Origin: Macrostomum lignano
Lineage: Eukaryota
DNA length: 64,000 bases
Direction of reading: 5' to 3'
Assembly: GCA_002269645.1 (NCBI GenBank)
Contig: NIVC01000390.1
Location: 310,001-374,000 of the forward strand
Part shown: positions 1 through 64,000 of the stretch, one piece after another
How positions within the stretch are numbered: the first letter of the stretch is position 1
Layout: each line of letters begins with the position of its first letter
Notes under the pieces: generated by a model
What the model was told of the DNA's origin: nothing
Seen by the model: only the letters and a program-made list of their open reading frames with translations
Database searches by the model: none
Program-made: the position numbers and the translations under genes

Positions 1-1171
1 AACGCCCTGAGGGAAAATGTGTTTTTTCTCTTTATAGGCCTGGGGTGAAAATATTTCCTGTCATCCGCGCGAGATTGAGATATAATCGGCTTTCGAAGCA
101 GCCTTTGCAGCCTTCCGCTGACCTCCGCTAATCTTCCTCACAGTGACAGGCGCGGACACAGCAGAAGTGACTGCTGTGTGAGATGCCAGTGTTGATGAAG
201 CTCCCGGATAAACATACGTCGCAGCCTTCTCAAAGCGTTGATCTATTTTTTTAGCTCAGATAAAAACTTCGCTGTTGCACGACTTGTTGAGTCTCCCACT
301 GACCGGAGACTCAACTTTCGATGCAAGGCTTCCAGAAACTCGCCAAGTTAAACAAATATTAGGCATCCCGAGCAAAACAAACTGTGGTTATAAAGAGCAG
401 TGTAAATAAGCAAGTACTACTCATTTTACGCCCAGTGAGTTGTGAAAAAATACATAGCACGGAAGCAAAAAATTCTATTTTCTGCTGTTCAACCCCGATG
501 AGGGGCTTAGAGCTAGTCCACTACACTAAACCTATCCTCAAGCCTAATTCCTATTCCTATCCTCACTTACCCCGAACCCGCGCGCTAAAAACGGTAGAGT
601 GCGCTTACTCCATGCGAAAAAGCCGATGTTTACGTATTTTTGGAGCGATTGTTTCTAGAGAAAAACCCCGTTGAGTGTTCAACCTCAAGAGTACTCTGAA
701 TGCTTTAGTAACTTAGAAAAGCAGAAAAATAGAGAGCACAGTGAGCTGAAGCGACTGTGAGTCTGGGCCTTCGTCATGTTGGCTAGGCTTGTATTAAAGA
801 CGCTTTGATAAGCTCGCCTTCAGGCAACCGTCGCTGTATATTTACAGTACAGCTCAACGAAGTAGCAGTGCAAGACGCCACTTCAAGCTTCGCTTAAATG
901 AGAGGAAAGACTAGGATAGGCAGATCCCTACTCGCTGCTCATGGAGTTCTAGCGACATTGATTTCGGATAGCTCTTATTGTATACCGCGTTCCATCGCGT
1001 CCTATCTTCTCGTTTTAGGGAATTCGAGACAGAGAAATTAGAGGGTATGAAAACAACAAAGGATGGTTATGGCTACCTATCCACTGTTAACCAGACTCTA
1101 GCACTCAAGAAAAAGCTTTTTTTAGCCATGCATTTGTATCGGGCTAGGTCTTTGTCAGACTAATTTAAACT

Positions 1172-1365
1172 AGCGTCAGACTGGCTACAGTCTGCGTCAG
1201 TTTGTCTGTCTCCTTGGTTAGGCTAGCTACAATTTATGTCAGACTAGCTACAATTTATGTCAGACTAGCTACAATTTATGTCAGACTAGCTACAATTTGT
1301 GTCAGACTAGCTACAATTTGTGTCAGACTAGCTACAATTTGTGTCAGACTAGCTACAATTTGTGT
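1172..1365. repeat. 21-bp minisatellite GTCAGACTAGCTACAATTT(G/A)T, about 8 copies
   Basis: Read directly; gives the VRLATIY/C pseudo-ORF. Confidence 0.95.
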
Positions 1366-1427
1366 CATACTTTATATTCGACTTTCTCTTATGTTGTCAA
1401 AGTCCGGTAAAAATCATTTGAACTAAC

Positions 1428-2159
1428 CGGATTCGGTGCGTTGTGAGCCGACGGCAGCCGGGTGAGTCGCCCAGCCGCTGACGCGGCCGCTCGCTTTTTG
1501 AGCCGACGTCGGAGAGCAAAAAAGATGCTGATGTACAGCGACACGATGATAACAGCGGGGATATAGAAGCTGCCAAGAGCGCTGAACACAATGTAGCCTT
1601 TGTCGTTGGGAAGCTGGCAGCGATCGACAGAGTCGGTGCCGTTAGGAACACTTGAGCCTCTGGCTGAGCCCCAGCTCAGCACGGGCCCGACGCTGATGGC
1701 GCCGCTGAGGCCGAAGACGGCGGCAATCATAATCAGCACGGTGGTCATCGTCCGCTTGCTGGCGTACAGAATCGGATACTTGATGGCGCAGTAGCGATCC
1801 ACAGCGATGGCCGCGAGGTTCAAGATGCTGGCCGTGCAGAAGAAAATGTCTGAAGTGGTGAACACGGTGCACACAATGTCCGGCAGTAGCCAGACGTCGT
1901 TGGTCAGGTAGACTTTGACCTGCAGCGGCAGCACCAGGAGGCCAACCGCCATGTCGGCGCAAGCCAAGCTAACGATGAGAAAGTTCTGCGCCTGCCGGAG
2001 CTCCCGGTAGGTGAACACGGCGAGGATGACAAGGACATTGCCGACGACAGTCAGCAGGATGACGATGCTCATCAGCGGTACGGCCAGCCATTTCTCCACG
2101 GGCACGGAGCTCAGCGCTGGCGCCGGCAGCGCGGTGCTGACTTCCTGATTTTCGGACAT
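1428..2159 (-). CDS. Biogenic amine (octopamine/tyramine-like) class A GPCR, first coding exon (TM1-TM5 plus start of IL3); TM6-7 not found in the window, presumably left of position 1
   Basis: From ATG 2159 (MSENQEV): GN..VILAV in TM1, LACADMAVGLLVLP in TM2, amine-binding Asp in TM3 (TSDIFFCTASILNLAAIAVDRY), FSALGSFYIP in TM5. Donor ccg|gttagt at 1428/1427, phase 0. The 122 upstream codons of the ORF track look non-coding. Confidence 0.9.
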
Positions 2160-2614
2160 AATTTCTGCTTTTGTTGAGGTCTGCGGCGCTCTGCAACACT
2201 GAGGCTCTCTACAGAGGCTAAATGGTAAAATAAAAAAGCAGCCACAGCTTTCATGACGCCAGTTCCATCGCCATTGACTGGGGCCAGCTGTCCAATCAGC
2301 GCGGGTCTGGCTGGGGATGGTGGCACATGATATTGAGACGCAAAATTCAATAGCTGCACGTATAACGGCATTACTACTAGTAATTGAGTAAGCGCACAGG
2401 CTCGAATTATGCAAATACGGCAGCGACTCAGTTTGTAGAACAGACAGTTCAAAAGTAAAAGTGGATGAAAACATTGCTCCCAGTGTAAAACTGATCACTG
2501 AATGTTTATCAAGCTTACCTGTCAACGGTTAAAAGAATCTTCATCAATCGCTAGGTTTTAATAAAATTAAATATTTTCTGTCCCGCAAACATTGACTTCA
2601 ATTTTCATCGATAC

Positions 2615-2995
2615 TCCAGAGCTACCAGGATATCTATCTACCAGGGTATCTATCCACCTCCAGAGCTATCTGGATATCTATCTACCAGGGTATCTATCCA
2701 CCTCCAAAGCTATCAGGATATGTATCTACCAGGGTATCTATCCACCTCCAGAGCTATCTGGATATCTATCTACCAGGGTATCTATCCACCTCCAAAGCTA
2801 TCAGGATATGTATCTACCAGGGTATCTATCCACCTCCAAAGCTATCTGGATATCTATCTACCAGGGTATCTATCCACCTCCAGAACTACCAGGATATCTA
2901 TCCACCGCAGACCTACCAGGATATCTATCTACCAGGACATCTATCCACCTCCAGGTCTACAGGATATCTGTCCATCTCCAGAGCTATCAGAATAT
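2615..2995. repeat. 44-bp minisatellite (TATCTATCTACCAGGGTATCTATCCACCTCCAGAGCTATCTGGA), about 8 copies
   Basis: Read directly. Confidence 0.92.
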
Positions 2996-3589
2996 ATATC
3001 TATCCGCATCGCCACCAATCTTTTGTAGTATGTTTTATGAAGTATTTCCCGCATTTGTAAATTTCCTAGAGTGTACTCTATTTATTTTCTCACAGTAAGT
3101 CGACCCCTGTGGTTTTACTCGCAGTAGTATGCTGACTAAATTTCGTTATTCTATCAAAACTAAAAATGAACTCATTGAGAACTTGTTTATTTCCAATCAT
3201 AGGATAAACATTTTTGGGCTTTTTGTATAAGCGTTTATCAACTTTACAGCGATGTTAATATTTATGGGAAGTTTTATGATAGCATTAATGGGAATTATTT
3301 CTACCAGCTACAGCTGTTATAAAAATGTTAGAAATTTTCAGCTAGCGTGCTGTGTGAGTATCTCTAGGATCGGCTGCATGACTGACTGTGGCCTGGCGTG
3401 CAGACGGATCCCAGAATCACATTTGAGTGACTGCCAGCTCTTGCTGTTAGATATCGCTTGTAGAGACCTTTTCAAAAAATCAATTGCCAAATTTGAAGAG
3501 CTGGTGGTCTACTTATGCACTTTCTGGGGATCCGGGGTTCTGGCTGCGAGGCTTTTTGATGTGTCGAGAATTTTTAACACTTTTCAACG

Positions 3590-3705
3590 CAGTTGCAACA
3601 CATCTGCAACACAGCTGCAACACAGCTGCAACACATCTGCAACACATCTGCAACACAGCTGCAACACATCTGCAACACATCTGCAACACATCCGCAACAC
3701 ATCTG
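3590..3705. repeat. 11-bp repeat TGCAACACA(T/G)C, about 10 copies
   Basis: Read directly. Confidence 0.92.
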
Positions 3706-4149
3706 TAAATCAGCTGTCACTCTAAAACGTGGCAGAAATGAGAAATTATGAGCAGTTACCTGAGTCTCAAGTCTTGAGGCTTGAGTCTAAAATCATTATT
3801 TAGAAGCTGTTTTGCCATTTTGACCATGACCATTAATTAAGCTAAATAAAGTACAAAAATTTAGCTGAGCTTAGTTGTGACATTCAACGGTTTTTAGGCT
3901 CAAGACAGGTAGGTGAAATCAATAATAAACGCAGTAAGTGTGAACTCAGTGCACTGCACTGAATAAAGGCTATTGTCGTGTGAGTAATAATCTGTTTAAA
4001 TGTTTATGGCCTATTATTGAGCGGTGGTCATTGATACGCTAACAGTCCCCGCTTTGAAATCAATATTTAAGCGACTAAAATATAGTCATAAGACAATGTG
4101 CTTGTGCATATGGTTTGATCATACACAATGATTCATTTTTTCTTAGACA

Positions 4150-4845
4150 TTAGACACAATCTGCCCTCACTGTCTGACTCAAGCACCATAGACACAATCT
4201 GCCCTCACTGTCTGACTCAAACACCATAGACACAATCTGCCCTCACTGTCTGACTCAAGCACCATAGACACAATCTGCCCTCACTGTCTGACTCAAACAC
4301 CATAGACACAAGCTGCCCTCACTGTCTGACTCAAACGCCATAGACACAAGCTGCCCTCACTGTCTGACTCAAGCACCATAGACACAATCTGCCCTCACTG
4401 TCTGACTCAAACACCATAGACACAAGCTGCCCTCACTGTCTGACTCAAACGCCATAGACACAAGCTGCCCTCACTGTCTGACTCAAGCACCATAGACACA
4501 ATCTGCCCTCACTGTCTGACTCAAACGCCATAGACACAAGCTGCCCTCACTGTCTGACTCAAACGCCATAGACACAAGCTGCCCTCACTGTCTGACTCAA
4601 ACGCCATAGACACAAGCTGCCCTCACTGTCTGACTCAAACGCCATAGACACAAGCTGCCCTCACTGTCTGACTCAAACGCCATAGACACAAGCTGCCCTC
4701 ACTGTCTGACTCAAGCACCATAGACACAATCTGCCCTCACTGTCTGACTCCAAAACCATAGACATAACCTACCCTCACTGTCTGACTCCAAAACCATAGA
4801 CACAAGCTGCCCTCACTGTCTGACTCAAGCACCATAGACACAAAC
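4150..4845. repeat. 38-bp minisatellite CATAGACACAAGCTGCCCTCACTGTCTGACTCAAACGC, about 18 copies
   Basis: Read directly; period 38. Confidence 0.95.
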
Positions 4846-5989
4846 GCCATTTTGTATGCCTTACCACCTCATTGATTGATGAGATTTTGTTGCTTAAGAT
4901 AAGTTGCTAATTATGGATTCAAAATCGCACTTGTGCATTCCTTTAAGATATCACAGCAATAAATCAGAACTTTTTTAAAAAGTATAAGCATTGGATGAAT
5001 TTAGTTTCTCGGTGGTGCTTAAATTTATACATTGATACTAATAACTCGCACGTGCATCGTGGATTTTTTAAATTAGCCACTGTTAGAAGTCCACGACATG
5101 GATGATGAATTGAAAGCTCTCGAAAAAGGCGACTTCCAATTCGAGCTACGAGTATATTCTCCGACCCATAAATTCTTCGGTAACTTTAATTTAGGAACAA
5201 CTCAAAACTTAAAGTTTATCCGTGGAAATATTCAAAAAAATTCGACGCCATAGCAATCGATTGAAGCGACTTATTCGAATTAAGTTGCTCTCAAGCTTAC
5301 CATTTTGGAAGGAGAGCGTCATCTAAGAGATCTAAATTATGCATTTCAGCCAGACTCTTCAAGGATATTCAGACAATGGAATAGCTGCTACGAGTATGAA
5401 CATTGCGGCTGGGAGAATTTCAGTGGTTAAGGAGGTTGCCAAAGTTTTTTAATTACCTCCGTCAAAAGTCCTTTGAAAAGGCATAGCATGCTGTTTAAGT
5501 CTAAGATATCCGCAGCGTCACATCTGTACCTAAAGCTAAGTCCGTAGAAATCTCCTGCAACTAACTACAAAGCAGATAAATTTGTCGATAATCTGTTCCG
5601 ACCAGTTTCTGTTCGTCGTCGGTCTTTCCTCTTTCGATCTGACTGGCTGCCCGGCTCGCCCAATGGGAGAAGTTTTGACCAGTCGGATGGGAAATACAAA
5701 GCAGGGCGGGACGAGACCGTGGCCAGCCTTTGCCACTCGGATTTCCTTAACTTATTGAACCGAAAGTTCACAAACAGGCCTCTGCCTCACTGAAGCTGCA
5801 TTTCTAATTCTTTTTTGCACTGGAAAGCATGGCGGACAACTCAACGGAGTGAGTTCAAAAGTGGTTGGTTAAATGTTTTTATTGTTTTTTTTCAATAGGC
5901 CAGCGTCTAACTAGATAACGAGGCATTTGACATTGACAGGCTTGCGACACTATGCTGCCATGCAGGCTTGTTAAATAGGAACTCACTGA

Positions 5990-6800
5990 TGAACGTCTCT
6001 AAAATGCAGCGGGTGTTACTTTTGACTTAGCTGCAGGGTGGTCCGTAGATACAGCGGGGAGGCGAGGGTCGCCCACTCCGCTAGCCCCTGAAAGCCTGCA
6101 GACAGGCAGAGGCGTGGGGCTGGTCAGGGTGGTCCGCCGGTCCGTCCTGCAGCGTGATCTTCCGTTGAGAAGAAAGTGGCTCGTCTTGTCGCCCGGAGGA
6201 GCTGGATGAGCCGTGGGATGCTTTCGGGCTGGCAGACCTCGTAAATGGACGGGTTCGGCCCGAGGTAACACAGCCGGTCTCTGGTGAAGAAAGGACAGTG
6301 ACAAACAAAGTGCTGAGCATCTTCATTGTCGTACTCGCAAAAAGGGCAAAGTTCACTCTCAAAGTCGCCTTGGAGGAAGCAGTGCCAGGCGAGGTAGCCA
6401 TGGCCGGCAAAGGTCATGACGAGGATTTTGGTTCCTTCCGATTTTGGTTCAGAAAGACGTTTCTGAGCCTGCGAGAGGGGCAGCGGGTTGATCAATTTTC
6501 GCGCAAATCGTCCAAACCTGCAGCAGAGACAGTTCACACTTCACAGGCAGAATCGAGCGCCGACTCAGGTTTCTTATTGACAGTTCGTGTTTGTCTTCTT
6601 ATCTTGCGGACCCGATTGATTTGAGTTCAAACTTAAGAAACCCAAGACGAGCAGTAGCCTGCCGAGGGTGGGGGTGCTTCAGGAATTGTATAATTTGAGC
6701 AGAATGATCCAACAGACTGCGGCTAAGAGCCAGAGAGCCGAATAGTTTGCCAATCGATTGAAAAGTGGGCGCTGCCGCTGACATTCCCAGAAAGCAACAT
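5990..6800 (-). mobile_element. Decayed 3' end of a non-LTR retrotransposon ORF2 (R1/LOA/I-group type)
   Basis: ORF 6124-6537: ILVMTFAGHGYLAWH...LCPFCEYDNEDAQHFVCHCP..TRDR...LG, the TGH + CCHC zinc knuckle typical of the C-terminus of these elements. No RT upstream. Confidence 0.75.
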
Positions 6801-7016
6801 TATGAAGTGTCCCATGTATTTAGTATTGACTTTCAAGTTTTAGTTCCTCTTCTATTCAAGTGAGTGCTTTTTATCAGCCTTCACTCCCTGCTCCTAGTAA
6901 AGCTTTGATTCCATTTTACTCAACCATTCTTTCTTGCGGCTCTACGGGTGGCTGCACTTTTCTGGAGAGGTTTGATACGAGCTAGTAGTAGGTGAGTGAG
7001 GTCGATTGGTTGGTAG

Positions 7017-7612
7017 CTAAGGTAGATAGGTAGGTAGATAGGTAGGTAGGTAGGTAGGTAGGTAGGTAGGTAGATAGATAGGTAGGTAGGTAGGTAGGTA
7101 GGTAGGCAGGTAGGTAGGTAGGTAGGTAGGTAGAGAGGTAGGTAGGTAGGCAAGTAGGTAGGTAGGTAGGCAGGTAGGTAGGTAGGTAGGTAGGTAGGTA
7201 GGTAGGTAGAGAGGTAGGTAGGTAGGTAGGTAGGTAGGTAGGTAGGTAGGTAGGTAGGTAGGTAGGCAGGTAGGTAGGTAGGTAGGTAGGTAGAGAGGTA
7301 GGTAGGTAGGCAAGTAGGTAGGTAGGTAGGCAGGTAGGTAGGTAGGTAGGTAGGTAGGTAGGTAGGTAGGTAGGTAGGTAGGTAGGTAGGTAGGTAGGTA
7401 GGTAGGTAGGTAGGTAGGTAGGTAGGTAGGTAGGTAGGTAGGTAGGTAGGTAGGTAGGTAGGTAGGTAGGTAGGTAGGTAGGTAGGTAGGTAGGTAGGTA
7501 GGTAGGTAGGTAGGTAGGTAGGTAGGTAGGTAGGTAGGTAGGTAGAGAGGTAGGTAGGTAGGTAGGTAGGTAGGTAGGTAGGTAGGTAGGTAGGTAGGTA
7601 GAGGTAGGTAGG
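7017..7612. repeat. (TAGG)n microsatellite
   Basis: About 150 units, with a variant cassette duplicated at a 160-bp period (7106 and 7266). Confidence 0.98.
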
Positions 7613-8544
7613 TGGCTACGAATGAGATCGATTTTGCCAATCTTCCCTCTTCATCAGCCCCTTTGTTTCCAGATTCCAAAATAGTAGAGTTTCAGTTTTA
7701 TTCAGTCCCCTTGAGCCGCATCGCTTCACCGGCTTTATCAATCAAGATTTTTTAGAGCAGGGCTGCCCGGGCTGCCCCTGCCCTGTCATTGCCAGTGGCG
7801 CCGCTAATTCTCTGTATAGTTTATGCTCCCCACCCACCTGTAAACCTTGGTGGCGTGGGAGACTGCCTGGCGCGGCTTCTTTATGATATCGGCTATGAAT
7901 TTTTGAAAAGTGCCACGCAGCATGCAAGAGCAGACACGCAAACGAATCATCTAGCTGCGTATTTTCACCCTCGCTTGTATTAAGTTGCCGTTCTCCGCAC
8001 TGTGCACCGCTAGCGGCACCTGCGGGGGCAAGTTGCTTGAAACAGGAGAAGGAAGTCAGGCAGCGGCATTAATGATGCAGCCGCAGGCCTCTGGGACGGA
8101 GGCTCCTTCGAGGTAGGGGAGACCTGTAGCTAAACCGCAGCAGGGAATATAAATTATTGCTGGGACTCTTCTAGGAGCTCTTCTTACTCTTTTGCCAGAC
8201 TAATTGACGGCAGGCAGTTGAGCAACACGCAAGCGTTCTAACATATTCCTTCAAGCTCGCCTCTCATTGTCTCAGACCATCTTGTGTAAAACCAAAATGG
8301 AAGAATATTTGCTTAGCAGCAAAGTCACCTGCCGAGTTTTTGGCCATTGTTTCTTTTGGTGACGAAGATGGATATTGTGGAAGAAGAATATTACTAGAAT
8401 TAGCAAAAGCATTCAAAACATTGGAGGATAACTCTTATATAAGCATTCAATAACTATTACGCAGATATATACTTTAATTAGAATAGCAGCACTATTTACC
8501 TTTTCTAGCTTCAAACCTTTTCCTAACTGCCTACTTTCTACTTA

Positions 8545-8738
8545 CTTACCTACCTACCAACCAACCTACCTACCTACCTACCTACCTACCTACCTACCTA
8601 CCTACCTACCTACCTACCTACCTACCTACCTACCTACCTACCTACCTACCTACCTACCTACCTACCTACCTACCTACCTACCTACCTACCTACCTACCTA
8701 CCTACCTACCTACCTATCTACCCACCTACCTACCTACC
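8545..8738. repeat. (CCTA)n microsatellite, inverted relative to 7017-7612
   Basis: Read directly. Confidence 0.98.
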
Positions 8739-11700
8739 AGTTTTAATTTTCAGTCGCACTTACACTTAAAGCCAGGCCTGACACCTTTGCAAATAGTCTC
8801 TGTCTAATATAAAAATTGAATCCGATTTGAACTAATGAAATTATCAGACAAAATGTGATTCTGTCCACCCGACAAAAAGCTTAGTTCACCCGCTAAAAAG
8901 ATGCGGCCTCCAGATATCTTTCTCTGGGGTCAACGGGCCCAGCTTCTTCAAAGAAGACTTATAATTAGACTTGAATCAATTTGTCGGCAAAGATTTGCTC
9001 GGGAGCCCCGGAGCTGCACGCAAACACAGACGCTACCAGTGAGTTAGATGAAGATCAATAGCCTCGATTTCCTATCGCCGCTTCCTCAAAAAGATTAACA
9101 AGAATTATCTTGAATAATCTCGAAATTTCTCAAAGGAAGTTGGAAAACTGTAGACTGACAGAGGAAATCTGAGAGAGAAAATTATTTTTTAGGTCCGATG
9201 CTAGTTTGAAGCCACATGATGTTGTCGAGAGACTGAGGGCGGAGTTGGTGGCAGCTCCGGGTCAATAGGACTTGGGATTTGGGGTGGGTGCTCAAACATA
9301 GGAGATAGCATGTGGGAGCGGCCAGCATGGGCTGGTGGGAGCGATTCTGGAACAGAAAGGAAGGGAACCTGAGAGCTTTGCCGATGAGGCTCATTCCAAT
9401 TCTACACTTCATTTTCCAGTTCCTATCGATTCTCAGCCTCCTGCCGCTGGCTCCATCTGGCGTTGCTCTTTCAAACTAATCTCAACACATCATCGGCTGG
9501 TCCGAGGTGACCCACATGCAGCCTCACGTCTCTTCATCTACTTCCAAGATCCTCTTTCTTTTCGATAGCACGTTCTACTTGTTCAGTGGCAGCTCGGGCA
9601 TAATCCGGCTTTTGGTTTGCCGCGTCGCAATCTTGTCCGACTTGGCTGATTTATTTACGAGTAGACTGGGAAGCTGGCAATGCAGATTTCAAAAGATTGA
9701 TGCTGTGGGTCAATGCATGCATTGCTATTGTAAAAATAATTATTTAGTTTTAAAGCACTTTTCCACTTTGCATATGAGACAAAATTTTCAGACTTTGCTG
9801 GGGTTTGAATCCCACCGCTGCCAACTCGTATTACTGCATGGTTCGTGCGAGCGGGAGACAGCAAAACTCTGGGTGGAAAGGAATACAGCTTAGCATTACA
9901 GGAAAAGGCTTCCTCTTTCCTTTTCGGCTTTTTAGCCAAAGAGTATACTCAGGAGGTGTGGCCAGAGATGGAGCCTCCAGAATTTGCACAGTGCAAGCCA
10001 TACGCAGAAAGGATAGTGAGGAAGAGAAAAAAGAGGAAGTGCAGGCTGTTTCCGAACAGAGGGTGTCATTAAATTACAGCTCCGCATTTCGGCAAGGTGG
10101 CAGGTTTGGGCGAACGAGTTTGCAGCTCCACCATCAGCCAGTCCATCCTCTCTCCTCTTCCCTGTCAGTTTCTCCTCCGCTGCCAGTGCGAATTAATTCT
10201 ATTAACCATAAAAATTACTTTAGCTTCCTTTGCTCAACAGAGTCTGTTTTACACTTGTGTTACCCCTTTATCTGTTTGAGGACTGCCCAGTAGCAGTTCG
10301 TGTCTATGCTGGGATTTAAAAAGGCGAAAACAGGTTTGGTAAGACTTAAGAACTGAGTTGACCCGCTTTTATATCGCAAGAACTGCTTATGCAGCATGCC
10401 GTGTCATTAGTTTCCAATGATTCAGAACCACCAGCAATGACAGTAGAGTCTCCTAATTGCAAGCAGAGTTTTTAAGCTTCAGCCACTTTCTGCAACCAAC
10501 TCACTCTGCGTCTCCTGCAGGTAGAGGAAAATATAGCGATCTGTATTGTCACTAATTTTATTTAAAGCCATGTTTTAGGATTTATTGACAGGATAGGAAT
10601 TTGAAGTATGGAAAAAGAACGCACAGCACATTCCATGATGGAAGGAAGATGGGATAGGGCTTCCAGCCCCCACACATTGCCACAGCCATCGATTTTCTTC
10701 CTCCAGCTGAGAACTGGGCGCTCCAAGACTCACACCCGCTTCCCAGACAAATTACCGCCCACAAGCCATGCAAGTCTCTTTAGCCTTCCTTTCCTTGATT
10801 TTCCACGCTGCGAGTACGAATGCACCGTATAAGAAACTGATAATCAAGAGAATCACGCAGGTAATTATTCCCACCATATAATAGGGGATTTTGCCGTGTG
10901 TAGTGAGATAAAGCGAATTTTGGATTCTTAGCTGCAGAACTGCAAGTTTTTGGCTCAAGCCTCCATTTGCTCTTGTCTCTCAGCTTCACCCCATCCGCAC
11001 TGACGTAGCCTCTGAAATCCCATCTACCCTTCTCTTGTTCTTACTCCCATCCGCATGCTGTCCTCTCTTTTTGCTGGCAAAAATTCCCCCCACCCTTTCC
11101 ATTGTTTACGAAGGGGTTAAGCCGAGCCTCGAGAGCTATTGCTGCTTGTCTCCTTCACCCTTATCCTTGAAGTATTGGCCCAGCTTAGGCTTTCTGCTTT
11201 TTCTAGTTGTCTCTTTCTACTTCCTAAGCTGTCTCTGCCTTTCTTGACATGAGCACCAACATTTCTCCCTGACTTAAGGATTCTGCAATCTCAAGCTACG
11301 GTATCGACGATGAATGATGCAGGGGAACGAAATCTTGATAGGGGGGGAGTTTCCTTCTCTCTTCTTTGAGCATCTAGGATCGTGAAGGCTTCTACAGTTT
11401 GAATCGTGAGCCTTGTGCGCGAAAAAGACGCTCCTACTTGCCAGTATTTTCTCATCCCAAAATACAGTTGTAGCTGCAGAGCTACCCACCAAATGCACGA
11501 AAATCCTCACGTTATCGCCGAAGCCCCTTGTTGACACTGCCAGCCCCGCCAGCAGCCATGCTCGCCTCGCGATGCGTTGAGGTTTGAAAAACCAACGGGG
11601 GAAAAGTACTTAAACAATGTCAACAGACTGGGAGGGATGATGGGAACAGCAAGAGCTGCATAAAATCTGCAGGCAGATCGGGGCGCAACTTTAATAGCTC

Positions 11701-12829
11701 TTGAATAAACAGAGTGGCGAGAAATTGGATAAAGATAGACGCGAGTTGACGGAAATGAACTCTGTGAGCTTTGCATACTTACTGATGGCGCTAGGCAGCT
11801 GACCTCAAAAGTAATTTGTATATGAAGGCGGATGCATGACTGAATTGTGCGTGGGGCACCAATATTCGCGTACAAGGACTTGGACATCCAGTGTTGCAGA
11901 TGTCCACGCCCAATAAATAGCAATTTGATGAGGCTTCGCCTTCGAACCAACCATCACCTCGGTAGAGGATTTCACGGCGCTTTGGAGAGAAAAGTTGTCG
12001 CTGTTATGTTTAAATCGACGTCAGCTTGCTCCGGCGTCAGGCTATTTTCTACTCTACTCTCCAGGCTCCGTCCACCCCAATCGCTAGTATCTTGCTAACA
12101 ATGTATGTTGCGTTATACTGTTGTGTTAGCCTAATAGCGGCAAGCCCAAATTTATCGATTAATCCTATATGACCCTCGCAAATCGACTGAATAATATAAC
12201 ATTGGCTCAGTTATCGTTTCATTATCACTAAAGTGCTGGCCTTTCTGGGTAGTGAGCTTGTTTAACACGTCGTTAAGGAACACTCGGTCTCTCTTTCGCG
12301 CTTAAGACGACATTTCGTCCCCTAGACTAGACAAGTGGATCATAGTTAACATTCTAACATTGACACTTTGTTTCGCGCTGTTTTCTATAGAAAAGTTTAT
12401 ACATGAACGCAGCTGTCTATGGCATTATCTACCAGACTGTACATTTAGCTCCCTAAGAAAGCACTATAGTGGATAAAAGGTTTTGCAGCTTGGGCGAATT
12501 CACTTGCAAAAAGGTTTCTTATTAACGCCTGGGTATCAATGATATTATACCATAGACATCTTTGCCCGACGCTACACTTCATAGCAAGGGCCGGGGGTGT
12601 GGGGGCAGAGTCCCCATAATGGAAGCTGTGGGGCGAAGCATAGATGAATAAAACCATTCATCCATGCGGCTAAGCCCCCACTTACTGCCATAGACGATAA
12701 TCGCTGTGGTCAAAAGAACATTTCATCTGCCGGGCGGAATTCCGGGCGGTTAGCGACATTAGCGGGCGTTAATGGTGTCTATGGGATATCAAACTTATGA
12801 CAGTTCTCTTCTCTAATAACAAATTTTAG

Positions 12830-14051
12830 AATAGCAAAAATCTACGAAGGCCTGGTCGCCCTGGAGATGAGCCTGGCCGGTCTAATCGCTCTGTTTGGAA
12901 TTGGCGGCAATATCCTCACCATCAGGGTGCTGCGCGTGCCGAACCTGCGAAACACTAGCACGGCTTTCTACTTCACCGTTCTGGCCGCCGTTGACATCCT
13001 GGTACTGCTGGTCGGCCCGACAACAAAGGCCCTGGCGGCTGCTGTCTTCACCAGTAGCACGCAGTTTCGAGACACGCACATAGTGCTCTGCAAGCTGCAG
13101 CTGTTTCTGAACTATTCTGTTACGCAGATCAGCGCCTGGGTACTCGTGGCCGTGACCATCGATCGGATGGTTTGGGTCGTGTGCCCCTTCAAGGCCAGAC
13201 AGTTTTGCACGATTAAACGTTCCAAGCTAGTGTGCATACTGATAGCCTGTTTAGTGTCTCTTATCAACTGCCGACATCCATGGTACATGACCCTAATGGT
13301 AAACGACAACAACAAAACAATCTGCTCGTCTGAGGACGAGTTTATTAGGAAAGCGTACGTGAAGTACGTCGATCCTTCGCTAATAACAGTCGGACCGTTT
13401 CTAGTCATGCTCATTGCCAACCTGCTCATTATTCGCACGCTGCATCGGGTGAAAGCTAAGCGCGAGAAAAATTTGCACAAAGCGCCGAACAAGAGGAAGG
13501 ACGGCAGCAACCTCACGAAAATGCTTCTGTGCACCAGCATCTTCTACCTGGTTTCCTCGCTACCCTACCTCATCCTCACCGTGGTGCTGAATGAGAAGCG
13601 TGACACTATTATGAGGCAAAAGAAAATCGTTCTGAACCTGATTTACCTGGGCCAGGTATGCTGCTACAGCATGTTCAATCTTAATTACGCAATCCATTTC
13701 TTGCTGTACTGCCTGGCTGGGCCAGCCTTCAAGGCGGAGGCGTTTCGCCTGCTCAGAATCCGTCCGGAGAGGCAAGGTGGTCGCGCTGATCGCAAGGGCG
13801 GCGGTGGCGGTGGCGGCGGAGGAGGTGGAGGAGGAGGAAGCAGCGCTGGTGGCGGTGGCGACGCAAACGGCGGAGTCACCTTCGTCACAGGCGCTGGCGA
13901 CCGGCGGACTGACGACGGCGACGAAATTGTCGTCGACGAAGCTCCGCAGTGTACAGTCCAGAGGCCGGAAATCCACGAGCATCCGGCCAATCAGGAGGAG
14001 GCGATCGAGCTGATGGACCAGCCGGGAAAGGAGCAGCAGATGCTGGAGTGA
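12830..14051 (+). CDS. Peptide-type class A GPCR (FMRFamide/neuropeptide receptor-like), main 7TM exon with Gly-rich C-tail
   Basis: GIGGN in TM1, LAAVDILVL in TM2, SAWVLVAVTIDRM in TM3, NLLIIRTL after TM5, NYAIHFLLYCLAG in TM7. The frame is open upstream of ATG 12867 (IAKIYEGLVALEM) back to acceptor aaattttag|12830, so a 5' exon may exist. AATAAA at about 14095. Confidence 0.88.
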
Positions 14052-17000
14052 GCCTGATTTTAACAAAAGCCTCGAATCTCTGAACTCGAGACCAATAAAA
14101 ATATTTTGATAGCGCCCGTTTGATATCATAACTATATATCTATTTATGGCATATTTGCGTACTGTGAGTAAAACTAAGCACAAACAAATTATCAGTAGCT
14201 TTTTATTGCGATATCTTGCATCTATGCACGGTTTATCAAAAAAAAATTGACGCGTAAACCATTGAAACTGATTCTAGCTATTGAAAAAACAACATCATTT
14301 TCTGTAACCATTCATGCTGCATATACTTGCGAATTATCACTGACCTGCTTTTTTACTTTTAATCCCGTATGAGTTACTACGCTCGTAATTTTCATAGCTT
14401 ACGCCCCCACGTGATATTCAAATAGTTGGGCGTCAAGACTTTGGATTTATCAATGCTTTGTGAGGATTTCTTTCTATTTACCTAAAAGCGAATGAATAAT
14501 CAGTTTGCTTTTATTATTTGACTTGGTTACGCGTTGTGCATTGAGTAAAATATTATGAAAATCGTATACCGTAATGCAATGAAATCCATTTGCGTTTTAA
14601 GGTGTCACATTATTTATGTTGTTATTTTGATTTTTTGTCCCAGAAGCTTGAGCCGGAGCTGCCTAGAAAATCTGAAGCAGAAATTTCATAGCTACCTTAA
14701 AGCCTCTTCTCCCTGTCTGTTGTTAAGTGTAGTGACAACAAATATATAGGCCTGGCTCCGTCTTCACACTGCATATGCTTCACTTTTTATGAGTACTAAA
14801 TGCAGTGCCATCTCCATTGCAACAAGCATAAATATACACAGATCGTTCTAACTATTTAACTATATACTAGTGTTAAAATTAACACACATTTGCTTCAAAC
14901 TGAGTTTTCAGATTTCATATTTGGACAACGCTTTTCTCTGAATAACTACTTGTGCTGAGCACGACGGCTTCAACTCTTACGAGTGAATAAATGCATTTCG
15001 CTCATTGCTTGGAAGCTTACGAGTATACCGTAAGTGAGGGGTTCGACTTCGCATGGCTTCAAATTAATATGGCGTTTGTGCGAGAATTTCTGGCTACTGG
15101 TCGAAGCTTGGAATGTGTGCTTTTTTCTGAGCATGTATGCTAGTACTCAGAAGTCAAAATTGGCATAAATCCCGCGCTGACTGTCGAATGTCACCGTGAT
15201 TTTCAGCAATACTCAAAAGACTTACTATAGTATTCTGCTGATTTAGAGATAAAATATTACTAAAGACTTGTTCCACTTACAATCTGAACCGCCAAGGTCT
15301 CGTCTCGCAGGTAAATATTCACCTGAAGCAAACAGTCGCCTTTGCAGTTGAACTTGCCATAGCTTTCTTCCTGAACTTACTCTGCATAGTAATCCATAGA
15401 ATTCCATTGAGACCTGAAGAGGTTAGAACGAAAGAGCAGCCGCAGCAAATTGCAGGCCTGAGCGCAGTGCAGTGAAATTGGAAATGAGATAGTCGAGACA
15501 ATTTAGGTTAATTTAAAGCTGCAACTGCCGCTGTTTAAGCTACAGTGCTGCTCGGGCCTGTTTCTGTGTTTTGGATGAGACGACTGCTCGAGAGACGCAG
15601 CAACTAATAATTTCTGCAAACAAAGAGACCGATGCCAGAGTTCGCTGCAGTCGACAATCACTTCCTGGCAGAACCGTCCGTCTGATGACATTGCAAGTTC
15701 ATGAGAGTGACGAGGGTGGGGAGCATGATTACAGAGAAGTGAGGAAGTCTTTTTCATTTCTAACAAAGAAATGACATTCCCCATTGCCTGCCAGCTGCCA
15801 ATTAGTTTGACGTCAAACAAGAAACGCTCCAGGCGTGGGAAACTGACATTCTGGAGGATGCAAAATCCTGACTGAAGTGCCATCGAAGTGCGTGTCAATG
15901 CCTTAAGCATGGAGTGTCGGATGTTTCCAGCACACGCATGCTCTGCAGTTTTAGCAATGATATAGGACTAAGATATATATAGCTATAGTGTAACTTTTCT
16001 TCTCATATCTTCTCAGAGCGTATATAAGGAACTAAAAACTACTTAAACGTTTTCCAGACTAAACGTATTCAGGAGGGCTAAACCCACAGTTTTAATTTTA
16101 CATCTCGTACCAGACTTTGTCAAAGACGCTTATTATGACAGCGTAAGGCCGCACTCTTCCATGAACAACAACACCAAGGTACACCTCGCGCTGACCACAG
16201 GTGGCTATACAGAGGGCCGGAGGTGTCATAACGCATTTAGGCAACACTCCTAAAAAAGTCAGCCCCCCATAGTCAGAGTCAGAATGGGGGGCTTCGCGCA
16301 TCGTTCGCCCTCTTCAATGAATTTGTAGCCTAAATATCCAAACTATTATGGAAAAGTTGGCAGGAAATTTTTGTGGGCCAATGGTATCAGAAAACAGAGC
16401 CTCTCATGTTGTGTTTGTAAAAGAAGCAGTGACGAGAAAGAGAAGGCGCGGGCGTATAGGGGACTGTGTTTGCTGAGTTTTCCTATTAATTAACGTTAGA
16501 AGTTTCTTCGTCTACTGCTTTTTCACTCCGTCTTGTACGACTTGCTGAAAAAGCTCTGTTTAGGGAGACGAATTTCGAGCTTAAGTAGAGACGAGCGGAG
16601 GACTGCGGCGAATTGGAGGGTGAATGAGGTGGCTGGGATAGCTGCGAGGGGCCCGAAATTTACGTCCGGTTTTGGCCGATCGATGCTTCGACGTGTTTTT
16701 AGATATTTGCGTATAGGAGCTGAAATAGAGAGAGCAGGAAAGCATTTGGCGAAGCACGGATGCTGGACTATCCGGGATCAGGAAGCAGCATCCCTGTTGC
16801 TCTCTGCTCTACGTCGGCAGCGTCACAAGTTTCAATTACCACTTCATCTCAAATTCCACCATTCTTGTTTGGTTTGGCACAAAGCGTTTGACGATTGAAG
16901 CGTGGGAAAAAGTGGAGCAGAAGGACGGAAAGAGCTCTGTGTGTAAGGATCTTATGTTATCCTGCTAGTTGGGAAATTTCGATAATTTGCTTTGTCTAAT

Positions 17001-19752
17001 TCCGATCCCTTTGTGTCAACAGCAGGGTATCTTAACGCGGCAGCATGTACCTAAACAGCGGCTTCAAAAATGGAATGGAAACCGTGGGAGGTAGTTCTGA
17101 ATAGAAGCCGCTGTGTCAAGCCTGTGGTCTACTTCTCTGAAATCTGTTTTTTGTCTCAGACGGGTGTCACGATCTCACATTTTAAGATAGAGTGGAGTAA
17201 GACAAGCCTAAATTATCGACGCAGTTTTCATGTGCAGGTGCCAAAGTTTTTCTTAGCTGGCACGTAAGGCAACTGATCCCTTTGGCTCTCTGGACCCAGC
17301 CTCAGATCAGGAGGTCAGTAACCTTTCCCGAGACCAAAGTCTCGGTCGCCGGAACTGGCCCAGGCCCACCGACGTGATTGGGCTACAACGCAAACACACA
17401 AGAACTCGTATATACTTCTGTGTTTCAATTATACATGCACATACGCTCGTACAATACACTTAATATTTACAATGTATTTCTAATCGACACGTTCGTATCT
17501 TGCGACAACATTTTATTGCAAACATCCATTGATCAGGATTCCTGCCACTGCAGGCCTTTTTGTCGCGGTGCCGCGGGTCTGAAAGGGGGTCATGATGAGC
17601 TCCCGGAACTGCTGTATGACCTCATGTAGAGGCAATTCAATTAAATCAATGCCCAGTTAGGATGTCAGCCCAGATTTTCTAGATTATTTCTCCAAACACT
17701 TTCTAGCCATTATCAATCTCCTGGATAACTCAGCAGCAATTATTCACTCAAGACCTGAGGATATATCTGTCTCCGAATATGGACTTGGACTTGGCATCGG
17801 AACTGGGGCAGTCAAGCACCGAGATCGGGATCCAGTGAATTGTGGGGGGTGCTAAAAACTCAACGAACCCGATGCGCAGTCTTTGCAAGGACAATTCGAC
17901 ATAAAATAATAAAATTTGAGCTCGTAGGGATTTAGTAGACAGCTGTAGCAGCGCTTCGGTCTGCTTAATGGACTCGTGGCAACTGATGCTGAGAGGGCGT
18001 CTGCCCGGCGGGCTCTGGGCGTGACAAGGCAAGGAGAGCCCCTCCCCCCCAGCTCAGCCACCAGCCTCTGCACTCGATTGTCAGTCATCCAGTGCGGCTG
18101 GCGATTATACAGGGTGAAGTCCGCAAACAGTGGCAGCTGTGGAACTACTTCCCGGAATTCTTCCTGTCCCTATCCAGCTGCATGCATCGCTGCAGGATAA
18201 GCTGGGCTGGTAGGATCAGCAGCTTCCCAAGATGGGATAGAAATTGTGCTAGTGATACTGAGCTAGTGAGAGACAGACAGTTCCCGATTTGAATACCTGC
18301 CATTTGTAAGGTTCACCCTTTCTCTGCTCATAAATGATGCAACTGAGGAAAGAGGAACTTGATGGTGCATTTAAGAACTGGTCAGGTTAATGGAGACTAG
18401 AAACAACTCAAGCTATTGTAACATGCAGGCTTAGTCATTGCGGTTGTTCATATCGTTATTCCTGCGGTGCAAGAACTTGGGCATGCATCTAGCCGTGGAT
18501 TTTATGCTATTTTATTTTGAGTTTGAGCCTTCTCAAAAATCGCTGGCAAAAGTTTAGCGACAAGAAAAAAAATTTCATTCGATAGATCCGCTTTTTCGGT
18601 GTCCGCAGATTTATAATGCATTGCGAGTGTGAGAGGAGTGTATTATAAGTGCAACCAGAGAGGCAGCTGAAGTGACCAAACGGTGTAAAAGGAGAAATCC
18701 AGGTAGAAAAAAGATAACACCCTGCTCCGAGGGGGGGGGGCTTGACAGCTGAGACTGCAGCAATACCAGGTGATTTATGAAGATCCGCTCGCGCCGAGAC
18801 GGCCTCCGATCCCCTCCAGCGGAGCCCATAATCTTTTTATTGCAGGAGAGATTTGCGGCTTTGCGCTATAGAAGACGCCCGCTCTCAGCGTGGGTTGGCA
18901 CTGATGCTTCAAAGACAGGACAAACTCAGCTGCTCTGAACCTGCCGCCTCGATCGGATTGGGTTTTCGGACTCTCTTGTGCCCTTCTTAATCTTTTGGAT
19001 ACTTTGATCGATTTCCGCTTCTCAGTTCTCTGTGTATTTTCCATTCATAAAGCCATAGTTTGTTCAGGTGCGATAATGATTTTCTTGTGTTCTTTGTGAA
19101 TTCAATCGTGCGTAAAAACAGAAAAGAGAAATCGATCTGTTTTCTTTGTTGGCGCCTGCATCATTTTCGGATCTTGATTAATTAATTTCTAAGCATGCAG
19201 TGGAGCACGTATTTGCTAACTCGTATTTATGGTCAAATATGCTTTTGAGCAATGTGGAAAGATGTTTTTAATGACAGTCAGAGGGGCAGAATTTCATTGA
19301 CTGGCACTTCCTCACCTGCTTATAATAATGTACTTCAAGAGTACTCTACAGTTCTCAATTCAGAAAAGCTCTTACGACCGACTCTTTTTACATTGAGTGC
19401 CACATTCTTTTTACAAGGTTGATGTTGCATAGAAATACACTTTCGGATTTCTTGATTTTTTCTGCTGGCTATCGTCCAGTCAATGACATCAAATTCGCTA
19501 TTTTATAGCCATTTTCGAAACTACTCGAGCGGTAGCGTCGTGGATTATGAGCTATATGAATGGCCGTATCCAGAAAGCTGTCTATGGTAGTCCGGTCTTG
19601 CAAAGCGAGCCCAGACTTGGATTTGGTATGCATGCAGAAAGGCCAGTCTACCATAGACGGATCTATCTAGTCTGGTCTAGGCAAAAACTTAGCCTACTAC
19701 TGAGCTGACTATATTAATTCGAGCGTATTATTGTATATTCTTGCGTGGAATA

Positions 19753-20031
19753 CATTTATTGGGTCTCTTTTACAAGACCGAAATTTCACAACGCCGGAAA
19801 CTACTGATTCGTCCTTAATAAGACCGAAACTTCATAAGACCGAAATTTCACATCGTAGAAAACTCAATATATAACAAGGACCATGTAGAATTTTCGGCAT
19901 AGGGAAATTTCGGTCTTATGAAGTTTCGGTCTTGTGAAATAAGATATTTCGGCGTTGTGAAGTTTCGGTCTTGGGAAATAAGATATTTCGGCGTTGTGAA
20001 GTTTTGGTCTTATGAAGCCCTCCCATTTACT
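19753..20031. mobile_element. Related foldback/MITE element (about 19761-20023)
   Basis: Inverted arms built from TTCA(C/T)AAGACCGAAA, GG termini, and a near-perfect 8-bp TSD catttatt/catttact. Confidence 0.6.
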
Positions 20032-23000
20032 AGCGTAATATTCCATGAAACGAGAAGAATGTCTATCCAGAATCGCCGCGGAGATGGTTCCATAGACATT
20101 GAATGATTCATGCACGGTCTGGAGTGCGCATGAGTGCACGATGTCCTTCACGCACGAGTGAACGTGAAGGAATCCCTGTCGTCGGATGAGTTATCGTGCA
20201 GCAATGGTAGATTGGGTATATGGTTCTAAAGGTAGACAATTCGCCACGAGTGACTAAAATTTATCATTATAAAGTATGGGTACTCGACGCGGGAAATTCC
20301 ATACGCATGGACTACTAAAGTACAAGGACGCAAGACTCAGAATAGGTGAAAATATCATTGAAGGCCGATTTCTATTTCGGCTATGCAAATGATGACGAAA
20401 ATCGGCCTCCAACGAGCTTTCCACGAAAGTTGAGTCTTGCGTTTTATATATATGTTACTTTAGTCGTCCTTGTCCATACGTTCAAGAAAGTGTTTCGTAC
20501 TTTAACTTAGCTATTAAATCAGAAAGTAAAATTTGGCACAGAAAGTTATACAAAATATTTATTTGCTTGTTAGTACGTCACTACACATATCGCTAAACAA
20601 TAGCATATACCCTTTGCAATCCGCGGCTCACAAGCTTATTTAGTCCTGAATTCGGGCCCCAGGACAGAATTTGGCTTGTCCTCTAGTCAAGTTAACTAAA
20701 CACATAACTAAACACAACTGTCCAAGGAATCGGACAAGCGACCAAAAGGGAGGAATTCTATTAGCATGCGTATGATGGACAGATGGAACGATCTAGGGAC
20801 AACGTCCGCTTGTATGTGTGGGAGAGGGAGACTGGATGAGCGATAGTTCAGCCTTGGGTAATGACATGAAGATGTATTCGGATAAACAATACTTTATCTG
20901 ACTCGCATGTTCAAACGACAGGAGGTCATTTGCGATATTCAAGGAATCTTGACTATTGAACACCATGCAATATTCGTCCTACTACGAGTATAATGCGCTT
21001 TCGTTAGAAAAGTAAACATTGTGAAGAGGGCTTATACGAGTATCTCTGGGTACATCGATATTAGAATGAACTCTGATACCCAATTCAAGTAGCAGAGATT
21101 AAGGACAAATATGAAAACCGATACGGCACTGTATGGCAGTTAAAGCTTCATATAAATATGGAACGTAAAAATGGAGCATGTCTCATTATCCATGTATCAA
21201 ATTATGATCGATGTCAGTTCGATAAGCCTGTAGAGGCCAGCTTGCAAACCCGTGACCCGGCATTCGATGTGGAAAATGAAACCCAACTCTGGATTTTCTC
21301 CGACCTCCACTGTTTGGATTCTTAAGTAAAGAAAGCTTTGGCTTTAGCAGCAAGGCGGCAGTCATCTTTATCAAGCTTCAAATTTATGCTACACTGTAAG
21401 AAAATTCCATGCACTAGCTAGGATTATTTTAATTCCGAAAGGAAATACTTTCGGATAGTTGATGGAACTAATGCTCTATCTGCTCCCATCTGGCTATCGA
21501 TTCTTCTTCCCATCGGCAAAAGGTGGCCAAAGTTGCAGGACAGCCACCTGGGAAAGTTACAGAGGCCAGCTTTCAATTTCTTTTCTATTTTAGAGCTTCC
21601 GCGCCGCGGTTCGTGTTTGACGAGAATCTATTATTCAGCGCTGGGTAGCTTAAAACCCGACTCCAAGAAATTGGCTGCGAATTTGGAGGGAAAGGCCTGG
21701 AACGGTCGTTCGGATCTAGGGAGAGAGAATGGAATATGTTTGATAGGTAGGAAGAGATTGGGGAAATGAGTCTCAGACTGTGCGGTGGGTCGAAATCTCC
21801 ATCGGCCAATTCATTCGTGGGAACTCCCACAATTCTGGTGTGGTATTCAAAGGAGCCCGGACGAGAAAGAGAGACTTGGAAGTTGGACAGCTCAGCAGAA
21901 GCGTCTGGCTGTTGACGGTTTGGCATTGGGAGCTTACTAACCGTGGGCATTTTGGGTCACAGTGAAGTGAGCAAACAGTTCTTCCAGCTCAAACCAGTCC
22001 TGTGGGAAAGGAGGCCTGCTGGCGTTAGGCTTGTTTTCTCCTTGCATAGATTTCTGGGTTCTCAAAGCCGTCTGCAGCTCTGCGTGGCTGCACAAGTGCC
22101 ACAAAGGCAGTTTGTCTTAAGTTTTCGAAAAAGCGAGCAAATACCCTTTACTTCATGGCAAGGTTCTAGTCTCACAGGGGAAATGCAGATTGTATAGCCT
22201 TCCCTGCCCTTGCCGATTTTAGCAGGCGCTTCATTTGCAAGTTATAAAAAAGTAATTTTTGCAATTTAAATTCTATTCATGAAATTGCATTGACCTTTTC
22301 TTGACTGCTTGTCATTCATAAAAAAATTCAAGACCTATAGAACCATTCCATTTCGGGAAAGATCAGGGCCAGAGATATTAGGCCATGTACCTATGTACCG
22401 CAATAAAGTTATAGCTATAATAGCTAATCGCAGAATCGCTGAACGTAAAATACACACTGTATAGTAAGGCTGCTATAAATTTAACAGATTAAGTTTTTAG
22501 CGAAAAACTGCTAAAAATTAACTGCTGGACTATTCCGAGTATTTTGTTGCTTGAATACTTGATTTTCCCATTAAATGTGGTTCACTAACTTTCCATAAAA
22601 ATAAAAATAGTAAACGTAGCACTTGATCTTTGCCTATATTTCATTTTTAGATTACATGTTGCAGCAACGTCCAGCTAGCTTTTAGCCAAAATAATCCAGA
22701 AATCCATACATATACTATCATATATATAGTTTCGCAAATGTGTGTGTGTGTAGATGTTCAGTTAATCGTCAAATTTTATTTTAATAGAAAAGAGTTCGCA
22801 GGCGCGATCCATTGGGGGGACCTGTAATAAGTATTTCCAAACCAGTGCGAGTATCAAGGGTAAAAAAGCGGTTATAACACAATTATCGACAACACCATAG
22901 TCGTATCCATGTAGATAATTTTTGACCTTAGGTACACGAAAGGACAACATAAAATGTATTTACATGTATAGTACAAAATTGGGTATTTAGTATTCGGAAT

Positions 23001-23068
23001 AAGTAAAGTACAACCCATGTATCTTTATTCTTTAGTGCGACTTTAAAGGCTCTGTGGTTGTGGCACAA

Positions 23069-23535
23069 CTGCAGACGGGTCGCTTTCACAAGCGCTAATT
23101 TCCATAACCGCTAACGACATTGACTTTCACAAGCGCTAAATTTCACAAGCGCTAAACTTCATAATAAGCTAAAAATTTGCCGCCTACTTTCACAAGCGCT
23201 AAACTTCACAAACGCTACACTTCAGAATAGCGAAACCACCTACTTTCACAAGCGCTAAACTTCACAAGCGCTAAACTTCACAATAGCTACAAATTCGCCA
23301 CCTACTTTCACAAACGCTAAACTTCACAACCGCTAAACTTCACAAGCGCTAAACGTTATAAACCACGTGGCGAATTTGTAGCTATTATGAAGTTTAGCGC
23401 TTGTGAAGTTTAGCGCTTGTGAAAGTAAGTGAGTTAGCGGTTATGAAGTTTAGCGTTTGTGAAATTTAGCGCTTGTGAAAGTAGGTGAGTTAGCGCTTAT
23501 GAAAATTAGCGCTTGTGAAGGGAAGCCCTGCAGAC
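23069..23535. mobile_element. Non-autonomous foldback/MITE DNA transposon, Merlin-like (element 23077-23527)
   Basis: Perfect 8-bp TSD CTGCAGAC (23069-76 and 23528-35). Both ends start GG. The arms are inverted arrays of a 15-bp unit TTCACAAGCGCTAAA(C). Confidence 0.8.
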
Positions 23536-26143
23536 AACCTATCAAAAATCTTTCTTACGGACCACTATTAAATTACTAGCTGCAAGATCATCGCAACACT
23601 ATGGTAAAAAGTTTATTATTATAAAAAATATTTCAAGAAGAAACACTAATTTACTACAAGGCAGAAAAATAAATACATATATTATTTACTTTGTTTTAAC
23701 TCTGCTAATTTTCGTAGATAATTATCTTTCTTTAAAATAGACCAATTGACACATTATTCTTTTAATTAGCAAGCATGCATGCATGCTGTCGTCTGCTAAT
23801 CTTGCTGCATATCATGAGACATAAGTAGGTGTCCCTAGTTGGTTTTTGGTGTGACTAATGTGCCATAGCAATTGCAAGAAGATGGCATAGATAAAGACGA
23901 ATAGAGCCATCTTCTACATTTGGATTATATGTTTAGATGGCATATAATCCAAATTAAAAAATTAAGTAATTATGCTAAATGGCATAACCGACCTAGCAAA
24001 AAACCCAGATTTAAATTAAAAGCGATATTTAAAATGTGGTTCCTGTCAATGTCGTAAACTCATGGTTATTCTGTTATGTTAATAATTTCTCATTTATCAC
24101 CATGAAATTTTAATTTTATGCGCAATATTAATTATTGGAAATACACTGGGCCATAAATATCGAAACCTATTATTATTAAATTGTTAACAGGTGTGGATCT
24201 AGAAAATTTTGAATGGGGGGTGCAGATTACTAAGTTACATGTATATCTATATTCTATATTATGTACAATCTAAGCTAAGCTCAAGTGGCAATAACAAGCA
24301 AAAGAGAAGCAGAGATATGGGGAAGAAGCTGCAAGGTAGAACATGGACAATTCGCAGCTTGCCATAGGCTAGACAGTTGAACAGGTCACAGTTGGAAAAT
24401 TTTGGATTTGGAATTTTTTTCCAAATATTTTTAAAATGTGCTTCCAAATATAAAAATCAAGATATCAAAACAAATGTAATTGTAAAAGAATGTAATCATT
24501 ACTTGCTTTTTTCAAAATGCAAATATATAGATTTAGCTAAGGCCTATAGGCCTCGTAAAGTTATCAAATTGCATAAATGTAACATCAATTAGTGTATTAA
24601 TACTAATAGTTATAAATAGATTAGATATATAAGAATTTGGTTTTGCTAGATACTATATAGATATAATATAAATCAAAGATAGAATTGTTTAGAACTTTAG
24701 GCCCTACCTTTAACTTTTGGCCTATATTTGGAAAAACATTTGGATGTTTGGATTCAGATTTAGAATTTTTGTATATTCAGATTTGGTTATAGAATTTTGC
24801 AAAAATCTATATTTTTCTATCATTAAGCCATGGTAGGCCTACAATCGGCTATATCATGTCTTATGTATTAAAAAAATAAAAGTGATGACTCATGAATTTT
24901 TCAAAATTTTAGATATATTCATTATAATATAAGACAAAACTTAAAAGATGAATAAAAAATAGGAACAATAGTAATAATTATATTAGCTTTGCATTTTATG
25001 ATTTCCTAGTCTAAATGTTTAAATATATAGAGACTACTCAATAACTAGGGATAGGAAACAATATGTACAAAAGTTGGAGGCCAATCTATTAATAACTTAG
25101 TCCTTAAAAAGTATTGCTTAGATAGATTTTTACCACTGACACAAACTCATTGACTATAAGGTAAAACCTACTATCAAAGAAATGCTTTCTATGGACTAAG
25201 TTATTAATTAGAATGGCTTCCAACTTTTGTAGTTTTCTATCCCAAATATTGAGCTGTCCCTGTATATAAGACAAAAGAGATTTAGTATAGGCCTATTGTG
25301 AATAGACCAAATAGTCAATAGATAATAGTATTAAAAACAGCAAAAAAAGTTAACAAAACAAGTACATCAAAATACTAGCCTATCATAGTCTACATGTAAA
25401 TGAACTAGACTGCAGTTTTAACTAGTTGAAACTGTATATTTGTTATTTTGGGAATGAGTTTAATTTTTTATATGATAATAACAACATGCTAACTATGACC
25501 TTACTTAGAACTGCCAATAGTGAATGGCAAAGCCAAAAACTAGTACTTTTTGTTTCTAAGTCTTAAGTCTTAAAAGCATACAAATAAGAAAAAATGAGTA
25601 TTGGACTAAGTATCAGACTAAGGTATTGGCAATATGTTCTAGAATTGCTAACTTTTATATGTATGGTCATGCATTAAGCAAATATGTTATCAAAGGTACA
25701 GTTGAACAGAGCAGCTCTTGGCTTTGAACTGACTAGTTGATTATAGTGCTACATTTGATGCATAGCTTTTTTAGCCTATTCATCAGTGCCAAAATATTGG
25801 CATTTAAATGTGCAGCAATTATTTGAAGATGTGCAGCCTGCTATAATAACTCTTTGTTAACTGTTTTGTAAACTATTGGTTATTTTTAAAAACCAATAGA
25901 CAAACAGCCTATACTTAATAATCAATACTTACTTTTGTAAATTATACTGAAATGCAAAACTTTACGAAAAATTTGTATGCAATCAAATTATTTGCTTTAT
26001 TGTTTGTGCAAGACTTGTCAACCTACTTTTAGTAATGCTATTAATTGAAATTAATTATGCACCATTCCATTCAAGATTTGGCGGCTAAATTTTAAACTAA
26101 AAATTTTATGCATTCCTGACGTACATTGCGCTGTTCTGACAAG

Positions 26144-27790
26144 CCAATTACTGCAAACTTACACCCTTCCCACTCCTCCTACACCTTCATTTTCCCTCGG
26201 CTGACACTCGCCATTACTATCATCTGTCTCCCATATTGGGAGGCAAAGCGAGGCTTAATTGTGGCGGAGGTGTCAAGCGCTATCGGGGAGCCGGCCGCGG
26301 CTGCTCCTATCGTTGCTGATGCCGGAGTGGAACCTGAAGTTGTTACTGAAGCCAGACCTGAAATTGTCGCCGAAGCCAGACCTGAAGCTGTCGCTGAAGC
26401 AGCAGCTCTAGCTGTAGTTGAAGCGGGGCCTGAAGCTATTGCTGAGGCGACACCTGAAGTTGTAGTTGAATCGAGACCTGAAGTTATTGCTGAAGCGGAA
26501 CCTGAACTTGAAGCTGAAGCGGGGGCGCTAGTTGTTGCCGACGCGGGGCCCGAAGAAGCTGTTGCGGGCGCTGATTCAACAGCCGATGCGGACACCGCCG
26601 CGGGCGCAGTTGGGAGCGTTGCGTCCGGCGCAGACGATCAAATCTGCGCCTGGGTGGTGGAAGCCATGGACCGATGCCAGCGGCAGAAGCGGCGCCGCGA
26701 TCTCGATACGATAATCCGATTCACGCTGAATAAGCACAGCGTCGGAGCGGAAACTGTTCGCCAGGCGATTCGGCGGATGGAGGAGCGCGGCATCATAATC
26801 GGCGTGCCCATTGCCGACTATGTCAGCTACCGGATGACCGCCAAGTCGCCGGCTTGCGGCGGCATCGCGTCGCCCGCTCCAGCTGGCGGGGTAGCCGGCG
26901 TCGGAGTCGCAGTCGGCAGCGGCGGCCTCTCCGCCGATCGTCGGAAGCGCCGGCGCAGCGGGCCAGACGGAGCGCCGACTCCGCCTGTTAAGCGTCCCCT
27001 GGCGCCAGTGTTTCCCAAACTGGAGCCGGGAGATCCCATGCGCATGCCGCTGATGCCGCACGGCCATCATCATCATCAGCATCATCACGCCGCCGCTCTG
27101 GCCGCCGCCGCTGCTGGACGACCCGTCGTGCTGCCTGCCACAGCCGTTGTGGTGTCCAAGTCCGGCCAGATACCGTTGGCGAGTCTGCAGTCGCACTCGC
27201 AGCAGCGCCAGCAGCATCAGGTGCCGACTGCTATTGCTCCCGCGCCGCCGCAGCAGCAGCCGCCGCTTCAGGCTACGACGCAACTAGTTCACGCGGCATT
27301 TTCAACTCAGCAGATTCACCAGCAGGCCACTGCTCAGCATCAGCAGCAACAGCAGCCGGTTTTTGTCACGGCCAAGCTGTCAATGGACGGAAGTCACATG
27401 ATTGTTGGCGACATCGCCGCCGAAGCAGTCGCCAGTCGGACTGCTGCCGCCGGTCAACTCAATGGGGCCTGCGAGGCCGCCGCGGCGCCGGTTGTTGACG
27501 CGCCAGCAGACGGCCAGGCGACCAACGGCGGCGGCTGCAGCGACGGCACGGGTGTTGAAGAGACTCCCAGCGTGTTAGACTGGACAGTTGAGGAGGTTCG
27601 AGACTGGCTGAAGTGCGAAGGCTACCCAGCTGAAGCTGACTGTTTCCTTAACGAACAGGTTGACGGAATCTCTCTAATGCTAATTAGACGCATGGATTTG
27701 CTCACCAAAGTCGGCATTAGGCTGGGTCCGGCTATTAAAATATTCGCCAAAATATGCGATCTGCAGACTCGAGTTTCCACTCTGTCCTGA
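26144..27790 (+). CDS. SAMD1: SAMD1/atherin-like protein: acidic E/A/V/P repeat N-terminus, winged-helix domain, low-complexity linker, C-terminal SAM domain
   Basis: WVVEAMDRCQRQKRRRDLDTII...SYR matches the SAMD1/KAT6 winged-helix pattern. WTVEEVRDWL...FLNEQVDGISLMLI...GIRLGPAIKI is a SAM domain. The 5' end is uncertain: in-frame TGA at 26117-19, first in-frame ATG at 26666 (inside the domain), phase-0 acceptor tgacaag|26144. Confidence 0.8.
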   Translation, partial: PITANLHPSHSSYTFIFPRLTLAITIICLPYWEAKRGLIVAEVSSAIGEPAAAAPIVADAGVEPEVVTEARPEIVAEARPEAVAEAAALAVVEAGPEAIAEATPEVVVESRPEVIAEAEPELEAEAGALVVADAGPEEAVAGADSTADADTAAGAVGSVASGADDQICAWVVEAMDRCQRQKRRRDLDTIIRFTLNKHSVGAETVRQAIRRMEERGIIIGVPIADYVSYRMTAKSPACGGIASPAPAGGVAGVGVAVGSGGLSADRRKRRRSGPDGAPTPPVKRPLAPVFPKLEPGDPMRMPLMPHGHHHHQHHHAAALAAAAAGRPVVLPATAVVVSKSGQIPLASLQSHSQQRQQHQVPTAIAPAPPQQQPPLQATTQLVHAAFSTQQIHQQATAQHQQQQQPVFVTAKLSMDGSHMIVGDIAAEAVASRTAAAGQLNGACEAAAAPVVDAPADGQATNGGGCSDGTGVEETPSVLDWTVEEVRDWLKCEGYPAEADCFLNEQVDGISLMLIRRMDLLTKVGIRLGPAIKIFAKICDLQTRVSTLS

Positions 27791-28003
27791 GGCTCTATTT
27801 AGAAACTACTTATATTTCGAACAATTTTTTTCTGAAATGAAAAACTTTGTTTACTGATGTTGTTAGAATGTCTTTATAATCTTTTATTGACCGTCCTTTA
27901 TTGCATGCTTAATTATTATTGCTTTAGTTATTTGAAATTTATCTATAAGATCGTGAAAATAAAGGCTCGGATGAGGCCAAAAGCTTATAGGGTACCCTCC
28001 CTG

Positions 28004-28270
28004 AACTGCTGACTGGATAGCCACTCTCCCTGAACTGCTGACTGGATAGCCACCCTCGCTGAACTGCTGACTGGATAGCCACCGTCCCTGAACTGCTGAT
28101 CGGATAGCCACCCTCCCTGAATTGCTGACTGGATAGCCACTCTCCCTGAACTGCTGACTGGATAGCCACTCTCCCTGAACTGCTGACTGGATAGCCACTC
28201 TCCCTGAACTGCTGACTGGATAGCCACTCTCCCTGAACTGCTAATCGGATAGCCACTCTCTCTGAACTGC
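28004..28270. repeat. 29-bp minisatellite TCTCCCTGAACTGCTGACTGGATAGCCAC, about 9 copies
   Basis: Read directly; lies after the SAMD1-like AATAAA (about 27958). Confidence 0.95.
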
Positions 28271-28954
28271 TACCACCCTTGTTAAACCATGTGGCTATTA
28301 TAATTACGTGAATATAATTAATCGTTATTGTTAGTCTTACTAATAATTGATTTTCATGTTTTCTAAGTTTATTGTATAAGACCGAAATTGCCTATTATTT
28401 TTTAGGCACATTGTAAATATTTTATAGTTTGTTTGTTTATAGCTAAGAGTACTTAACTTGTCTTTTAATTGACAAAGGTTTTTTTGTTTAAATGTAGTGC
28501 ACGCTTTTATATAAGTTGTCATTTTTTGTTATAATCGATTGCTCGCAAATGCAGACTCTTGCAAACATTGTAATTTAATAATGTCGTGACAATTAGCGAC
28601 TGTCTACTATAAGTAGACAGATGGAACATCAAAAGCGATTTTTATAGCTAGTTTTCGCAAGTGCAGAGTTTGTCTGCAACTGCCATTTTGCGCCACCTTT
28701 TCTGTAAATTAAAACAAATTCGTTCATTCGTGTGCAAACGTGCAATTTTGTGTTTGTCACTTGTAAGCTCCTGTGCAACACTGCCGGCTGCTATAGAAAC
28801 TGCTTTTCTTACATTTATAGCTAAATTTTATCAATAAAAGCGTGTACTGTATTGATCCGTCGCTGCTTAAGTACTAGATAAGAGTTATCTTTGTTTCCAA
28901 ATATCCACTGAAATGTTAGACATTAAAGCTGCTCTTAGTAATTTCTAAAACTTT

Positions 28955-29470
28955 TACCCCGAGAGATTTTCTCACGGAATTCCCCTATAATTCATGGAAT
29001 TATTCTACAATTCTCTCACGGAATTCCCCTGTTTCTCATGGAATTCTCCTATGATTCTCTCACGGAATTCCACTATGTTTCTCATGGAATTCTCCTATGA
29101 TTCTCTCACGGAATTCCCCTATGATTCTTATGGAATTCTCCTATGATTCTCTCACGTAATTCCCCTATGTTTCTCATGGAATTATTCAACAATTCTCACG
29201 GAATTTCCCTGTTTCTCATGGAATTCTCCTATGATTCTTCTCACAAAAATCCCCTATGATTCTCATGGAATACCCCAACGATTCTCTATGAATTTCCCTA
29301 AGATTCTCGCATGGAATTCCCCTACAATTCTCTCACAGAATTCCCCTATGATTCTCATGGAGTTATCCTATGATTCTCTCACGGAATTCCCTTTTGATTT
29401 TATCGGTCTTCTCTGGATAAATTCCACAGAAATTATACCCCGGAATTACCTTATGGTCTCAGTCTCCTCT
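28955..29470. repeat. Degenerate GGAATTC-rich repeat with 22-25-bp subunits
   Basis: Recurrent CTCTCACGGAATTCCCCTATG and TTCTCATGGAATTCTCCTATGA. Confidence 0.85.
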
Positions 29471-29874
29471 CGAGAATTCCACTCTCTCCCCGGATCTCCC
29501 CGTGATTTTCGTCTCTTCTGTGTCTGAGCATCATCATCATTTTCTACTTGGATTGTTATGGACACCATAATTTTCTTTATTGCTTCAAATGCTTGAATTG
29601 TGTTAGCTAATCATTGCAATCTGCTCCGTTGGCTAACTAATTGTTTTGCTGCACAAGTTTCTATTTATTGTTGCTAATCCCAATTTAGCGACTGGTATAT
29701 TTAATCTGACTGTTCATGTATCCTATATATTATTTATGTATTGTAAATTACATTATACATGTTCTTTATCAGCTCTTGTTGCGAAGTAGCCATTAATGCG
29801 CTAAGTAACATTATACTGTTACTGTTGTATTTTGTTTGTTTTTGTAACAACTGATCTAAATTGACTCTGACTCC

Positions 29875-31020
29875 TCTGTCCCTTGTGGCCCAGTGACCCT
29901 TCTATCCCCTGTGCCCCTGTGCCCCTGTGCCCCAGTGACCATTCTATCCTCTGTCCCATACTACATCAGTGACCATTCTATTCCCTGTCCCCTGTGCCCC
30001 AGTGACCATTCTATCCTCTGTCCCATACTGCATCAGTGACCATTCTATCCTCTATCCCATACTGCATTAGTGACCATTCTATCCCCTGTCCCCTGTGCCC
30101 CAGTGACCATCTATCCTCTGTCCCATACCGCATCAGTGACCATTCTATCCCCTGTCCCATACCGCATCAGTGACCATCCTATCCTCTGTCCCATACCGCA
30201 TCAGTGACCATTCTATCCCCTGTCCCATACCGCATCAGTGACCATTCTATCCCCTGTCCCATACCGCATCAGTGACCATTCTATCCTCTGTCCCATACTG
30301 CATCAGTGACCATTCTATCCCCTGTCCCATACCGCATCAGTGACCATCCTATCCTCTGTTCCATACCGCATCAGTGACTATTCTATCCCCTGTCCCATAC
30401 CGCATCTGTGACCATCCTATCCTCTGTCCCATACCGCATCAGTGACCATCCTATCCTCTGTCCCATACCGCATCAGTGACCATTCTATCCCCTGTCCCAT
30501 ACCGCATCAGTGACCATCCTATCCTCTGTCCCATACCGCATCAGTGACCATTCTATCCCCTGTCCCATACCGCATCAGTGACCATTCTATCCCCTGTCCC
30601 ATACCGCATCAGTGACCATTCTATCCCCTGTCCCATACCGCATCAGTGACCATTCTATCCCCTGTCCCATACCGCATCAGTGACCATTCTATCCCCTGTC
30701 CCATACCGCATCAGTGACCATTCTATCCCCTGTCCCATACCGCATCAGTGACCATTCTATCCTCTGTCCCATACTGCATCAGTGACCATTCTATCCCCTG
30801 TCCCATACCGCATCAGTGACCATCCTATCCTCTGTTCCATACCGCATCAGTGACTATTCTATCCCCTGTCCCATACCGCATCTGTGACCATCCTATCCTC
30901 TGTCCCATACCGCATCAGTGACCATTCTATCCCCTGTCCCATACCGCATCAGTGACCATTCTATCCCCTGTCCCATACTGCATCAGTGACCATTCTATCC
31001 TCTGTCGCATACCGCATCAG
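29875..31020. repeat. 34-bp minisatellite CCCATACCGCATCAGTGACCATTCTATCCCCTGT, about 33 copies
   Basis: Period 34; a variant block recurs 476 bp (14 units) later. Confidence 0.97.
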
Positions 31021-31604
31021 TGCCGCAATCTGTAGCCTTTATTCCCGAATGATTAAAGTCTTCAAAAAACAGTGTCGCTATCTTCCAGCAAACTTATACA
31101 AAAGCAAATAGCAACTTATAGCCATATTTTTATTGAAGTTACGCTTTCCCAGTGTACAAGCAATCAAATTTGCATTGTTCAGCCTTTTCCTAATAACCGC
31201 ATGCGTTCAACTGCTTAACGAGTAGCCTTGATTAGCTAAATCGATGTATTGTTTCCCATTGGGATACTATATTTGAATAAGTTTTTTATTATTACAAATT
31301 TTAAATTAGCTCAGCTTTTTAATTATACATAATTTATATGAGTTATTTGATATAAATTGGTCGCAATAATGTGTGTGTAGTCCAATGCGCTTGCGTAATC
31401 TCGTGCTATAGCAATTTTTCTGAAGCCATGTACAGTTTTTTATGGCTGAAAATTAGTGCTGAGGTCTTCTTTATTCTTATTTAACCTAGCTATTTTATGT
31501 CATTCCTGACCCCTTAGTTCCTGTCCTAATGTTATAGCTGGCAATATCTTTATCCCAATAGTTCTGTCATACAGTCCCAAAAATTAAGTTACTGCCATCT
31601 CACC

Positions 31605-33470
31605 CAATTCAACCAGTGCCATCTCACCCAATTCAGCCAGTGCCATCTCACATAGTCAAGCCAGTGTCATCTCACATAGTCAAGCCAGTGCCATCTCACA
31701 CAGTCCAGCCAGTGCCATCTCACACAGTCAAGCCAGTGCCATCTCACATAGTCAAGCCAGTGCCATCTCACACAGCCAATTGCTATTGCCATCTCACACA
31801 GTCAAGCCAGTGCCATCTCGCCCAATCCAGCAAGTGCCATCTCACGCAGTCAAGCCAGTTCCATCTCACACAGTAAAGCCAGTGCCATCTCACACAGTCA
31901 AGCCAGTGCTATCTCACATAGTCAAGCCAGTGCCATCTCACAGTTATAATAGTCAAGCCATTTCCGTCTCACAGTTATAATAGTTAAGCCAGTGCCATCT
32001 CACAGTTATAATAGTCAAGCTAGTGCCATCTCACACAGCCAAGCCAGTGCCATCTCACACAGTTAAGCCAGTGCCATCTCACACAGTCAAGCCAGTGCCA
32101 TCTCACACAGTCAAGCCAGTGCCATCTCACACAGTCAAGCCAGTGCCATCTCACATAGTCAAGCCAGTGCCATCTCACACAGTCAAGCCAGTGCCATCTC
32201 ACACAGTCAAGCCAGTGCCATCTCACACAGTCAAGCCAGTGCCATCTCACACAGTCAAGCCAGTGCCATCTCACACAGTTAAGCCAGTGCCATCTCACAG
32301 TTATAATAGTCAAGCCATTTCCGTCTCACAGTTATAATAGTTAAGCCAGTGCCATCTCACAGTTATAATAGTCAAGCTAGTGCCATCTCACACAGCCAAG
32401 CCAGTGCCATCTCACACAGTTAAGCCAGTGCCATCTCACACAGTCAAGCCAGTGCCATCTCACACAGTTAAGCCAGTGCCATCTCACAGTTATAATAGTC
32501 AAGCCAGTGCTGTCTCACAGTTATAATATTCAAGCCAGTGCCATATCACAGTTATAATATTCAAACCAGTGCCATCTCACACAGTCAAGCCAGTGCTATC
32601 TCACACAGTCAAGCCAGTGCCATCTCACACAGTCAAGCCAGTGCTATCTCACACAGTCAAGCCAGTGCCATCTCACACAGTCAAGCCAGTGCCATCTCAC
32701 ACAGTCAAGCCAGTGCCATCTCACAGTTATAATAGTCAAGCCAGTGCCGTCTCACAGTTATAATATTCAAACCAGTGCCATCTCACAGTTATAATATTCA
32801 AGCCAGTGCCATCTCACAGTTATAATAGTCAAGCTAGTGCCATCTCACACAGCCAAGCCAGTGCTATATCACAGTTATAATATTCAAGCCAGTGCCATCT
32901 CACAGTTATAATAGTCAAGCTAGTGCCATCTCACACAGTCAAGCCAGTGCCATCTCACACAGTCAAGCCAGTGCCATCTCACACAGTCAAGCCAGTGCCA
33001 TCTCACACAGTCAAGCCAGTGCCATCTCACACAGTCAAGCCAGTGCCATCTCACACAGTCAAGCCAGTGCCATCTCACATAGTCAAGCCAGTGCCATCTC
33101 ACACAGTCAAGCCAGTGCTATCTCACACAGCCAAGCCAGTGCCATCTCACATAGTCAAGCCAGTGCCATCTCACACAGTCAAGCCAGTGCCATCTCACAC
33201 AGCCAAGCCATTGCCATCTCACATAGTCAAGCCAGTGCCATCTCACACAGTCAAGCCAGTGCCATCTCACACAGTTAAACCAGTGCCATCTCACAGTCAA
33301 GCCAGTGCCATCTCACATAGTCAAGCCAGTTCCATCTCACAGTCAAGCCAGTGCCATCTCACATAGTCAAGCGAGTGCCATCTCACACAGCCAAGCCAGT
33401 GCCATCTAACACAGCCAAGCCAGTGCCATCTCACACAGTCAAGCCAGTGCTATCTCACACAGCCAAGCCA
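31605..33470. repeat. 24-bp minisatellite AGCCAGTGCCATCTCACACAGTCA with longer TTATAAT-containing variants, about 75 copies
   Basis: Read directly; ends about 35 bp before the ELP2 acceptor. Confidence 0.97.
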
Positions 33471-33488
33471 GTCAATCTATATGATGCT

Positions 33489-33505
33489 CTGTATTCGCAA
33501 TTCAG
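33489..33505 (+). promoter_or_regulatory. Splice acceptor ahead of the first ELP2 codon (candidate SL trans-splice site)
   Basis: TGTATTCGCAATTCAG|GCT; no coding donor exon recognised upstream. Confidence 0.6.
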
Positions 33506-36500
33506 GCTCGAATATATTCGGAGTACATATCGGCCAATCTGAACCAGTGCGCCCGGCCGGCCGACTGGGGTTCCGATGGCTTGTTGCTATGCGCCGTACA
33601 ATCCTGCGTCGGCCTCGCCCGGTTGGCCCCGCCCGGTCCGGAGCGTCGGCTGGTTCGCCTGGTCGGAGGCTGCCACACAGCGAGCGTGACGGCGGTGCGC
33701 TGGGTGGCCGACTCCGACCATCAGCAGCGGCGCCTCGGCCTGTCCTGCTCGGCTGACGGCACCGCTAGACTGTGGCTTGCCGGTGGGCCCGACTGCCAGC
33801 TGGACAGTCTGGCCTGTCTGAGCGGCGGGCACGGCAGCCAGGCTACACTGGAGAATGTTGACGGTCTGGCTGTTGACTCTGGAGTGCTGCACGGCGAACC
33901 GACAGGGGCTCTGGTGGCCACGGCCGGCTCGGATCATCGACTGGTGCTGTGGCGGCTAGCTACGAGTAATAGTCAGGTGAAGTATCTTAATGCAATCACG
34001 GGGGTGGTTTACGCGCGTACTTACAGTCGGATGTATTTAATGGTTTCACTGTGATTTACTGTGATTTACACCTGCCCTAATGAGCAGATGTGCAACCGAC
34101 AGCTCAGCCCCAGCTTTTTGCACGGCGCATCTGAAGGCTGCGTACGGCTGTTCAGTCCAAGGACTGGGGGTCACCACACACACCCACAATTGCCCCAGCT
34201 AATGCTGGCATCCATTTTACAGCTGGGTGAACTGAAGCAATGCAGAGTTAAGTGTCTTGCTCACGGACACAACTCGATCCGAGTGGGTCGAGAATCGAAC
34301 CCCCGACCTTTCGGTGAGCCCAACGCTCTAATCACTAGGCTACAACCACTCTTTACTGCTCCCTATTGGCTGAGAATCCTCAGCTTCTGCTTGTTGGAGT
34401 ATTTTCATTAGTAGGTAACACATCCAATGCAGGATAGGAGCTTTTAGGGCCGGAAATAGAGCACTTCACAGGTAGAATATCTTTCTATGCTTTTAGCTTC
34501 CTCTCAGAAAGAAATCACTTTTGAGAGTCTCCCCCCAAATTCTTGCCGGGATTCCCCACCGTGATTTTACGTATCAATAATTTGAGAATCGCAGCAAGAA
34601 ATTCCCCATTTAATTATTCCCCATCATTTTCATCTTTAGATAATTATTACCTGAAAGATTCCTACGGAATTCGTGTCACTTTCAACTGTCAGTTTCTCTC
34701 CCCGAAAACCCCTTGCACTTCCAGCGATTCTCCCGGAATTTCCCCGGAAATCCCCCGGACTCTCAAACATTTCGGCTTCCTCTCGTGAATCTTTTTTCAG
34801 AGAATTCCTCCTTTAGGAATTTCGCCTAAGAATATGGTTTCCACTTGGGAATCGCTTCCAGAGATGTCCTCGGGAATTCCAAAGCGAGTGTTTTATTAAT
34901 AATTTCTGCTAATTTTCAATGGCAGTCGGCTTGGTCAGTGTCTCGTGTTGACGACATCAGCCTCGGCGGCGGGTTTGCATTCGGCCTGCGGCTCATCCGG
35001 TTCAACAATTCGGTGCTGCTGGCCTACGGCGACGACGATGGCGCATTGAATCTGGCCGAAACCGCTGGTGGCGAGGCGATTCGGCGAGTAATTCGCGTCA
35101 GCGGCGGCCACCAGGACTGGGTGCGCGACATCGACTGGGTGGAATTGCCCGACCAGGAGGGGTGCGCTCTGATTGCCACGGCTAGTCAGGACTCCACGGT
35201 CAGGCTGTGGCGGCTGGAGCGTCTGCCAGATTATGACAACGCTGCGGTGACTGGCAAAGGGGACAGTTATAGCGATGGCAAGCGGCCGGCTCGTCTGCTC
35301 GATGTTGACCGTCAGGTGGCTTCTGAGGCTGGCGTGGGCTTCGGGCGGATTGCAATTCGACTGGAATCCGTGCTGCAGGTGTGCGGCTTGCTGCTTTTAT
35401 TGTGCTTTCCGCTGGGCTAATCAGCGGGCTTAGCTCTACTGGGCTAATCAGCGGGCTTAGCTCTACTGGGCTAATCAGCGGGCTTAGCTCTACTGGGCTA
35501 ATCAGCGGGCTTAGCTCTACTGGGCTAATCAGCGGGCTTAGCTCTACTGGGCTAATCAGCGGGCTTAGCTCTACTGGGCTAATCAGCGGGCTTAGCTCTA
35601 CTGGGCTAATCAGCGGGCTTAGCTCTACTGGGCTAATCAGCGGGCTTAGCTCTACTGGGCTAATCAGCGGGCTTAGCTCTACTGGGCTAATCAGCGGGCT
35701 TAGCTCTACTGGGCTAATCAGCGGGCTTAGCTCTACTGGGCTAATCAGCGGGCTTAGCTCTACTGGGCTAATCAGCGGGCTTAGCTCTACTGGGCTAATC
35801 AGCGGGCTTAGCTCTACTGGGCTAATCAGCGGGCTTAGCTCTACTGGGCTAATCAGCGGGCTTAGCTCTACTGGGCTAATCAGCGGGCTTAGCTCTACTG
35901 GGCTAATCAGCGGGCTTAGCTCTACTGGGCTAATCAGCGGGCTTAGCTCTACTGGGCTAATCAGCGGGCTTAGCTCTACTGGGCTAATCAGCGGGCTTAG
36001 CTCTACTGGGCTAATCAGCGGGCTTAGCTCTACTGAGCTGATCATTCAGTTAAAGTCTCACTGACGCCTACTCGCGCAGGGCCACGATTCGGCCGTCAAC
36101 TCCGTCAGATTCTTCTCTGTCAATGATGATGATGGCGCCGATGGTCAGCCCCAGTTGCGGCTGCTAACGAGCAGCATGGACCGCAGCCTGGTGGTCTGGC
36201 AGCCGCAGGCAGACGCTGGCGGACTCTGGCTGGAGCGCGACCGCGTCGGCTCACTCGGCGGCAATCAGCTCGGCTTCCTGCTTGGCCTGCCCAGTCCGCC
36301 TGATTCGCTGTCGGCTGGCGGTCAATCATTGTTAGCCTGCGGATTCAACGGCGCGCTCAGCCTGTGGACTCGGGTTGAAGGCGGCGAAACTGGAGAGGCA
36401 ACTCGCTGGCGCCCACTGGGCTGCTTCGGCGGGCATTCGGCGCCAGTTGAGTCGATAGCCTGGTCGCCAGGCGGCGCTTATTTGTTGAGCGCGTCGGCTG

Positions 36501-38837
36501 ATCAAACCTGCCGGGCGCACGGGCCGTGCTGTAGGCTTGGCGGCCGATGGGGCCAGCTGGCCAGGCCGCAGGTGCACGGTTACGATATGACCGCGCTGGC
36601 CTTTCTAGACGACAGCGGCTGCCGGGTCTATGCCAGCGCGGCTGAGGAGAAACCCGTGCGCTTGTTCCGCGCTCCCAATGGATTTCGGACTGTCCTGGCT
36701 CAGGTAGGTTTAGACAGTCAATTGTCAGGTGCGCCTAATCGAAAATATTTAGGCCAAACCAAATCTAAATTGGGCTTTGACTTACATATAGAAAGTGCTC
36801 AGTCAAAGCCAGAATACTCGAGAAGTGCTCAGTCAAAGCCAGAATACTCGAAAAGTGCTCAGTAAAGCCAAAATACTCAAGAAGTGCTCAGTCAAAGCCA
36901 GAATACTCAGAAGTGCTCAGTCAAAGTCTGAATACTCAGAAGTGCTCAGTCAAAGCCAGAATACTCGAAAAGTGCTCAGTCAAAACCATAATACTCAGAA
37001 GTGCTCAGTCAAAGCCAGAATACTCGAGAAGTGCTCAGTCAAAGTCAGAATACTCAGAAGTGCTCAGTCAAAGCCAGAATACTCTAGAAATGCTCAGTAA
37101 AGCCAGAATACTCAAGAAGTGCTCAGTCAAAACCAGAATACTCAAAAGTGCTCAGTCAAAGTCAGAATACTCAGAAGTGCTCAGTCAAAGCCAGAATACT
37201 CGAAAAGTGCTCAGTCAAAACCATAATACTCAGAAGTGCTCAGTCAAAGCCAGAATACTCGAGAAGTGCTCAGTCAAAGCCAGAATACTCTAGAAATGCT
37301 CAGTAAAGCCAGAATACTCAAAAGTGCTCAGTCAAAACCAGAATACTCAAAAGTGCTCAGTCAAAGTCAGAATACTCAGAAGTGCTCAGTCAAAGCCAGA
37401 ATACTCGAGAAGTGCTTAGTCAAAGCCAAATTACTCTAGAAGTGCTCAGTCAAAGTCAGAATACTCAGAAGTGCTCAGTCAAAGCCAGAATACTCGAGAA
37501 GTGCTCAGTCAAAGCCAGAATACTCGAGAAGTGCTCAGTCAAAGCCAGAATACTCGAGAAGTGCTCAGTCAAAGTCAGAATACTCAGAAGTGCTCAGTCA
37601 AAGCCAGAATACTCGAGAAGTGCTCAGTCAAAGCCAAATTACTCTAGAAGTGCTCAGTCAAAGCCAGAATACTCAGAAGTGCTCAGTCAAAGCCAGAATA
37701 CTCGAGAAGTGCTCAGTCAAAGCCAGAATACTCAGAAGTGCTAAACCTGGGGTATTACTCGGGTAGTTCTCAGCTAAAAATGCTCGGAAAGTACTTGACC
37801 ATAAGTAATACGCACGGCAGGTCTCGAATGCCGACCCTAGCTGTCCCGAGCTGAAGCGCAGCGAGCCGCCGAACCCAGCCGACTCCGCGGATTCAGCCGA
37901 GCCGGAGTACGCCCAAGTACCGTCGCTCGGCCTGTCAAACCAGCCAATGCAGTCGGCAACGTCGGGGCAGCGAGGAAGCGGCGCCGCCGACCCGGAGGAG
38001 CCTCCAAGCGAGGACGCTCTGGCTGATGGCGGCCTGTGGCCGGAGGTCCGCAAGCTGTTCGGCCACGGCGGCGAGGTTCAATCGCTGGCCGCCTGTCCGC
38101 GCCGACGCCTCCTAGCGGCCGCTTGCCGGGCCACCCAACCCGACCAGGCCGGCATTTTGGTTTGGCGCTTGGCGCCAGACTGGAGTCCAAGCTGGCGCCA
38201 AACGCTGGAGCATCACGGCCTCACTGTGGCGCAATTAGCATTCGACTCGTCTGGCAGACGTTTGCTAGCCGTGTCGCGCGACCGCGGCTGGAGCCTCTGG
38301 CGACTGCCGGACGACGAGGACTCGGACAGTCAGATCCAGCTGCTCAGCGCCAGGCGGGCCGCTCACGCCCGCATCGTATGGTCCTGCGCCTGGCCGCCGA
38401 CCCCCACAGATGATGAGGCAGAGAAATTCTTTGCCACCGGTTCGCGAGATCGTCGAATCTCGGTCTGGTTGGCGGCGTTGGCAGCGCCGACTGAGACGAA
38501 GGCGGAGCAGCCGGAGCCAGTGGCCTCGCTGGAGCTGGATGCCGCGGTGACGGCGCTGAGCTTTCGACCTACAGCAACAGCAACAGAATTTTGCTGCGCC
38601 GCCGGTTTGGAATCTGGCGCCGTAGCGTTGATTAGTGTGCTGGCGCCTGGCGCCGATTCGGCGTCGGCTGGTGGTTGGCGCCTGGCGCCGATCGCCATTG
38701 TGGCGTCGGTGCACGCGGCCACCGTGCGCCAGCTGGCGTTTCGACCCGGACAGCCTGACTGTCTGGCCAGCTGTTCGGCCGATGCGACTGTGCGGCTGCT
38801 GCGGATTTGCAGCGATGAGGAAGTCTCCGACTCATGA
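33506..38837 (+). CDS. ELP2: Elongator complex protein 2 (WD40); exons 33506-33976, 34926-35378, 36080-36703, 37821-38837 (854 codons plus initiator)
   Basis: ELP2 motifs: YISANLN..ADWG, GHQDWVRDI, LESVLQ|GHDSAVNSV, LLTSSMDRSLVVW, ARPQVHGYD, SAAEEKPVRLFRAP, VPSLGLSN, LWPEVRKLFGHG, HARIVWSCAW, FATGSRDR. All three introns are GT-AG and phase 0. No genomic in-frame ATG (see findings). Confidence 0.95.
34048..34347 (-). mobile_element. tRNA-derived SINE, family 1 (CORE/Meta-like central domain), antisense in ELP2 intron 1
   Basis: Minus strand: A box TAGCCTAGTGA, B-box-like GGTTCGATTCT, central GTGTCCGTGAGCAAGACACTTAAC...CAGTTCACCCAGCTGTAAAATGG, tandem AGTAAATCAC tail. A second copy lies at 45609. 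Confidence 0.85.
35414..36034. repeat. 27-bp perfect tandem repeat GGGCTAATCAGCGGGCTTAGCTCTACT x23 in ELP2 intron 2
   Basis: 621 bp = 23 x 27; no variant unit seen. Confidence 0.98.
36792..37743. repeat. 28/30-bp minisatellite GTGCTCAGTCAAAGCCAGAATACTC(G)AGAA in ELP2 intron 3
   Basis: Read directly. Confidence 0.97.
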
Positions 38838-38862
38838 TATCAATCGTTATTCTTTGATCCTG

Positions 38863-39975
38863 AGACCACTAGCCCAGCCGAGAATCGCCCCTGACACCAC
38901 TAGCCCAGCCAAGAATCGCCCCTGACACCACTAGCCGAGTCGAGAATCGCCCCTGACACCACTAGCCGAGTCGAGAATCGCCCCTGACACCACTAGCCGA
39001 GTCGAGAATTGCCCCTGACACCACTAGCCCAGCCAAGAATCGCCCCTGACACCACTAGCCCAGCCAAGAATCGCACCTGACAGCATTAGCCCAGCCAAGA
39101 ATCGCACCTGACACCACTAGCCCAGCCAAGAATCGCTCTTGACGCCACTAGCCACCCGAGACGCCCCTGACGCCACTAACCAATCCAAGAATCGCCCCTG
39201 ACACCACTAGCCGAGTCGAGAATCGCCCCTAACACTAGCCCAGCCAAGAATCGCACCTGACACCACTAGCCGAGCCAAGAATCGCACCTGACACCATTAG
39301 CCGAGCCAAGAATCGCCTCTGACGCCACTAGCTCATCTGAGAATCGCTTTTGACGCCACTAGCCCAGCCAAGAATTGCCCCTGACACCACTAGCCCAGCC
39401 AAGAATCGCCCCTGACACCACTAGCCCAGCCAAGAATCGCACCTGACACCACTAGCCCAGCCAAGAATCGCACCTGACACCATTAGCCGAGCCAAGAATC
39501 GCCTCTGACGCCACTAGCTCATCTGAGAATCGCTTTTGACGCCACTAGCCCACCTGAGAATCGCCCCTGACGCCACTAACCAATCCAAGAATCGCCCCTG
39601 ACACCACTATCCGAGCCGAGAATTGCCCCTGACACCACTAGCCCAGCCAAGAAGCGCCCCTGACACCACTAGCCGAGTCGAGAATCGCCCCCTGACACCA
39701 CTAGCCCAGCCAAGAATCGCTCTTGACGCCAATAGGCCACTTGAGAATCGCCCCTGACGCCACTAGCCCAGCCAAGAAGCGCCCCTGACACCACTAGCCG
39801 AGTCGAGAATCGCCCCCTGACGCCACTAGCCCACCTGAGAATCGCTTTTGACGCCAATAGGCCACTTGAGAATCGCCCCTGACGCCACTAGCCCACCCGA
39901 GAATCGCCCCTAAGATCACTAACCAATCCATGAATCGCCCCTGACTCCACTAGCCCACCTGCGAATCGCCCTTAA
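38863..39975. repeat. About 31-bp minisatellite ACTAGCCCAGCCAAGAATCGCCCCTGACACC directly after the ELP2 stop
   Basis: About 36 copies; same family as 43325-44212. Confidence 0.97.
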
Positions 39976-40684
39976 CCGGTCTAAAACCGGCTTAAATTGC
40001 AATCGGATGCGTATTTGCAGAAGCAATGCATTTCGCGTAACTTCTGTTGTAGATTTTCTCTTATGTAATCTACATTCACGCCAAAATTGACGGCCTGCAT
40101 AAGCTTGATAATGAATTAGTCTTCCTTGCTGTTTGCTTTTAAAACTGGTTTATGCCATGCTCTCATTTCTCTAGATCAATAAATACGTCATGGTTCTTTC
40201 TGTAATTTCGTCTTTGACTTTGTTTGTTATGTTTTGTACTTGCTATTTATCTAAACTAATTGGGCTATAAAAAGGATAAGAGTATAATTGTCTGTGCTTT
40301 TATCGGGTTAAACAAGATGTCAAAGGTCCAACCTGTTGAGACTGAGGATTTGAAAAATCAACTGTCTGTGCAATCAAGACTGCTCCCTGACGATAGATTA
40401 GTAAAACTTTTTATGATCAGCCCACGGAAAATTCTCTATAATAGAATTCTGAAGCCAAACCAAACATGAGAACGTTACCTGCTTTTTAAGCAGAGTTTCA
40501 GAGTCGTTATTGAGTAGTTAATAAAGTGTGACTGTGGCATATGAAACTCTAGCTAGCCTATAGTATAACATCTCTTGATCTCGTTAATTTCCTTACAATA
40601 ACGATTATGAATCTCGAACTTCTTATAGGAATCTTAAATGAATGTCCTTTTAGAATCTTCTCCAATTCCACTTATGTATCTCTT

Positions 40685-41515
40685 TAAATTCCACTTAAGA
40701 ATATCCTTTAAATATACTTTTTGAATCTCCTCTGATTCCACCAAAAATTCTCATCAAATTCCACTTAAAAATCTACTCTAATTCCACTTAAGAATCTACT
40801 CGAATTCCAATTAAGAATCTACTCGAATTCCACTTAAGAATCTACTCGAATTCCACTTAAGAATCTACTCAAATTCCACTTAAGAATCTACTCGAATTCC
40901 AATTAAAAATCTACTCGAATTCCACTTAAGAATCTACTCGAATTCCACTTAAGAATCTACTCGAATTCCAATTAAGAATCTACTCTAATTCCACTTAAGA
41001 ATCTACTCGAATTCCACTTAAGAATCTACTCGAATTCCACTTAAGAATCTACTCGAATTCCACTTAAGAATCTACTCGAATTCCACTTAAGAATCTACTC
41101 GAATTCCACTTAAGAATCTACTCGAATTCCAATTAAGAATCTACTCGAATTCCACTTAAGAATCTACTCGAATTCCACTTAAGAATCTACTCGAATTCCA
41201 CTTAAGAATCTACTCGAATTCCAATTAAGAATCTACTCTAATTCCACTTAAGAATCTACTCGAATTCCACTTAAGAATCTACTCGAATTCCACTTAAGAA
41301 TCTACTCGAATTCCACTTAAGAATCTACTCAAATTCCACTTAAGAATCTACTCTAATTCCACTTAAGAATCTACTCGAATTCCACTTAAGAATCTACTCG
41401 AATTCCACTTAAGAATCTACTCGAATTCCACTTAAGAATCTACTCGAATTCCACTTAAGAATCTACTCGAATTCCACTTAAGAATCTACTCAAATTCCAC
41501 TTATAAATCTCCTCT
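40685..41515. repeat. 23-bp minisatellite TTCCACTTAAGAATCTACTCGAA upstream of EXOSC4
   Basis: Period 23, more than 30 copies. Confidence 0.97.
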
Positions 41516-41654
41516 AATTTGACCCCCTTCAGAACCTCCTCTAATCCCCCCCCCCAAAAAAAACTAACTTCCCATGAAAACCCTCCCCAATTCTCAAGTG
41601 ACAAGTCGCATGAGTCACCTATCGCGAGACGCGAGTTCGAGTCTCAATTGATCA

Positions 41655-41671
41655 CCTATTTTTGCTTACAG
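41655..41671 (+). promoter_or_regulatory. Splice acceptor 39 nt upstream of the EXOSC4 ATG (candidate trans-splice site)
   Basis: CCTATTTTTGCTTACAG|, a strong pyrimidine tract, preceded by TTGAT. Confidence 0.55.
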
Positions 41672-41710
41672 TTCGGCGGTATTCGCCCAGAGTAGAACCC
41701 GGATTCCCCA

Positions 41711-42986
41711 ATGACGGACATCCTACTCAACGGTCGTCGAGTTGACGGTCGCCGGCCAAACGAGCACCGCCTGTTGAGGGCCCAATTAGGCACGCAGCCG
41801 CAGGCTGACGGCTCGGCTCTGCTTGAGCACGGAAACTCGCGCCTGTTAGCCACTGTGCACGGCCCCGCTCAGGCCAGAGCTGCCGACCTGTCACCCGAGG
41901 AGGACTGCGTGCTGCGCGTGTTGTACAACAAGCCGCCGTTTGCCAGCATGACGGAGCGTCGGCGCCGGGGCCGCGGTGACCGCAAGCAGGACGAGACCGC
42001 CCTGCTCATCGAGGAGGCCCTGGGCGGCGTTGTGCTCAAGCAGCTGTACAGACGGTCTCAGATTGAGATTCGAGTTCAGGCATGTTTTTGGCTTTGGAGA
42101 TGGAAGGTTCTGGATTAACTAGAGCTTATATCCCGGATTTCGGTTACCTGTTCTGCAGAAAAAAACATTGAAAATTTCCCACACGGCAATGTGTAGGATT
42201 TAGTTAACCTTGCTTTCTTAGAAATCCATCTGACTGTTGCGCCACGACCCCAGGTTCGATTCCGTGCGCGGCCGGCCGCATTCAATTTGGGGCTTGCGCA
42301 CCACAAATTGGCACTGGGAAGGCTGTCGTGCGATTCACTAACCATGAGGGCCAGCACCCCAAGGCACAGAGTGTGCATGCCTGACTAGATTAGAAGTTCA
42401 GGGCCGCTGTACATCCTGTGTGAGCGTGAAGGCGCTGCACCAGGGTGGCCACTGCCCTCCTGCGAGTATTCGTGTTTATACGTTTGAAGCTCTATGGGAT
42501 TTTTATCCTCTGTTTTAATTACATTAGAAAGTTAATCTCTGTATTGGAAATCACCGCGGATATAAATTGCATGCACATTATAGAAAACAAGAAACTTTCA
42601 CCTGCAACGCTTCCTTCATTATCAATCAGGTGCTTCAATCTGACGGCTCCGAGCTGTCGGCCGCTATTAACGCCGTCAGCCTCGCGCTGATGGACGCCGG
42701 CGTAGCCATGCGAGGCCACCTTGCCGCTGTCACCGTTGGCTACTGCGACCAAGCGCCCCTGGTTGATTTGAACTCCTACGAGCAGAGCGCCGGGCTGCCC
42801 AGCCTCACCGTCGCCTGCGTTGGCCAGCGGGTTCTGCACGCGTCCGTTGGCGCCAGGCTGCACTCCCAACAGCTGGACCCCCTGCTGGCCTGCGCCTCGC
42901 GCGCCTGCGCCTGCGTTGCCAACCAGCTTGGCCAGGACGTCAAGGCTCACCTGCTTGCCGCCTGCTGCTTCCAGTCCGCCGCCTGA
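41711..42986 (+). CDS. EXOSC4: Exosome complex component RRP41; exons 41711-42079, 42630-42986 (241 aa)
   Basis: RVDGRR..E, QADGSALLEHGNSRLLATVHGP, RRGRGDRK, LYRRSQIEIRVQ|VLQSDG..AAINAVSLALMDAG (RNase PH fold). Restoring VQVLQ needs donor CAG|GCATGT (GC-AG intron). Confidence 0.95.
42225..42505 (+). mobile_element. tRNA-derived SINE, family 2, in the EXOSC4 intron
   Basis: GCCACGACC..GGTTCGATTCCGTG (B box), TTGGGGCTTG, GATTCAC, GAGGGCCA.C.CCC.AGGCACAG.GTGTGCATGCCTGAC...CAGGGCCGCTGTAC shared with other copies. Confidence 0.75.
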
Positions 42987-43324
42987 TCATCTCGCTGAGT
43001 TGCCATGCTTCTGATTTCCTTAATTCCATGGAGACTTCCCACTTCCTGTCTGATTCTCCTGTGAAATCCCCACCGGATTCCCCTCTGGTTCTCCCTGTAA
43101 TTCCCATGAATCTTTCCCACCCTCTTGTTGTTGGAAGCAAACTGCGCTGTGCATTTCCTACATTTACTCTGTATTCGTACTTGAAATCGTTGTTATGTTC
43201 TAAACTTTGGACTAGAAATAAAGGAATGACAAAAACGGCTCGTTTGTGTTTGCATTTCAATTTCACTTATTGCAGCATAATTTTTTTCTGTAATAAACAA
43301 TTTTTTCATAGCTGTAAAGTTTTT

Positions 43325-44212
43325 AGATAGCAGCCCAACCATGAATCGCCTCTGACTTTAACCCAGCCATGAATCGCCCCTGACACCAGCCCAACCAAAA
43401 ATCGCCCCTGACACCAGCCCAGCCAAGAATCGCCCCTAACACCACACCAGCCCAGCCAAGAATCGCCCCTGACACCAGCCCACCCAAGAATCCCCCCTGA
43501 CACCAGCCTAGACAAGAATCGCCCCTAACACCAGCCTAGTCAAAAATCGCTCCTAACACCAACCCAGCCAAGAATCGCCCCTGACACCAGCCCAGACAAG
43601 AATCGCCCCTAACACCAGCCCAGACAAGAATCGCCCCTAACACCAGCCCAGCCAAGAATCGCCCCTGACACCAACCCAGCCAAAAATCGCCACTGACACC
43701 AGCCCAGCCAAGAATCGCCCCTAACACCACTAGCCGAGTCGAGAATCGCCCCTGACACCAGCCCAGACAAGAATCGCCCCTAACACCACACCAGCCCAGC
43801 CAAGAATCGCCCCTGACACCAGCCCGGACAAGAATCGCCCTAACACCAGCCCAGCCAAGAATTGCCCCTGACGCCAGCCCAGCCAAGAATCGCCCCTGAC
43901 ACCAACCCAGCCAAAAATCGCCACTGACACCAGCCCAGCCAAGAATCGCCCCTAACACCACTAGCCGAGTCGAGAATCGCCCCTGACACCAGCCCAGTCA
44001 AGAATCGCCCCTAACACCACACCAGCCCAGCCAAGAATCGCCCCTGACACCAGCCCGGACAAGAATCGCCCTAACACCAGCCCAGCCAAGAATCGCCCCT
44101 GACGCCAGCCCAGCCAAGAATCGCCCCTGACGCCAGCCCAGACAAGAATCGCCCCTGACACCAGCCCAGCCAAGAATCGCCCCTGACACCAACCCAGCCA
44201 AGAATCGCTCCT
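43325..44212. repeat. About 28-bp minisatellite CCAGCCCAGCCAAGAATCGCCCCT(G/A)ACA between EXOSC4 and DUSP
   Basis: About 30 copies; ends about 20 bp before the DUSP ATG. Confidence 0.97.
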
Positions 44213-44223
44213 GATTCCCGCAG
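44209..44223 (+). promoter_or_regulatory. Splice acceptor 7 nt upstream of the DUSP ATG (candidate trans-splice site)
   Basis: CTGATTCCCGCAG|CGGCGGCATG. Confidence 0.5.
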
Positions 44224-44230
44224 CGGCGGC

Positions 44231-45269
44231 ATGGCGCTATCCAGTGACAGGCTCAGTCACATTGTGGAAGGCCTCTGGCTAAGCGGCGTAGAGGCGGTGA
44301 CCAATCACAGCCTACTGACATCGGCCCGCATCTCGCACCTGTTAGGCGTGGTCGAACCGGAATTCAACTACGCCTCCTATTCCCGACCCTTCGAGTTTCC
44401 AATCCGAACCCTGCGATTGGACGCCGAGGACAGTCTTAGGCAGGATTTAACGCAGCACTTCACCAAGGCGGCCCGGTTTATACACGAGGCCCGGGCTGCC
44501 AATGGTCAGGTGTGTTGTGCCCGCTTTGAAAGTTAAATTTAGAAGATTTGAAAATCAATCTGAGTCATATACAGCGTCTGACTCGCGCCACGACCCCTGG
44601 TTCGATTCCGTGTTCAGCCACTTAGTTGGGGCTTGTGCCCTGTAATTGGCTAGGGGGGGGGGTTGCCGTACGATTCACGCCCGTAGGGGCCAACCCCCAG
44701 GGCGCAGCGAGTGTACATGTCTGACGATTAGAAAGTCAGGGGCCGCTGTACACCCTGCGTTATTGAATCAGCATTAACCTGTTTGGTATATGCGTTGGGG
44801 CATACTAGAAGATTTAAAGTTTAGCTTATTCATTCTTATGGCTATCTGTATAGCTCTCTATAGGCAATAATTGTGGGAAACGGATATCATTTTTTGCCTG
44901 AATTTGAGATTCGAACTCGCGGTAGCCTTAGGCTTTTTTAATAGGCTTAATTAATTTGCATGGATCACCTGCCAGGTACTGGTACACTGTCTGATGGGCA
45001 TCTCCCGATCGGTGACCATTGTCTGCGCCTACCTGATCGCCCTGACCGGCCTGTCAGTCGATGACGTCATCGCGGCAGTTAAAACTCGCCGAATATTGGC
45101 CGATCCGAATCCGAATTTTCTACGCCAGCTGCACAGATTTGGCCAATCTGCTCAGGCTGGCCAGCTCAGGGAGCAGCTGCTCAGGGATTGGCCGGAAACT
45201 CAGCAGATGGTTGAGCGAGACCGCAGGGAGCTGGTCAGCCTGCTGAAGCTGGTCAAGCGGCGAAAGTGA
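44231..45269 (+). CDS. Atypical dual-specificity phosphatase (DUSP22/15-like); exons 44231-44509, 44976-45269 (190 aa)
   Basis: SHIVEGLWLSG, DAEDS..L..HF..AARFIHEAR..NGQ|VLVHCLMGISRS (HCxxGxSRS active site), ADPNPNFLRQL. GT-AG intron, phase 0. Confidence 0.9.
44570..44765 (+). mobile_element. SINE family 2 copy in the DUSP intron
   Basis: Same ordered motifs as 42225-42505. Confidence 0.75.
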
Positions 45270-45608
45270 CGAACTCATTGTTTTGGAAGTTCTCAAAAGA
45301 TCTTTCAGGCTAAATATTAAGTTTTTAGCTACATCGGAGTAGTAATTATATAATTGAAGATATTACGAGAGATTTTTCCAGACTTTGGCTACCATTTTTA
45401 CAGGAATGCTCAAGCCGGTTGAAATTTTAGATACAACTATAACTAAGTGTGTTTAATATAGCTTTTTGCAGTCCATTCAGACCTACACGCATTGAATTTA
45501 ATTCAAGATTCGTTTGCCAAGTAACGGAGCTTCTGTCTATGGTAGCAAGGCTGGCACAGCGGCATTTAATTTGGTCCATAGCGACTATGAAACCCAATTT
45601 CATAGCTA

Positions 45609-45845
45609 GGATTGTAGTCTAGTGGTTAGAGCGTCGGACTCACGACTTGAAAGGTCGGGGGTTCGATTCCCGATCCCATTGGAACAATTTGTATCCTTGA
45701 GCAAGACACTTAACTCTGCATTGCTTCAGTTCACCCAGCTGTAAAGCCGTACGCAGCCTTCAGATACGCCGCGCAATAGCTGCGGCTGAGCTGTCGGCTG
45801 CACATCTGGCCCAATTAGGGCAGGTGTAATCAAATAAAATATTAA
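45609..45845 (+). mobile_element. tRNA-derived SINE, family 1, internally deleted copy
   Basis: A box TAGTCTAGTGG, B box GGTTCGATTCC, the same central domain and 3' part as the 34048-34347 copy but lacking about 70 bp after GCTGTAAA. Confidence 0.85.
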
Positions 45846-46751
45846 TTAATGCAATTTATTGGAGGAAATTTCACTTTACCAACACATGGTGACGTCAGAA
45901 TGTTCCTTCGTGGGGTTCGTTCGGCAGTCTACGAGCTAGCATATGGTCCACGATTATGGGACATCTGGCTCCTCTGCAGCAGTGGCAAAGGAAGCATTGC
46001 TTTCGTCCTCACTGCTTGTGATAGTCCTGTCTAAATAAAAATCTAGGGGTGAAACTGTAGAGCCGCTATGGACAGCAAGTCACAGCACCGCGGGTCCTAA
46101 GCCCTTAGGTTTGATAATTGAAACAAGCCTTTGATTGAGAATCCTAATAGTTTTAACTAAATATCTGTAATGTAAATTAGAATAAAATCTCATTAGTATC
46201 AATTGATTCTCACTTGCACAAGAGTCGAATGCTGTTGTTTAGCTATTTTATTGCAATACATTCGTTTTACTAGTCTAATCTGTTCTGATTTTATTTATTT
46301 TGAAATTTCAAATTACAGGCAATGCTTAGAGCAGATTAACACCTTGAAATGAATAATAGCATTTTTGCACTGGCTATAGTAACATTTCTCTTGTATTTTA
46401 TGTTATTTTTGTGCACACCTGATAACCTCCCTGGTCACACTTATTATCACTAGCGTGTGTTTTTGCTTTTATTTTTTTGTTTGTGTTTGAAATTTAGACG
46501 GATTATTATTATAACTTTTTGCTCAAAGTCAACCTTTTCTAGACACTGCACGCAGATCGCAAACAGTTCCTGTTTTTTGCTTAGAAAAACTTGCGTTGCC
46601 AAGGCTTTGATTTTTCATTTTTTTTTTATTCTAATTCGTATAGTTTGGACTTTTTCGTCTCTTGTACCTATCTTATATTGTTTAGAAGAGAATTTTATTG
46701 GCTTATCGTTGAGGTGGGGATGAATTAAGTTGGAGTAGCTCTAACGGAATG

Positions 46752-46828
46752 TACATTTGTATGTACACACTCTGTGCCTTGGTGGTTGACCCTCGTGTGG
46801 CCAAGAATCACGTCATAGCAAGCCCGCA
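46752..46828 (-). mobile_element. Partial SINE family 2 copy
   Basis: The reverse complement reads GAGGGTCAACCACCAAGGCACAGAGTGTGTACAT. Confidence 0.5.
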
Positions 46829-47715
46829 AAATCTGCTTAATCCTGTCTATCTTTGACCTAAATCCAACCCTACATGTAATTGATCTGATGTGAGCTGATC
46901 CTAAATCTGCTTAATCCTGTCTATCTTTGACCTAAATCCAACCCTAATTGATCTGATGTGAGCTGATCCTAAATCTGCTTAATCCTGTCTATCTTTGACC
47001 TAAATCCAACCCTAATTGATCTGATGTGAGCTGATCCTAAATCTGCTTAATCCTGTCTATCTTTGACCTAAATCCAACCCTAATTGATCTGATGTGAGCT
47101 GATCCTAAATCTGCTTAATCCTGTCTATCTTTGACCTAAATCCAACCCTACATGTAATTGATCTGATGTGAGCTGATCCTAAATCTGCTTAATCCTGTCT
47201 ATCTTTGACCTAAATCCAACCCTAATTGATCTGATGTGAGCTGATCCTAAATCTGCTTAATCCTGTCTATCTTTGACCTAAATCCAACCCTACATGTAAT
47301 TGATCTGATGTGAGCTGATCCTAAATCTGCTTAATCCTGTCTATCTTTGACCTAAATCCAACCCTAATTGATCTGATGTGAGCTGATCCTAAATCTGCTT
47401 AATCCTGTCTATCTTTGACCTAAATCCAACCCTAATTGATCTGATGTGAGCTGATCCTAAATCTGCTTAATCCTGTCTATCTTTGACCTAAATCCAACCC
47501 TACATGTAATTGATCTGATGTGAGCTGATCCTAAATCTGCTTAATCCTGTCTAACTTTAACCTAAATCCAACCCTAATTGATCTGATCTGATCTGATCCT
47601 AAATCTGCTTAATCATGTCTATCTCTGACCTAAATCCAACCCTACATGTAATTGATATCTGACCTGATCCTAAATCTGCTTAATCCTGTCTATCTCTGAC
47701 CTAAATCCAGCCCTA
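46828..47715. repeat. 68/74-bp minisatellite upstream of BABAM1, about 12 copies
   Basis: AAATCTGCTTAATCCTGTCTATCTTTGACCTAAATCCAACCCTA(CATGTA)ATTGATCTGATGTGAGCTGATCCT. Confidence 0.97.
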
Positions 47716-47877
47716 ATTGACTTATTTTAAACCGACACTCCACTAAAATATACTTATACTTAAACTGTGAATAGTTAGCTCAATAGGAAACCACTATTGG
47801 CAGTGAAACTGGTAGCTACTCAACTACAGTGCTCAAAATTCGATTCAGCCCTTGAAAGCCGCAGCAGCAGCAGCGGC

Positions 47878-50583
47878 ATGTCCGAGCCTAAACCTGATCA
47901 GCAGCAGCAGCCGGTTGAGCCTTCGGCTCCGCCAGCTACTGCTAGTAACCAAGACAACGAGAAGCCGCAACAGCAACAGCAGCATCCGCCACCCAGGTCG
48001 AACACGCCAGTCGACTATCAATCGCTGCTGGACTCCAAGCCGACATTCGATTCGAGAAATCGGCAGCTCGGACTGGCCAGCAAATCCAACCGGCCCGAAC
48101 GCCTTGCCTTGTGCGTCGACACCTCGCCCGAATTTGCCGTCAAAACATTTCGGATGCGCAACGGCGAGACCGTGTCGCTGCTAGATTTGACCTTGAAATG
48201 TTTCCACCTGTTGGCGCAGAATAAACTGCGGCTGGGCGGCAAGCACCAGGTGTCACTGGTTGGCATGCGGGGCAATCGGATCTCCGTGCTGGAGCCGTTC
48301 ACTGATGATGCCGCCAAGCTGGCCAAGTGCGAAAAATGATCTTGCCGCTTTCGACTCTCCCCATTGCCGCTTTAGACTCTTCCCATTGCCGCTTTAGACT
48401 CTCCCCATTGCCTCTTTAGACTCTTCCCATTGCCGCTTTCGACTCTCCCCATTGCCGCTTTAGACTCTTCCCATTGCCGCTTTAGACTCTCCCCATTGCC
48501 TCTTTAGACTCTTCCCATTGCCGCTTTAGGCTCTCCCCATTGGACTCTCCACATTGCCGCTTTAGACTCTCCCCATTGCCTCTTTAGACTCTCCCCATTG
48601 CCGCTTTAGACTCTCCCCATTGCCGCTTTAGACTCTCCCCATTGCCGCTTTAGACTCTCCCCATTGCCGCTTTAGACTCTCCCCATTGCCGCTTTAGACT
48701 CTCCCCATTGGACTCTCCACATTGCCGCTTTAGACTCTCCCCATTGCCTCTTTAGACTCTCCCCATTGCCGCTTTAGACTCTCCCCATTGGACTCTCCAC
48801 ATTGCCGCTTTAGACTCTCCACATTGCCGCTTTAGACTCTCCCCATTGCCGCTTTAGACTCTCCCCATTGCCGCTTTAGACTCTCCACATTGCCGTTTTA
48901 GGCTCTCCCATTGCCTCTTTAGACTCTCCCCATTGCCGCTTTAGACTCTCCCCATTGCCTCTTAAGACTCTCCCCATTGTCGCTTTAGACTCTCCCATTG
49001 CCGCTTTAGACTCTCCCCATTGCCTCTTTAGACTCTCCCCATTGCCGCTTTAGACTCTCCCCATTGCCGCTTTAGACTCTCCCCATTGCCGCTTTAGACT
49101 CTCCCCATTGCCGCTTTAGACTCCCCCCATTGCCGCTTTAGACTCTCCCCATTGCCGCTTTAGACTCCCCCCATTGCCTCTTTAGACTCTCCCCATTGCC
49201 GCTTTAGACTCTCCCCATTGCCGCTTTAGACTCTCCCCATTGCCGCTTTAGACTCTCCCCATTGCCGCTTTAGACTCTCCCCATTGCCGCTTTAGACTCC
49301 CCCCATTGCCGCTTTAGACTCTCCCCATTGCCGCTTTAGACTCCCCCCATTGCCTCTTTAGACTCCCCCCATTGCCTCTTTAGACTCTCCCCATTGCCGC
49401 TTTAGACTCTCCACATTGCCGCTTTAGACTCTCCCCATTGCCGCTTTAGACTCTCCCCATTGCCTCTTTAGACTCTCCCCATTGCCGCTTTAGACTCTCC
49501 CCATTGCCGCTTTAGACTCTTCCCATTGCCGCTTTAGACTCTCCCCATTGCCTCTTTAGACTCTCCCCATTGCCGCTTTAGACTCTCCCCATTGGACTCT
49601 CCACATTGCCGCTTTAGACTCTCCACATTGCCGCTTTAGACTCTCCCCATTGCCGCTTTAGACTCTCCCCATTGCCGCTTTAGACTCTCCACATTGCCGT
49701 TTTAGGCTCTCCCCATTGCCTCTTTAGACTCTCCCCATTGCCGCTTTAGACTCTCCCCATTGCCGCTTTAGACTCTCCCCATTGCCGCTTTAGACTCTCC
49801 CCATTGCCTCTTTAGACTCTCCCCATTGCCGCTTTAGACTCTCCCCATTGTTGCTTTGGAATTTCCCCATTGCTGCCTCAGAAACTGCTCACAACTGCCT
49901 TACATGTAGAATAATCCCTCGTACTTTCTAAGAAACTTCCAACATTACTGGCTAAGAATCTTTCCTTAGTGACTTGTAATCTTCCAATACAGTCGCCTTA
50001 CAATCGCTGCAACTCATCCTTCGCCAGAGCCGCAGCCTCGCAAGGGCTTCGCGACCTGCTTCAACAGCCGGCCGGAGACGAGGCAGACTTCAGTCTTGAC
50101 TGCCTGCTCGAGTACGCCCGCGGCCAGTTGTGCCCGAACCGACTGCTCGTCGATAACTCGTCGCCGTCGTCCTCGGGTTCTCAGCCGAGTTTGCTGCGAA
50201 TTGTGCTACTCTGCTGCCGATCAAAGTCGCCGCCTCACATTAGCAAGCGACTATTGGAGCCTCTGCTAGCAGAGCCCGACCTGTTCTTCGACATTCTGTA
50301 CGTGCACGAGCCGCCGGCTGAGGACAATCGGGCCGAGGAGATTTTCAAGCGACTCTGCTGTCTGGAGAGCGAGCACAGCCGCTCCTACATACACGAGGTG
50401 TTGAATAATCCCACGGCGTTTTTTAATCAGGCTGCCACCTTTCTGGCTCACCCGCTGCAGCGGCCGCCTCAGTCTGACGCCAACTATCGGCTGCAGAGAC
50501 CGCCGCCGACGCCGCCACAGGAGCCTGTAGCTGGCTTGCTGCCAACCGCTACCCTCAGCCAGCAACCTGACAATACTGACTAG
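47878..50583 (+). CDS. BABAM1: BRISC and BRCA1-A complex member 1 (MERIT40/NBA1, vWA-like); exons 47878-48326, 50028-50583 (334 aa)
   Basis: PERLALCVDTS.E, F..LAQNK, FSLDCL, LLRIVLLCCRS, FFDILYVHE, FLAHPLQRPPQS.ANY. Donor aa|gtgcga and acceptor tcgccag|a join in phase 2. Confidence 0.92.
48345..49850. repeat. 22-bp minisatellite TTAGACTCTCCCCATTGCCGCT filling the BABAM1 intron, about 68 copies
   Basis: Period 22. Confidence 0.97.
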
Positions 50584-50610
50584 AGCTATATGAAGGCTGA
50601 TAGAAAATAT

Positions 50611-51258
50611 TGACTGACTGACTGACTGACTGACTGACTGACTGACTGACTGACTGACTGACTGACTGACTGACTGACTGACTGACTGACTGACTGACTG
50701 ACTGACTGACTGACTGACTGACTGACTGACTGACTGACTGACTGACTGACTGACTGACTGACTGACTGACTGACTGACTGACTGACTGACTGACTGACTG
50801 ACTGACTGACTGACTGACTGACTGACTGACTGACTGACTGACTGACTGACTGACTGACTGACTGACTGACTGACTGACTGACTGACTGACTGACTGACTG
50901 ACTGACTGACTGACTGACTGACTGACTGACTGACTGACTGACTGACTGACTGACTGACTGACTGACTGACTGACTGACTGACTGACTGACTGACTGACTG
51001 ACTGACTGACTGACTGACTGACTGACTGACTGACTGACTGACTGACTGACTGACTGACTGACTGACTGACTGACTGACTGACTGACTGACTGACTGACTG
51101 ACTGACTGACTGACTGACTGACTGACTGACTGACTGACTGACTGACTGACTGACTGACTGACTGACTGACTGACTGACTGACTGACTGACTGACTGACTG
51201 ACTGACTGACTGACTGACTGACTGACTGACTGACTGACTGACTGACTGACTGACTGAC
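50611..51258. repeat. (TGAC)162 microsatellite starting 28 bp after the BABAM1 stop
   Basis: 648 bp, uninterrupted. Confidence 0.98.
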
Positions 51259-51914
51259 TCCTTTTTTTATTACTCGTAGTTATATAATCCTAAGTTAATG
51301 GAGTGATCTGTAGCAGACTGCCAAAATAATTTTAACAAAGATTGTATGGTTCTGTTTACGTAACTTTCAGGACAAATAATTCATTGATTATCACTCAGTT
51401 GCTTAAATATGCATTTCTAATACTGTTACCCAACATTTGCCATATAATTAATCAATGCTCGTAAATTTATCCGTCGTAGCAACCTTAGTAAACTGTATAA
51501 AGACTGCACTTGATCCTGTCTAAGTAACAGAAATTCACTGATTATTTTTAAACTTCCAGCCAACGCTGCTTCTAAAGCCAATTTTCGCCAATCATCTACG
51601 ATGTTACTGTTAAAAGAATATTGATCACAGTAGGATTCCTGTGTATCTACTATAAAATATCAAAAAGTACTGGTTTTTACATGTAGATTCCGACGGTTGG
51701 AAATATACCTGTATGTAACAGTCTAACAATAAATAACTATGATAAATATTGAACTTATTTCATTGATTTGTTGTGGTATAAATGGCTTTCATTTTATATA
51801 AAATAGTCATCGCATTTCTGGGAAATTAAAGTGAAGTGTTTTTGTTGAAATTTGGGCGACCGATTCAAAAAAATTGGCATCTTATTTCTGTGAAATTAAA
51901 AACCTCTCATTTGT

Positions 51915-52165
51915 AGGAAACCGAGCCTTATTTCTAAGAAACGGGCCCTTTTTCTAAGAAACTTGTCTGTTGTAGGAAACCGGGCCCTTATTTGTAAGAA
52001 ACGTGTCTCATTTTAGGAAACGGGGCCTTTTTCTAAGAAACGTGTCTCATTTTAGGAAACGGGGCCTTTTTCTAAGAAACGTGTCTCATTTTAGGAAACG
52101 GGGCCTTATTTCTAAGAAACGTGTCTTATTTCTAGGAAACCTGCTTTTTTAAGAAACATGTCTCA
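51915..52165. repeat. About 39-bp repeat TTTTAGGAAACGGGGCCTTTTTCTAAGAAACGTGTCTCA upstream of PUS10, about 6 copies
   Basis: Read directly. Confidence 0.9.
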
Positions 52166-52220
52166 TTTCGCATTTCTAGTCTAATCTGTCCCCCTCACCA
52201 AAACTCGCCCTAACGACTTT

Positions 52221-55200
52221 ATGGCCTCTAATAATATTGCTGCAGAGGGCACAGCAGCTGAGCTGCAGTCACGGCAGGCTCCATATCTCTGCTGGCGCTG
52301 CCAGCTGCGCATCTGTCAGTCAGATTTCACCCAGCTGATGTCAGACATTGCCGCGGCCAGCAGCAAAGATTCTCAGCTAGGCGGAGACAGTCAAGAGGCG
52401 AAACGAGTGAAACTCAACGGCGATTCTCCTGCATGCACCAGCACCGAAGTCTGCAGCGCATGTCTAGGCATCCTAGCCACGCTCGACCGTCTGGATAGCG
52501 ACGTCTGCGATCTAATCGCAAACGCGGTGGCTGCCAGCGGGCACAGCTTCACCGCCTGCCGCCTATTAGTCAGCTCGCCAATTGTCTGCCTGATCCGCGA
52601 TCACGCCTGGCAACTGGCTAAGGCTGAGCAACAGTCGGTGGAGAAAATTAAGGAGGCGCCCATATCGGCGAAGGACCTGTGGAAGGCGCTGGCCAGGCAG
52701 GCTATCGAGCGGAGGCTTCTGTCTGATGGAGGTCAACAGAGTGCGTATGGGCATATGGAATATGGAATGGGCATATCTGCTTGCTAACTAACTAACTAAC
52801 TAATCAACTAACTAACTAACTAATCAACTAACTAACTAATTAACTAACTAACTAACTAATCAACTAACTAACTAAGCAGTTGGCAAACAGCTGAATAGGC
52901 AGTCCAGTTCAGTTCTGAGCTTGAGTAAAAAATAAAGGATGAGAAGAAATGTACCAACCATGAGGTCGCCTTGCAGTGGGTTAGGGGGCGTATTACTCTT
53001 AAATCTCAATATTGATAACACAAACTTCAACCGCTAATCTGCAATTGCAGCGCGTGGCGACGTGGAAACAATTCCTCTACAATTGGCGTTGGAATTTCGT
53101 TACGCTGACGATGCGTCAGAAAGTGACGACTGTCTGCGCCGTCTGTCGAGCGGCGGCGGCGGCGGCGGCAGCACCAGACACGGGGCGGCGAGTGCGCTGG
53201 CCTCGGTCAGTGCTGAAGCTTTCAAAGCCGCTCTGCCCTGTCCACCGGCTCCCGCCAGCGGCCCAGTGAAACTCATTGTAGCCGAGGTAGGGCTTCTAGT
53301 AGTTATTTGGTTGAGCGGGTTGCCTCTAAAATACCTAGAAATATTGCATGACAATAATTCTGCAACCTGTCTTAGTTCTGTAGGCTTTTAACATTGATGC
53401 TGGTCCGTTTTCTAACTTACGAGCTCCTATTAAGACAAAAGCTATGCTATTACTGTGGTTTTAGTTGTCCCAAGTTTATCATAATATTTTGAAAAGTTAC
53501 CGTACGCCAGTAACTACTCAGTTGGTTAGTAGTAGCCTGATCCCTCCGCCACTCCAGGTGAGCAAGGAGCTCATGTTTGTCGGCGGCCGCTACCGCAAAC
53601 TCTGCCGCCGGCTGCCGCAGACACCCTGGATCCTGGACGGCGAACGACGCATGGACACTAGCGTCGAAGAGTTGATCAGTCCGGCCATTGTCCGGCTTGC
53701 GAAAGCCGACTCGGCCAGCTTCGCTTCGGCCGGCCGCGAAGATGTCGACGTGCGAATGCTTGGCCGAGGCCGGCCGTTCCTGCTCAGGCTGCTCAACCCG
53801 AGAGTTGCCCGACTGACTGCGGCCGAGACTGCGGCCCTGCAGGCGGAGATCAACGCGGCCGATGATCGGGTCCAGGTGAGAATTGGTCCCGGGCTCGATT
53901 CGTAAATATTTCACTTCTATCGCTTGATTACTTTTGCGCGAGTCGATAAGAAAAATGGACAGGTTCGAGTTTCTTCTTTTAGAGGAAAGAGTCTTCCGGA
54001 TAAATATGATATTCATCGCTTGTGACATGAAAATAGAGACGTCTTTAAGCGCTGGAGCCCGATCAAATCTTAATATTAGGATATAGCTTTCTCTATTCGT
54101 ATAGAATAGACTGAGCATCAGGATGTGCTTGATTTCTAGACAATACATGCGGAAGACTTGACTTGTGTTATAACTACTTTTGTAATATACATTTTCGGAG
54201 AAACTCAACGAAGCTATGAAACAGGCAGAGATTATAACAAAATATCGAGCATTTTATCGACCTGCCGCATGATTTGTTGTAAAATTTGAAAAGTTTTTAT
54301 CTTGATGTTCAGAAAGTAGACCTAAACGTAAACCTTGTTCATCATTCTATTTTTTAATCTGCCGTGATTGTGTGCTTGTTTACTAGCATATTTCTGTTAG
54401 TCAGAATTGTCTATTTGATTGCTATGAACGAGCGCCTATCAGGGCACAGTAGTTCAGCGTCTGACTCTCATGCCACGACCCGGCTGTGGTTCGATTCCGT
54501 GTTTGGCCGGCCGCTTTCATTTGGGGCTTGTGGACGAAATTGGCCAGGAGGTTGATGTGCGATTCACAACCATGAGGACCAACCCCCCAGGCACAGAAAG
54601 TGTGTATGCCTGACAGGACTCTACGGCAAAGTCAAGGGCCTCTGTGTGAGTGTGTGCATGAGTGCGTGCCTTCGTACAGTATTGGCGCGCTTCCATGTTC
54701 TCAGGAGTCAGCGAAATGGGCTGAATTGCCGTCAGCGCTGCTTGTGGGATGATGTCGCCGCAGGCGTTGCACCAGATGTCCACAGCCCTCTTTGGAATGT
54801 TCGTTTTATTTAATAAGCGCTGATATTATTCGAACTCGCAGGTGTCGCACTTGTGCCAGGTGAACCGGGCCCATTGTGAGGCGTTGCGAGCCGGCGAAAG
54901 CGAAAAAGTGAAATGCTACTCTGCACTGTGCCGCTGCACTGGCGGGCCGCCAATCACCGCTGAGGACGCCGGCAAGCTCTCTGGTTTAGCCGCCTCAGGC
55001 CTGGTGCTGGAGCAGTCCACCCCGGTCCGCGTGCTGCACCGCCGCACCGTCGCTGTCCGCAAGCGGCGCATCCTCAGCCTCGATCTGGAGCCGCTGCCGC
55101 CCGACGCTGCTGATGCCGGCCGGCTGTTCCGCCTGCGCCTTCGCACTGAAGCCGGCGCCTACGTCAAGGAATTCGTCCACGGTGACCTCGGACGGACCCG

Positions 55201-55378
55201 ACCGTCGCTTGGCGAACTGCTGGGCGAGGGGCGGCAATGCGACCTCCTGCTGCTGGACGTTGTCGACGTGGAGCTCGACTGGCCACACGTTGGCGGCGAC
55301 GCGGCTGCGGATTCGAAAGCGGATCTGAAAGCGGACCCGGATGCAGATCTAAAAGTGGACCCGGTTGTGGATCTATAG
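52221..55378 (+). CDS. PUS10: tRNA pseudouridine synthase Pus10; exons 52221-52740, 53051-53286, 53558-53875, 54842-55378 (536 aa)
   Basis: N-terminal CxxC (LCWRC) and CSACLGIL, FVGGRYRKLCRRLPQTPW..DGER, catalytic SAGREDVDVRMLG.GRPF, GE.EKVKCY, Q.TPVRVLHRR..AVRKR, TEAGAYVKEFVHGDLGRTRPSL, DLLLLDV. Intron phases 1, 0, 0 are consistent. The start codon is less certain. Confidence 0.95.
52785..52876. repeat. (CTAA)n microsatellite in PUS10 intron 1
   Basis: Read directly. Confidence 0.95.
54440..54805 (+). mobile_element. SINE family 2 copy in PUS10 intron 3
   Basis: Same ordered motifs including the B box GGTTCGATTCCGTG. Confidence 0.72.
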
Positions 55379-56145
55379 TCTGACCCGGATGCGGATCTGA
55401 AAGTGGACCCGGATGCGGATCTGAAAGTGGACCCGGATGCGGATCTGAAAGTCGACTCGGATGTGAATCTGAAAGTGAACCCAGATGCGGATCTGAAAGT
55501 TAACCCAGATGTAGATCTGAAAGTGGACCCGGATGCGGATCTGAAAGTGAACCCAGATGTGGATCTGAAAGTGGACCCGGATGCGGATCTGAAAGTGAAC
55601 CCAGATGTGGATCTGAAAGTGGACCCGGATGCGGATCTGAAAGTGAACCCAGATGTGGATCTGAAAGTGGACCCGGATGCGGATCTGAAAGTGAACCCAG
55701 ATGTGGATCTGAAAGTGGACCCGGATGCGGATCTGAAAGTGAACCCAGATGTGGATCTGAAAGTGGACCCGGATGCGGATCTGAAAGTGAACCCAGATGT
55801 GGATCTGAAAGTGGACCCGGATGCGGATCTGAAAGTGAACCCAGATGTGGATCTGAAAGTGGACCCGGATGCGGATCTGAAAGTGAACCCAGATGTGGAT
55901 CTGAAAGTGGACCCGGATGCGGATCTGAAAGTGGACCCGGATGTGGATCTGAAAGTGAACCCAGATGCGGATCTGAAAGTGGACCCGGATGCAGATCTGA
56001 AAGTGGACCCGGGTGTGGATCTGAAAGTGGACCCGGATGCGGATCTGAAAGTCGACTCGGATGTGAATCTGAAAGTGAACCCAGATGCGGATCTGAAAGT
56101 GGACCCGGATGCGGATCTGAAAGTGGACCCGGGTGTGGATGTGAT
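55315..56145. repeat. 24-bp repeat GTG(G/A)ACCC(G/A)GATG(C/T)GGATCTGAAA (48-bp dimer) overlapping the PUS10 C-terminus and 3' UTR
   Basis: About 34 units, encoding VDPDADLK/VNPDVDLK in the PUS10 frame. Confidence 0.97.
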
Positions 56146-56669
56146 ATAAAAGCTGCCCTGATAGATAGTCAATCCGTATTTCGGTGAGAAATGGTTGTTA
56201 TTTTATGCTTCAAAAAGTTTCAACTGCTTTGCTATGGTTTGTGCGGTTGTGCCTCTTCGACATCATATAAGCTGCAGCATTTTAAATCATTTTCCAATGT
56301 TCTTTTACCGCCAACGTTTGCTCACTCAATGAGATTTTTAGTGCAAGAATAAGACTTATTCGGCATTTCTTTCTTTGTTGAATTGTTCAATCTGTTAGAG
56401 AGAGCTTTGGCTTTGACAACAATTTGGTAAATCTGGATTATTAAAATTATATATAGTACTGATACGCATGATTGACGCATCAGTTTGCTATTTGTACAAA
56501 AATAACAGCTTGCCTTGTTATTTGCCTTCTGAAGACCTGCAAGATATAGGACTTAAAAAATCAATTTCAACTTTCTACACCTCTGACACCTAGTCTTCAA
56601 GGCCTTCAACACAACAATATCAGATTAGATGTCAGATGGCAGGTTAGCTCATAAACAACATCTGCGTCA

Positions 56670-57225
56670 CAAGGCCAAATGCCGTTAGAATGCTTGCAGC
56701 GTCGGCAGCAGCACCTCCTGCACCGGTTTCGGGCAGTAAAACTCCGTGCGGATGATCTGGCTTGCCAGCTGTAGTCTCCTATGGCGCAACAGGTCACTTG
56801 GACGGACCAGACCGATCTTGAAAACTCGCTAGTCGCCGATCTTAAAGGCGGCGCGCAGCAGGTCAACGTGCACCGCGTCAACTTCCTGTTCAAGCATTCG
56901 AGAGCCCGCAGCGTCCAGATCTTAGCGTTGTCCAGCAAGACGGTCTCTACCACCTCCTGGAACAAAACCGCTCCTCTGGCGGTCAGCTAGGGCCTCGGAT
57001 TGCTGGACTGCCCTCACAGAACGAAAGGCAGTCCAGGCGGCGCCACAGATCCTCGCGGACGTCGTGAACCAGACCTCTGAGGTAGGCGAATTGCTGATAT
57101 CGTGGAAGTTCCGTCTCCAGCAGGGTGAAATCGTCAGCGTAGCCAAGCACGCTGAGCCGCCTCTCCAGTTGGCGTTGACCCACGCGTCACCATGGCAGAA
57201 AACCGTCGTCATGGCAAGGAAGAGC
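56670..57225 (-). mobile_element. Decayed RTE-clade LINE reverse-transcriptase fragment
   Basis: Three broken frames: RRLSVLGYADDFTLL (RT YADD at 57130-57141), LFQEVVETVLLDNAKIWTL (RTE LF...VE.VLLY..E.WTL motif), and VDAVHVDLLRAAFKI...RHRRLQLASQIIR (RTE C-terminal motif). Confidence 0.8.
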
Positions 57226-57685
57226 ACTCCACATCACCGAGTCAAGCACCAGAACAAATAAGAACGGCTTTTAACTTCTATCTCACTATTAATACATTTG
57301 AGCCAAAATTGTGCCTTGTGAGCTTCTAATGAATTTTTACCCTTTTAACTTTGCTCTCGTAATCCATTCTGTGAATATTCCACTGCTCCACTGCTTTCAA
57401 CTGAATTTTATTGACCATACCAGAAGACAAGCGATTAAAGAGCTGGGTGCAACGCTGAAGCCATATTTTTGTTCATCTTTCAGGATGAAGTTTTTTTCGG
57501 GAAAATAAGATAACACTTTTTCGATTATCAAGGTCGACTACTTCATACAGCATGAATAAAAATTGTACAATTCAGCATCGGACCAGCGTCGCTTCCCTGC
57601 TTCACACTTTTAAATGTGCTGCATTCTCCAACCTGCTGTCTAGTGCTCCCGTTGAGAAAAAAGCAAAAGATACTGCAGGATACAG

Positions 57686-57870
57686 AGTTAGGATTGAGTT
57701 AGGATTGAGTTAGGATGAGTTAGGATTATAACATTGGTATTTGGTGAGAGTGAGGTGGGTTTCTAACGGGGCTAGAAAGTGAGGTGGGTGTCCAACGGGG
57801 CTTGGGAGTGAGGTGGGTGTTCCGCGTAGGGAGTGAGGTGGGTGTCTATCTGAGTGAGAGGGAATGAGTG
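57686..57870. repeat. Short G-rich repeats (GTTAGGATTGA and GTGAGGTGGGTGT-containing units)
   Basis: About 4 copies each. Confidence 0.75.
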
Positions 57871-58083
57871 GGGTGTCGATCGGAGTCGAGAGGGACTAAG
57901 ATTATGAGAAATAGTAACGAAGACTATTGGTTCGGGTTTGTATACAAATCGACAAAAAAGAGGAATATTTGGAAAGCAAAAAGTAGTTAGTAATTTAGCA
58001 GATGTAAATAGATTATGCGGTAGCATTTCGTCGATCTTGTCACGAAAATGCTGCTAAAAATGCAGTGCTGCCGGACCGCACGG

Positions 58084-61000
58084 TCACAGAGTGCTGTTAA
58101 CCGCATTCGCGACGTCTTGAACCTGTCGGACGCAATGCCGCAGGCTGCGTGACAAACCTGACAGCGATTTGGCAGCCTGGTGCAGCGCCGCCTGCTGCTG
58201 GCGCATCGCCTCGGACAGCGACCTCAACGATGCCGAAGGAGGCGGAGGCGGTGAGTGCAACTGTCGGCGCAGTCCGCGGCAGCTGCTGTTGTTGCCCGAC
58301 CGAGAGGTTTTTCTACTGCGCTTCGAGCTTTTAAACTGTCGAGACTCTCGCGTCTTTGGCTGCGGCGTCGGCGGAGGCGGAGAAAGAGTGGAACGCTGCT
58401 TCTTGTGTCGCTGCCGCCTCGCTAAAGCCTGGTCGCGTCGCCGCTTGGCCGCCTTGTCCAGCGTGAGCAGCAGTTTGGTGAAGCCGGACGACTGGCCGAG
58501 CTCGCACGACGACCAGGTCGGCGCCAGAGGAGCCGCAGCTGCCATCACCGCCGCCGCCTTGTCAGTCTCGCCGCTCTGGTCCAGCACCTCTAAAGTGGAG
58601 TTGCTCTCGCCGATGTCCTCGACTCCCTGGGCATCCCAATTCGGCTGACCGGCGACGACCGGCTCAGGACTGCCGGATCGGGTCATCGGCGCTGCCAGCC
58701 TCACCTGGCGCACCAGGTCGGCGATCCGAAACAGCGGCTGCTGCCAGTTGATGTCTTCCACGCTGTCAAAGCCGCTGCCGCCGCCTCCTTCGCCTTCTCC
58801 GCTATCTTCAACGCCACCGACGCCGCTGCTCATCAAAGCCAGCAGGCTGGCCGACGAGACCAGCCGCTCCGGTGGGCTGGAGGTCTCGCAGACTCGCTGC
58901 ACGATCAACACGGGCGCCGCCTGAAGTCCGACATGCTGAAGGGCAGGTTTCGTGCCGTCGTGCTGCTGCTCCTGCTGCTGCTGGTGCATCAGGGCCGATG
59001 AATCTTGGATATCTTCGCTTTCCTCCATTGTCTCTTTGTTCCCGTCCGTTGGGTCTTTGTTGCCCTCCGCTCTGTGAGCGTCGCTGTCAGACGGACAGCT
59101 GCAGGTGGACACAATCTTGTTGGCGGCCTTCGCCAACGTGTCGCTGCTCGCATCCGCAGCCGCAGTCGCCGTGACGGTGCAGCAAACGGAGCCGGGAATC
59201 GGCAGGCGGACTTCAACGCTGGCGCAGTTCTGGTTGCCCTGCTCGCCTACGAGCGCCTTGTCGGCAACTACGGTGCAGCGACCGCAGGAGGCGCACCAGC
59301 CGGAGCCGGCGGCTGCCTCCGCAGTCAGGAGCATCTCAGGCTCGTAGGCAAGCTGCTCAGCTACCACCTCAAGAGGTCGCGGCTGCGGCGGTGGAGGCGG
59401 TGTTTGCAGCAGCTCCTCAAGCTGCGGATTGGCGACTCTCAGCGGCTCGCGTTCGATTTTTTCCGGTAGCTGCAGTTTAATCATCACCGGGGGAAGCTGC
59501 TGCTGCTGTGCTTGAAACCAGCGAATGGATTCCATGCCGCTGTTTGGCTCAGCAAAATCTGCTGCCACTTGCGCGCGATGGAAGCTCGAAGCGGGCTCGA
59601 AACCTTGCTCATTGTCGGGCAAATCCGAAGCTGGAAGCAGAAACACTGGCTGCCCCGCAGAGCTGAACAGTTGCACCTGTCGGCTCGGTCCGAGAAGCTC
59701 CTTAGGCGGTGGCGACGGCGGCCGTGAGGTCGGCTGCTGCGACGGTCTGTGAGGCCTCTTCTTTTTTGGCTGCGGCTTCTCAGCAGCCGAAGGCGGCGTG
59801 GCCGCTGGCGAGGCTTGGTGAGGCTGCCGATGAAGACAGCAGCGGAGCCGCATGTTCTCAACGATCGTGGCTGTCACAGCTGATGGTAGAGCGCGACAGC
59901 CGTCTCCGCCGCCGTCATTGCAGGGGCTGCTGGCGTCCTCGTCCTCGACAGCGGAATCCGTGCCAGGGCTTTGCGTGCGGTCTGAGACCGACGAGAAGGC
60001 CTGGGTGGTTGTGTTGGGGCCGCGGGTGTCGTGGTGTTAATGGTCCTTGAGAGTTTTCAATGAGATTGCAGCGACTACCGACTAGTAGACAGAGGTACAA
60101 GGCCCTCCTTCATATGTCTCTTTCGTTGCTTTCCTCTATTCCTATTCCATTCCTTTCTCTCTTCTCATCTCCGCAAAATAATCTAGCTCACTTCTCCTCT
60201 ATTCCCTTCTCGTTCTTTCCTCTCCTCCCCTATCTCCTCTCTCCTCTTTCCTCTCTCCTTTCCCCTCTCTCCACTCTCTTCTCTCTTCTCCTCTCCTACT
60301 CCTCTCCTCTCTTGCTCCTTTCCTCTCGTCTCGTCTCGTCTTTTCTCTTCTCTTCTTTCCTACTCAGCTCAGCTCATTAATTCTACTCTAATCTACCATC
60401 TATCTGCTATGCTCTTATAGCTATGAACTTTCTGGCTTGCTATTTACCCACATACGCGTACACTATTTCCCTCTACAATAAGCGGAACAGAAGCTATAGA
60501 TGTGTGCACATGTGTACACACAGGCCTGTAGGTCGTACGCTACACTCTCTGCCTCACATTATTCATGACTCACCCTCTCGCCTAAACTTGTTTACCGATT
60601 CTCGACCAATCACGCATCGCTTTACCCCCACCCCCCAATATTGACTAATAAATATATTGAGCAAACAAAGCCACACAGAGGCCACCTTTCTCGGCACGCA
60701 AACCTAGACTTCACAAGGCCCAGATACGCGGGCTTGCTATTGAAAGCAAAGATGAAGCCAAACCTGTATCCGCGAGCCGCAGCTGGACTCCAGAGTGTCG
60801 GTCGTGCAAGACACGCATTGCAGCTTGCCACCCGGTGCCGCCAGTCGCTCCCCAGCCGCCTCCCTTTCTAGAAAACGCTTCAAGTTGCGCAGCGCCAGTC
60901 GCGTCTCCGCCGCGTTGGGCGATCGGGAGCGGCTATCCGACAGCCTGCGGCGGGCGATGAGCACCTGCCAGGTAGCGGGACAGTCGGTGCTGCGCCTGCT

Positions 61001-63897
61001 CAGTCTATTCTCAGCTTCTCAATCGGGTACTGCTTATTAAGAGCGCCCCCTCTACCCTCTCACTCATCCTCACCTTCCCGTATACTACTGCCCGCTCTTC
61101 CCCTTCTCTCTTCTCCATCTCACCTCCCCATCTCAGCTCTCCATCTCACCTCCATCTGCGCGGCCAGAGCCTTGACTTCTTGCTGCGCCTCTTTGGAGAC
61201 TCTGTTAGTGAGCAGCGACTCGGAGAACATTCGCACCGCGGTCACAATGTTGTCAATGGAAGCCTGGCCGACCTCGGCAGCCGTAGCGATGGCTGGCGCT
61301 GCCGAACTTACTGACGAGTTCGACGCCTGAGGCTTGGGCGGCTGCTGCTGCCTGGGCATCATCTCAATGCGAGCGCCTAGTGGGTTTCCAAGGGTCGGTT
61401 GTCTCTTTCTGGCGGCCATACTAAAAGTTCCGAACAGTTGATACGATAGCTCGTGCTGGCGCCGATTCTGCAGAGTATATTTTTTACATCCTAATTAGGG
61501 ATTCTTTCAATCTGATTTACTGCGTACATTTACTGACTGGCGCTTTTGTCATAGACATTTTTTATCGTTTTCCTAAACAGATGTTTAATGATAAGGCTTA
61601 TTACGCTCGTATAAGGAAGCGAGAAGAGAACTAACGCAAGGCATAGTGAGCGGAGAGGCGGATTCAATGAGCGGAGAGGCAGATTCAATGAGCAGAGAGG
61701 CGGATTCAATGAGCGGAGAGGCGGATTCAATGAGCGGAGAGGCGGATTCAATGAGCGGAGAGGCGGATTCAATGAGCGGAGAGGCAGATTCAATGAGTGG
61801 AGAGGCAGATTCAATGAGCGGACAGGCGGATTCAATGAGCGGAGAGGCAGATTCAATGAGTGGAGAGGCAGATTCAATGAGCGGAGAGGCAGATTCAATG
61901 AGCGGAGAGGCAGATTCAATGAGCGGAGAGGCAGATTCAATGAGCGGAGAGGCAGATTCAATGAGCGGAGAGGCAGATTCAATGAGCGGAGAGGCGGATT
62001 CAATGAGCGGAGAGGCAGATTCAAAGTAGATCAAAATTCCAGCTGAGACATCAACACAACAAAGCTGCTCAACGGTGGGGCACAGTGATGTACATGTACG
62101 AGCTATTTTAAAGTTTTATTGCTTTTTTAGGAATATAAATCAAGGATGGGTGTGCATTAATATCAATAATAAAAAATTGCTCCATCACAAAGTGACATGT
62201 TTTTGTTAGCAGAATATAGTGCAAAATGGCAATCAATGCATGAAAAAGGAGATACGTGGAGCCGAGCAATGCAGAGGAAAATTGGTGCAAAGTATTCATT
62301 ATTTAAAAGTACGTTGAGTTCAAACAAAACGACAAATTAAAGTCGTTTGTATCGAGGCTTATAAATATATAGAATCACGATATTCGAAAAAGTAGCATTG
62401 CACAGCCATAAAGTTGCAGCGATTTAGTGAAGGGAGGCTGAGGGTTAAGGATTCGAGGGTACGTAAGTACATGTACAGACCTAAAACATCTAAATAAAGT
62501 AGTCTCGGCAGTCCTCTTAGCCAATTGAAACTTACTGATACTCGTAGAATAAAGATTAATATTACTACGAGCGCGCATCAATGCGAAGAAGTTTTAGGTG
62601 ATAAAAAAACGTTTACTGACGAGACCGCCCTGGCCTCAAGTGCGCTCATTTAAGGATTGATGACCAGGCCGCACACACATCCGCATTGAAATTTTCGAAA
62701 TTCGACATCTTCAGCTTGTATAATCTGCCGTCCAGCATGAACAGATTCAGGCTATGATGGTTAATAGCAGATCCTTGAATGCTGACTCAAAGATTTATGA
62801 AATTTACGTGCGAAATAGTCTTTGGGATTGAGAGGATTGAGAGAATCAGTTCTACTTTACAACTGAGAGTAAGGGGGCTCTTATCTGCCAGCGGCTCAGG
62901 CTCGATTTCAAGTGAAGTCACTTTAATTTGGGGCTAAATTGGAATCTCGGCTTTGCTCTGCTCGTGCAATTAACGCCCTTGAGGGCCAACCCCCTGGGCA
63001 CAGTGAAGTGTATATGCCTAACGATAAATACAGCTAGGGCCGCTGTACTCTCCTGTGTGAGTGTGGACCTGTGCGATTCCTGCGTGCGTATCCGCGCGCA
63101 TGTGTGCCTGCTCAGGGGAGTCGGCGGAATCGCCGGTTGTGTGACAATGTCGCTTAAAGTGTGCCAGCAGGGTACACACAGCCCCCTGCCTCCAATGAAA
63201 AAATAAATACAACATGAGAGTGGAATGCACACATGAAGCCTAAACTCAAAATATCAATCTTACTACTTGTTGTTTCGCTGTTAGATAGTAGTAAAAATAG
63301 CTTCTGGTTCTTCACATGCTGTGCACAGTGTCCAGCAGTTCCTCAACACTCTTGCAGGCCTTATACTTGCACTTTGCTTTTGTGACCACCGCAACTTTGC
63401 CAGCCAGCTGCCAGGTCCTGAGTTCGATGCCACCCGGCGTCTGACGCCAGCCGGACGTGAACGGCACGCAGGTGTCCTCGCGCAGGGTCACGACCTGCAG
63501 ACGGCCTTTGATTGCGCCGCCTCCACCGCCGGCAGTTGGCAGCGGCAGGAACAGCGTGACCTGCGCGTGCAGCGGCGCTTCCGTGATCTGCTCGACGCGC
63601 ACCAGGTGCCCCACGGTCACCAGGTTGTCAACGGCTGGCAGCACCTGGCGCAGCTCGTCAATCAGTGACTTATCAATAGACTCAACCCGCATATGCAGCT
63701 CGATGGCCTTCTCAACCGAGTTGGCTGGGAAGTGAATCCGAACAGCCGGATCAAAGGTGGACGCAAACAGTCCGCCGGCCTGGGTGATGACAAACACGTC
63801 GGGCTGGGCCTGCACCGAGTGACCCCTGCGCTGGCTGAGCGTCCGCACCGGCAGGCTGGGACTGCGGTCCATTGCCGTCTGGGAGCGGAGGTCCTGG
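58084..63897 (-). CDS. ZU5-domain protein (ankyrin/DTHD1-type ZU5-C) with a long disordered tail; proposed exons 63897-63316, 62751-62679, 61467-61150, 60964-60764, 60000-58084; probably 5'-incomplete
   Basis: GGLFASTFDPAVRIHFPANSVEKAIELHMRVESI and VGHLVRVE...LHAQVTLFLPLP match ankyrin ZU5-C. Splice phases chain consistently (2, 0, 0, 0) with AG/GT sites. Linking the downstream low-complexity exons to the ZU5 exon is inferred from phase only. Confidence 0.6.
60120..60380. repeat. CT-rich low-complexity tract in an intron of the minus-strand gene
   Basis: Nearly pure pyrimidine on the + strand. Confidence 0.85.
61645..62023. repeat. 21-bp minisatellite GAGCGGAGAGGC(A/G)GATTCAAT, about 18 copies
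   Basis: Read directly. Confidence 0.97.
62880..63235 (+). mobile_element. Diverged SINE family 2 copy in an intron of the ZU5 gene
   Basis: TTGGGGCT, GAGGGCCAACCCCCTGGGCACAGTG, GTGTATATGCCTAAC...AGGGCCGCTGTAC. Confidence 0.65.
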
Positions 63898-64000
63898 CTG
63901 TGAACAAAATATAAAACAATTTGCAGATAAACTGTAAGTATAAGAGCTGCACTACAAAAGAGTAACATGGAATTCATACTTGGACTTGGCCTTCCTCAAT

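What the first reader, a model, noticed from the sequence alone, without database searches (positions are those of the whole stretch)
33470..33600. ELP2 has no genomic start codon; its N-terminus fits initiation on the AUG of a spliced leader
Seen: in the ELP2 frame there is a TGA at 33482-84, an acceptor ...GCAATTCAG| ending at 33505, and then, exactly in phase 0, GCT CGA ATA TAT TCG GAG TAC ATA TCG GCC AAT (ARIYSEYISANLNQCARPADWG). No in-frame ATG occurs before the conserved YxS..N..ADWG motif, and the ATGs at 33481 and 33484 are out of frame. Upstream is 1.9 kb of satellite. Known: flatworm SLs end in AUG, and in Schistosoma this AUG can act as the initiator Met. Inference: SL + exon gives M-ARIYSEY..., placing the conserved Tyr about where it sits in other ELP2 proteins, so translating this tRNA-modification gene would depend on trans-splicing.
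Basis: partly seen in the sequence, partly recalled or inferred. Interest (0 to 1): 0.85.

Follow-up and report, generated by a model that had tools for sequence, protein, structure and literature searches.

The report
Flatworm ELP2 borrows spliced-leader start codon
The ELP2 gene of the flatworm Macrostomum lignano has no start codon of its own and almost certainly receives its AUG from the trans-spliced leader RNA, an already well-documented flatworm habit, so this is a tidy new example and an annotation fix, not a new mechanism.

Summary
The window is Macrostomum lignano Mlig_3_7 contig NIVC01000390.1 (bases 310001-374000). The ELP2 frame has TGA at 33482-84 and an ATTCAG acceptor ending at 33505. 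It then reads GCT CGA ATA TAT... with no in-frame ATG until codon 341. The two upstream ATGs are out of frame.

The M. lignano spliced leader ends in ...TTGCATG, so SL plus exon 1 reads M-ARIYSEYISAN. That N-terminus has the same length as ELP2 in other animals and fungi.

Three paralogous genomic copies keep the same acceptor, and none has an in-frame ATG. All three GenBank protein models are flagged "partial". The model for this copy starts at 33506, the first base after the AG. I found no plausible upstream cis exon that could supply an ATG.

I saw no SL-containing read, so trans-splicing at this site is strongly inferred, not shown.

Use of the SL AUG as initiator Met has been known in flatworms since Cheng et al. 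2006, with dozens of genes in Schistosoma and Echinococcus. About 45% of conserved M. lignano genes are trans-spliced. Verdict: interpretation supported (about 0.8), a new member of a known kind, low interest.

The parts
31593..33472 (.). 24-nt satellite (unit TGCCATCTCACACAGTCAAGCCAG, about 74 copies) filling the region upstream of ELP2. It is the presumed outron or intergenic spacer.
   Evidence: TRF. The same satellite abuts the acceptor in the two paralogous copies. It contains no ATG.
33473..33505 (+). 33-nt unique spacer between the satellite and exon 1. It carries the out-of-frame ATGATG (33481-33486), the in-frame TGA (33482-33484) and the acceptor ATTCAG (33500-33505).
   Evidence: Paralogue NIVC01000985.1 has a 5-nt deletion here, 20 nt upstream of the acceptor, which removes the TGA and one ATG. 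A frameshifting indel is therefore tolerated and the region is non-coding.
33500..33505 (+). Predicted SL trans-splice acceptor ATTCAG|G. It matches 5 of 6 positions of the published M. lignano trans-acceptor motif [T/C]TNCAG.
   Evidence: Motif from PMC8629364. Phase and context. The GenBank CDS of this copy starts at the next base.
33506..33976 (+). ELP2 exon 1 (157 codons, ARIYSEY...ATSNSQ), followed by donor GTGAAG. It has no ATG in frame.
   Evidence: Pfam WD40 hit. Identical to the N-terminus of PAA84063.1.
34926..35378 (+). ELP2 exon 2 (151 codons). Acceptor ...AATGGCAG, donor GTGTGC, phase 0.
   Evidence: Matches P0001, P0096 and P0097.
36080..36703 (+). ELP2 exon 3 (208 codons). It contains the first in-frame genomic ATG, at 36176-36178 (codon 341). 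Donor GTAGGT.
37821..38837 (+). ELP2 exon 4 (338 codons plus stop TGA at 38835-38837).
   Evidence: Same C-terminus (...EEVSDS) as PAA53402.1 apart from a few substitutions.
41666..41671 (+). Acceptor TTACAG of the downstream RNase PH (exosome subunit) gene. In the GenBank model for this copy it is joined in cis to the ELP2 exon-3 donor, giving ...LAQ|FGGIRPE*.
   Evidence: This indicates that ELP2 and the next gene are co-transcribed.

Best explanation
The window is Macrostomum lignano. Its ELP2 gene (four exons, 854 genomic codons) begins at a trans-splice acceptor (ATTCAG ending at 33505) rather than at a start codon.

Proposed mechanism: the primary transcript carries a satellite-filled outron with two out-of-frame AUGs. 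The spliceosome replaces that outron with the 35-nt spliced leader, whose last three bases are AUG. The junction falls in phase 0, so the mature mRNA reads ...UUGC-AUG-GCU-CGA-AUA-UAU... and encodes M-ARIYSEYISAN..., a full-length 855-aa ELP2. No other AUG in that frame exists before codon 341, so a complete two-propeller ELP2 requires trans-splicing.

Shown here: the sequence facts, the species, the AUG at the SL 3' end (from the literature), the phase, the fit of the N-terminal length, conservation in three paralogues, and the 5'-partial public gene models.

Inferred: that SL is actually joined at 33505/33506, and that ribosomes start at the SL AUG.
For: - **Species:** the best protein hit is M. 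lignano ELP2 at 98% identity. Locus L003 from GCA_002269645.1 NIVC01000390.1 is base-for-base identical to the window.
- **SL sequence:** the M. lignano SL is CGGTCTCTTACTGCGAAGACTCAATTTATTGCATG, and the top trans-acceptor motif is [T/C]TNCAG. About 30% of all genes and 45.3% of human-conserved genes are SL trans-spliced (PMC8629364).
- **Nearby AG sites:** only 33505, 33523 and 33547 are in phase with ELP2, and 33505 has the best context. All AGs in the adjacent satellite give short out-of-frame ORFs.
- **N-terminal length:** with the SL Met there are 6 residues between the Met and the conserved YIS..N motif, against 3-12 (mostly 3-8) in 14 orthologues. An example is Gilbertella, MVKVTSEYIS. 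Query residue 43 aligns to mouse residue 43 and query residue 45 to human residue 45.
- **Public gene models:** the 90% cluster holds three GenBank models, all flagged partial. PAA84063.1, from this locus, starts ARIYSEY at window 33506. PAA73940.1 starts 3 nt and PAA53402.1 15 nt downstream of the same acceptor in their own copies. An in-frame TGA lies 21 nt upstream, yet the CDS starts at 33506 and not at 33485. The RNA-seq-based transcript model must therefore begin at 33504-33506.
- **Paralogues:** all three copies keep ATTCAG|GCT and lack an in-frame ATG. One has a 5-nt indel just upstream. The exons are 98-99% identical, with 19-21 synonymous against 21-25 non-synonymous codon differences.
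- **No cis exon candidate:** between the upstream gene and ELP2 there is no ATG followed within 12 codons by a GT[AG]AG donor.
- **Precedent:** flatworm SL AUGs serve as initiator Met (Cheng et al. 2006, as summarised in PMC3510090, PMC9851317 and PMC12582326). PMC10468722 calls the Macrostomum SL ATG a translation start codon.
Against: - I saw no SL-containing read, EST or cDNA for this gene. The junction sequence was absent from the one collection I could scan, and the supplementary tables held for two of the M. lignano papers do not list ELP2.
- The acceptor has A rather than a pyrimidine at position -6 of the published motif, and only a moderate pyrimidine tract (10 of 15).
- The models for the two paralogues start 3 and 15 nt inside exon 1, so annotated 5' ends are not always exact.
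- A very short cis-spliced 5' exon lying beyond the region I scanned, or one with a weak donor, cannot be formally excluded. Nor can near-cognate initiation (ATT at 33500, ATA at 33512).
Confidence: 0.8

Rival explanations
1. A conventional cis-spliced 5' exon, upstream of or inside the repeat-rich region, supplies the ATG and ends in phase 0. Under this reading the 33505 acceptor is an ordinary intron acceptor.
For: The acceptor sequence alone cannot tell cis from trans. M. lignano introns are often filled with satellites: ELP2 introns 2 and 3 are. The region upstream of 31593 contains unique AT-rich sequence with ten ATGs.
Against: Between 27800 and 33505, no ATG is followed within 12 codons by a consensus GT[AG]AG donor. 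The best candidates score only 2 of 4. The RNA-seq-guided GenBank models of all three copies are 5'-partial, with no upstream exon. Orthologue alignment leaves room for only about 0-3 extra residues.
Confidence: 0.08
2. SL trans-splicing occurs at another in-phase AG, namely GAG ending at 33523 or CAG ending at 33547. The protein would then start M-YISAN... or M-CARPADW...
For: Both sites are in phase 0 and would also give an open ELP2 frame. The GenBank model of one paralogue starts at the GAG codon.
Against: Their contexts are poorer: 8 of 15 pyrimidines, and GAG is not the CAG of the motif. The paralogue model includes the GAG itself, so it does not begin after that AG. The model for this copy starts at 33506. 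The residues ARIYSE align with orthologue N-termini.
Confidence: 0.04
3. Translation starts at a genome-encoded near-cognate codon in the ELP2 frame (ATT at 33500, ATA at 33512 or 33527, CTG at 33539), independently of the SL AUG.
For: These near-cognate codons lie in frame between the TGA and the conserved motif.
Against: On an unspliced transcript, two out-of-frame AUGs at 33481 and 33484 precede them and open a 91-codon ORF. ATT at 33500 lies upstream of the annotated transcript start. A perfectly placed AUG is supplied by the SL in a species where this is routine.
Confidence: 0.04
4. The missing start codon reflects a pseudogene copy or an assembly error. A functional copy elsewhere in the genome would then carry a normal ATG.
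For: M. lignano is a hidden polyploid with many duplicated genes (PMC8629364, PMC10468722). One paralogue, NIVC01000985.1, does carry a 1-nt frameshift in exon 4.
Against: All three assembled copies share the same ATG-less 5' end. This copy has an intact 854-codon frame with canonical GT..AG introns, all in phase 0. The ratio of synonymous to non-synonymous differences suggests purifying selection. No ATG-bearing M. lignano ELP2 exists among 5.8 billion protein clusters.
Confidence: 0.03

Closest known systems
Schistosoma SL-AUG-initiated mRNAs (Cheng, Cohen, Ndegwa & Davis 2006, J Biol Chem 281:733; read only through PMC9851317, PMC3510090 and PMC12582326)
   Same: The flatworm SL ends in AUG. 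The AUG is in frame with the recipient ORF. The recipient lacks its own suitable AUG, so the SL Met is required to obtain the conserved N-terminus. More than 40 such cDNAs were reported, and the SL AUG is in frame in 28% of trans-spliced S. mansoni transcripts.
   Different: The species and lineage differ (a free-living macrostomorph, not a neodermatan parasite), as does the SL sequence. ELP2 is not known to me to be on their list. In vivo use of the SL AUG was shown experimentally there, but not here.
Echinococcus granulosus SL-bearing transcripts that need the SL AUG (PMC3510090)
   Same: The same logic was applied there. [quoted passage not shown] For some, the SL AUG is required for the N-terminus to match orthologues, and the trait is conserved between species.
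   Different: That study was based on cDNA or EST sequences that physically contain the SL. My case is based on the genome sequence plus a 5'-partial annotation.
M. lignano SL trans-spliced gene set (Wudarski et al. 2017, PMC5730564; Ustyantsev & Berezikov 2021, PMC8629364)
   Same: Same organism, same SL and the same kind of acceptor motif. Conserved housekeeping genes are preferentially trans-spliced. Repeats inflate outrons and intergenic spacers, as they do here.
   Different: In the text I could read, those papers do not discuss the SL AUG as a start codon or list ELP2. Only a figure legend in PMC10468722 mentions the ATG as a start codon.
slORFs in nematodes, tunicates and trypanosomes (slORFfinder, PMC9851317)
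   Same: An SL-donated start codon creates or extends an ORF on the recipient mRNA.
   Different: Those cases mostly use non-AUG NUG codons inside the SL and often produce alternative or out-of-frame ORFs. Here a canonical AUG at the very 3' end of the SL starts the main conserved protein.
ELP2 (Elongator subunit 2; structures 8AVG_B mouse, 8PTX_B human, 5M2N_A yeast)
   Same: Full-length homology with E values from 1e-57 to 1e-91, a double WD40-propeller architecture, and N-terminal numbering that coincides with mammalian ELP2.
   Different: The protein is divergent (about 31-36% identity to animal ELP2s), very Met-poor, and lacks a genome-encoded initiator.

Membership tests
Flatworm mRNAs initiated at the spliced-leader 3'-terminal AUG | The organism uses an SL whose last three bases are AUG, followed by a GU donor. 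| tested here: met
   The window is identical to M. lignano NIVC01000390.1. The SL ends ...TTGCATG and is followed by GTAAG in the SL RNA gene (PMC8629364).
Flatworm mRNAs initiated at the spliced-leader 3'-terminal AUG | The mRNA is actually SL trans-spliced at the proposed acceptor. | tested here: inconclusive
   I saw no SL read. Indirect support: the TNCAG acceptor; the GenBank 5'-partial CDS begins at the first base after the AG even though the frame is open 21 nt further upstream; neighbouring genes' annotated starts also lie 1-5 nt after CAG acceptors. The junction search found nothing.
Flatworm mRNAs initiated at the spliced-leader 3'-terminal AUG | The SL AUG is in frame with the main ORF, with no intervening stop. 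| tested here: met
   SL plus exon 1 translates to MARIYSEYISANLNQCARPA....
Flatworm mRNAs initiated at the spliced-leader 3'-terminal AUG | No genome-encoded in-frame AUG could give the conserved N-terminus. | tested here: met
   There is an in-frame TGA at 33482-84 and the first in-frame ATG is at codon 341. The same holds in three paralogues.
Flatworm mRNAs initiated at the spliced-leader 3'-terminal AUG | The N-terminus obtained with the SL Met corresponds to that of orthologues. | tested here: met
   MAFFT alignment of 15 N-termini. In the phmmer alignments, query residues 43 and 45 match mouse residue 43 and human residue 45.
Flatworm mRNAs initiated at the spliced-leader 3'-terminal AUG | Ribosomes initiate at the SL AUG in vivo. 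| not testable with these tools
   This needs Ribo-seq, N-terminal proteomics or a reporter assay.
ELP2 (Elongator complex protein 2) | Full-length sequence homology to ELP2, with two WD40 propellers. | tested here: met
   E = 2.6e-91 (mouse), 1.2e-87 (human) and 9.7e-57 (yeast) over residues about 43-788. Database hits are named elongator complex protein 2. Exon 1 has a WD40 Pfam hit.
M. lignano operon (polycistronic unit resolved by SL trans-splicing) | Same-strand neighbours, a trans-spliced downstream gene, and a repeat-adjusted intergenic distance under 1 kb (criterion of PMC8629364). | tested here: inconclusive
   The upstream SAMD1-like gene ends at 27790. The gap to 33505 is 5.7 kb, of which about 3.7 kb is tandem repeat, leaving about 2 kb, which exceeds the threshold. 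Downstream, an annotated isoform splices ELP2 exon 3 to the next gene's acceptor, which argues for co-transcription with the RNase PH gene.

The most novel reading that the evidence does not exclude
All paralogous ELP2 copies of an early-branching, free-living flatworm have lost any genomic initiator. Production of Elongator subunit 2, and with it wobble-uridine tRNA modification, would then be obligatorily gated by SL trans-splicing. If this holds for many conserved M. lignano genes, SL-AUG dependence would be ancestral to rhabditophoran flatworms and not a parasite peculiarity. It could also be dissected genetically in the only flatworm with stable transgenesis.
Probability: 0.3. Interest if true: 0.35.

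Novelty: new member of a known kind. Interest (0 to 1): 0.2.

Why it matters
The main value is for annotation. UniProt A0A1I8GP11 starts at exon 2, and the three GenBank ELP2 models are flagged partial. The correct product is very probably an 855-aa protein whose Met is not encoded at the locus. More generally, gene finders that demand a genomic ATG will truncate or split genes of this type in flatworms.

Biologically, this adds a conserved housekeeping gene from a basal free-living flatworm to the list of mRNAs that need the SL AUG. It does not change the understanding of trans-splicing or of Elongator.

Tried and rejected
- **RNA gene scans of the window:** the Rfam gathering scan and ARAGORN found nothing, so there is no SL RNA gene or tRNA. 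The 35-nt SL, allowing up to 3 mismatches, is absent from the window.
- **Direct transcript evidence:**
  - The SL-exon junction TTATTGCATGGCTCGAATATATTCGGAG gave 0 hits in metagenome contigs.
  - P0001 and the exon-4 ORF are not on record as gene products.
- **Literature:**
  - No paper pairs M. lignano with ELP2.
  - The supplements held for PMC5816591 and PMC5173321 do not mention ELP2 or these gene ids.
  - Those held for PMC5730564 are three small files that I listed but did not search.
  - Cheng et al. 2006 was not available, and my attempt to fetch Wasik et al. 2015 by a recalled PMC id failed. I cite Cheng only through secondary sources.
- **Micro-intron idea, rejected:** ATGATGCTCT|GTATTC...CAG would be a 15-nt intron and would end out of phase.
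- **Assembly frameshift linking ATGATG to ELP2, rejected:** three independent copies share the sequence, and the frame mod 3 = 1 ORF is unconserved GC-rich read-through.
- **Statistical argument from Met absence, rejected:** the lack of Met over 340 codons gives p about 0.14, because the whole protein is Met-poor.
- **Not attempted:** a search for other flatworm ELP2 N-termini. Exhaustive searches return unnamed proteins, and the yield looked low.
Full report
**What is in the sequence.**
- In the frame with position mod 3 = 2 there is a TGA at 33482-33484.
- The frame then reads TGC TCT GTA TTC GCA ATT CAG, with the CAG ending at 33505.
- From 33506 it reads GCT CGA ATA TAT TCG GAG TAC ATA TCG GCC AAT..., which translates to ARIYSEYISANLNQCARPADWG.
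- The ATGs at 33481 and 33484 are in another frame and open a 91-codon ORF that ends at 33756.
- Immediately upstream, 31593-33472 is a 24-nt satellite of about 74 copies.

- exons 33506-33976, 34926-35378, 36080-36703 and 37821-38837;
- all introns are GT..AG and phase 0;
- the model has 854 codons plus a TGA stop.

The product is ELP2. phmmer gives E = 2.6e-91 to mouse ELP2 (8AVG_B), 1.2e-87 to human (8PTX_B) and about 1e-56 to yeast. The first in-frame genomic ATG is codon 341, at 36176. The protein has only three Met, so the absence of Met over 340 codons is not significant on its own (p about 0.14). It does mean that no nearby alternative AUG exists.

**Which organism.** The best database hit is Macrostomum lignano "Elongator complex protein 2", A0A1I8GP11, at 98% identity. 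That entry is a fragment beginning at exon 2. Fetching the genomic places of its cluster-mates showed that locus L003 is identical to window 23506-51695. L003 is GCA_002269645.1 NIVC01000390.1, bases 333506-361695. The window is therefore bases 310001-374000 of that Mlig_3_7 contig.

**Does this species have an AUG-terminated SL?** Yes.
- Ustyantsev & Berezikov 2021 (PMC8629364) give a single 35-nt SL, CGGTCTCTTACTGCGAAGACTCAATTTATTGCATG, followed by GTAAG in the SL RNA gene.
- They report [T/C]TNCAG as the top motif at trans-splice acceptors.
- They report 30% of genes, and 45.3% of human-conserved genes, as trans-spliced.
- They note that repeats inflate the spacers in front of trans-spliced genes.

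The site here is ATTCAG|G. It matches the motif at 5 of 6 positions, with A instead of a pyrimidine at -6.

Joining the SL to 33506 gives ...TTGC ATG GCT CGA..., which translates to MARIYSEYISAN. The ATG has G at +4. Among all AG dinucleotides from 33440 to 33600, only 33505, 33523 and 33547 are in phase. The AGs in the satellite would all give short out-of-frame products.

**N-terminal length.** In a MAFFT alignment of 15 N-termini, the conserved (E)Y-I-S-x-x-x-N motif follows the initiator Met after 3-12 residues, mostly 3-8. With the SL Met, M. lignano has 6 (M-ARIYSE-YIS). That is identical in length to the fungus Gilbertella (MVKVTSEYIS). In the phmmer alignments, query residue 43 pairs with mouse residue 43 and query residue 45 with human residue 45. 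There is therefore room for at most a few more residues. The start must lie within a few codons of 33506, where the genome offers no ATG.

**Public gene models and paralogues.** The 90% cluster of A0A1I8GP11 contains three GenBank proteins from the Mlig_3_7 annotation, all flagged "partial".

| Protein | Gene id | Locus | First residues | Distance of CDS start from the acceptor |
|---|---|---|---|---|
| PAA84063.1 | Mlig000721.g6 | this locus (L003) | ARIYSEY | 0 nt (window 33506) |
| PAA73940.1 | Mlig012296.g2 | L002 | RIYSEY | 3 nt downstream |
| PAA53402.1 | Mlig000721.g2 | L001 | EYISAN | 15 nt downstream |

PAA53402.1 is 847 aa and complete at its 3' end.

That annotation is RNA-seq-guided. 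Transcript ends were cut at mapped SL-read peaks, and ORFs were called with TransDecoder (PMC5730564). In this copy the frame is open back to 33485, yet the CDS starts at 33506. The underlying transcript model must therefore begin at 33504-33506, which is at the acceptor. Neighbouring same-strand genes show the same signature: their annotated starts lie 1-5 nt after a CAG acceptor.

An alignment of the three copies around the site shows identical ...TGCTCTGTATTCGCAATTCAG|GCTCGAATATATTCGGAGTAC... in all of them, and no in-frame ATG in any. Copy NIVC01000985.1 has a 5-nt deletion 20 nt upstream of the acceptor, which removes the TGA and one ATG. A frameshifting indel at that position shows the sequence upstream of the acceptor is not coding.

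The exons are 98-99% identical between copies. They differ at 19-21 codons synonymously and 21-25 non-synonymously. That ratio is compatible with purifying selection and argues against a dead gene. The NIVC01000985.1 copy does, however, have a 1-nt frameshift in exon 4.

**The main rival, a cis 5' exon.** I scanned 27800-33505 (and back to 24000) for an ATG followed within 12 sense codons by a GT donor.
- Between the upstream SAMD1-like gene and ELP2, none has the GT[AG]AG consensus of M. lignano donors. The best score only 2 of 4.
- The only good candidate, at 24830, lies beyond the upstream gene.
- The satellite contains no ATG.

Together with the 5'-partial RNA-seq-based models, this makes a cis exon unlikely, though not impossible. 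Near-cognate initiation (ATT at 33500, ATA at 33512) would have to compete with two out-of-frame AUGs on an unspliced RNA. On the spliced RNA it is unnecessary.

**What I could not get.** I found no read, EST or cDNA that physically joins the SL to this exon.
- The junction search in the one scannable collection was empty.
- The supplementary tables held for two M. lignano papers do not list ELP2.

Trans-splicing at 33505/33506 is therefore a strong inference (I put it at about 0.8) and not an observation. Use of the SL AUG by ribosomes is inferred from precedent.

**Comparison with what is known.** The 3'-terminal AUG is a conserved hallmark of flatworm SLs. Its use as initiator Met was established by Cheng et al. 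2006 (J Biol Chem 281:733), which I could read only through secondary sources.
- PMC9851317 reports the SL AUG in frame in 28% of trans-spliced S. mansoni transcripts, with more than 40 cDNAs requiring it.
- PMC3510090 reports 143 of 187 E. granulosus SL clusters predicted full-length using the SL ATG, several strictly needing it, and conservation of the trait between species.
- PMC12582326 states that all reported flatworm SLs carry the terminal ATG.
- For Macrostomum, PMC10468722 labels the SL ATG as a translation start codon and left it on reads for annotation.

The ELP2 case is therefore a new, well-supported member of a known class. It is useful for correcting the partial GenBank and UniProt entries. 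It is not surprising to a flatworm molecular biologist.

**Verdict.** Novelty is "new member of a known kind" and interest is about 0.2. The decisive test is trivial with data that already exist: map SL-trimmed reads to NIVC01000390.1:343506.

Noticed in passing
window 36703 -> 41672 (acceptor TTACAG at 41666-41671; stop TAG at 41693-41695): The GenBank model for this locus (PAA84063.1, 523 aa) skips ELP2 exon 4. It splices the exon-3 donor to the acceptor of the downstream RNase PH (exosome subunit) gene and ends ...LAQFGGIRPE*. This implies read-through co-transcription of ELP2 and the next gene. If the SL joins at that acceptor, its AUG opens only an 8-codon uORF (MFGGIRPE*) ahead of the real ATG at 41711.
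   Followed up: partly
window 26120-55400, + strand: There is a run of same-strand genes separated by satellites: SAMD1-like (26120-27790), ELP2, an RNase PH exosome subunit (41.7-43.0 kb), a dual-specificity phosphatase (44.2-45.3 kb), two unknown ORFs, and PUS10 (52.2-55.4 kb). ELP2, the exosome subunit and PUS10 are all RNA-processing or tRNA-modification genes.
   Followed up: partly
window 44217-44233: The DUSP gene has the acceptor CCCGCAG ending at 44223, with its own ATG at 44231. Here the SL AUG would be out of frame. A 28-nt satellite (43331-44214) runs right up to the acceptor, as it does for ELP2. A related repeat with the shared core GCCCAGCCAAGAATCGCC follows the ELP2 stop (38859-39971).
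   Followed up: partly
window 26120-27790 and L001:3638, L002:2150: The SAMD1-like ORF is open for 175 codons before its first ATG (MDRCQRQKRR, just before the SAMD1_WH domain). The three paralogous copies are annotated with three different starts, one of them at that ATG. Its true start is unclear.
   Followed up: no
window 27897-27907: TTTATTGCATG, identical to the last 11 nt of the M. lignano SL, sits in the 3' region of the SAMD1-like gene. About 0.04 matches are expected by chance in the window. It is not followed by a GT donor, so it is probably coincidence.
   Followed up: partly
window about 34230-34345, minus strand (ELP2 intron 1): A tRNA-like segment with A-box and B-box-like sequences (GGTTCGATTCTCGACCC), resembling a tRNA-derived SINE fragment. 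ARAGORN calls no tRNA, and it is single-copy in the window.
   Followed up: partly
window 35412-36000 (ELP2 intron 2) and 36793-37742 (intron 3): The introns are largely made of minisatellites. The intron-2 array is 21.8 perfect copies of a 27-nt unit (100% matches), which suggests very recent expansion or assembly collapse.
   Followed up: no
L002 (NIVC01000985.1), exon 4, about 13421-14436: This paralogue has a 1-nt gap in exon 4, which explains the frameshifted C-terminus of PAA73940.1. It is either a decaying duplicate or an assembly indel.
   Followed up: partly
window 1392-2528 (-) and 12801-14048 (+): Two rhodopsin-family GPCR ORFs (7tm_1, E = 1e-41 and 2e-22) lie in the upstream part of the window.
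   Followed up: no

What the first reader, a model, noticed from the sequence alone, without database searches (positions are those of the whole stretch)
33506..55378. Five co-oriented housekeeping genes (ELP2-EXOSC4-DUSP-BABAM1-PUS10) look like a trans-spliced operon
Seen: five unrelated conserved genes lie on the + strand within 22 kb. Spacers are 1.2-2.9 kb, mostly tandem repeat. Acceptor-like AGs lie just upstream of the first codon (33505, 41671, 44223, CAG run 47862-73). DUSP has only about 20 bp of unique sequence between satellite and ATG. Three of the five act on RNA (U34 modification, pseudouridylation, exosome). Known: flatworms, including Macrostomum, have SL trans-splicing and reported polycistronic units enriched in conserved housekeeping genes. 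Inference: this is a single polycistronic unit resolved by SL addition, possibly starting at the SAMD1-like gene (+, 5.7 kb upstream, spacer also mostly satellite). I cannot tell whether this cluster is already described.
Basis: partly seen in the sequence, partly recalled or inferred. Interest (0 to 1): 0.78.

Follow-up and report, generated by a model that had tools for sequence, protein, structure and literature searches.

The report
Flatworm trans-spliced five-gene operon candidate
This is a run of five housekeeping genes in the flatworm Macrostomum lignano that very probably receive a spliced leader and are at least partly transcribed together, which is an ordinary example of an operon type already described for this species.

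Summary
The window is Macrostomum lignano scaffold NIVC01000390.1, positions 310001-374000 of assembly Mlig_3_7. ELP2, RRP41/EXOSC4, a DUSP22/15-like phosphatase, BABAM1 and PUS10 lie on the + strand with no annotated minus-strand gene between them. The spacers are 1.2-2.9 kb and 34-71% tandem repeat. Two paralogous scaffolds keep the same order.

Spliced-leader use is well supported by sequence. ELP2 has no genomic ATG, and its acceptor at 33505 puts the leader's terminal ATG in frame at the orthologous N-terminus. One PUS10 paralog has an in-frame acceptor TTTCAG exactly where this copy reads ATG.

Co-transcription has annotation-level support for one junction only. The deposited model PAA84063.1 (Mlig000721g6) splices ELP2 exon 3 to the RRP41 acceptor at 41671. 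RRP41-to-DUSP and BABAM1-to-PUS10 meet the published M. lignano operon criterion of less than 1 kb after repeat subtraction. DUSP-to-BABAM1 is borderline. The deposited annotation gives DUSP, BABAM1 and PUS10 different transcriptional-unit name prefixes, so its RNA-seq assembly did not join them to ELP2/RRP41 or to each other.

Operons with repeat-inflated spacers, enriched in conserved genes, were described for this species in 2021. This is therefore a new member of a known kind, of low interest. No RNA reads could be examined here.

The parts
26120..27790 (+). SAMD1-like gene (single exon as annotated; 556 aa here, 373 aa in paralog). It is a possible upstream neighbour and is not shown to belong to the unit.
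   Evidence: Pfam SAMD1_WH and SAM. NCBI CDS coordinates. AATAAA at 27958. 5715-bp spacer to ELP2, 65% tandem repeat, 1978 bp non-repeat.
31593..33472 (.). 24-nt satellite immediately upstream of the ELP2 acceptor (outron sequence)
   Evidence: TRF
33500..33505 (+). ELP2 trans-splice acceptor ATTCAG. The leader's terminal ATG joins in frame to GCT at 33506.
   Evidence: Sequence. No in-frame genomic ATG after the TGA at 33482-84. With the leader's Met added, residue 44 aligns to residue 43 of mammalian ELP2. The acceptor is identical in all three copies.
33506..38837 (+). ELP2 (Elongator subunit 2). Exons 33506-33976, 34926-35378, 36080-36703 and 37821-38837 (854 aa plus the leader-encoded Met).
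   Evidence: Reconstruction. The paralog's 847-aa model is an exact match to PAA53402.1. PDB ELP2 E 3e-91.
38859..39971 (.). 31-nt satellite starting 21 nt after the ELP2 stop. It must lie in the ELP2 3'UTR, because the first AATAAA is at 40178.
40652..41519 (.). 23-nt satellite in the ELP2-RRP41 intercistronic region
41672..41695 (+). First 24 nt of the RRP41 5' exon. The deposited chimeric model PAA84063.1 uses it as its last coding exon (FGGIRPE*), cis-spliced from the ELP2 donor at 36704 to the acceptor TTACAG at 41666-41671.
   Evidence: The reconstructed 523-aa protein is an exact match to PAA84063.1, BOX15_Mlig000721g6, on this scaffold.
41711..42986 (+). RRP41/EXOSC4. Exons 41711-42079 and 42630-42986 (241 aa, with a GC-AG intron in the NCBI model).
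43331..44214 (.). 28-nt satellite of the same family as 38859-39971. It fills nearly all of the RRP41-DUSP intercistronic region.
   Evidence: AATAAA at 43217 and 43292. About 22 nt of non-repeat sequence lie between the predicted cleavage site and the DUSP acceptor.
44218..44223 (+). DUSP acceptor CCGCAG, 7 nt upstream of the ATG
   Evidence: The 5'-partial CDS models start 1-4 nt after it in the three copies.
44231..45269 (+). DUSP22/15-like dual-specificity phosphatase. Exons 44231-44509 and 44976-45269.
   Evidence: PAA84064.1.
45270..47848 (.). DUSP-BABAM1 spacer. It holds the 3'UTR, a tRNA-like SINE (45608-45838), 990 bp of AT-rich unique sequence and a 68-nt satellite (46829-47720). It is the least operon-like junction and the most likely place for an internal promoter.
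47878..50583 (+). BABAM1/MERIT40. Exons 47878-48326 and 50028-50583. The intron is 95% 22-nt satellite. Candidate acceptors are 47843-47848 (ATTCAG) or the CAG run at 47862-47873.
50611..51259 (.). (TGAC)162 inside the BABAM1 3'UTR. The first AATAAA after the stop is at 51728.
52218..52223 (+). PUS10 5' junction. This copy reads TTTATG, paralog L002 reads TTTCAG (an acceptor in frame with the leader's ATG) and L001 reads TTTCTG.
   Evidence: The assembly was polished with RNA-seq reads.
52221..55378 (+). PUS10. Exons 52221/52224-52740, 53051-53286, 53558-53875 and 54842-55378.
   Evidence: Exact match of the 533-aa model to PAA84065.1.
58084..61437 (-). Minus-strand 801-aa gene that ends the co-oriented run (convergent with PUS10)
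   Evidence: Also present in the paralog.

Best explanation
The five genes are spliced-leader (SL) trans-spliced M. lignano genes. They are made from one or a few polycistronic precursor RNAs of the type already described for this species.

The proposed mechanism has three steps.
1. RNA polymerase II reads through the upstream gene's poly(A) site and the satellite-filled spacer.
2. Each downstream mRNA is released by cleavage and polyadenylation of the gene ahead of it.
3. The 35-nt leader is added at an acceptor a few to about 40 nt before the coding region.

For ELP2, and ancestrally for PUS10, the leader's terminal AUG is the start codon. For RRP41 and DUSP it opens a short upstream reading frame of 8 codons counting the AUG.

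**Shown at annotation level:** transcript continuity from ELP2 into the RRP41 5' exon.

**Inferred:**
- Co-transcription of RRP41 with DUSP, where about 22 nt of non-repeat sequence separate the poly(A) region from the acceptor.
- Co-transcription of BABAM1 with PUS10, where 54-210 nt of non-repeat sequence separate them.

**Least certain:** the DUSP-BABAM1 link. The cluster may be two units, ELP2-RRP41-DUSP and BABAM1-PUS10.
For: **Organism and locus.** The window is 100% identical to NIVC01000390.1.

**Published background (PMC8629364).**
- Repeats inflate operon spacers. The modal spacer is about 100 bp after repeat subtraction.
- The operon criterion is less than 1 kb after repeat subtraction.
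- Operons of up to nine genes were called.
- The acceptor motif is YTNCAG, and the leader ends in ATG.

**Leader-donated start codons.**
- ELP2 has no in-frame ATG. Its acceptor at 33505 is in frame, and the N-terminal register matches mammalian ELP2.
- A PUS10 paralog has TTTCAG|GCC exactly where this copy has ATG.

**Bridging transcript.**
- PAA84063.1 consists of ELP2 exons 1-3 plus 41672-41695. The exact sequence match was verified.
- One RRP41 copy carries the same transcriptional-unit prefix, Mlig000721, as ELP2.
- Those units are RNA-seq assemblies described as often being precursor RNAs (PMC5730564).
- Chimeric gene models are an accepted signature of flatworm operons, even across several kb (PMC12582326).

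**Repeat-adjusted distances from poly(A) signal to next acceptor.**

| Junction | Non-repeat distance (nt) |
|---|---|
| ELP2 to RRP41 | 258-600 |
| RRP41 to DUSP | 22 |
| DUSP to BABAM1 | 762-1110 |
| BABAM1 to PUS10 | 54-210 |

**Other support.**
- No opposite-strand gene is annotated inside the cluster.
- Order and strand are kept on two paralogous scaffolds.
Against: - No RNA reads, leader-read pile-ups, poly(A) sites or promoter marks could be examined. All transcript evidence is second-hand, through deposited CDS models.
- The deposited annotation gives DUSP, BABAM1 and PUS10 transcriptional-unit prefixes different from ELP2/RRP41 and from each other. The RNA-seq assembly therefore did not bridge three of the four spacers.
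- The 2021 paper attributes such breaks to repeats, but independent transcription would give the same result.
- The DUSP-BABAM1 spacer has 1.7 kb of non-repeat sequence from the stop codon. It is AT-rich and could hold a promoter.
- The chimeric ELP2-RRP41 isoform skips ELP2 exon 4 and could be a rare read-through product.
- The three copies are only 0-4% diverged, so conserved gene order says nothing about selection.
- Annotated 5' ends lie 0-15 nt from the acceptors, not exactly at them.
Confidence: 0.66

Rival explanations
1. Each gene is transcribed from its own promoter, located in or next to the satellite spacers, and is trans-spliced as a monocistronic precursor. Co-orientation is chance. 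The ELP2-RRP41 chimeric model is read-through noise.
For: - About 60% of SL trans-spliced M. lignano genes are not in operons.
- DUSP, BABAM1 and PUS10 carry separate transcriptional-unit prefixes.
- The unique spacer segments are AT-rich, with GC 0.31-0.39.
- Five genes sharing a strand has probability about 1/16 by chance.
Against: - DUSP has about 22 nt of non-repeat sequence between the RRP41 poly(A) region and its acceptor. Its promoter would have to lie inside a satellite or inside RRP41.
- A canonical GT-AG junction joins ELP2 to the RRP41 acceptor in a deposited model.
- Three or four junctions meet the published operon criterion.
Confidence: 0.22
2. The unit is larger than the reader's core claim. 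It is a six-gene operon that starts at the promoter of the SAMD1-like gene, in the AT-rich region at 24-26 kb.
For: - The SAMD1-like gene is on the + strand, 5.7 kb upstream.
- The spacer is 65% tandem repeat.
- No gene is annotated between it and ELP2.
- ELP2 is itself trans-spliced and so has an outron of unknown length.
- The same neighbour is present in a paralog.
- The region upstream of the SAMD1-like gene has GC 0.28, which is promoter-like.
Against: - The non-repeat spacer is about 1.8-2.0 kb, above the 1-kb criterion.
- No chimeric model was recovered that links the two genes; the SAMD1-like gene's own locus tag and transcriptional-unit prefix were not retrieved.
- The unique 570-bp segment at 31023-31592, or other unique pieces, could hold the ELP2 promoter.
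Confidence: 0.2
3. The genes are conventional, non-trans-spliced genes. The missing start codons and 5'-partial models are assembly or annotation artefacts.
For: - The assembly is PacBio-based and was polished with RNA-seq.
- The three copies differ at the PUS10 start.
- All the models are flagged 'partial'.
Against: - ELP2 lacks an ATG in all three copies, and its acceptor is identical in all three.
- Its N-terminal register matches orthologs only if the Met comes from the leader.
- Trans-splicing is widespread in this species.
Confidence: 0.03

Closest known systems
Macrostomum lignano SL-resolved operons (Ustyantsev & Berezikov 2021, PMC8629364; transcriptional units of Wudarski et al. 2017, PMC5730564)
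   Same: - Same species and the same single 35-nt leader ending in ATG.
- Co-oriented conserved housekeeping genes.
- Spacers inflated by tandem repeats that shrink to tens or hundreds of bp once repeats are subtracted.
- YTNCAG-type acceptors.
- A size of 5 genes, which is within the published range of 2-9.
   Different: - Nothing differs in kind.
- This cluster is not named in the text or held supplements of the papers searched.
- One junction (DUSP-BABAM1) is at or above the 1-kb threshold.
- 93% of the published operons have 2-3 genes, so a five-gene unit would be in the upper tail.
Chimeric gene models at operons of parasitic flatworms (Mol Biol Evol 2025, PMC12582326)
   Same: - A deposited model fuses the upstream gene to the trans-splice acceptor exon of the downstream gene across a multi-kb spacer.
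- The leader's 3'-terminal ATG can serve as a start codon.
   Different: - That study covers cestodes and trematodes, not Macrostomum.
- The chimera here arises by skipping the last ELP2 exon, not by simple read-through.
Caenorhabditis elegans operons
   Same: - A polycistronic precursor is resolved by 3' end formation plus leader addition.
- Operons are enriched in housekeeping and RNA-processing genes.
   Different: - In C. elegans the spacers are about 100 bp and a specialised SL2 is used for downstream genes.
- Here the raw spacers are 1.2-2.9 kb and there is a single leader for all positions.

Membership tests
SL trans-spliced mRNAs of M. lignano | A 3' splice acceptor just upstream of the coding region with no cis donor partner | tested here: met
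   Acceptors lie at 33505, 41671, 44223, 47848 (or the CAG run) and, in paralog L002, 52223. The satellites directly upstream of RRP41 and DUSP are almost free of GT on the + strand; those upstream of ELP2, BABAM1 and PUS10 are not.
SL trans-spliced mRNAs of M. lignano | The 35-nt leader is present on the mature mRNA | not testable with these tools
   No M. lignano RNA-seq or transcript contigs were reachable. There is no leader copy in the window.
SL trans-spliced mRNAs of M. lignano | The reading frame depends on the leader's terminal AUG. This is sufficient for membership but not required. | tested here: met
   ELP2 has no genomic ATG, its acceptor is in frame and its register matches orthologs. 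PUS10 paralogs L001 and L002 lack the ATG, and L002 has an in-frame acceptor. The leader's AUG is not in frame for RRP41, DUSP or BABAM1.
M. lignano operon, operational definition of PMC8629364 | Immediately adjacent genes in the same orientation with no opposite-strand transcript between them | tested here: met
   NCBI gene lists for this scaffold and two paralogs
M. lignano operon, operational definition of PMC8629364 | Repeat-adjusted intergenic distance below 1 kb | tested here: inconclusive
   Only tandem repeats were subtracted. Non-repeat distances from stop codon to acceptor are 853, 353, about 1.7 kb and 731 bp. From the predicted poly(A) signal they are 258-600, 22, 762-1110 and 54-210 bp. 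Three junctions pass and DUSP-BABAM1 is borderline. The authors' RepeatMasker track and experimental poly(A) sites were not available.
M. lignano operon, operational definition of PMC8629364 | The downstream gene is annotated as SL trans-spliced from SL-read mapping | not testable with these tools
   The SL-read track is not in any reachable resource. Only indirect support is available: 5'-partial CDS models that start 0-15 nt after the acceptors.
Operon in the strict sense (one promoter, one precursor RNA) | A transcript that physically links neighbouring genes | tested here: inconclusive
   Met for ELP2 to RRP41 through the deposited chimeric model PAA84063.1 and the shared prefix Mlig000721. 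For RRP41-DUSP there is only an ML2-based fused model, P0002, of doubtful origin. Nothing links DUSP-BABAM1 or BABAM1-PUS10.
Operon in the strict sense (one promoter, one precursor RNA) | A single promoter upstream of the first gene and none internally | not testable with these tools
   Needs CAGE, chromatin or reporter data.
C. elegans-type operon | Spacers of about 100 bp and a specialised downstream leader (SL2) | tested here: not met
   Raw spacers are 1.2-2.9 kb. M. lignano has a single leader.
Gene identities (ELP2, EXOSC4/RRP41, DUSP, BABAM1, PUS10) | Best matches to the named families over most of the protein length | tested here: met
   Pfam. PDB searches. UniRef names.

The most novel reading that the evidence does not exclude
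Kilobase-long satellite arrays are carried inside the precursor RNA, in both 3'UTRs and intercistronic regions. In this flatworm, 3' end formation of the upstream gene and leader addition to the downstream gene can therefore be about 0.9-1.7 kb apart (raw spacing from predicted cleavage site to next acceptor), unlike the tightly coupled events about 100 nt apart in nematodes. The arrays are shaped by sense-strand constraints: they are nearly free of GT donor dinucleotides on the + strand, and they carry no poly(A) signals or strong acceptors on either strand.
Probability: 0.3. Interest if true: 0.45.

Novelty: new member of a known kind. Interest (0 to 1): 0.24.

Why it matters
If confirmed, this would be one more operon of above-average size in a species where about 15% of genes were already assigned to operons by the same features. 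That adds little to biology.

It has three practical uses.
- **Annotation fixes for this scaffold.** PAA84063.1 is an ELP2-RRP41 chimera. RRP41 and BABAM1 lack their own protein entries. The ELP2 and PUS10 models are marked 'partial' probably because their start codon comes from the leader.
- **Promoter choice.** Anyone picking promoters for M. lignano transgenes should note that the sequence directly upstream of these genes is outron or satellite, not promoter.
- **A convenient test locus.** Transgenesis exists for this species, so the cluster could be used to ask how far apart poly(A) site and trans-splice site can be.

Tried and rejected
**Searches that failed or found nothing.**
- Two protein-homology searches with ELP2 queries timed out. 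A third, with the ELP2 N-terminus, found nothing.
- Exact look-ups returned only NCBI genome contigs. No M. lignano transcript contigs (Logan or ENA) were reachable, so leader sequences on mRNAs could not be seen.
- The six locus-tag prefixes appear in no paper text. They are also absent from the held supplements of PMC5816591 and PMC5730564.

**Ideas dropped.**
- I first read the suffix gN as 'Nth gene within a transcriptional unit'. DUSP is Mlig002529g1, g2 and g3 on three different scaffolds. The suffix therefore numbers genes across a cluster of similar units, and only the shared prefix is informative.
- I considered that BABAM1 is missing from this scaffold's annotation because it was merged with PUS10. 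The PUS10 model is 5'-partial and starts at 52230, after the ATG, so its transcript does not extend upstream.
- I considered that the DUSP ATG is itself leader-derived. The L002 model extends to the acceptor at 44223, so this was rejected.

**Tests that gave no usable result.**
- Gene order in other flatworms could not be tested. The PUS10 search returned no named flatworm other than M. lignano, and the closest unnamed hit sits on an uninformative contig.
- Rfam gathering scan, tRNA scan and leader search of the window found nothing.
- Brute-force exon enumeration timed out once and was replaced by constrained enumeration.
- Counts of poly(A) signals and YTNCAG acceptors in the satellites do not discriminate between strands.
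Full report
**Where the window comes from.** A search with the RNase PH gene returned Macrostomum lignano proteins at 99% identity. Exact look-ups led to three scaffolds of assembly Mlig_3_7, GCA_002269645.1. The non-repeat segments of the window are 100% identical to NIVC01000390.1, so window position equals record position minus 310000. Two other scaffolds carry paralogous or allelic copies that are 96-100% identical in unique sequence: NIVC01003094.1 (L001) and NIVC01000985.1 (L002).

**Checking the observation.** The five gene identities hold.
- ELP2 is named by UniRef and matches PDB Elongator protein 2 at E 3e-91.
- RRP41/EXOSC4 matches Pfam RNase_PH and human RRP41 at E 2e-42.
- The phosphatase matches Pfam DSPc and is closest to DUSP22 and DUSP15.
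- BABAM1/MERIT40 is named by UniRef and matches PDB BABAM1 at E 1e-13.
- PUS10 matches both Pus10 Pfam domains.

I rebuilt the exon structures and verified them by exact match to deposited proteins.
- ELP2: 33506-33976, 34926-35378, 36080-36703, 37821-38837.
- RRP41: 41711-42079, 42630-42986.
- DUSP: 44231-44509, 44976-45269.
- BABAM1: 47878-48326, 50028-50583.
- PUS10: 52221-52740, 53051-53286, 53558-53875, 54842-55378.

All are on the + strand. The deposited annotation lists no minus-strand gene between the SAMD1-like gene (26120-27790, +) and PUS10. A minus-strand 801-aa gene at 58084-61437 closes the run.

The spacers measure 2873, 1244, 2608 and about 1640 bp. Their tandem-repeat content is 69%, 71%, 34% and 55%. 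'Mostly satellite' therefore fails for the DUSP-BABAM1 spacer. Co-orientation of five genes has a chance probability of about 1/16 and is weak evidence on its own.

**Evidence for spliced-leader trans-splicing.** The M. lignano leader is CGGTCTCTTACTGCGAAGACTCAATTTATTGCATG, and the enriched acceptor motif is [T/C]TNCAG (PMC8629364).

- **ELP2.**
  - Its reading frame opens after a TGA at 33482-84 and holds no ATG before the conserved N-terminus.
  - The acceptor ATTCAG ends at 33505, so the leader's ATG joins in frame to GCT at 33506.
  - With that Met added, residue 44 aligns to residue 43 of mammalian ELP2, so no upstream coding exon is missing.
  - The acceptor is identical in all three copies.
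- **PUS10.**
  - This copy reads TTTATG|GCC at 52218-52226. L002 reads TTTCAG|GCC, a YTNCAG acceptor in frame with the leader's ATG. L001 reads TTTCTG|GCC.
  - The next in-frame Met lies beyond the conserved N-terminal CxxC motif. The paralogs therefore need the leader's AUG.
- **RRP41.** It has a strong acceptor, TTACAG, ending at 41671, 39 nt before its ATG.
- **DUSP.** It has CCGCAG ending at 44223, 7 nt before its ATG and 9 nt after the satellite.
- **BABAM1.** It has ATTCAG ending at 47848, plus the CAG run.

The deposited CDS models for ELP2, DUSP, BABAM1 and PUS10 are all flagged 'partial'. They begin 0-15 nt downstream of these acceptors. This fits transcript models that stop where leader-bearing reads cease to map. 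All reported flatworm leaders end in ATG, and that ATG can serve as a start codon (PMC12582326). I could not see the leader on any RNA, because no M. lignano transcript contigs were reachable.

**Evidence for co-transcription.** The strongest item is a deposited gene model on this very scaffold.
- The 'ELP2' entry here has 523 residues, and its CDS ends at window 41695.
- I reconstructed it as ELP2 exons 1-3 spliced from the donor GTAGGT at 36704 to the acceptor at 41671, followed by 41672-41695 (FGGIRPE, stop).
- That sequence is an exact match to PAA84063.1, BOX15_Mlig000721g6.
- The Mlig_3_7 models come from RNA-seq assembly (StringTie/TACO) and a de novo transcriptome. The assembled 'transcriptional units' were described as often being trans-splicing precursors that contain several genes (PMC5730564).
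- A canonical junction from ELP2 into the RRP41 trans-splice acceptor requires one RNA that runs through ELP2 exon 4, its poly(A) signals and 2 kb of satellite.
- One RRP41 copy is tagged Mlig000721g3. It shares its transcriptional-unit prefix with ELP2 (Mlig000721g2 and g6).
- Chimeric models of this kind are treated as a signature of operons in flatworms, even across several kb.

The other junctions have only positional evidence. I used canonical poly(A) signals and subtracted tandem repeats. The remaining non-repeat distance from predicted cleavage site to next acceptor is given below.

| Junction | Non-repeat distance (nt) |
|---|---|
| ELP2 to RRP41 | 258-600 |
| RRP41 to DUSP | about 22 |
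| DUSP to BABAM1 | 762-1110 |
| BABAM1 to PUS10 | 54-210 |

The published operon criterion for this species is less than 1 kb after repeat subtraction, with a mode near 100 bp. Three junctions pass clearly. A DUSP promoter would have to lie inside the satellite or inside RRP41.

Against a single unit, the deposited annotation gives DUSP (Mlig002529), BABAM1 (Mlig028105) and PUS10 (Mlig015012 / Mlig033751) prefixes different from ELP2/RRP41 and from each other. The 2021 authors note that assembled units tend to break in repeat-rich operon spacers. Independent transcription would look the same. The DUSP-BABAM1 spacer has about 1.7 kb of non-repeat, AT-rich sequence and a SINE. It is the most likely site of an internal promoter. 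The SAMD1-like gene is separated from ELP2 by about 1.8-2.0 kb of non-repeat sequence, and nothing links the two.

**What the paralogs add.** Order and orientation are the same on all three scaffolds, including the SAMD1-like gene upstream and the convergent minus-strand gene downstream. The copies differ by only 0-4%, so this shows recent duplication, not conserved synteny. Gene order in other flatworms could not be tested.

**Comparison with what is known.**
- About 15% of genes are assigned to operons of 2-9 genes.
- Trans-spliced genes are enriched in conserved genes.
- Repeats account for much of the spacer length in operons.

The cluster differs from nematode operons in raw spacer length and in the single leader, as do all operons of this species. 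None of the six locus-tag prefixes appears in the papers or held supplements I could search. The cluster is therefore not individually described, although the genome-wide operon call of 2021 probably includes most of it (inference).

**Verdict.**
Trans-splicing is very likely for all five genes. Co-transcription has annotation-level support for ELP2-RRP41 and is likely for RRP41-DUSP and BABAM1-PUS10. It is open for DUSP-BABAM1 and unlikely to extend back to the SAMD1-like gene.
- This is a new member of a known kind, with low interest.
- The useful by-products are annotation corrections and a few side observations, listed separately.

Noticed in passing
window 52221-52223; L002 20155-20157; L001 about 18576-18578: The PUS10 'start codon' differs in all three copies: ATG here, CAG in L002 and CTG in L001. 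In L002 the CAG forms a trans-splice acceptor in frame with the leader's ATG. Mlig_3_7 was polished with Pilon using RNA-seq reads mapped end-to-end. ATG and CTG may therefore be leader-derived bases written over the genomic acceptor, which would be an accidental footprint of the leader. Real variants cannot be excluded.
   Followed up: partly
window 27997-51259 (tandem-repeat arrays): Eight arrays in the spacers and introns of the + strand cluster are almost free of GT on the + strand (0-6 occurrences) but have 15-162 on the minus strand (23-162 in seven of them). The + strand GT count exceeds the minus-strand count in only three arrays, by 2-fold at most. This fits selection against cryptic 5' splice donors in transcribed outron, intron and 3'UTR sequence. 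The sample is small and was not tested genome-wide.
   Followed up: partly
window 38859-39971 and 43331-44214: One satellite family occurs in two different spacers in the same orientation, after the ELP2 stop and before the DUSP acceptor. The unit is ...AGCCCAGCCAAGAATCGCCCCTGACACC..., 31 nt in one array and 28 nt in the other, differing by an ACT indel.
   Followed up: partly
window 38838-40178 and 50584-51728: There is no AATAAA or ATTAAA between the ELP2 stop and 40178, or between the BABAM1 stop and 51728. Unless non-canonical signals are used, the 3'UTRs run through a 1.1-kb 31-nt satellite and through (TGAC)162.
   Followed up: no
window 45608-45838 (+) and 34055-34345 (-): A tRNA-like SINE lies in the DUSP-BABAM1 spacer. 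Its head matches Rfam tRNA at 21.3 bits, below the gathering score. An 87%-identical inverted copy lies in ELP2 intron 1. Similar translated motifs recur in the RRP41, DUSP and PUS10 introns.
   Followed up: partly
window 41711-42986 and 47878-50583: RRP41 and BABAM1 have no protein entry of their own on this scaffold in GCA_002269645.1, although both are annotated on the two paralogous scaffolds. RRP41 appears to be swallowed by the chimeric model PAA84063.1.
   Followed up: partly
window 42080-42629: The NCBI RRP41 model uses a GC-AG intron (donor GCATGT). A UniRef model uses a GT donor 6 nt upstream, which gives a protein two residues shorter.
   Followed up: no
L002 2976-6689: The ELP2 copy on NIVC01000985.1 is modelled as a truncated 610-aa protein with a frame change in exon 4. 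This is either a degenerating duplicate or an assembly indel.
   Followed up: no
window 55307-56144: The PUS10 reading frame ends inside a 24-nt tandem repeat that encodes (A/V)DLKVDPD units. Protein length differs between copies (533, 539 and 540 aa) and between database versions.
   Followed up: no
window 41672-41695 and 44224-44247: For RRP41 and DUSP the leader's AUG would open an upstream reading frame of 8 codons (AUG plus 7 sense codons) before a stop. It ends 15 nt before the RRP41 AUG and overlaps the DUSP AUG out of frame. Translation of these two genes would need leaky scanning or reinitiation.
   Followed up: no
window 1389-2525 (-), 12867-14051 (+), 7008-7613: Two seven-transmembrane, receptor-like ORFs lie upstream of the cluster. 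A (GGTA)151 microsatellite lies between them. None of these was examined further.
   Followed up: no
P0002 (UniRef A0A1I8F8L0, from the older ML2 assembly): A 343-aa model fuses RRP41 to DUSP and carries several frame-repair artefacts. It may reflect a polycistronic transcript or only ab initio over-prediction on an error-rich assembly.
   Followed up: partly
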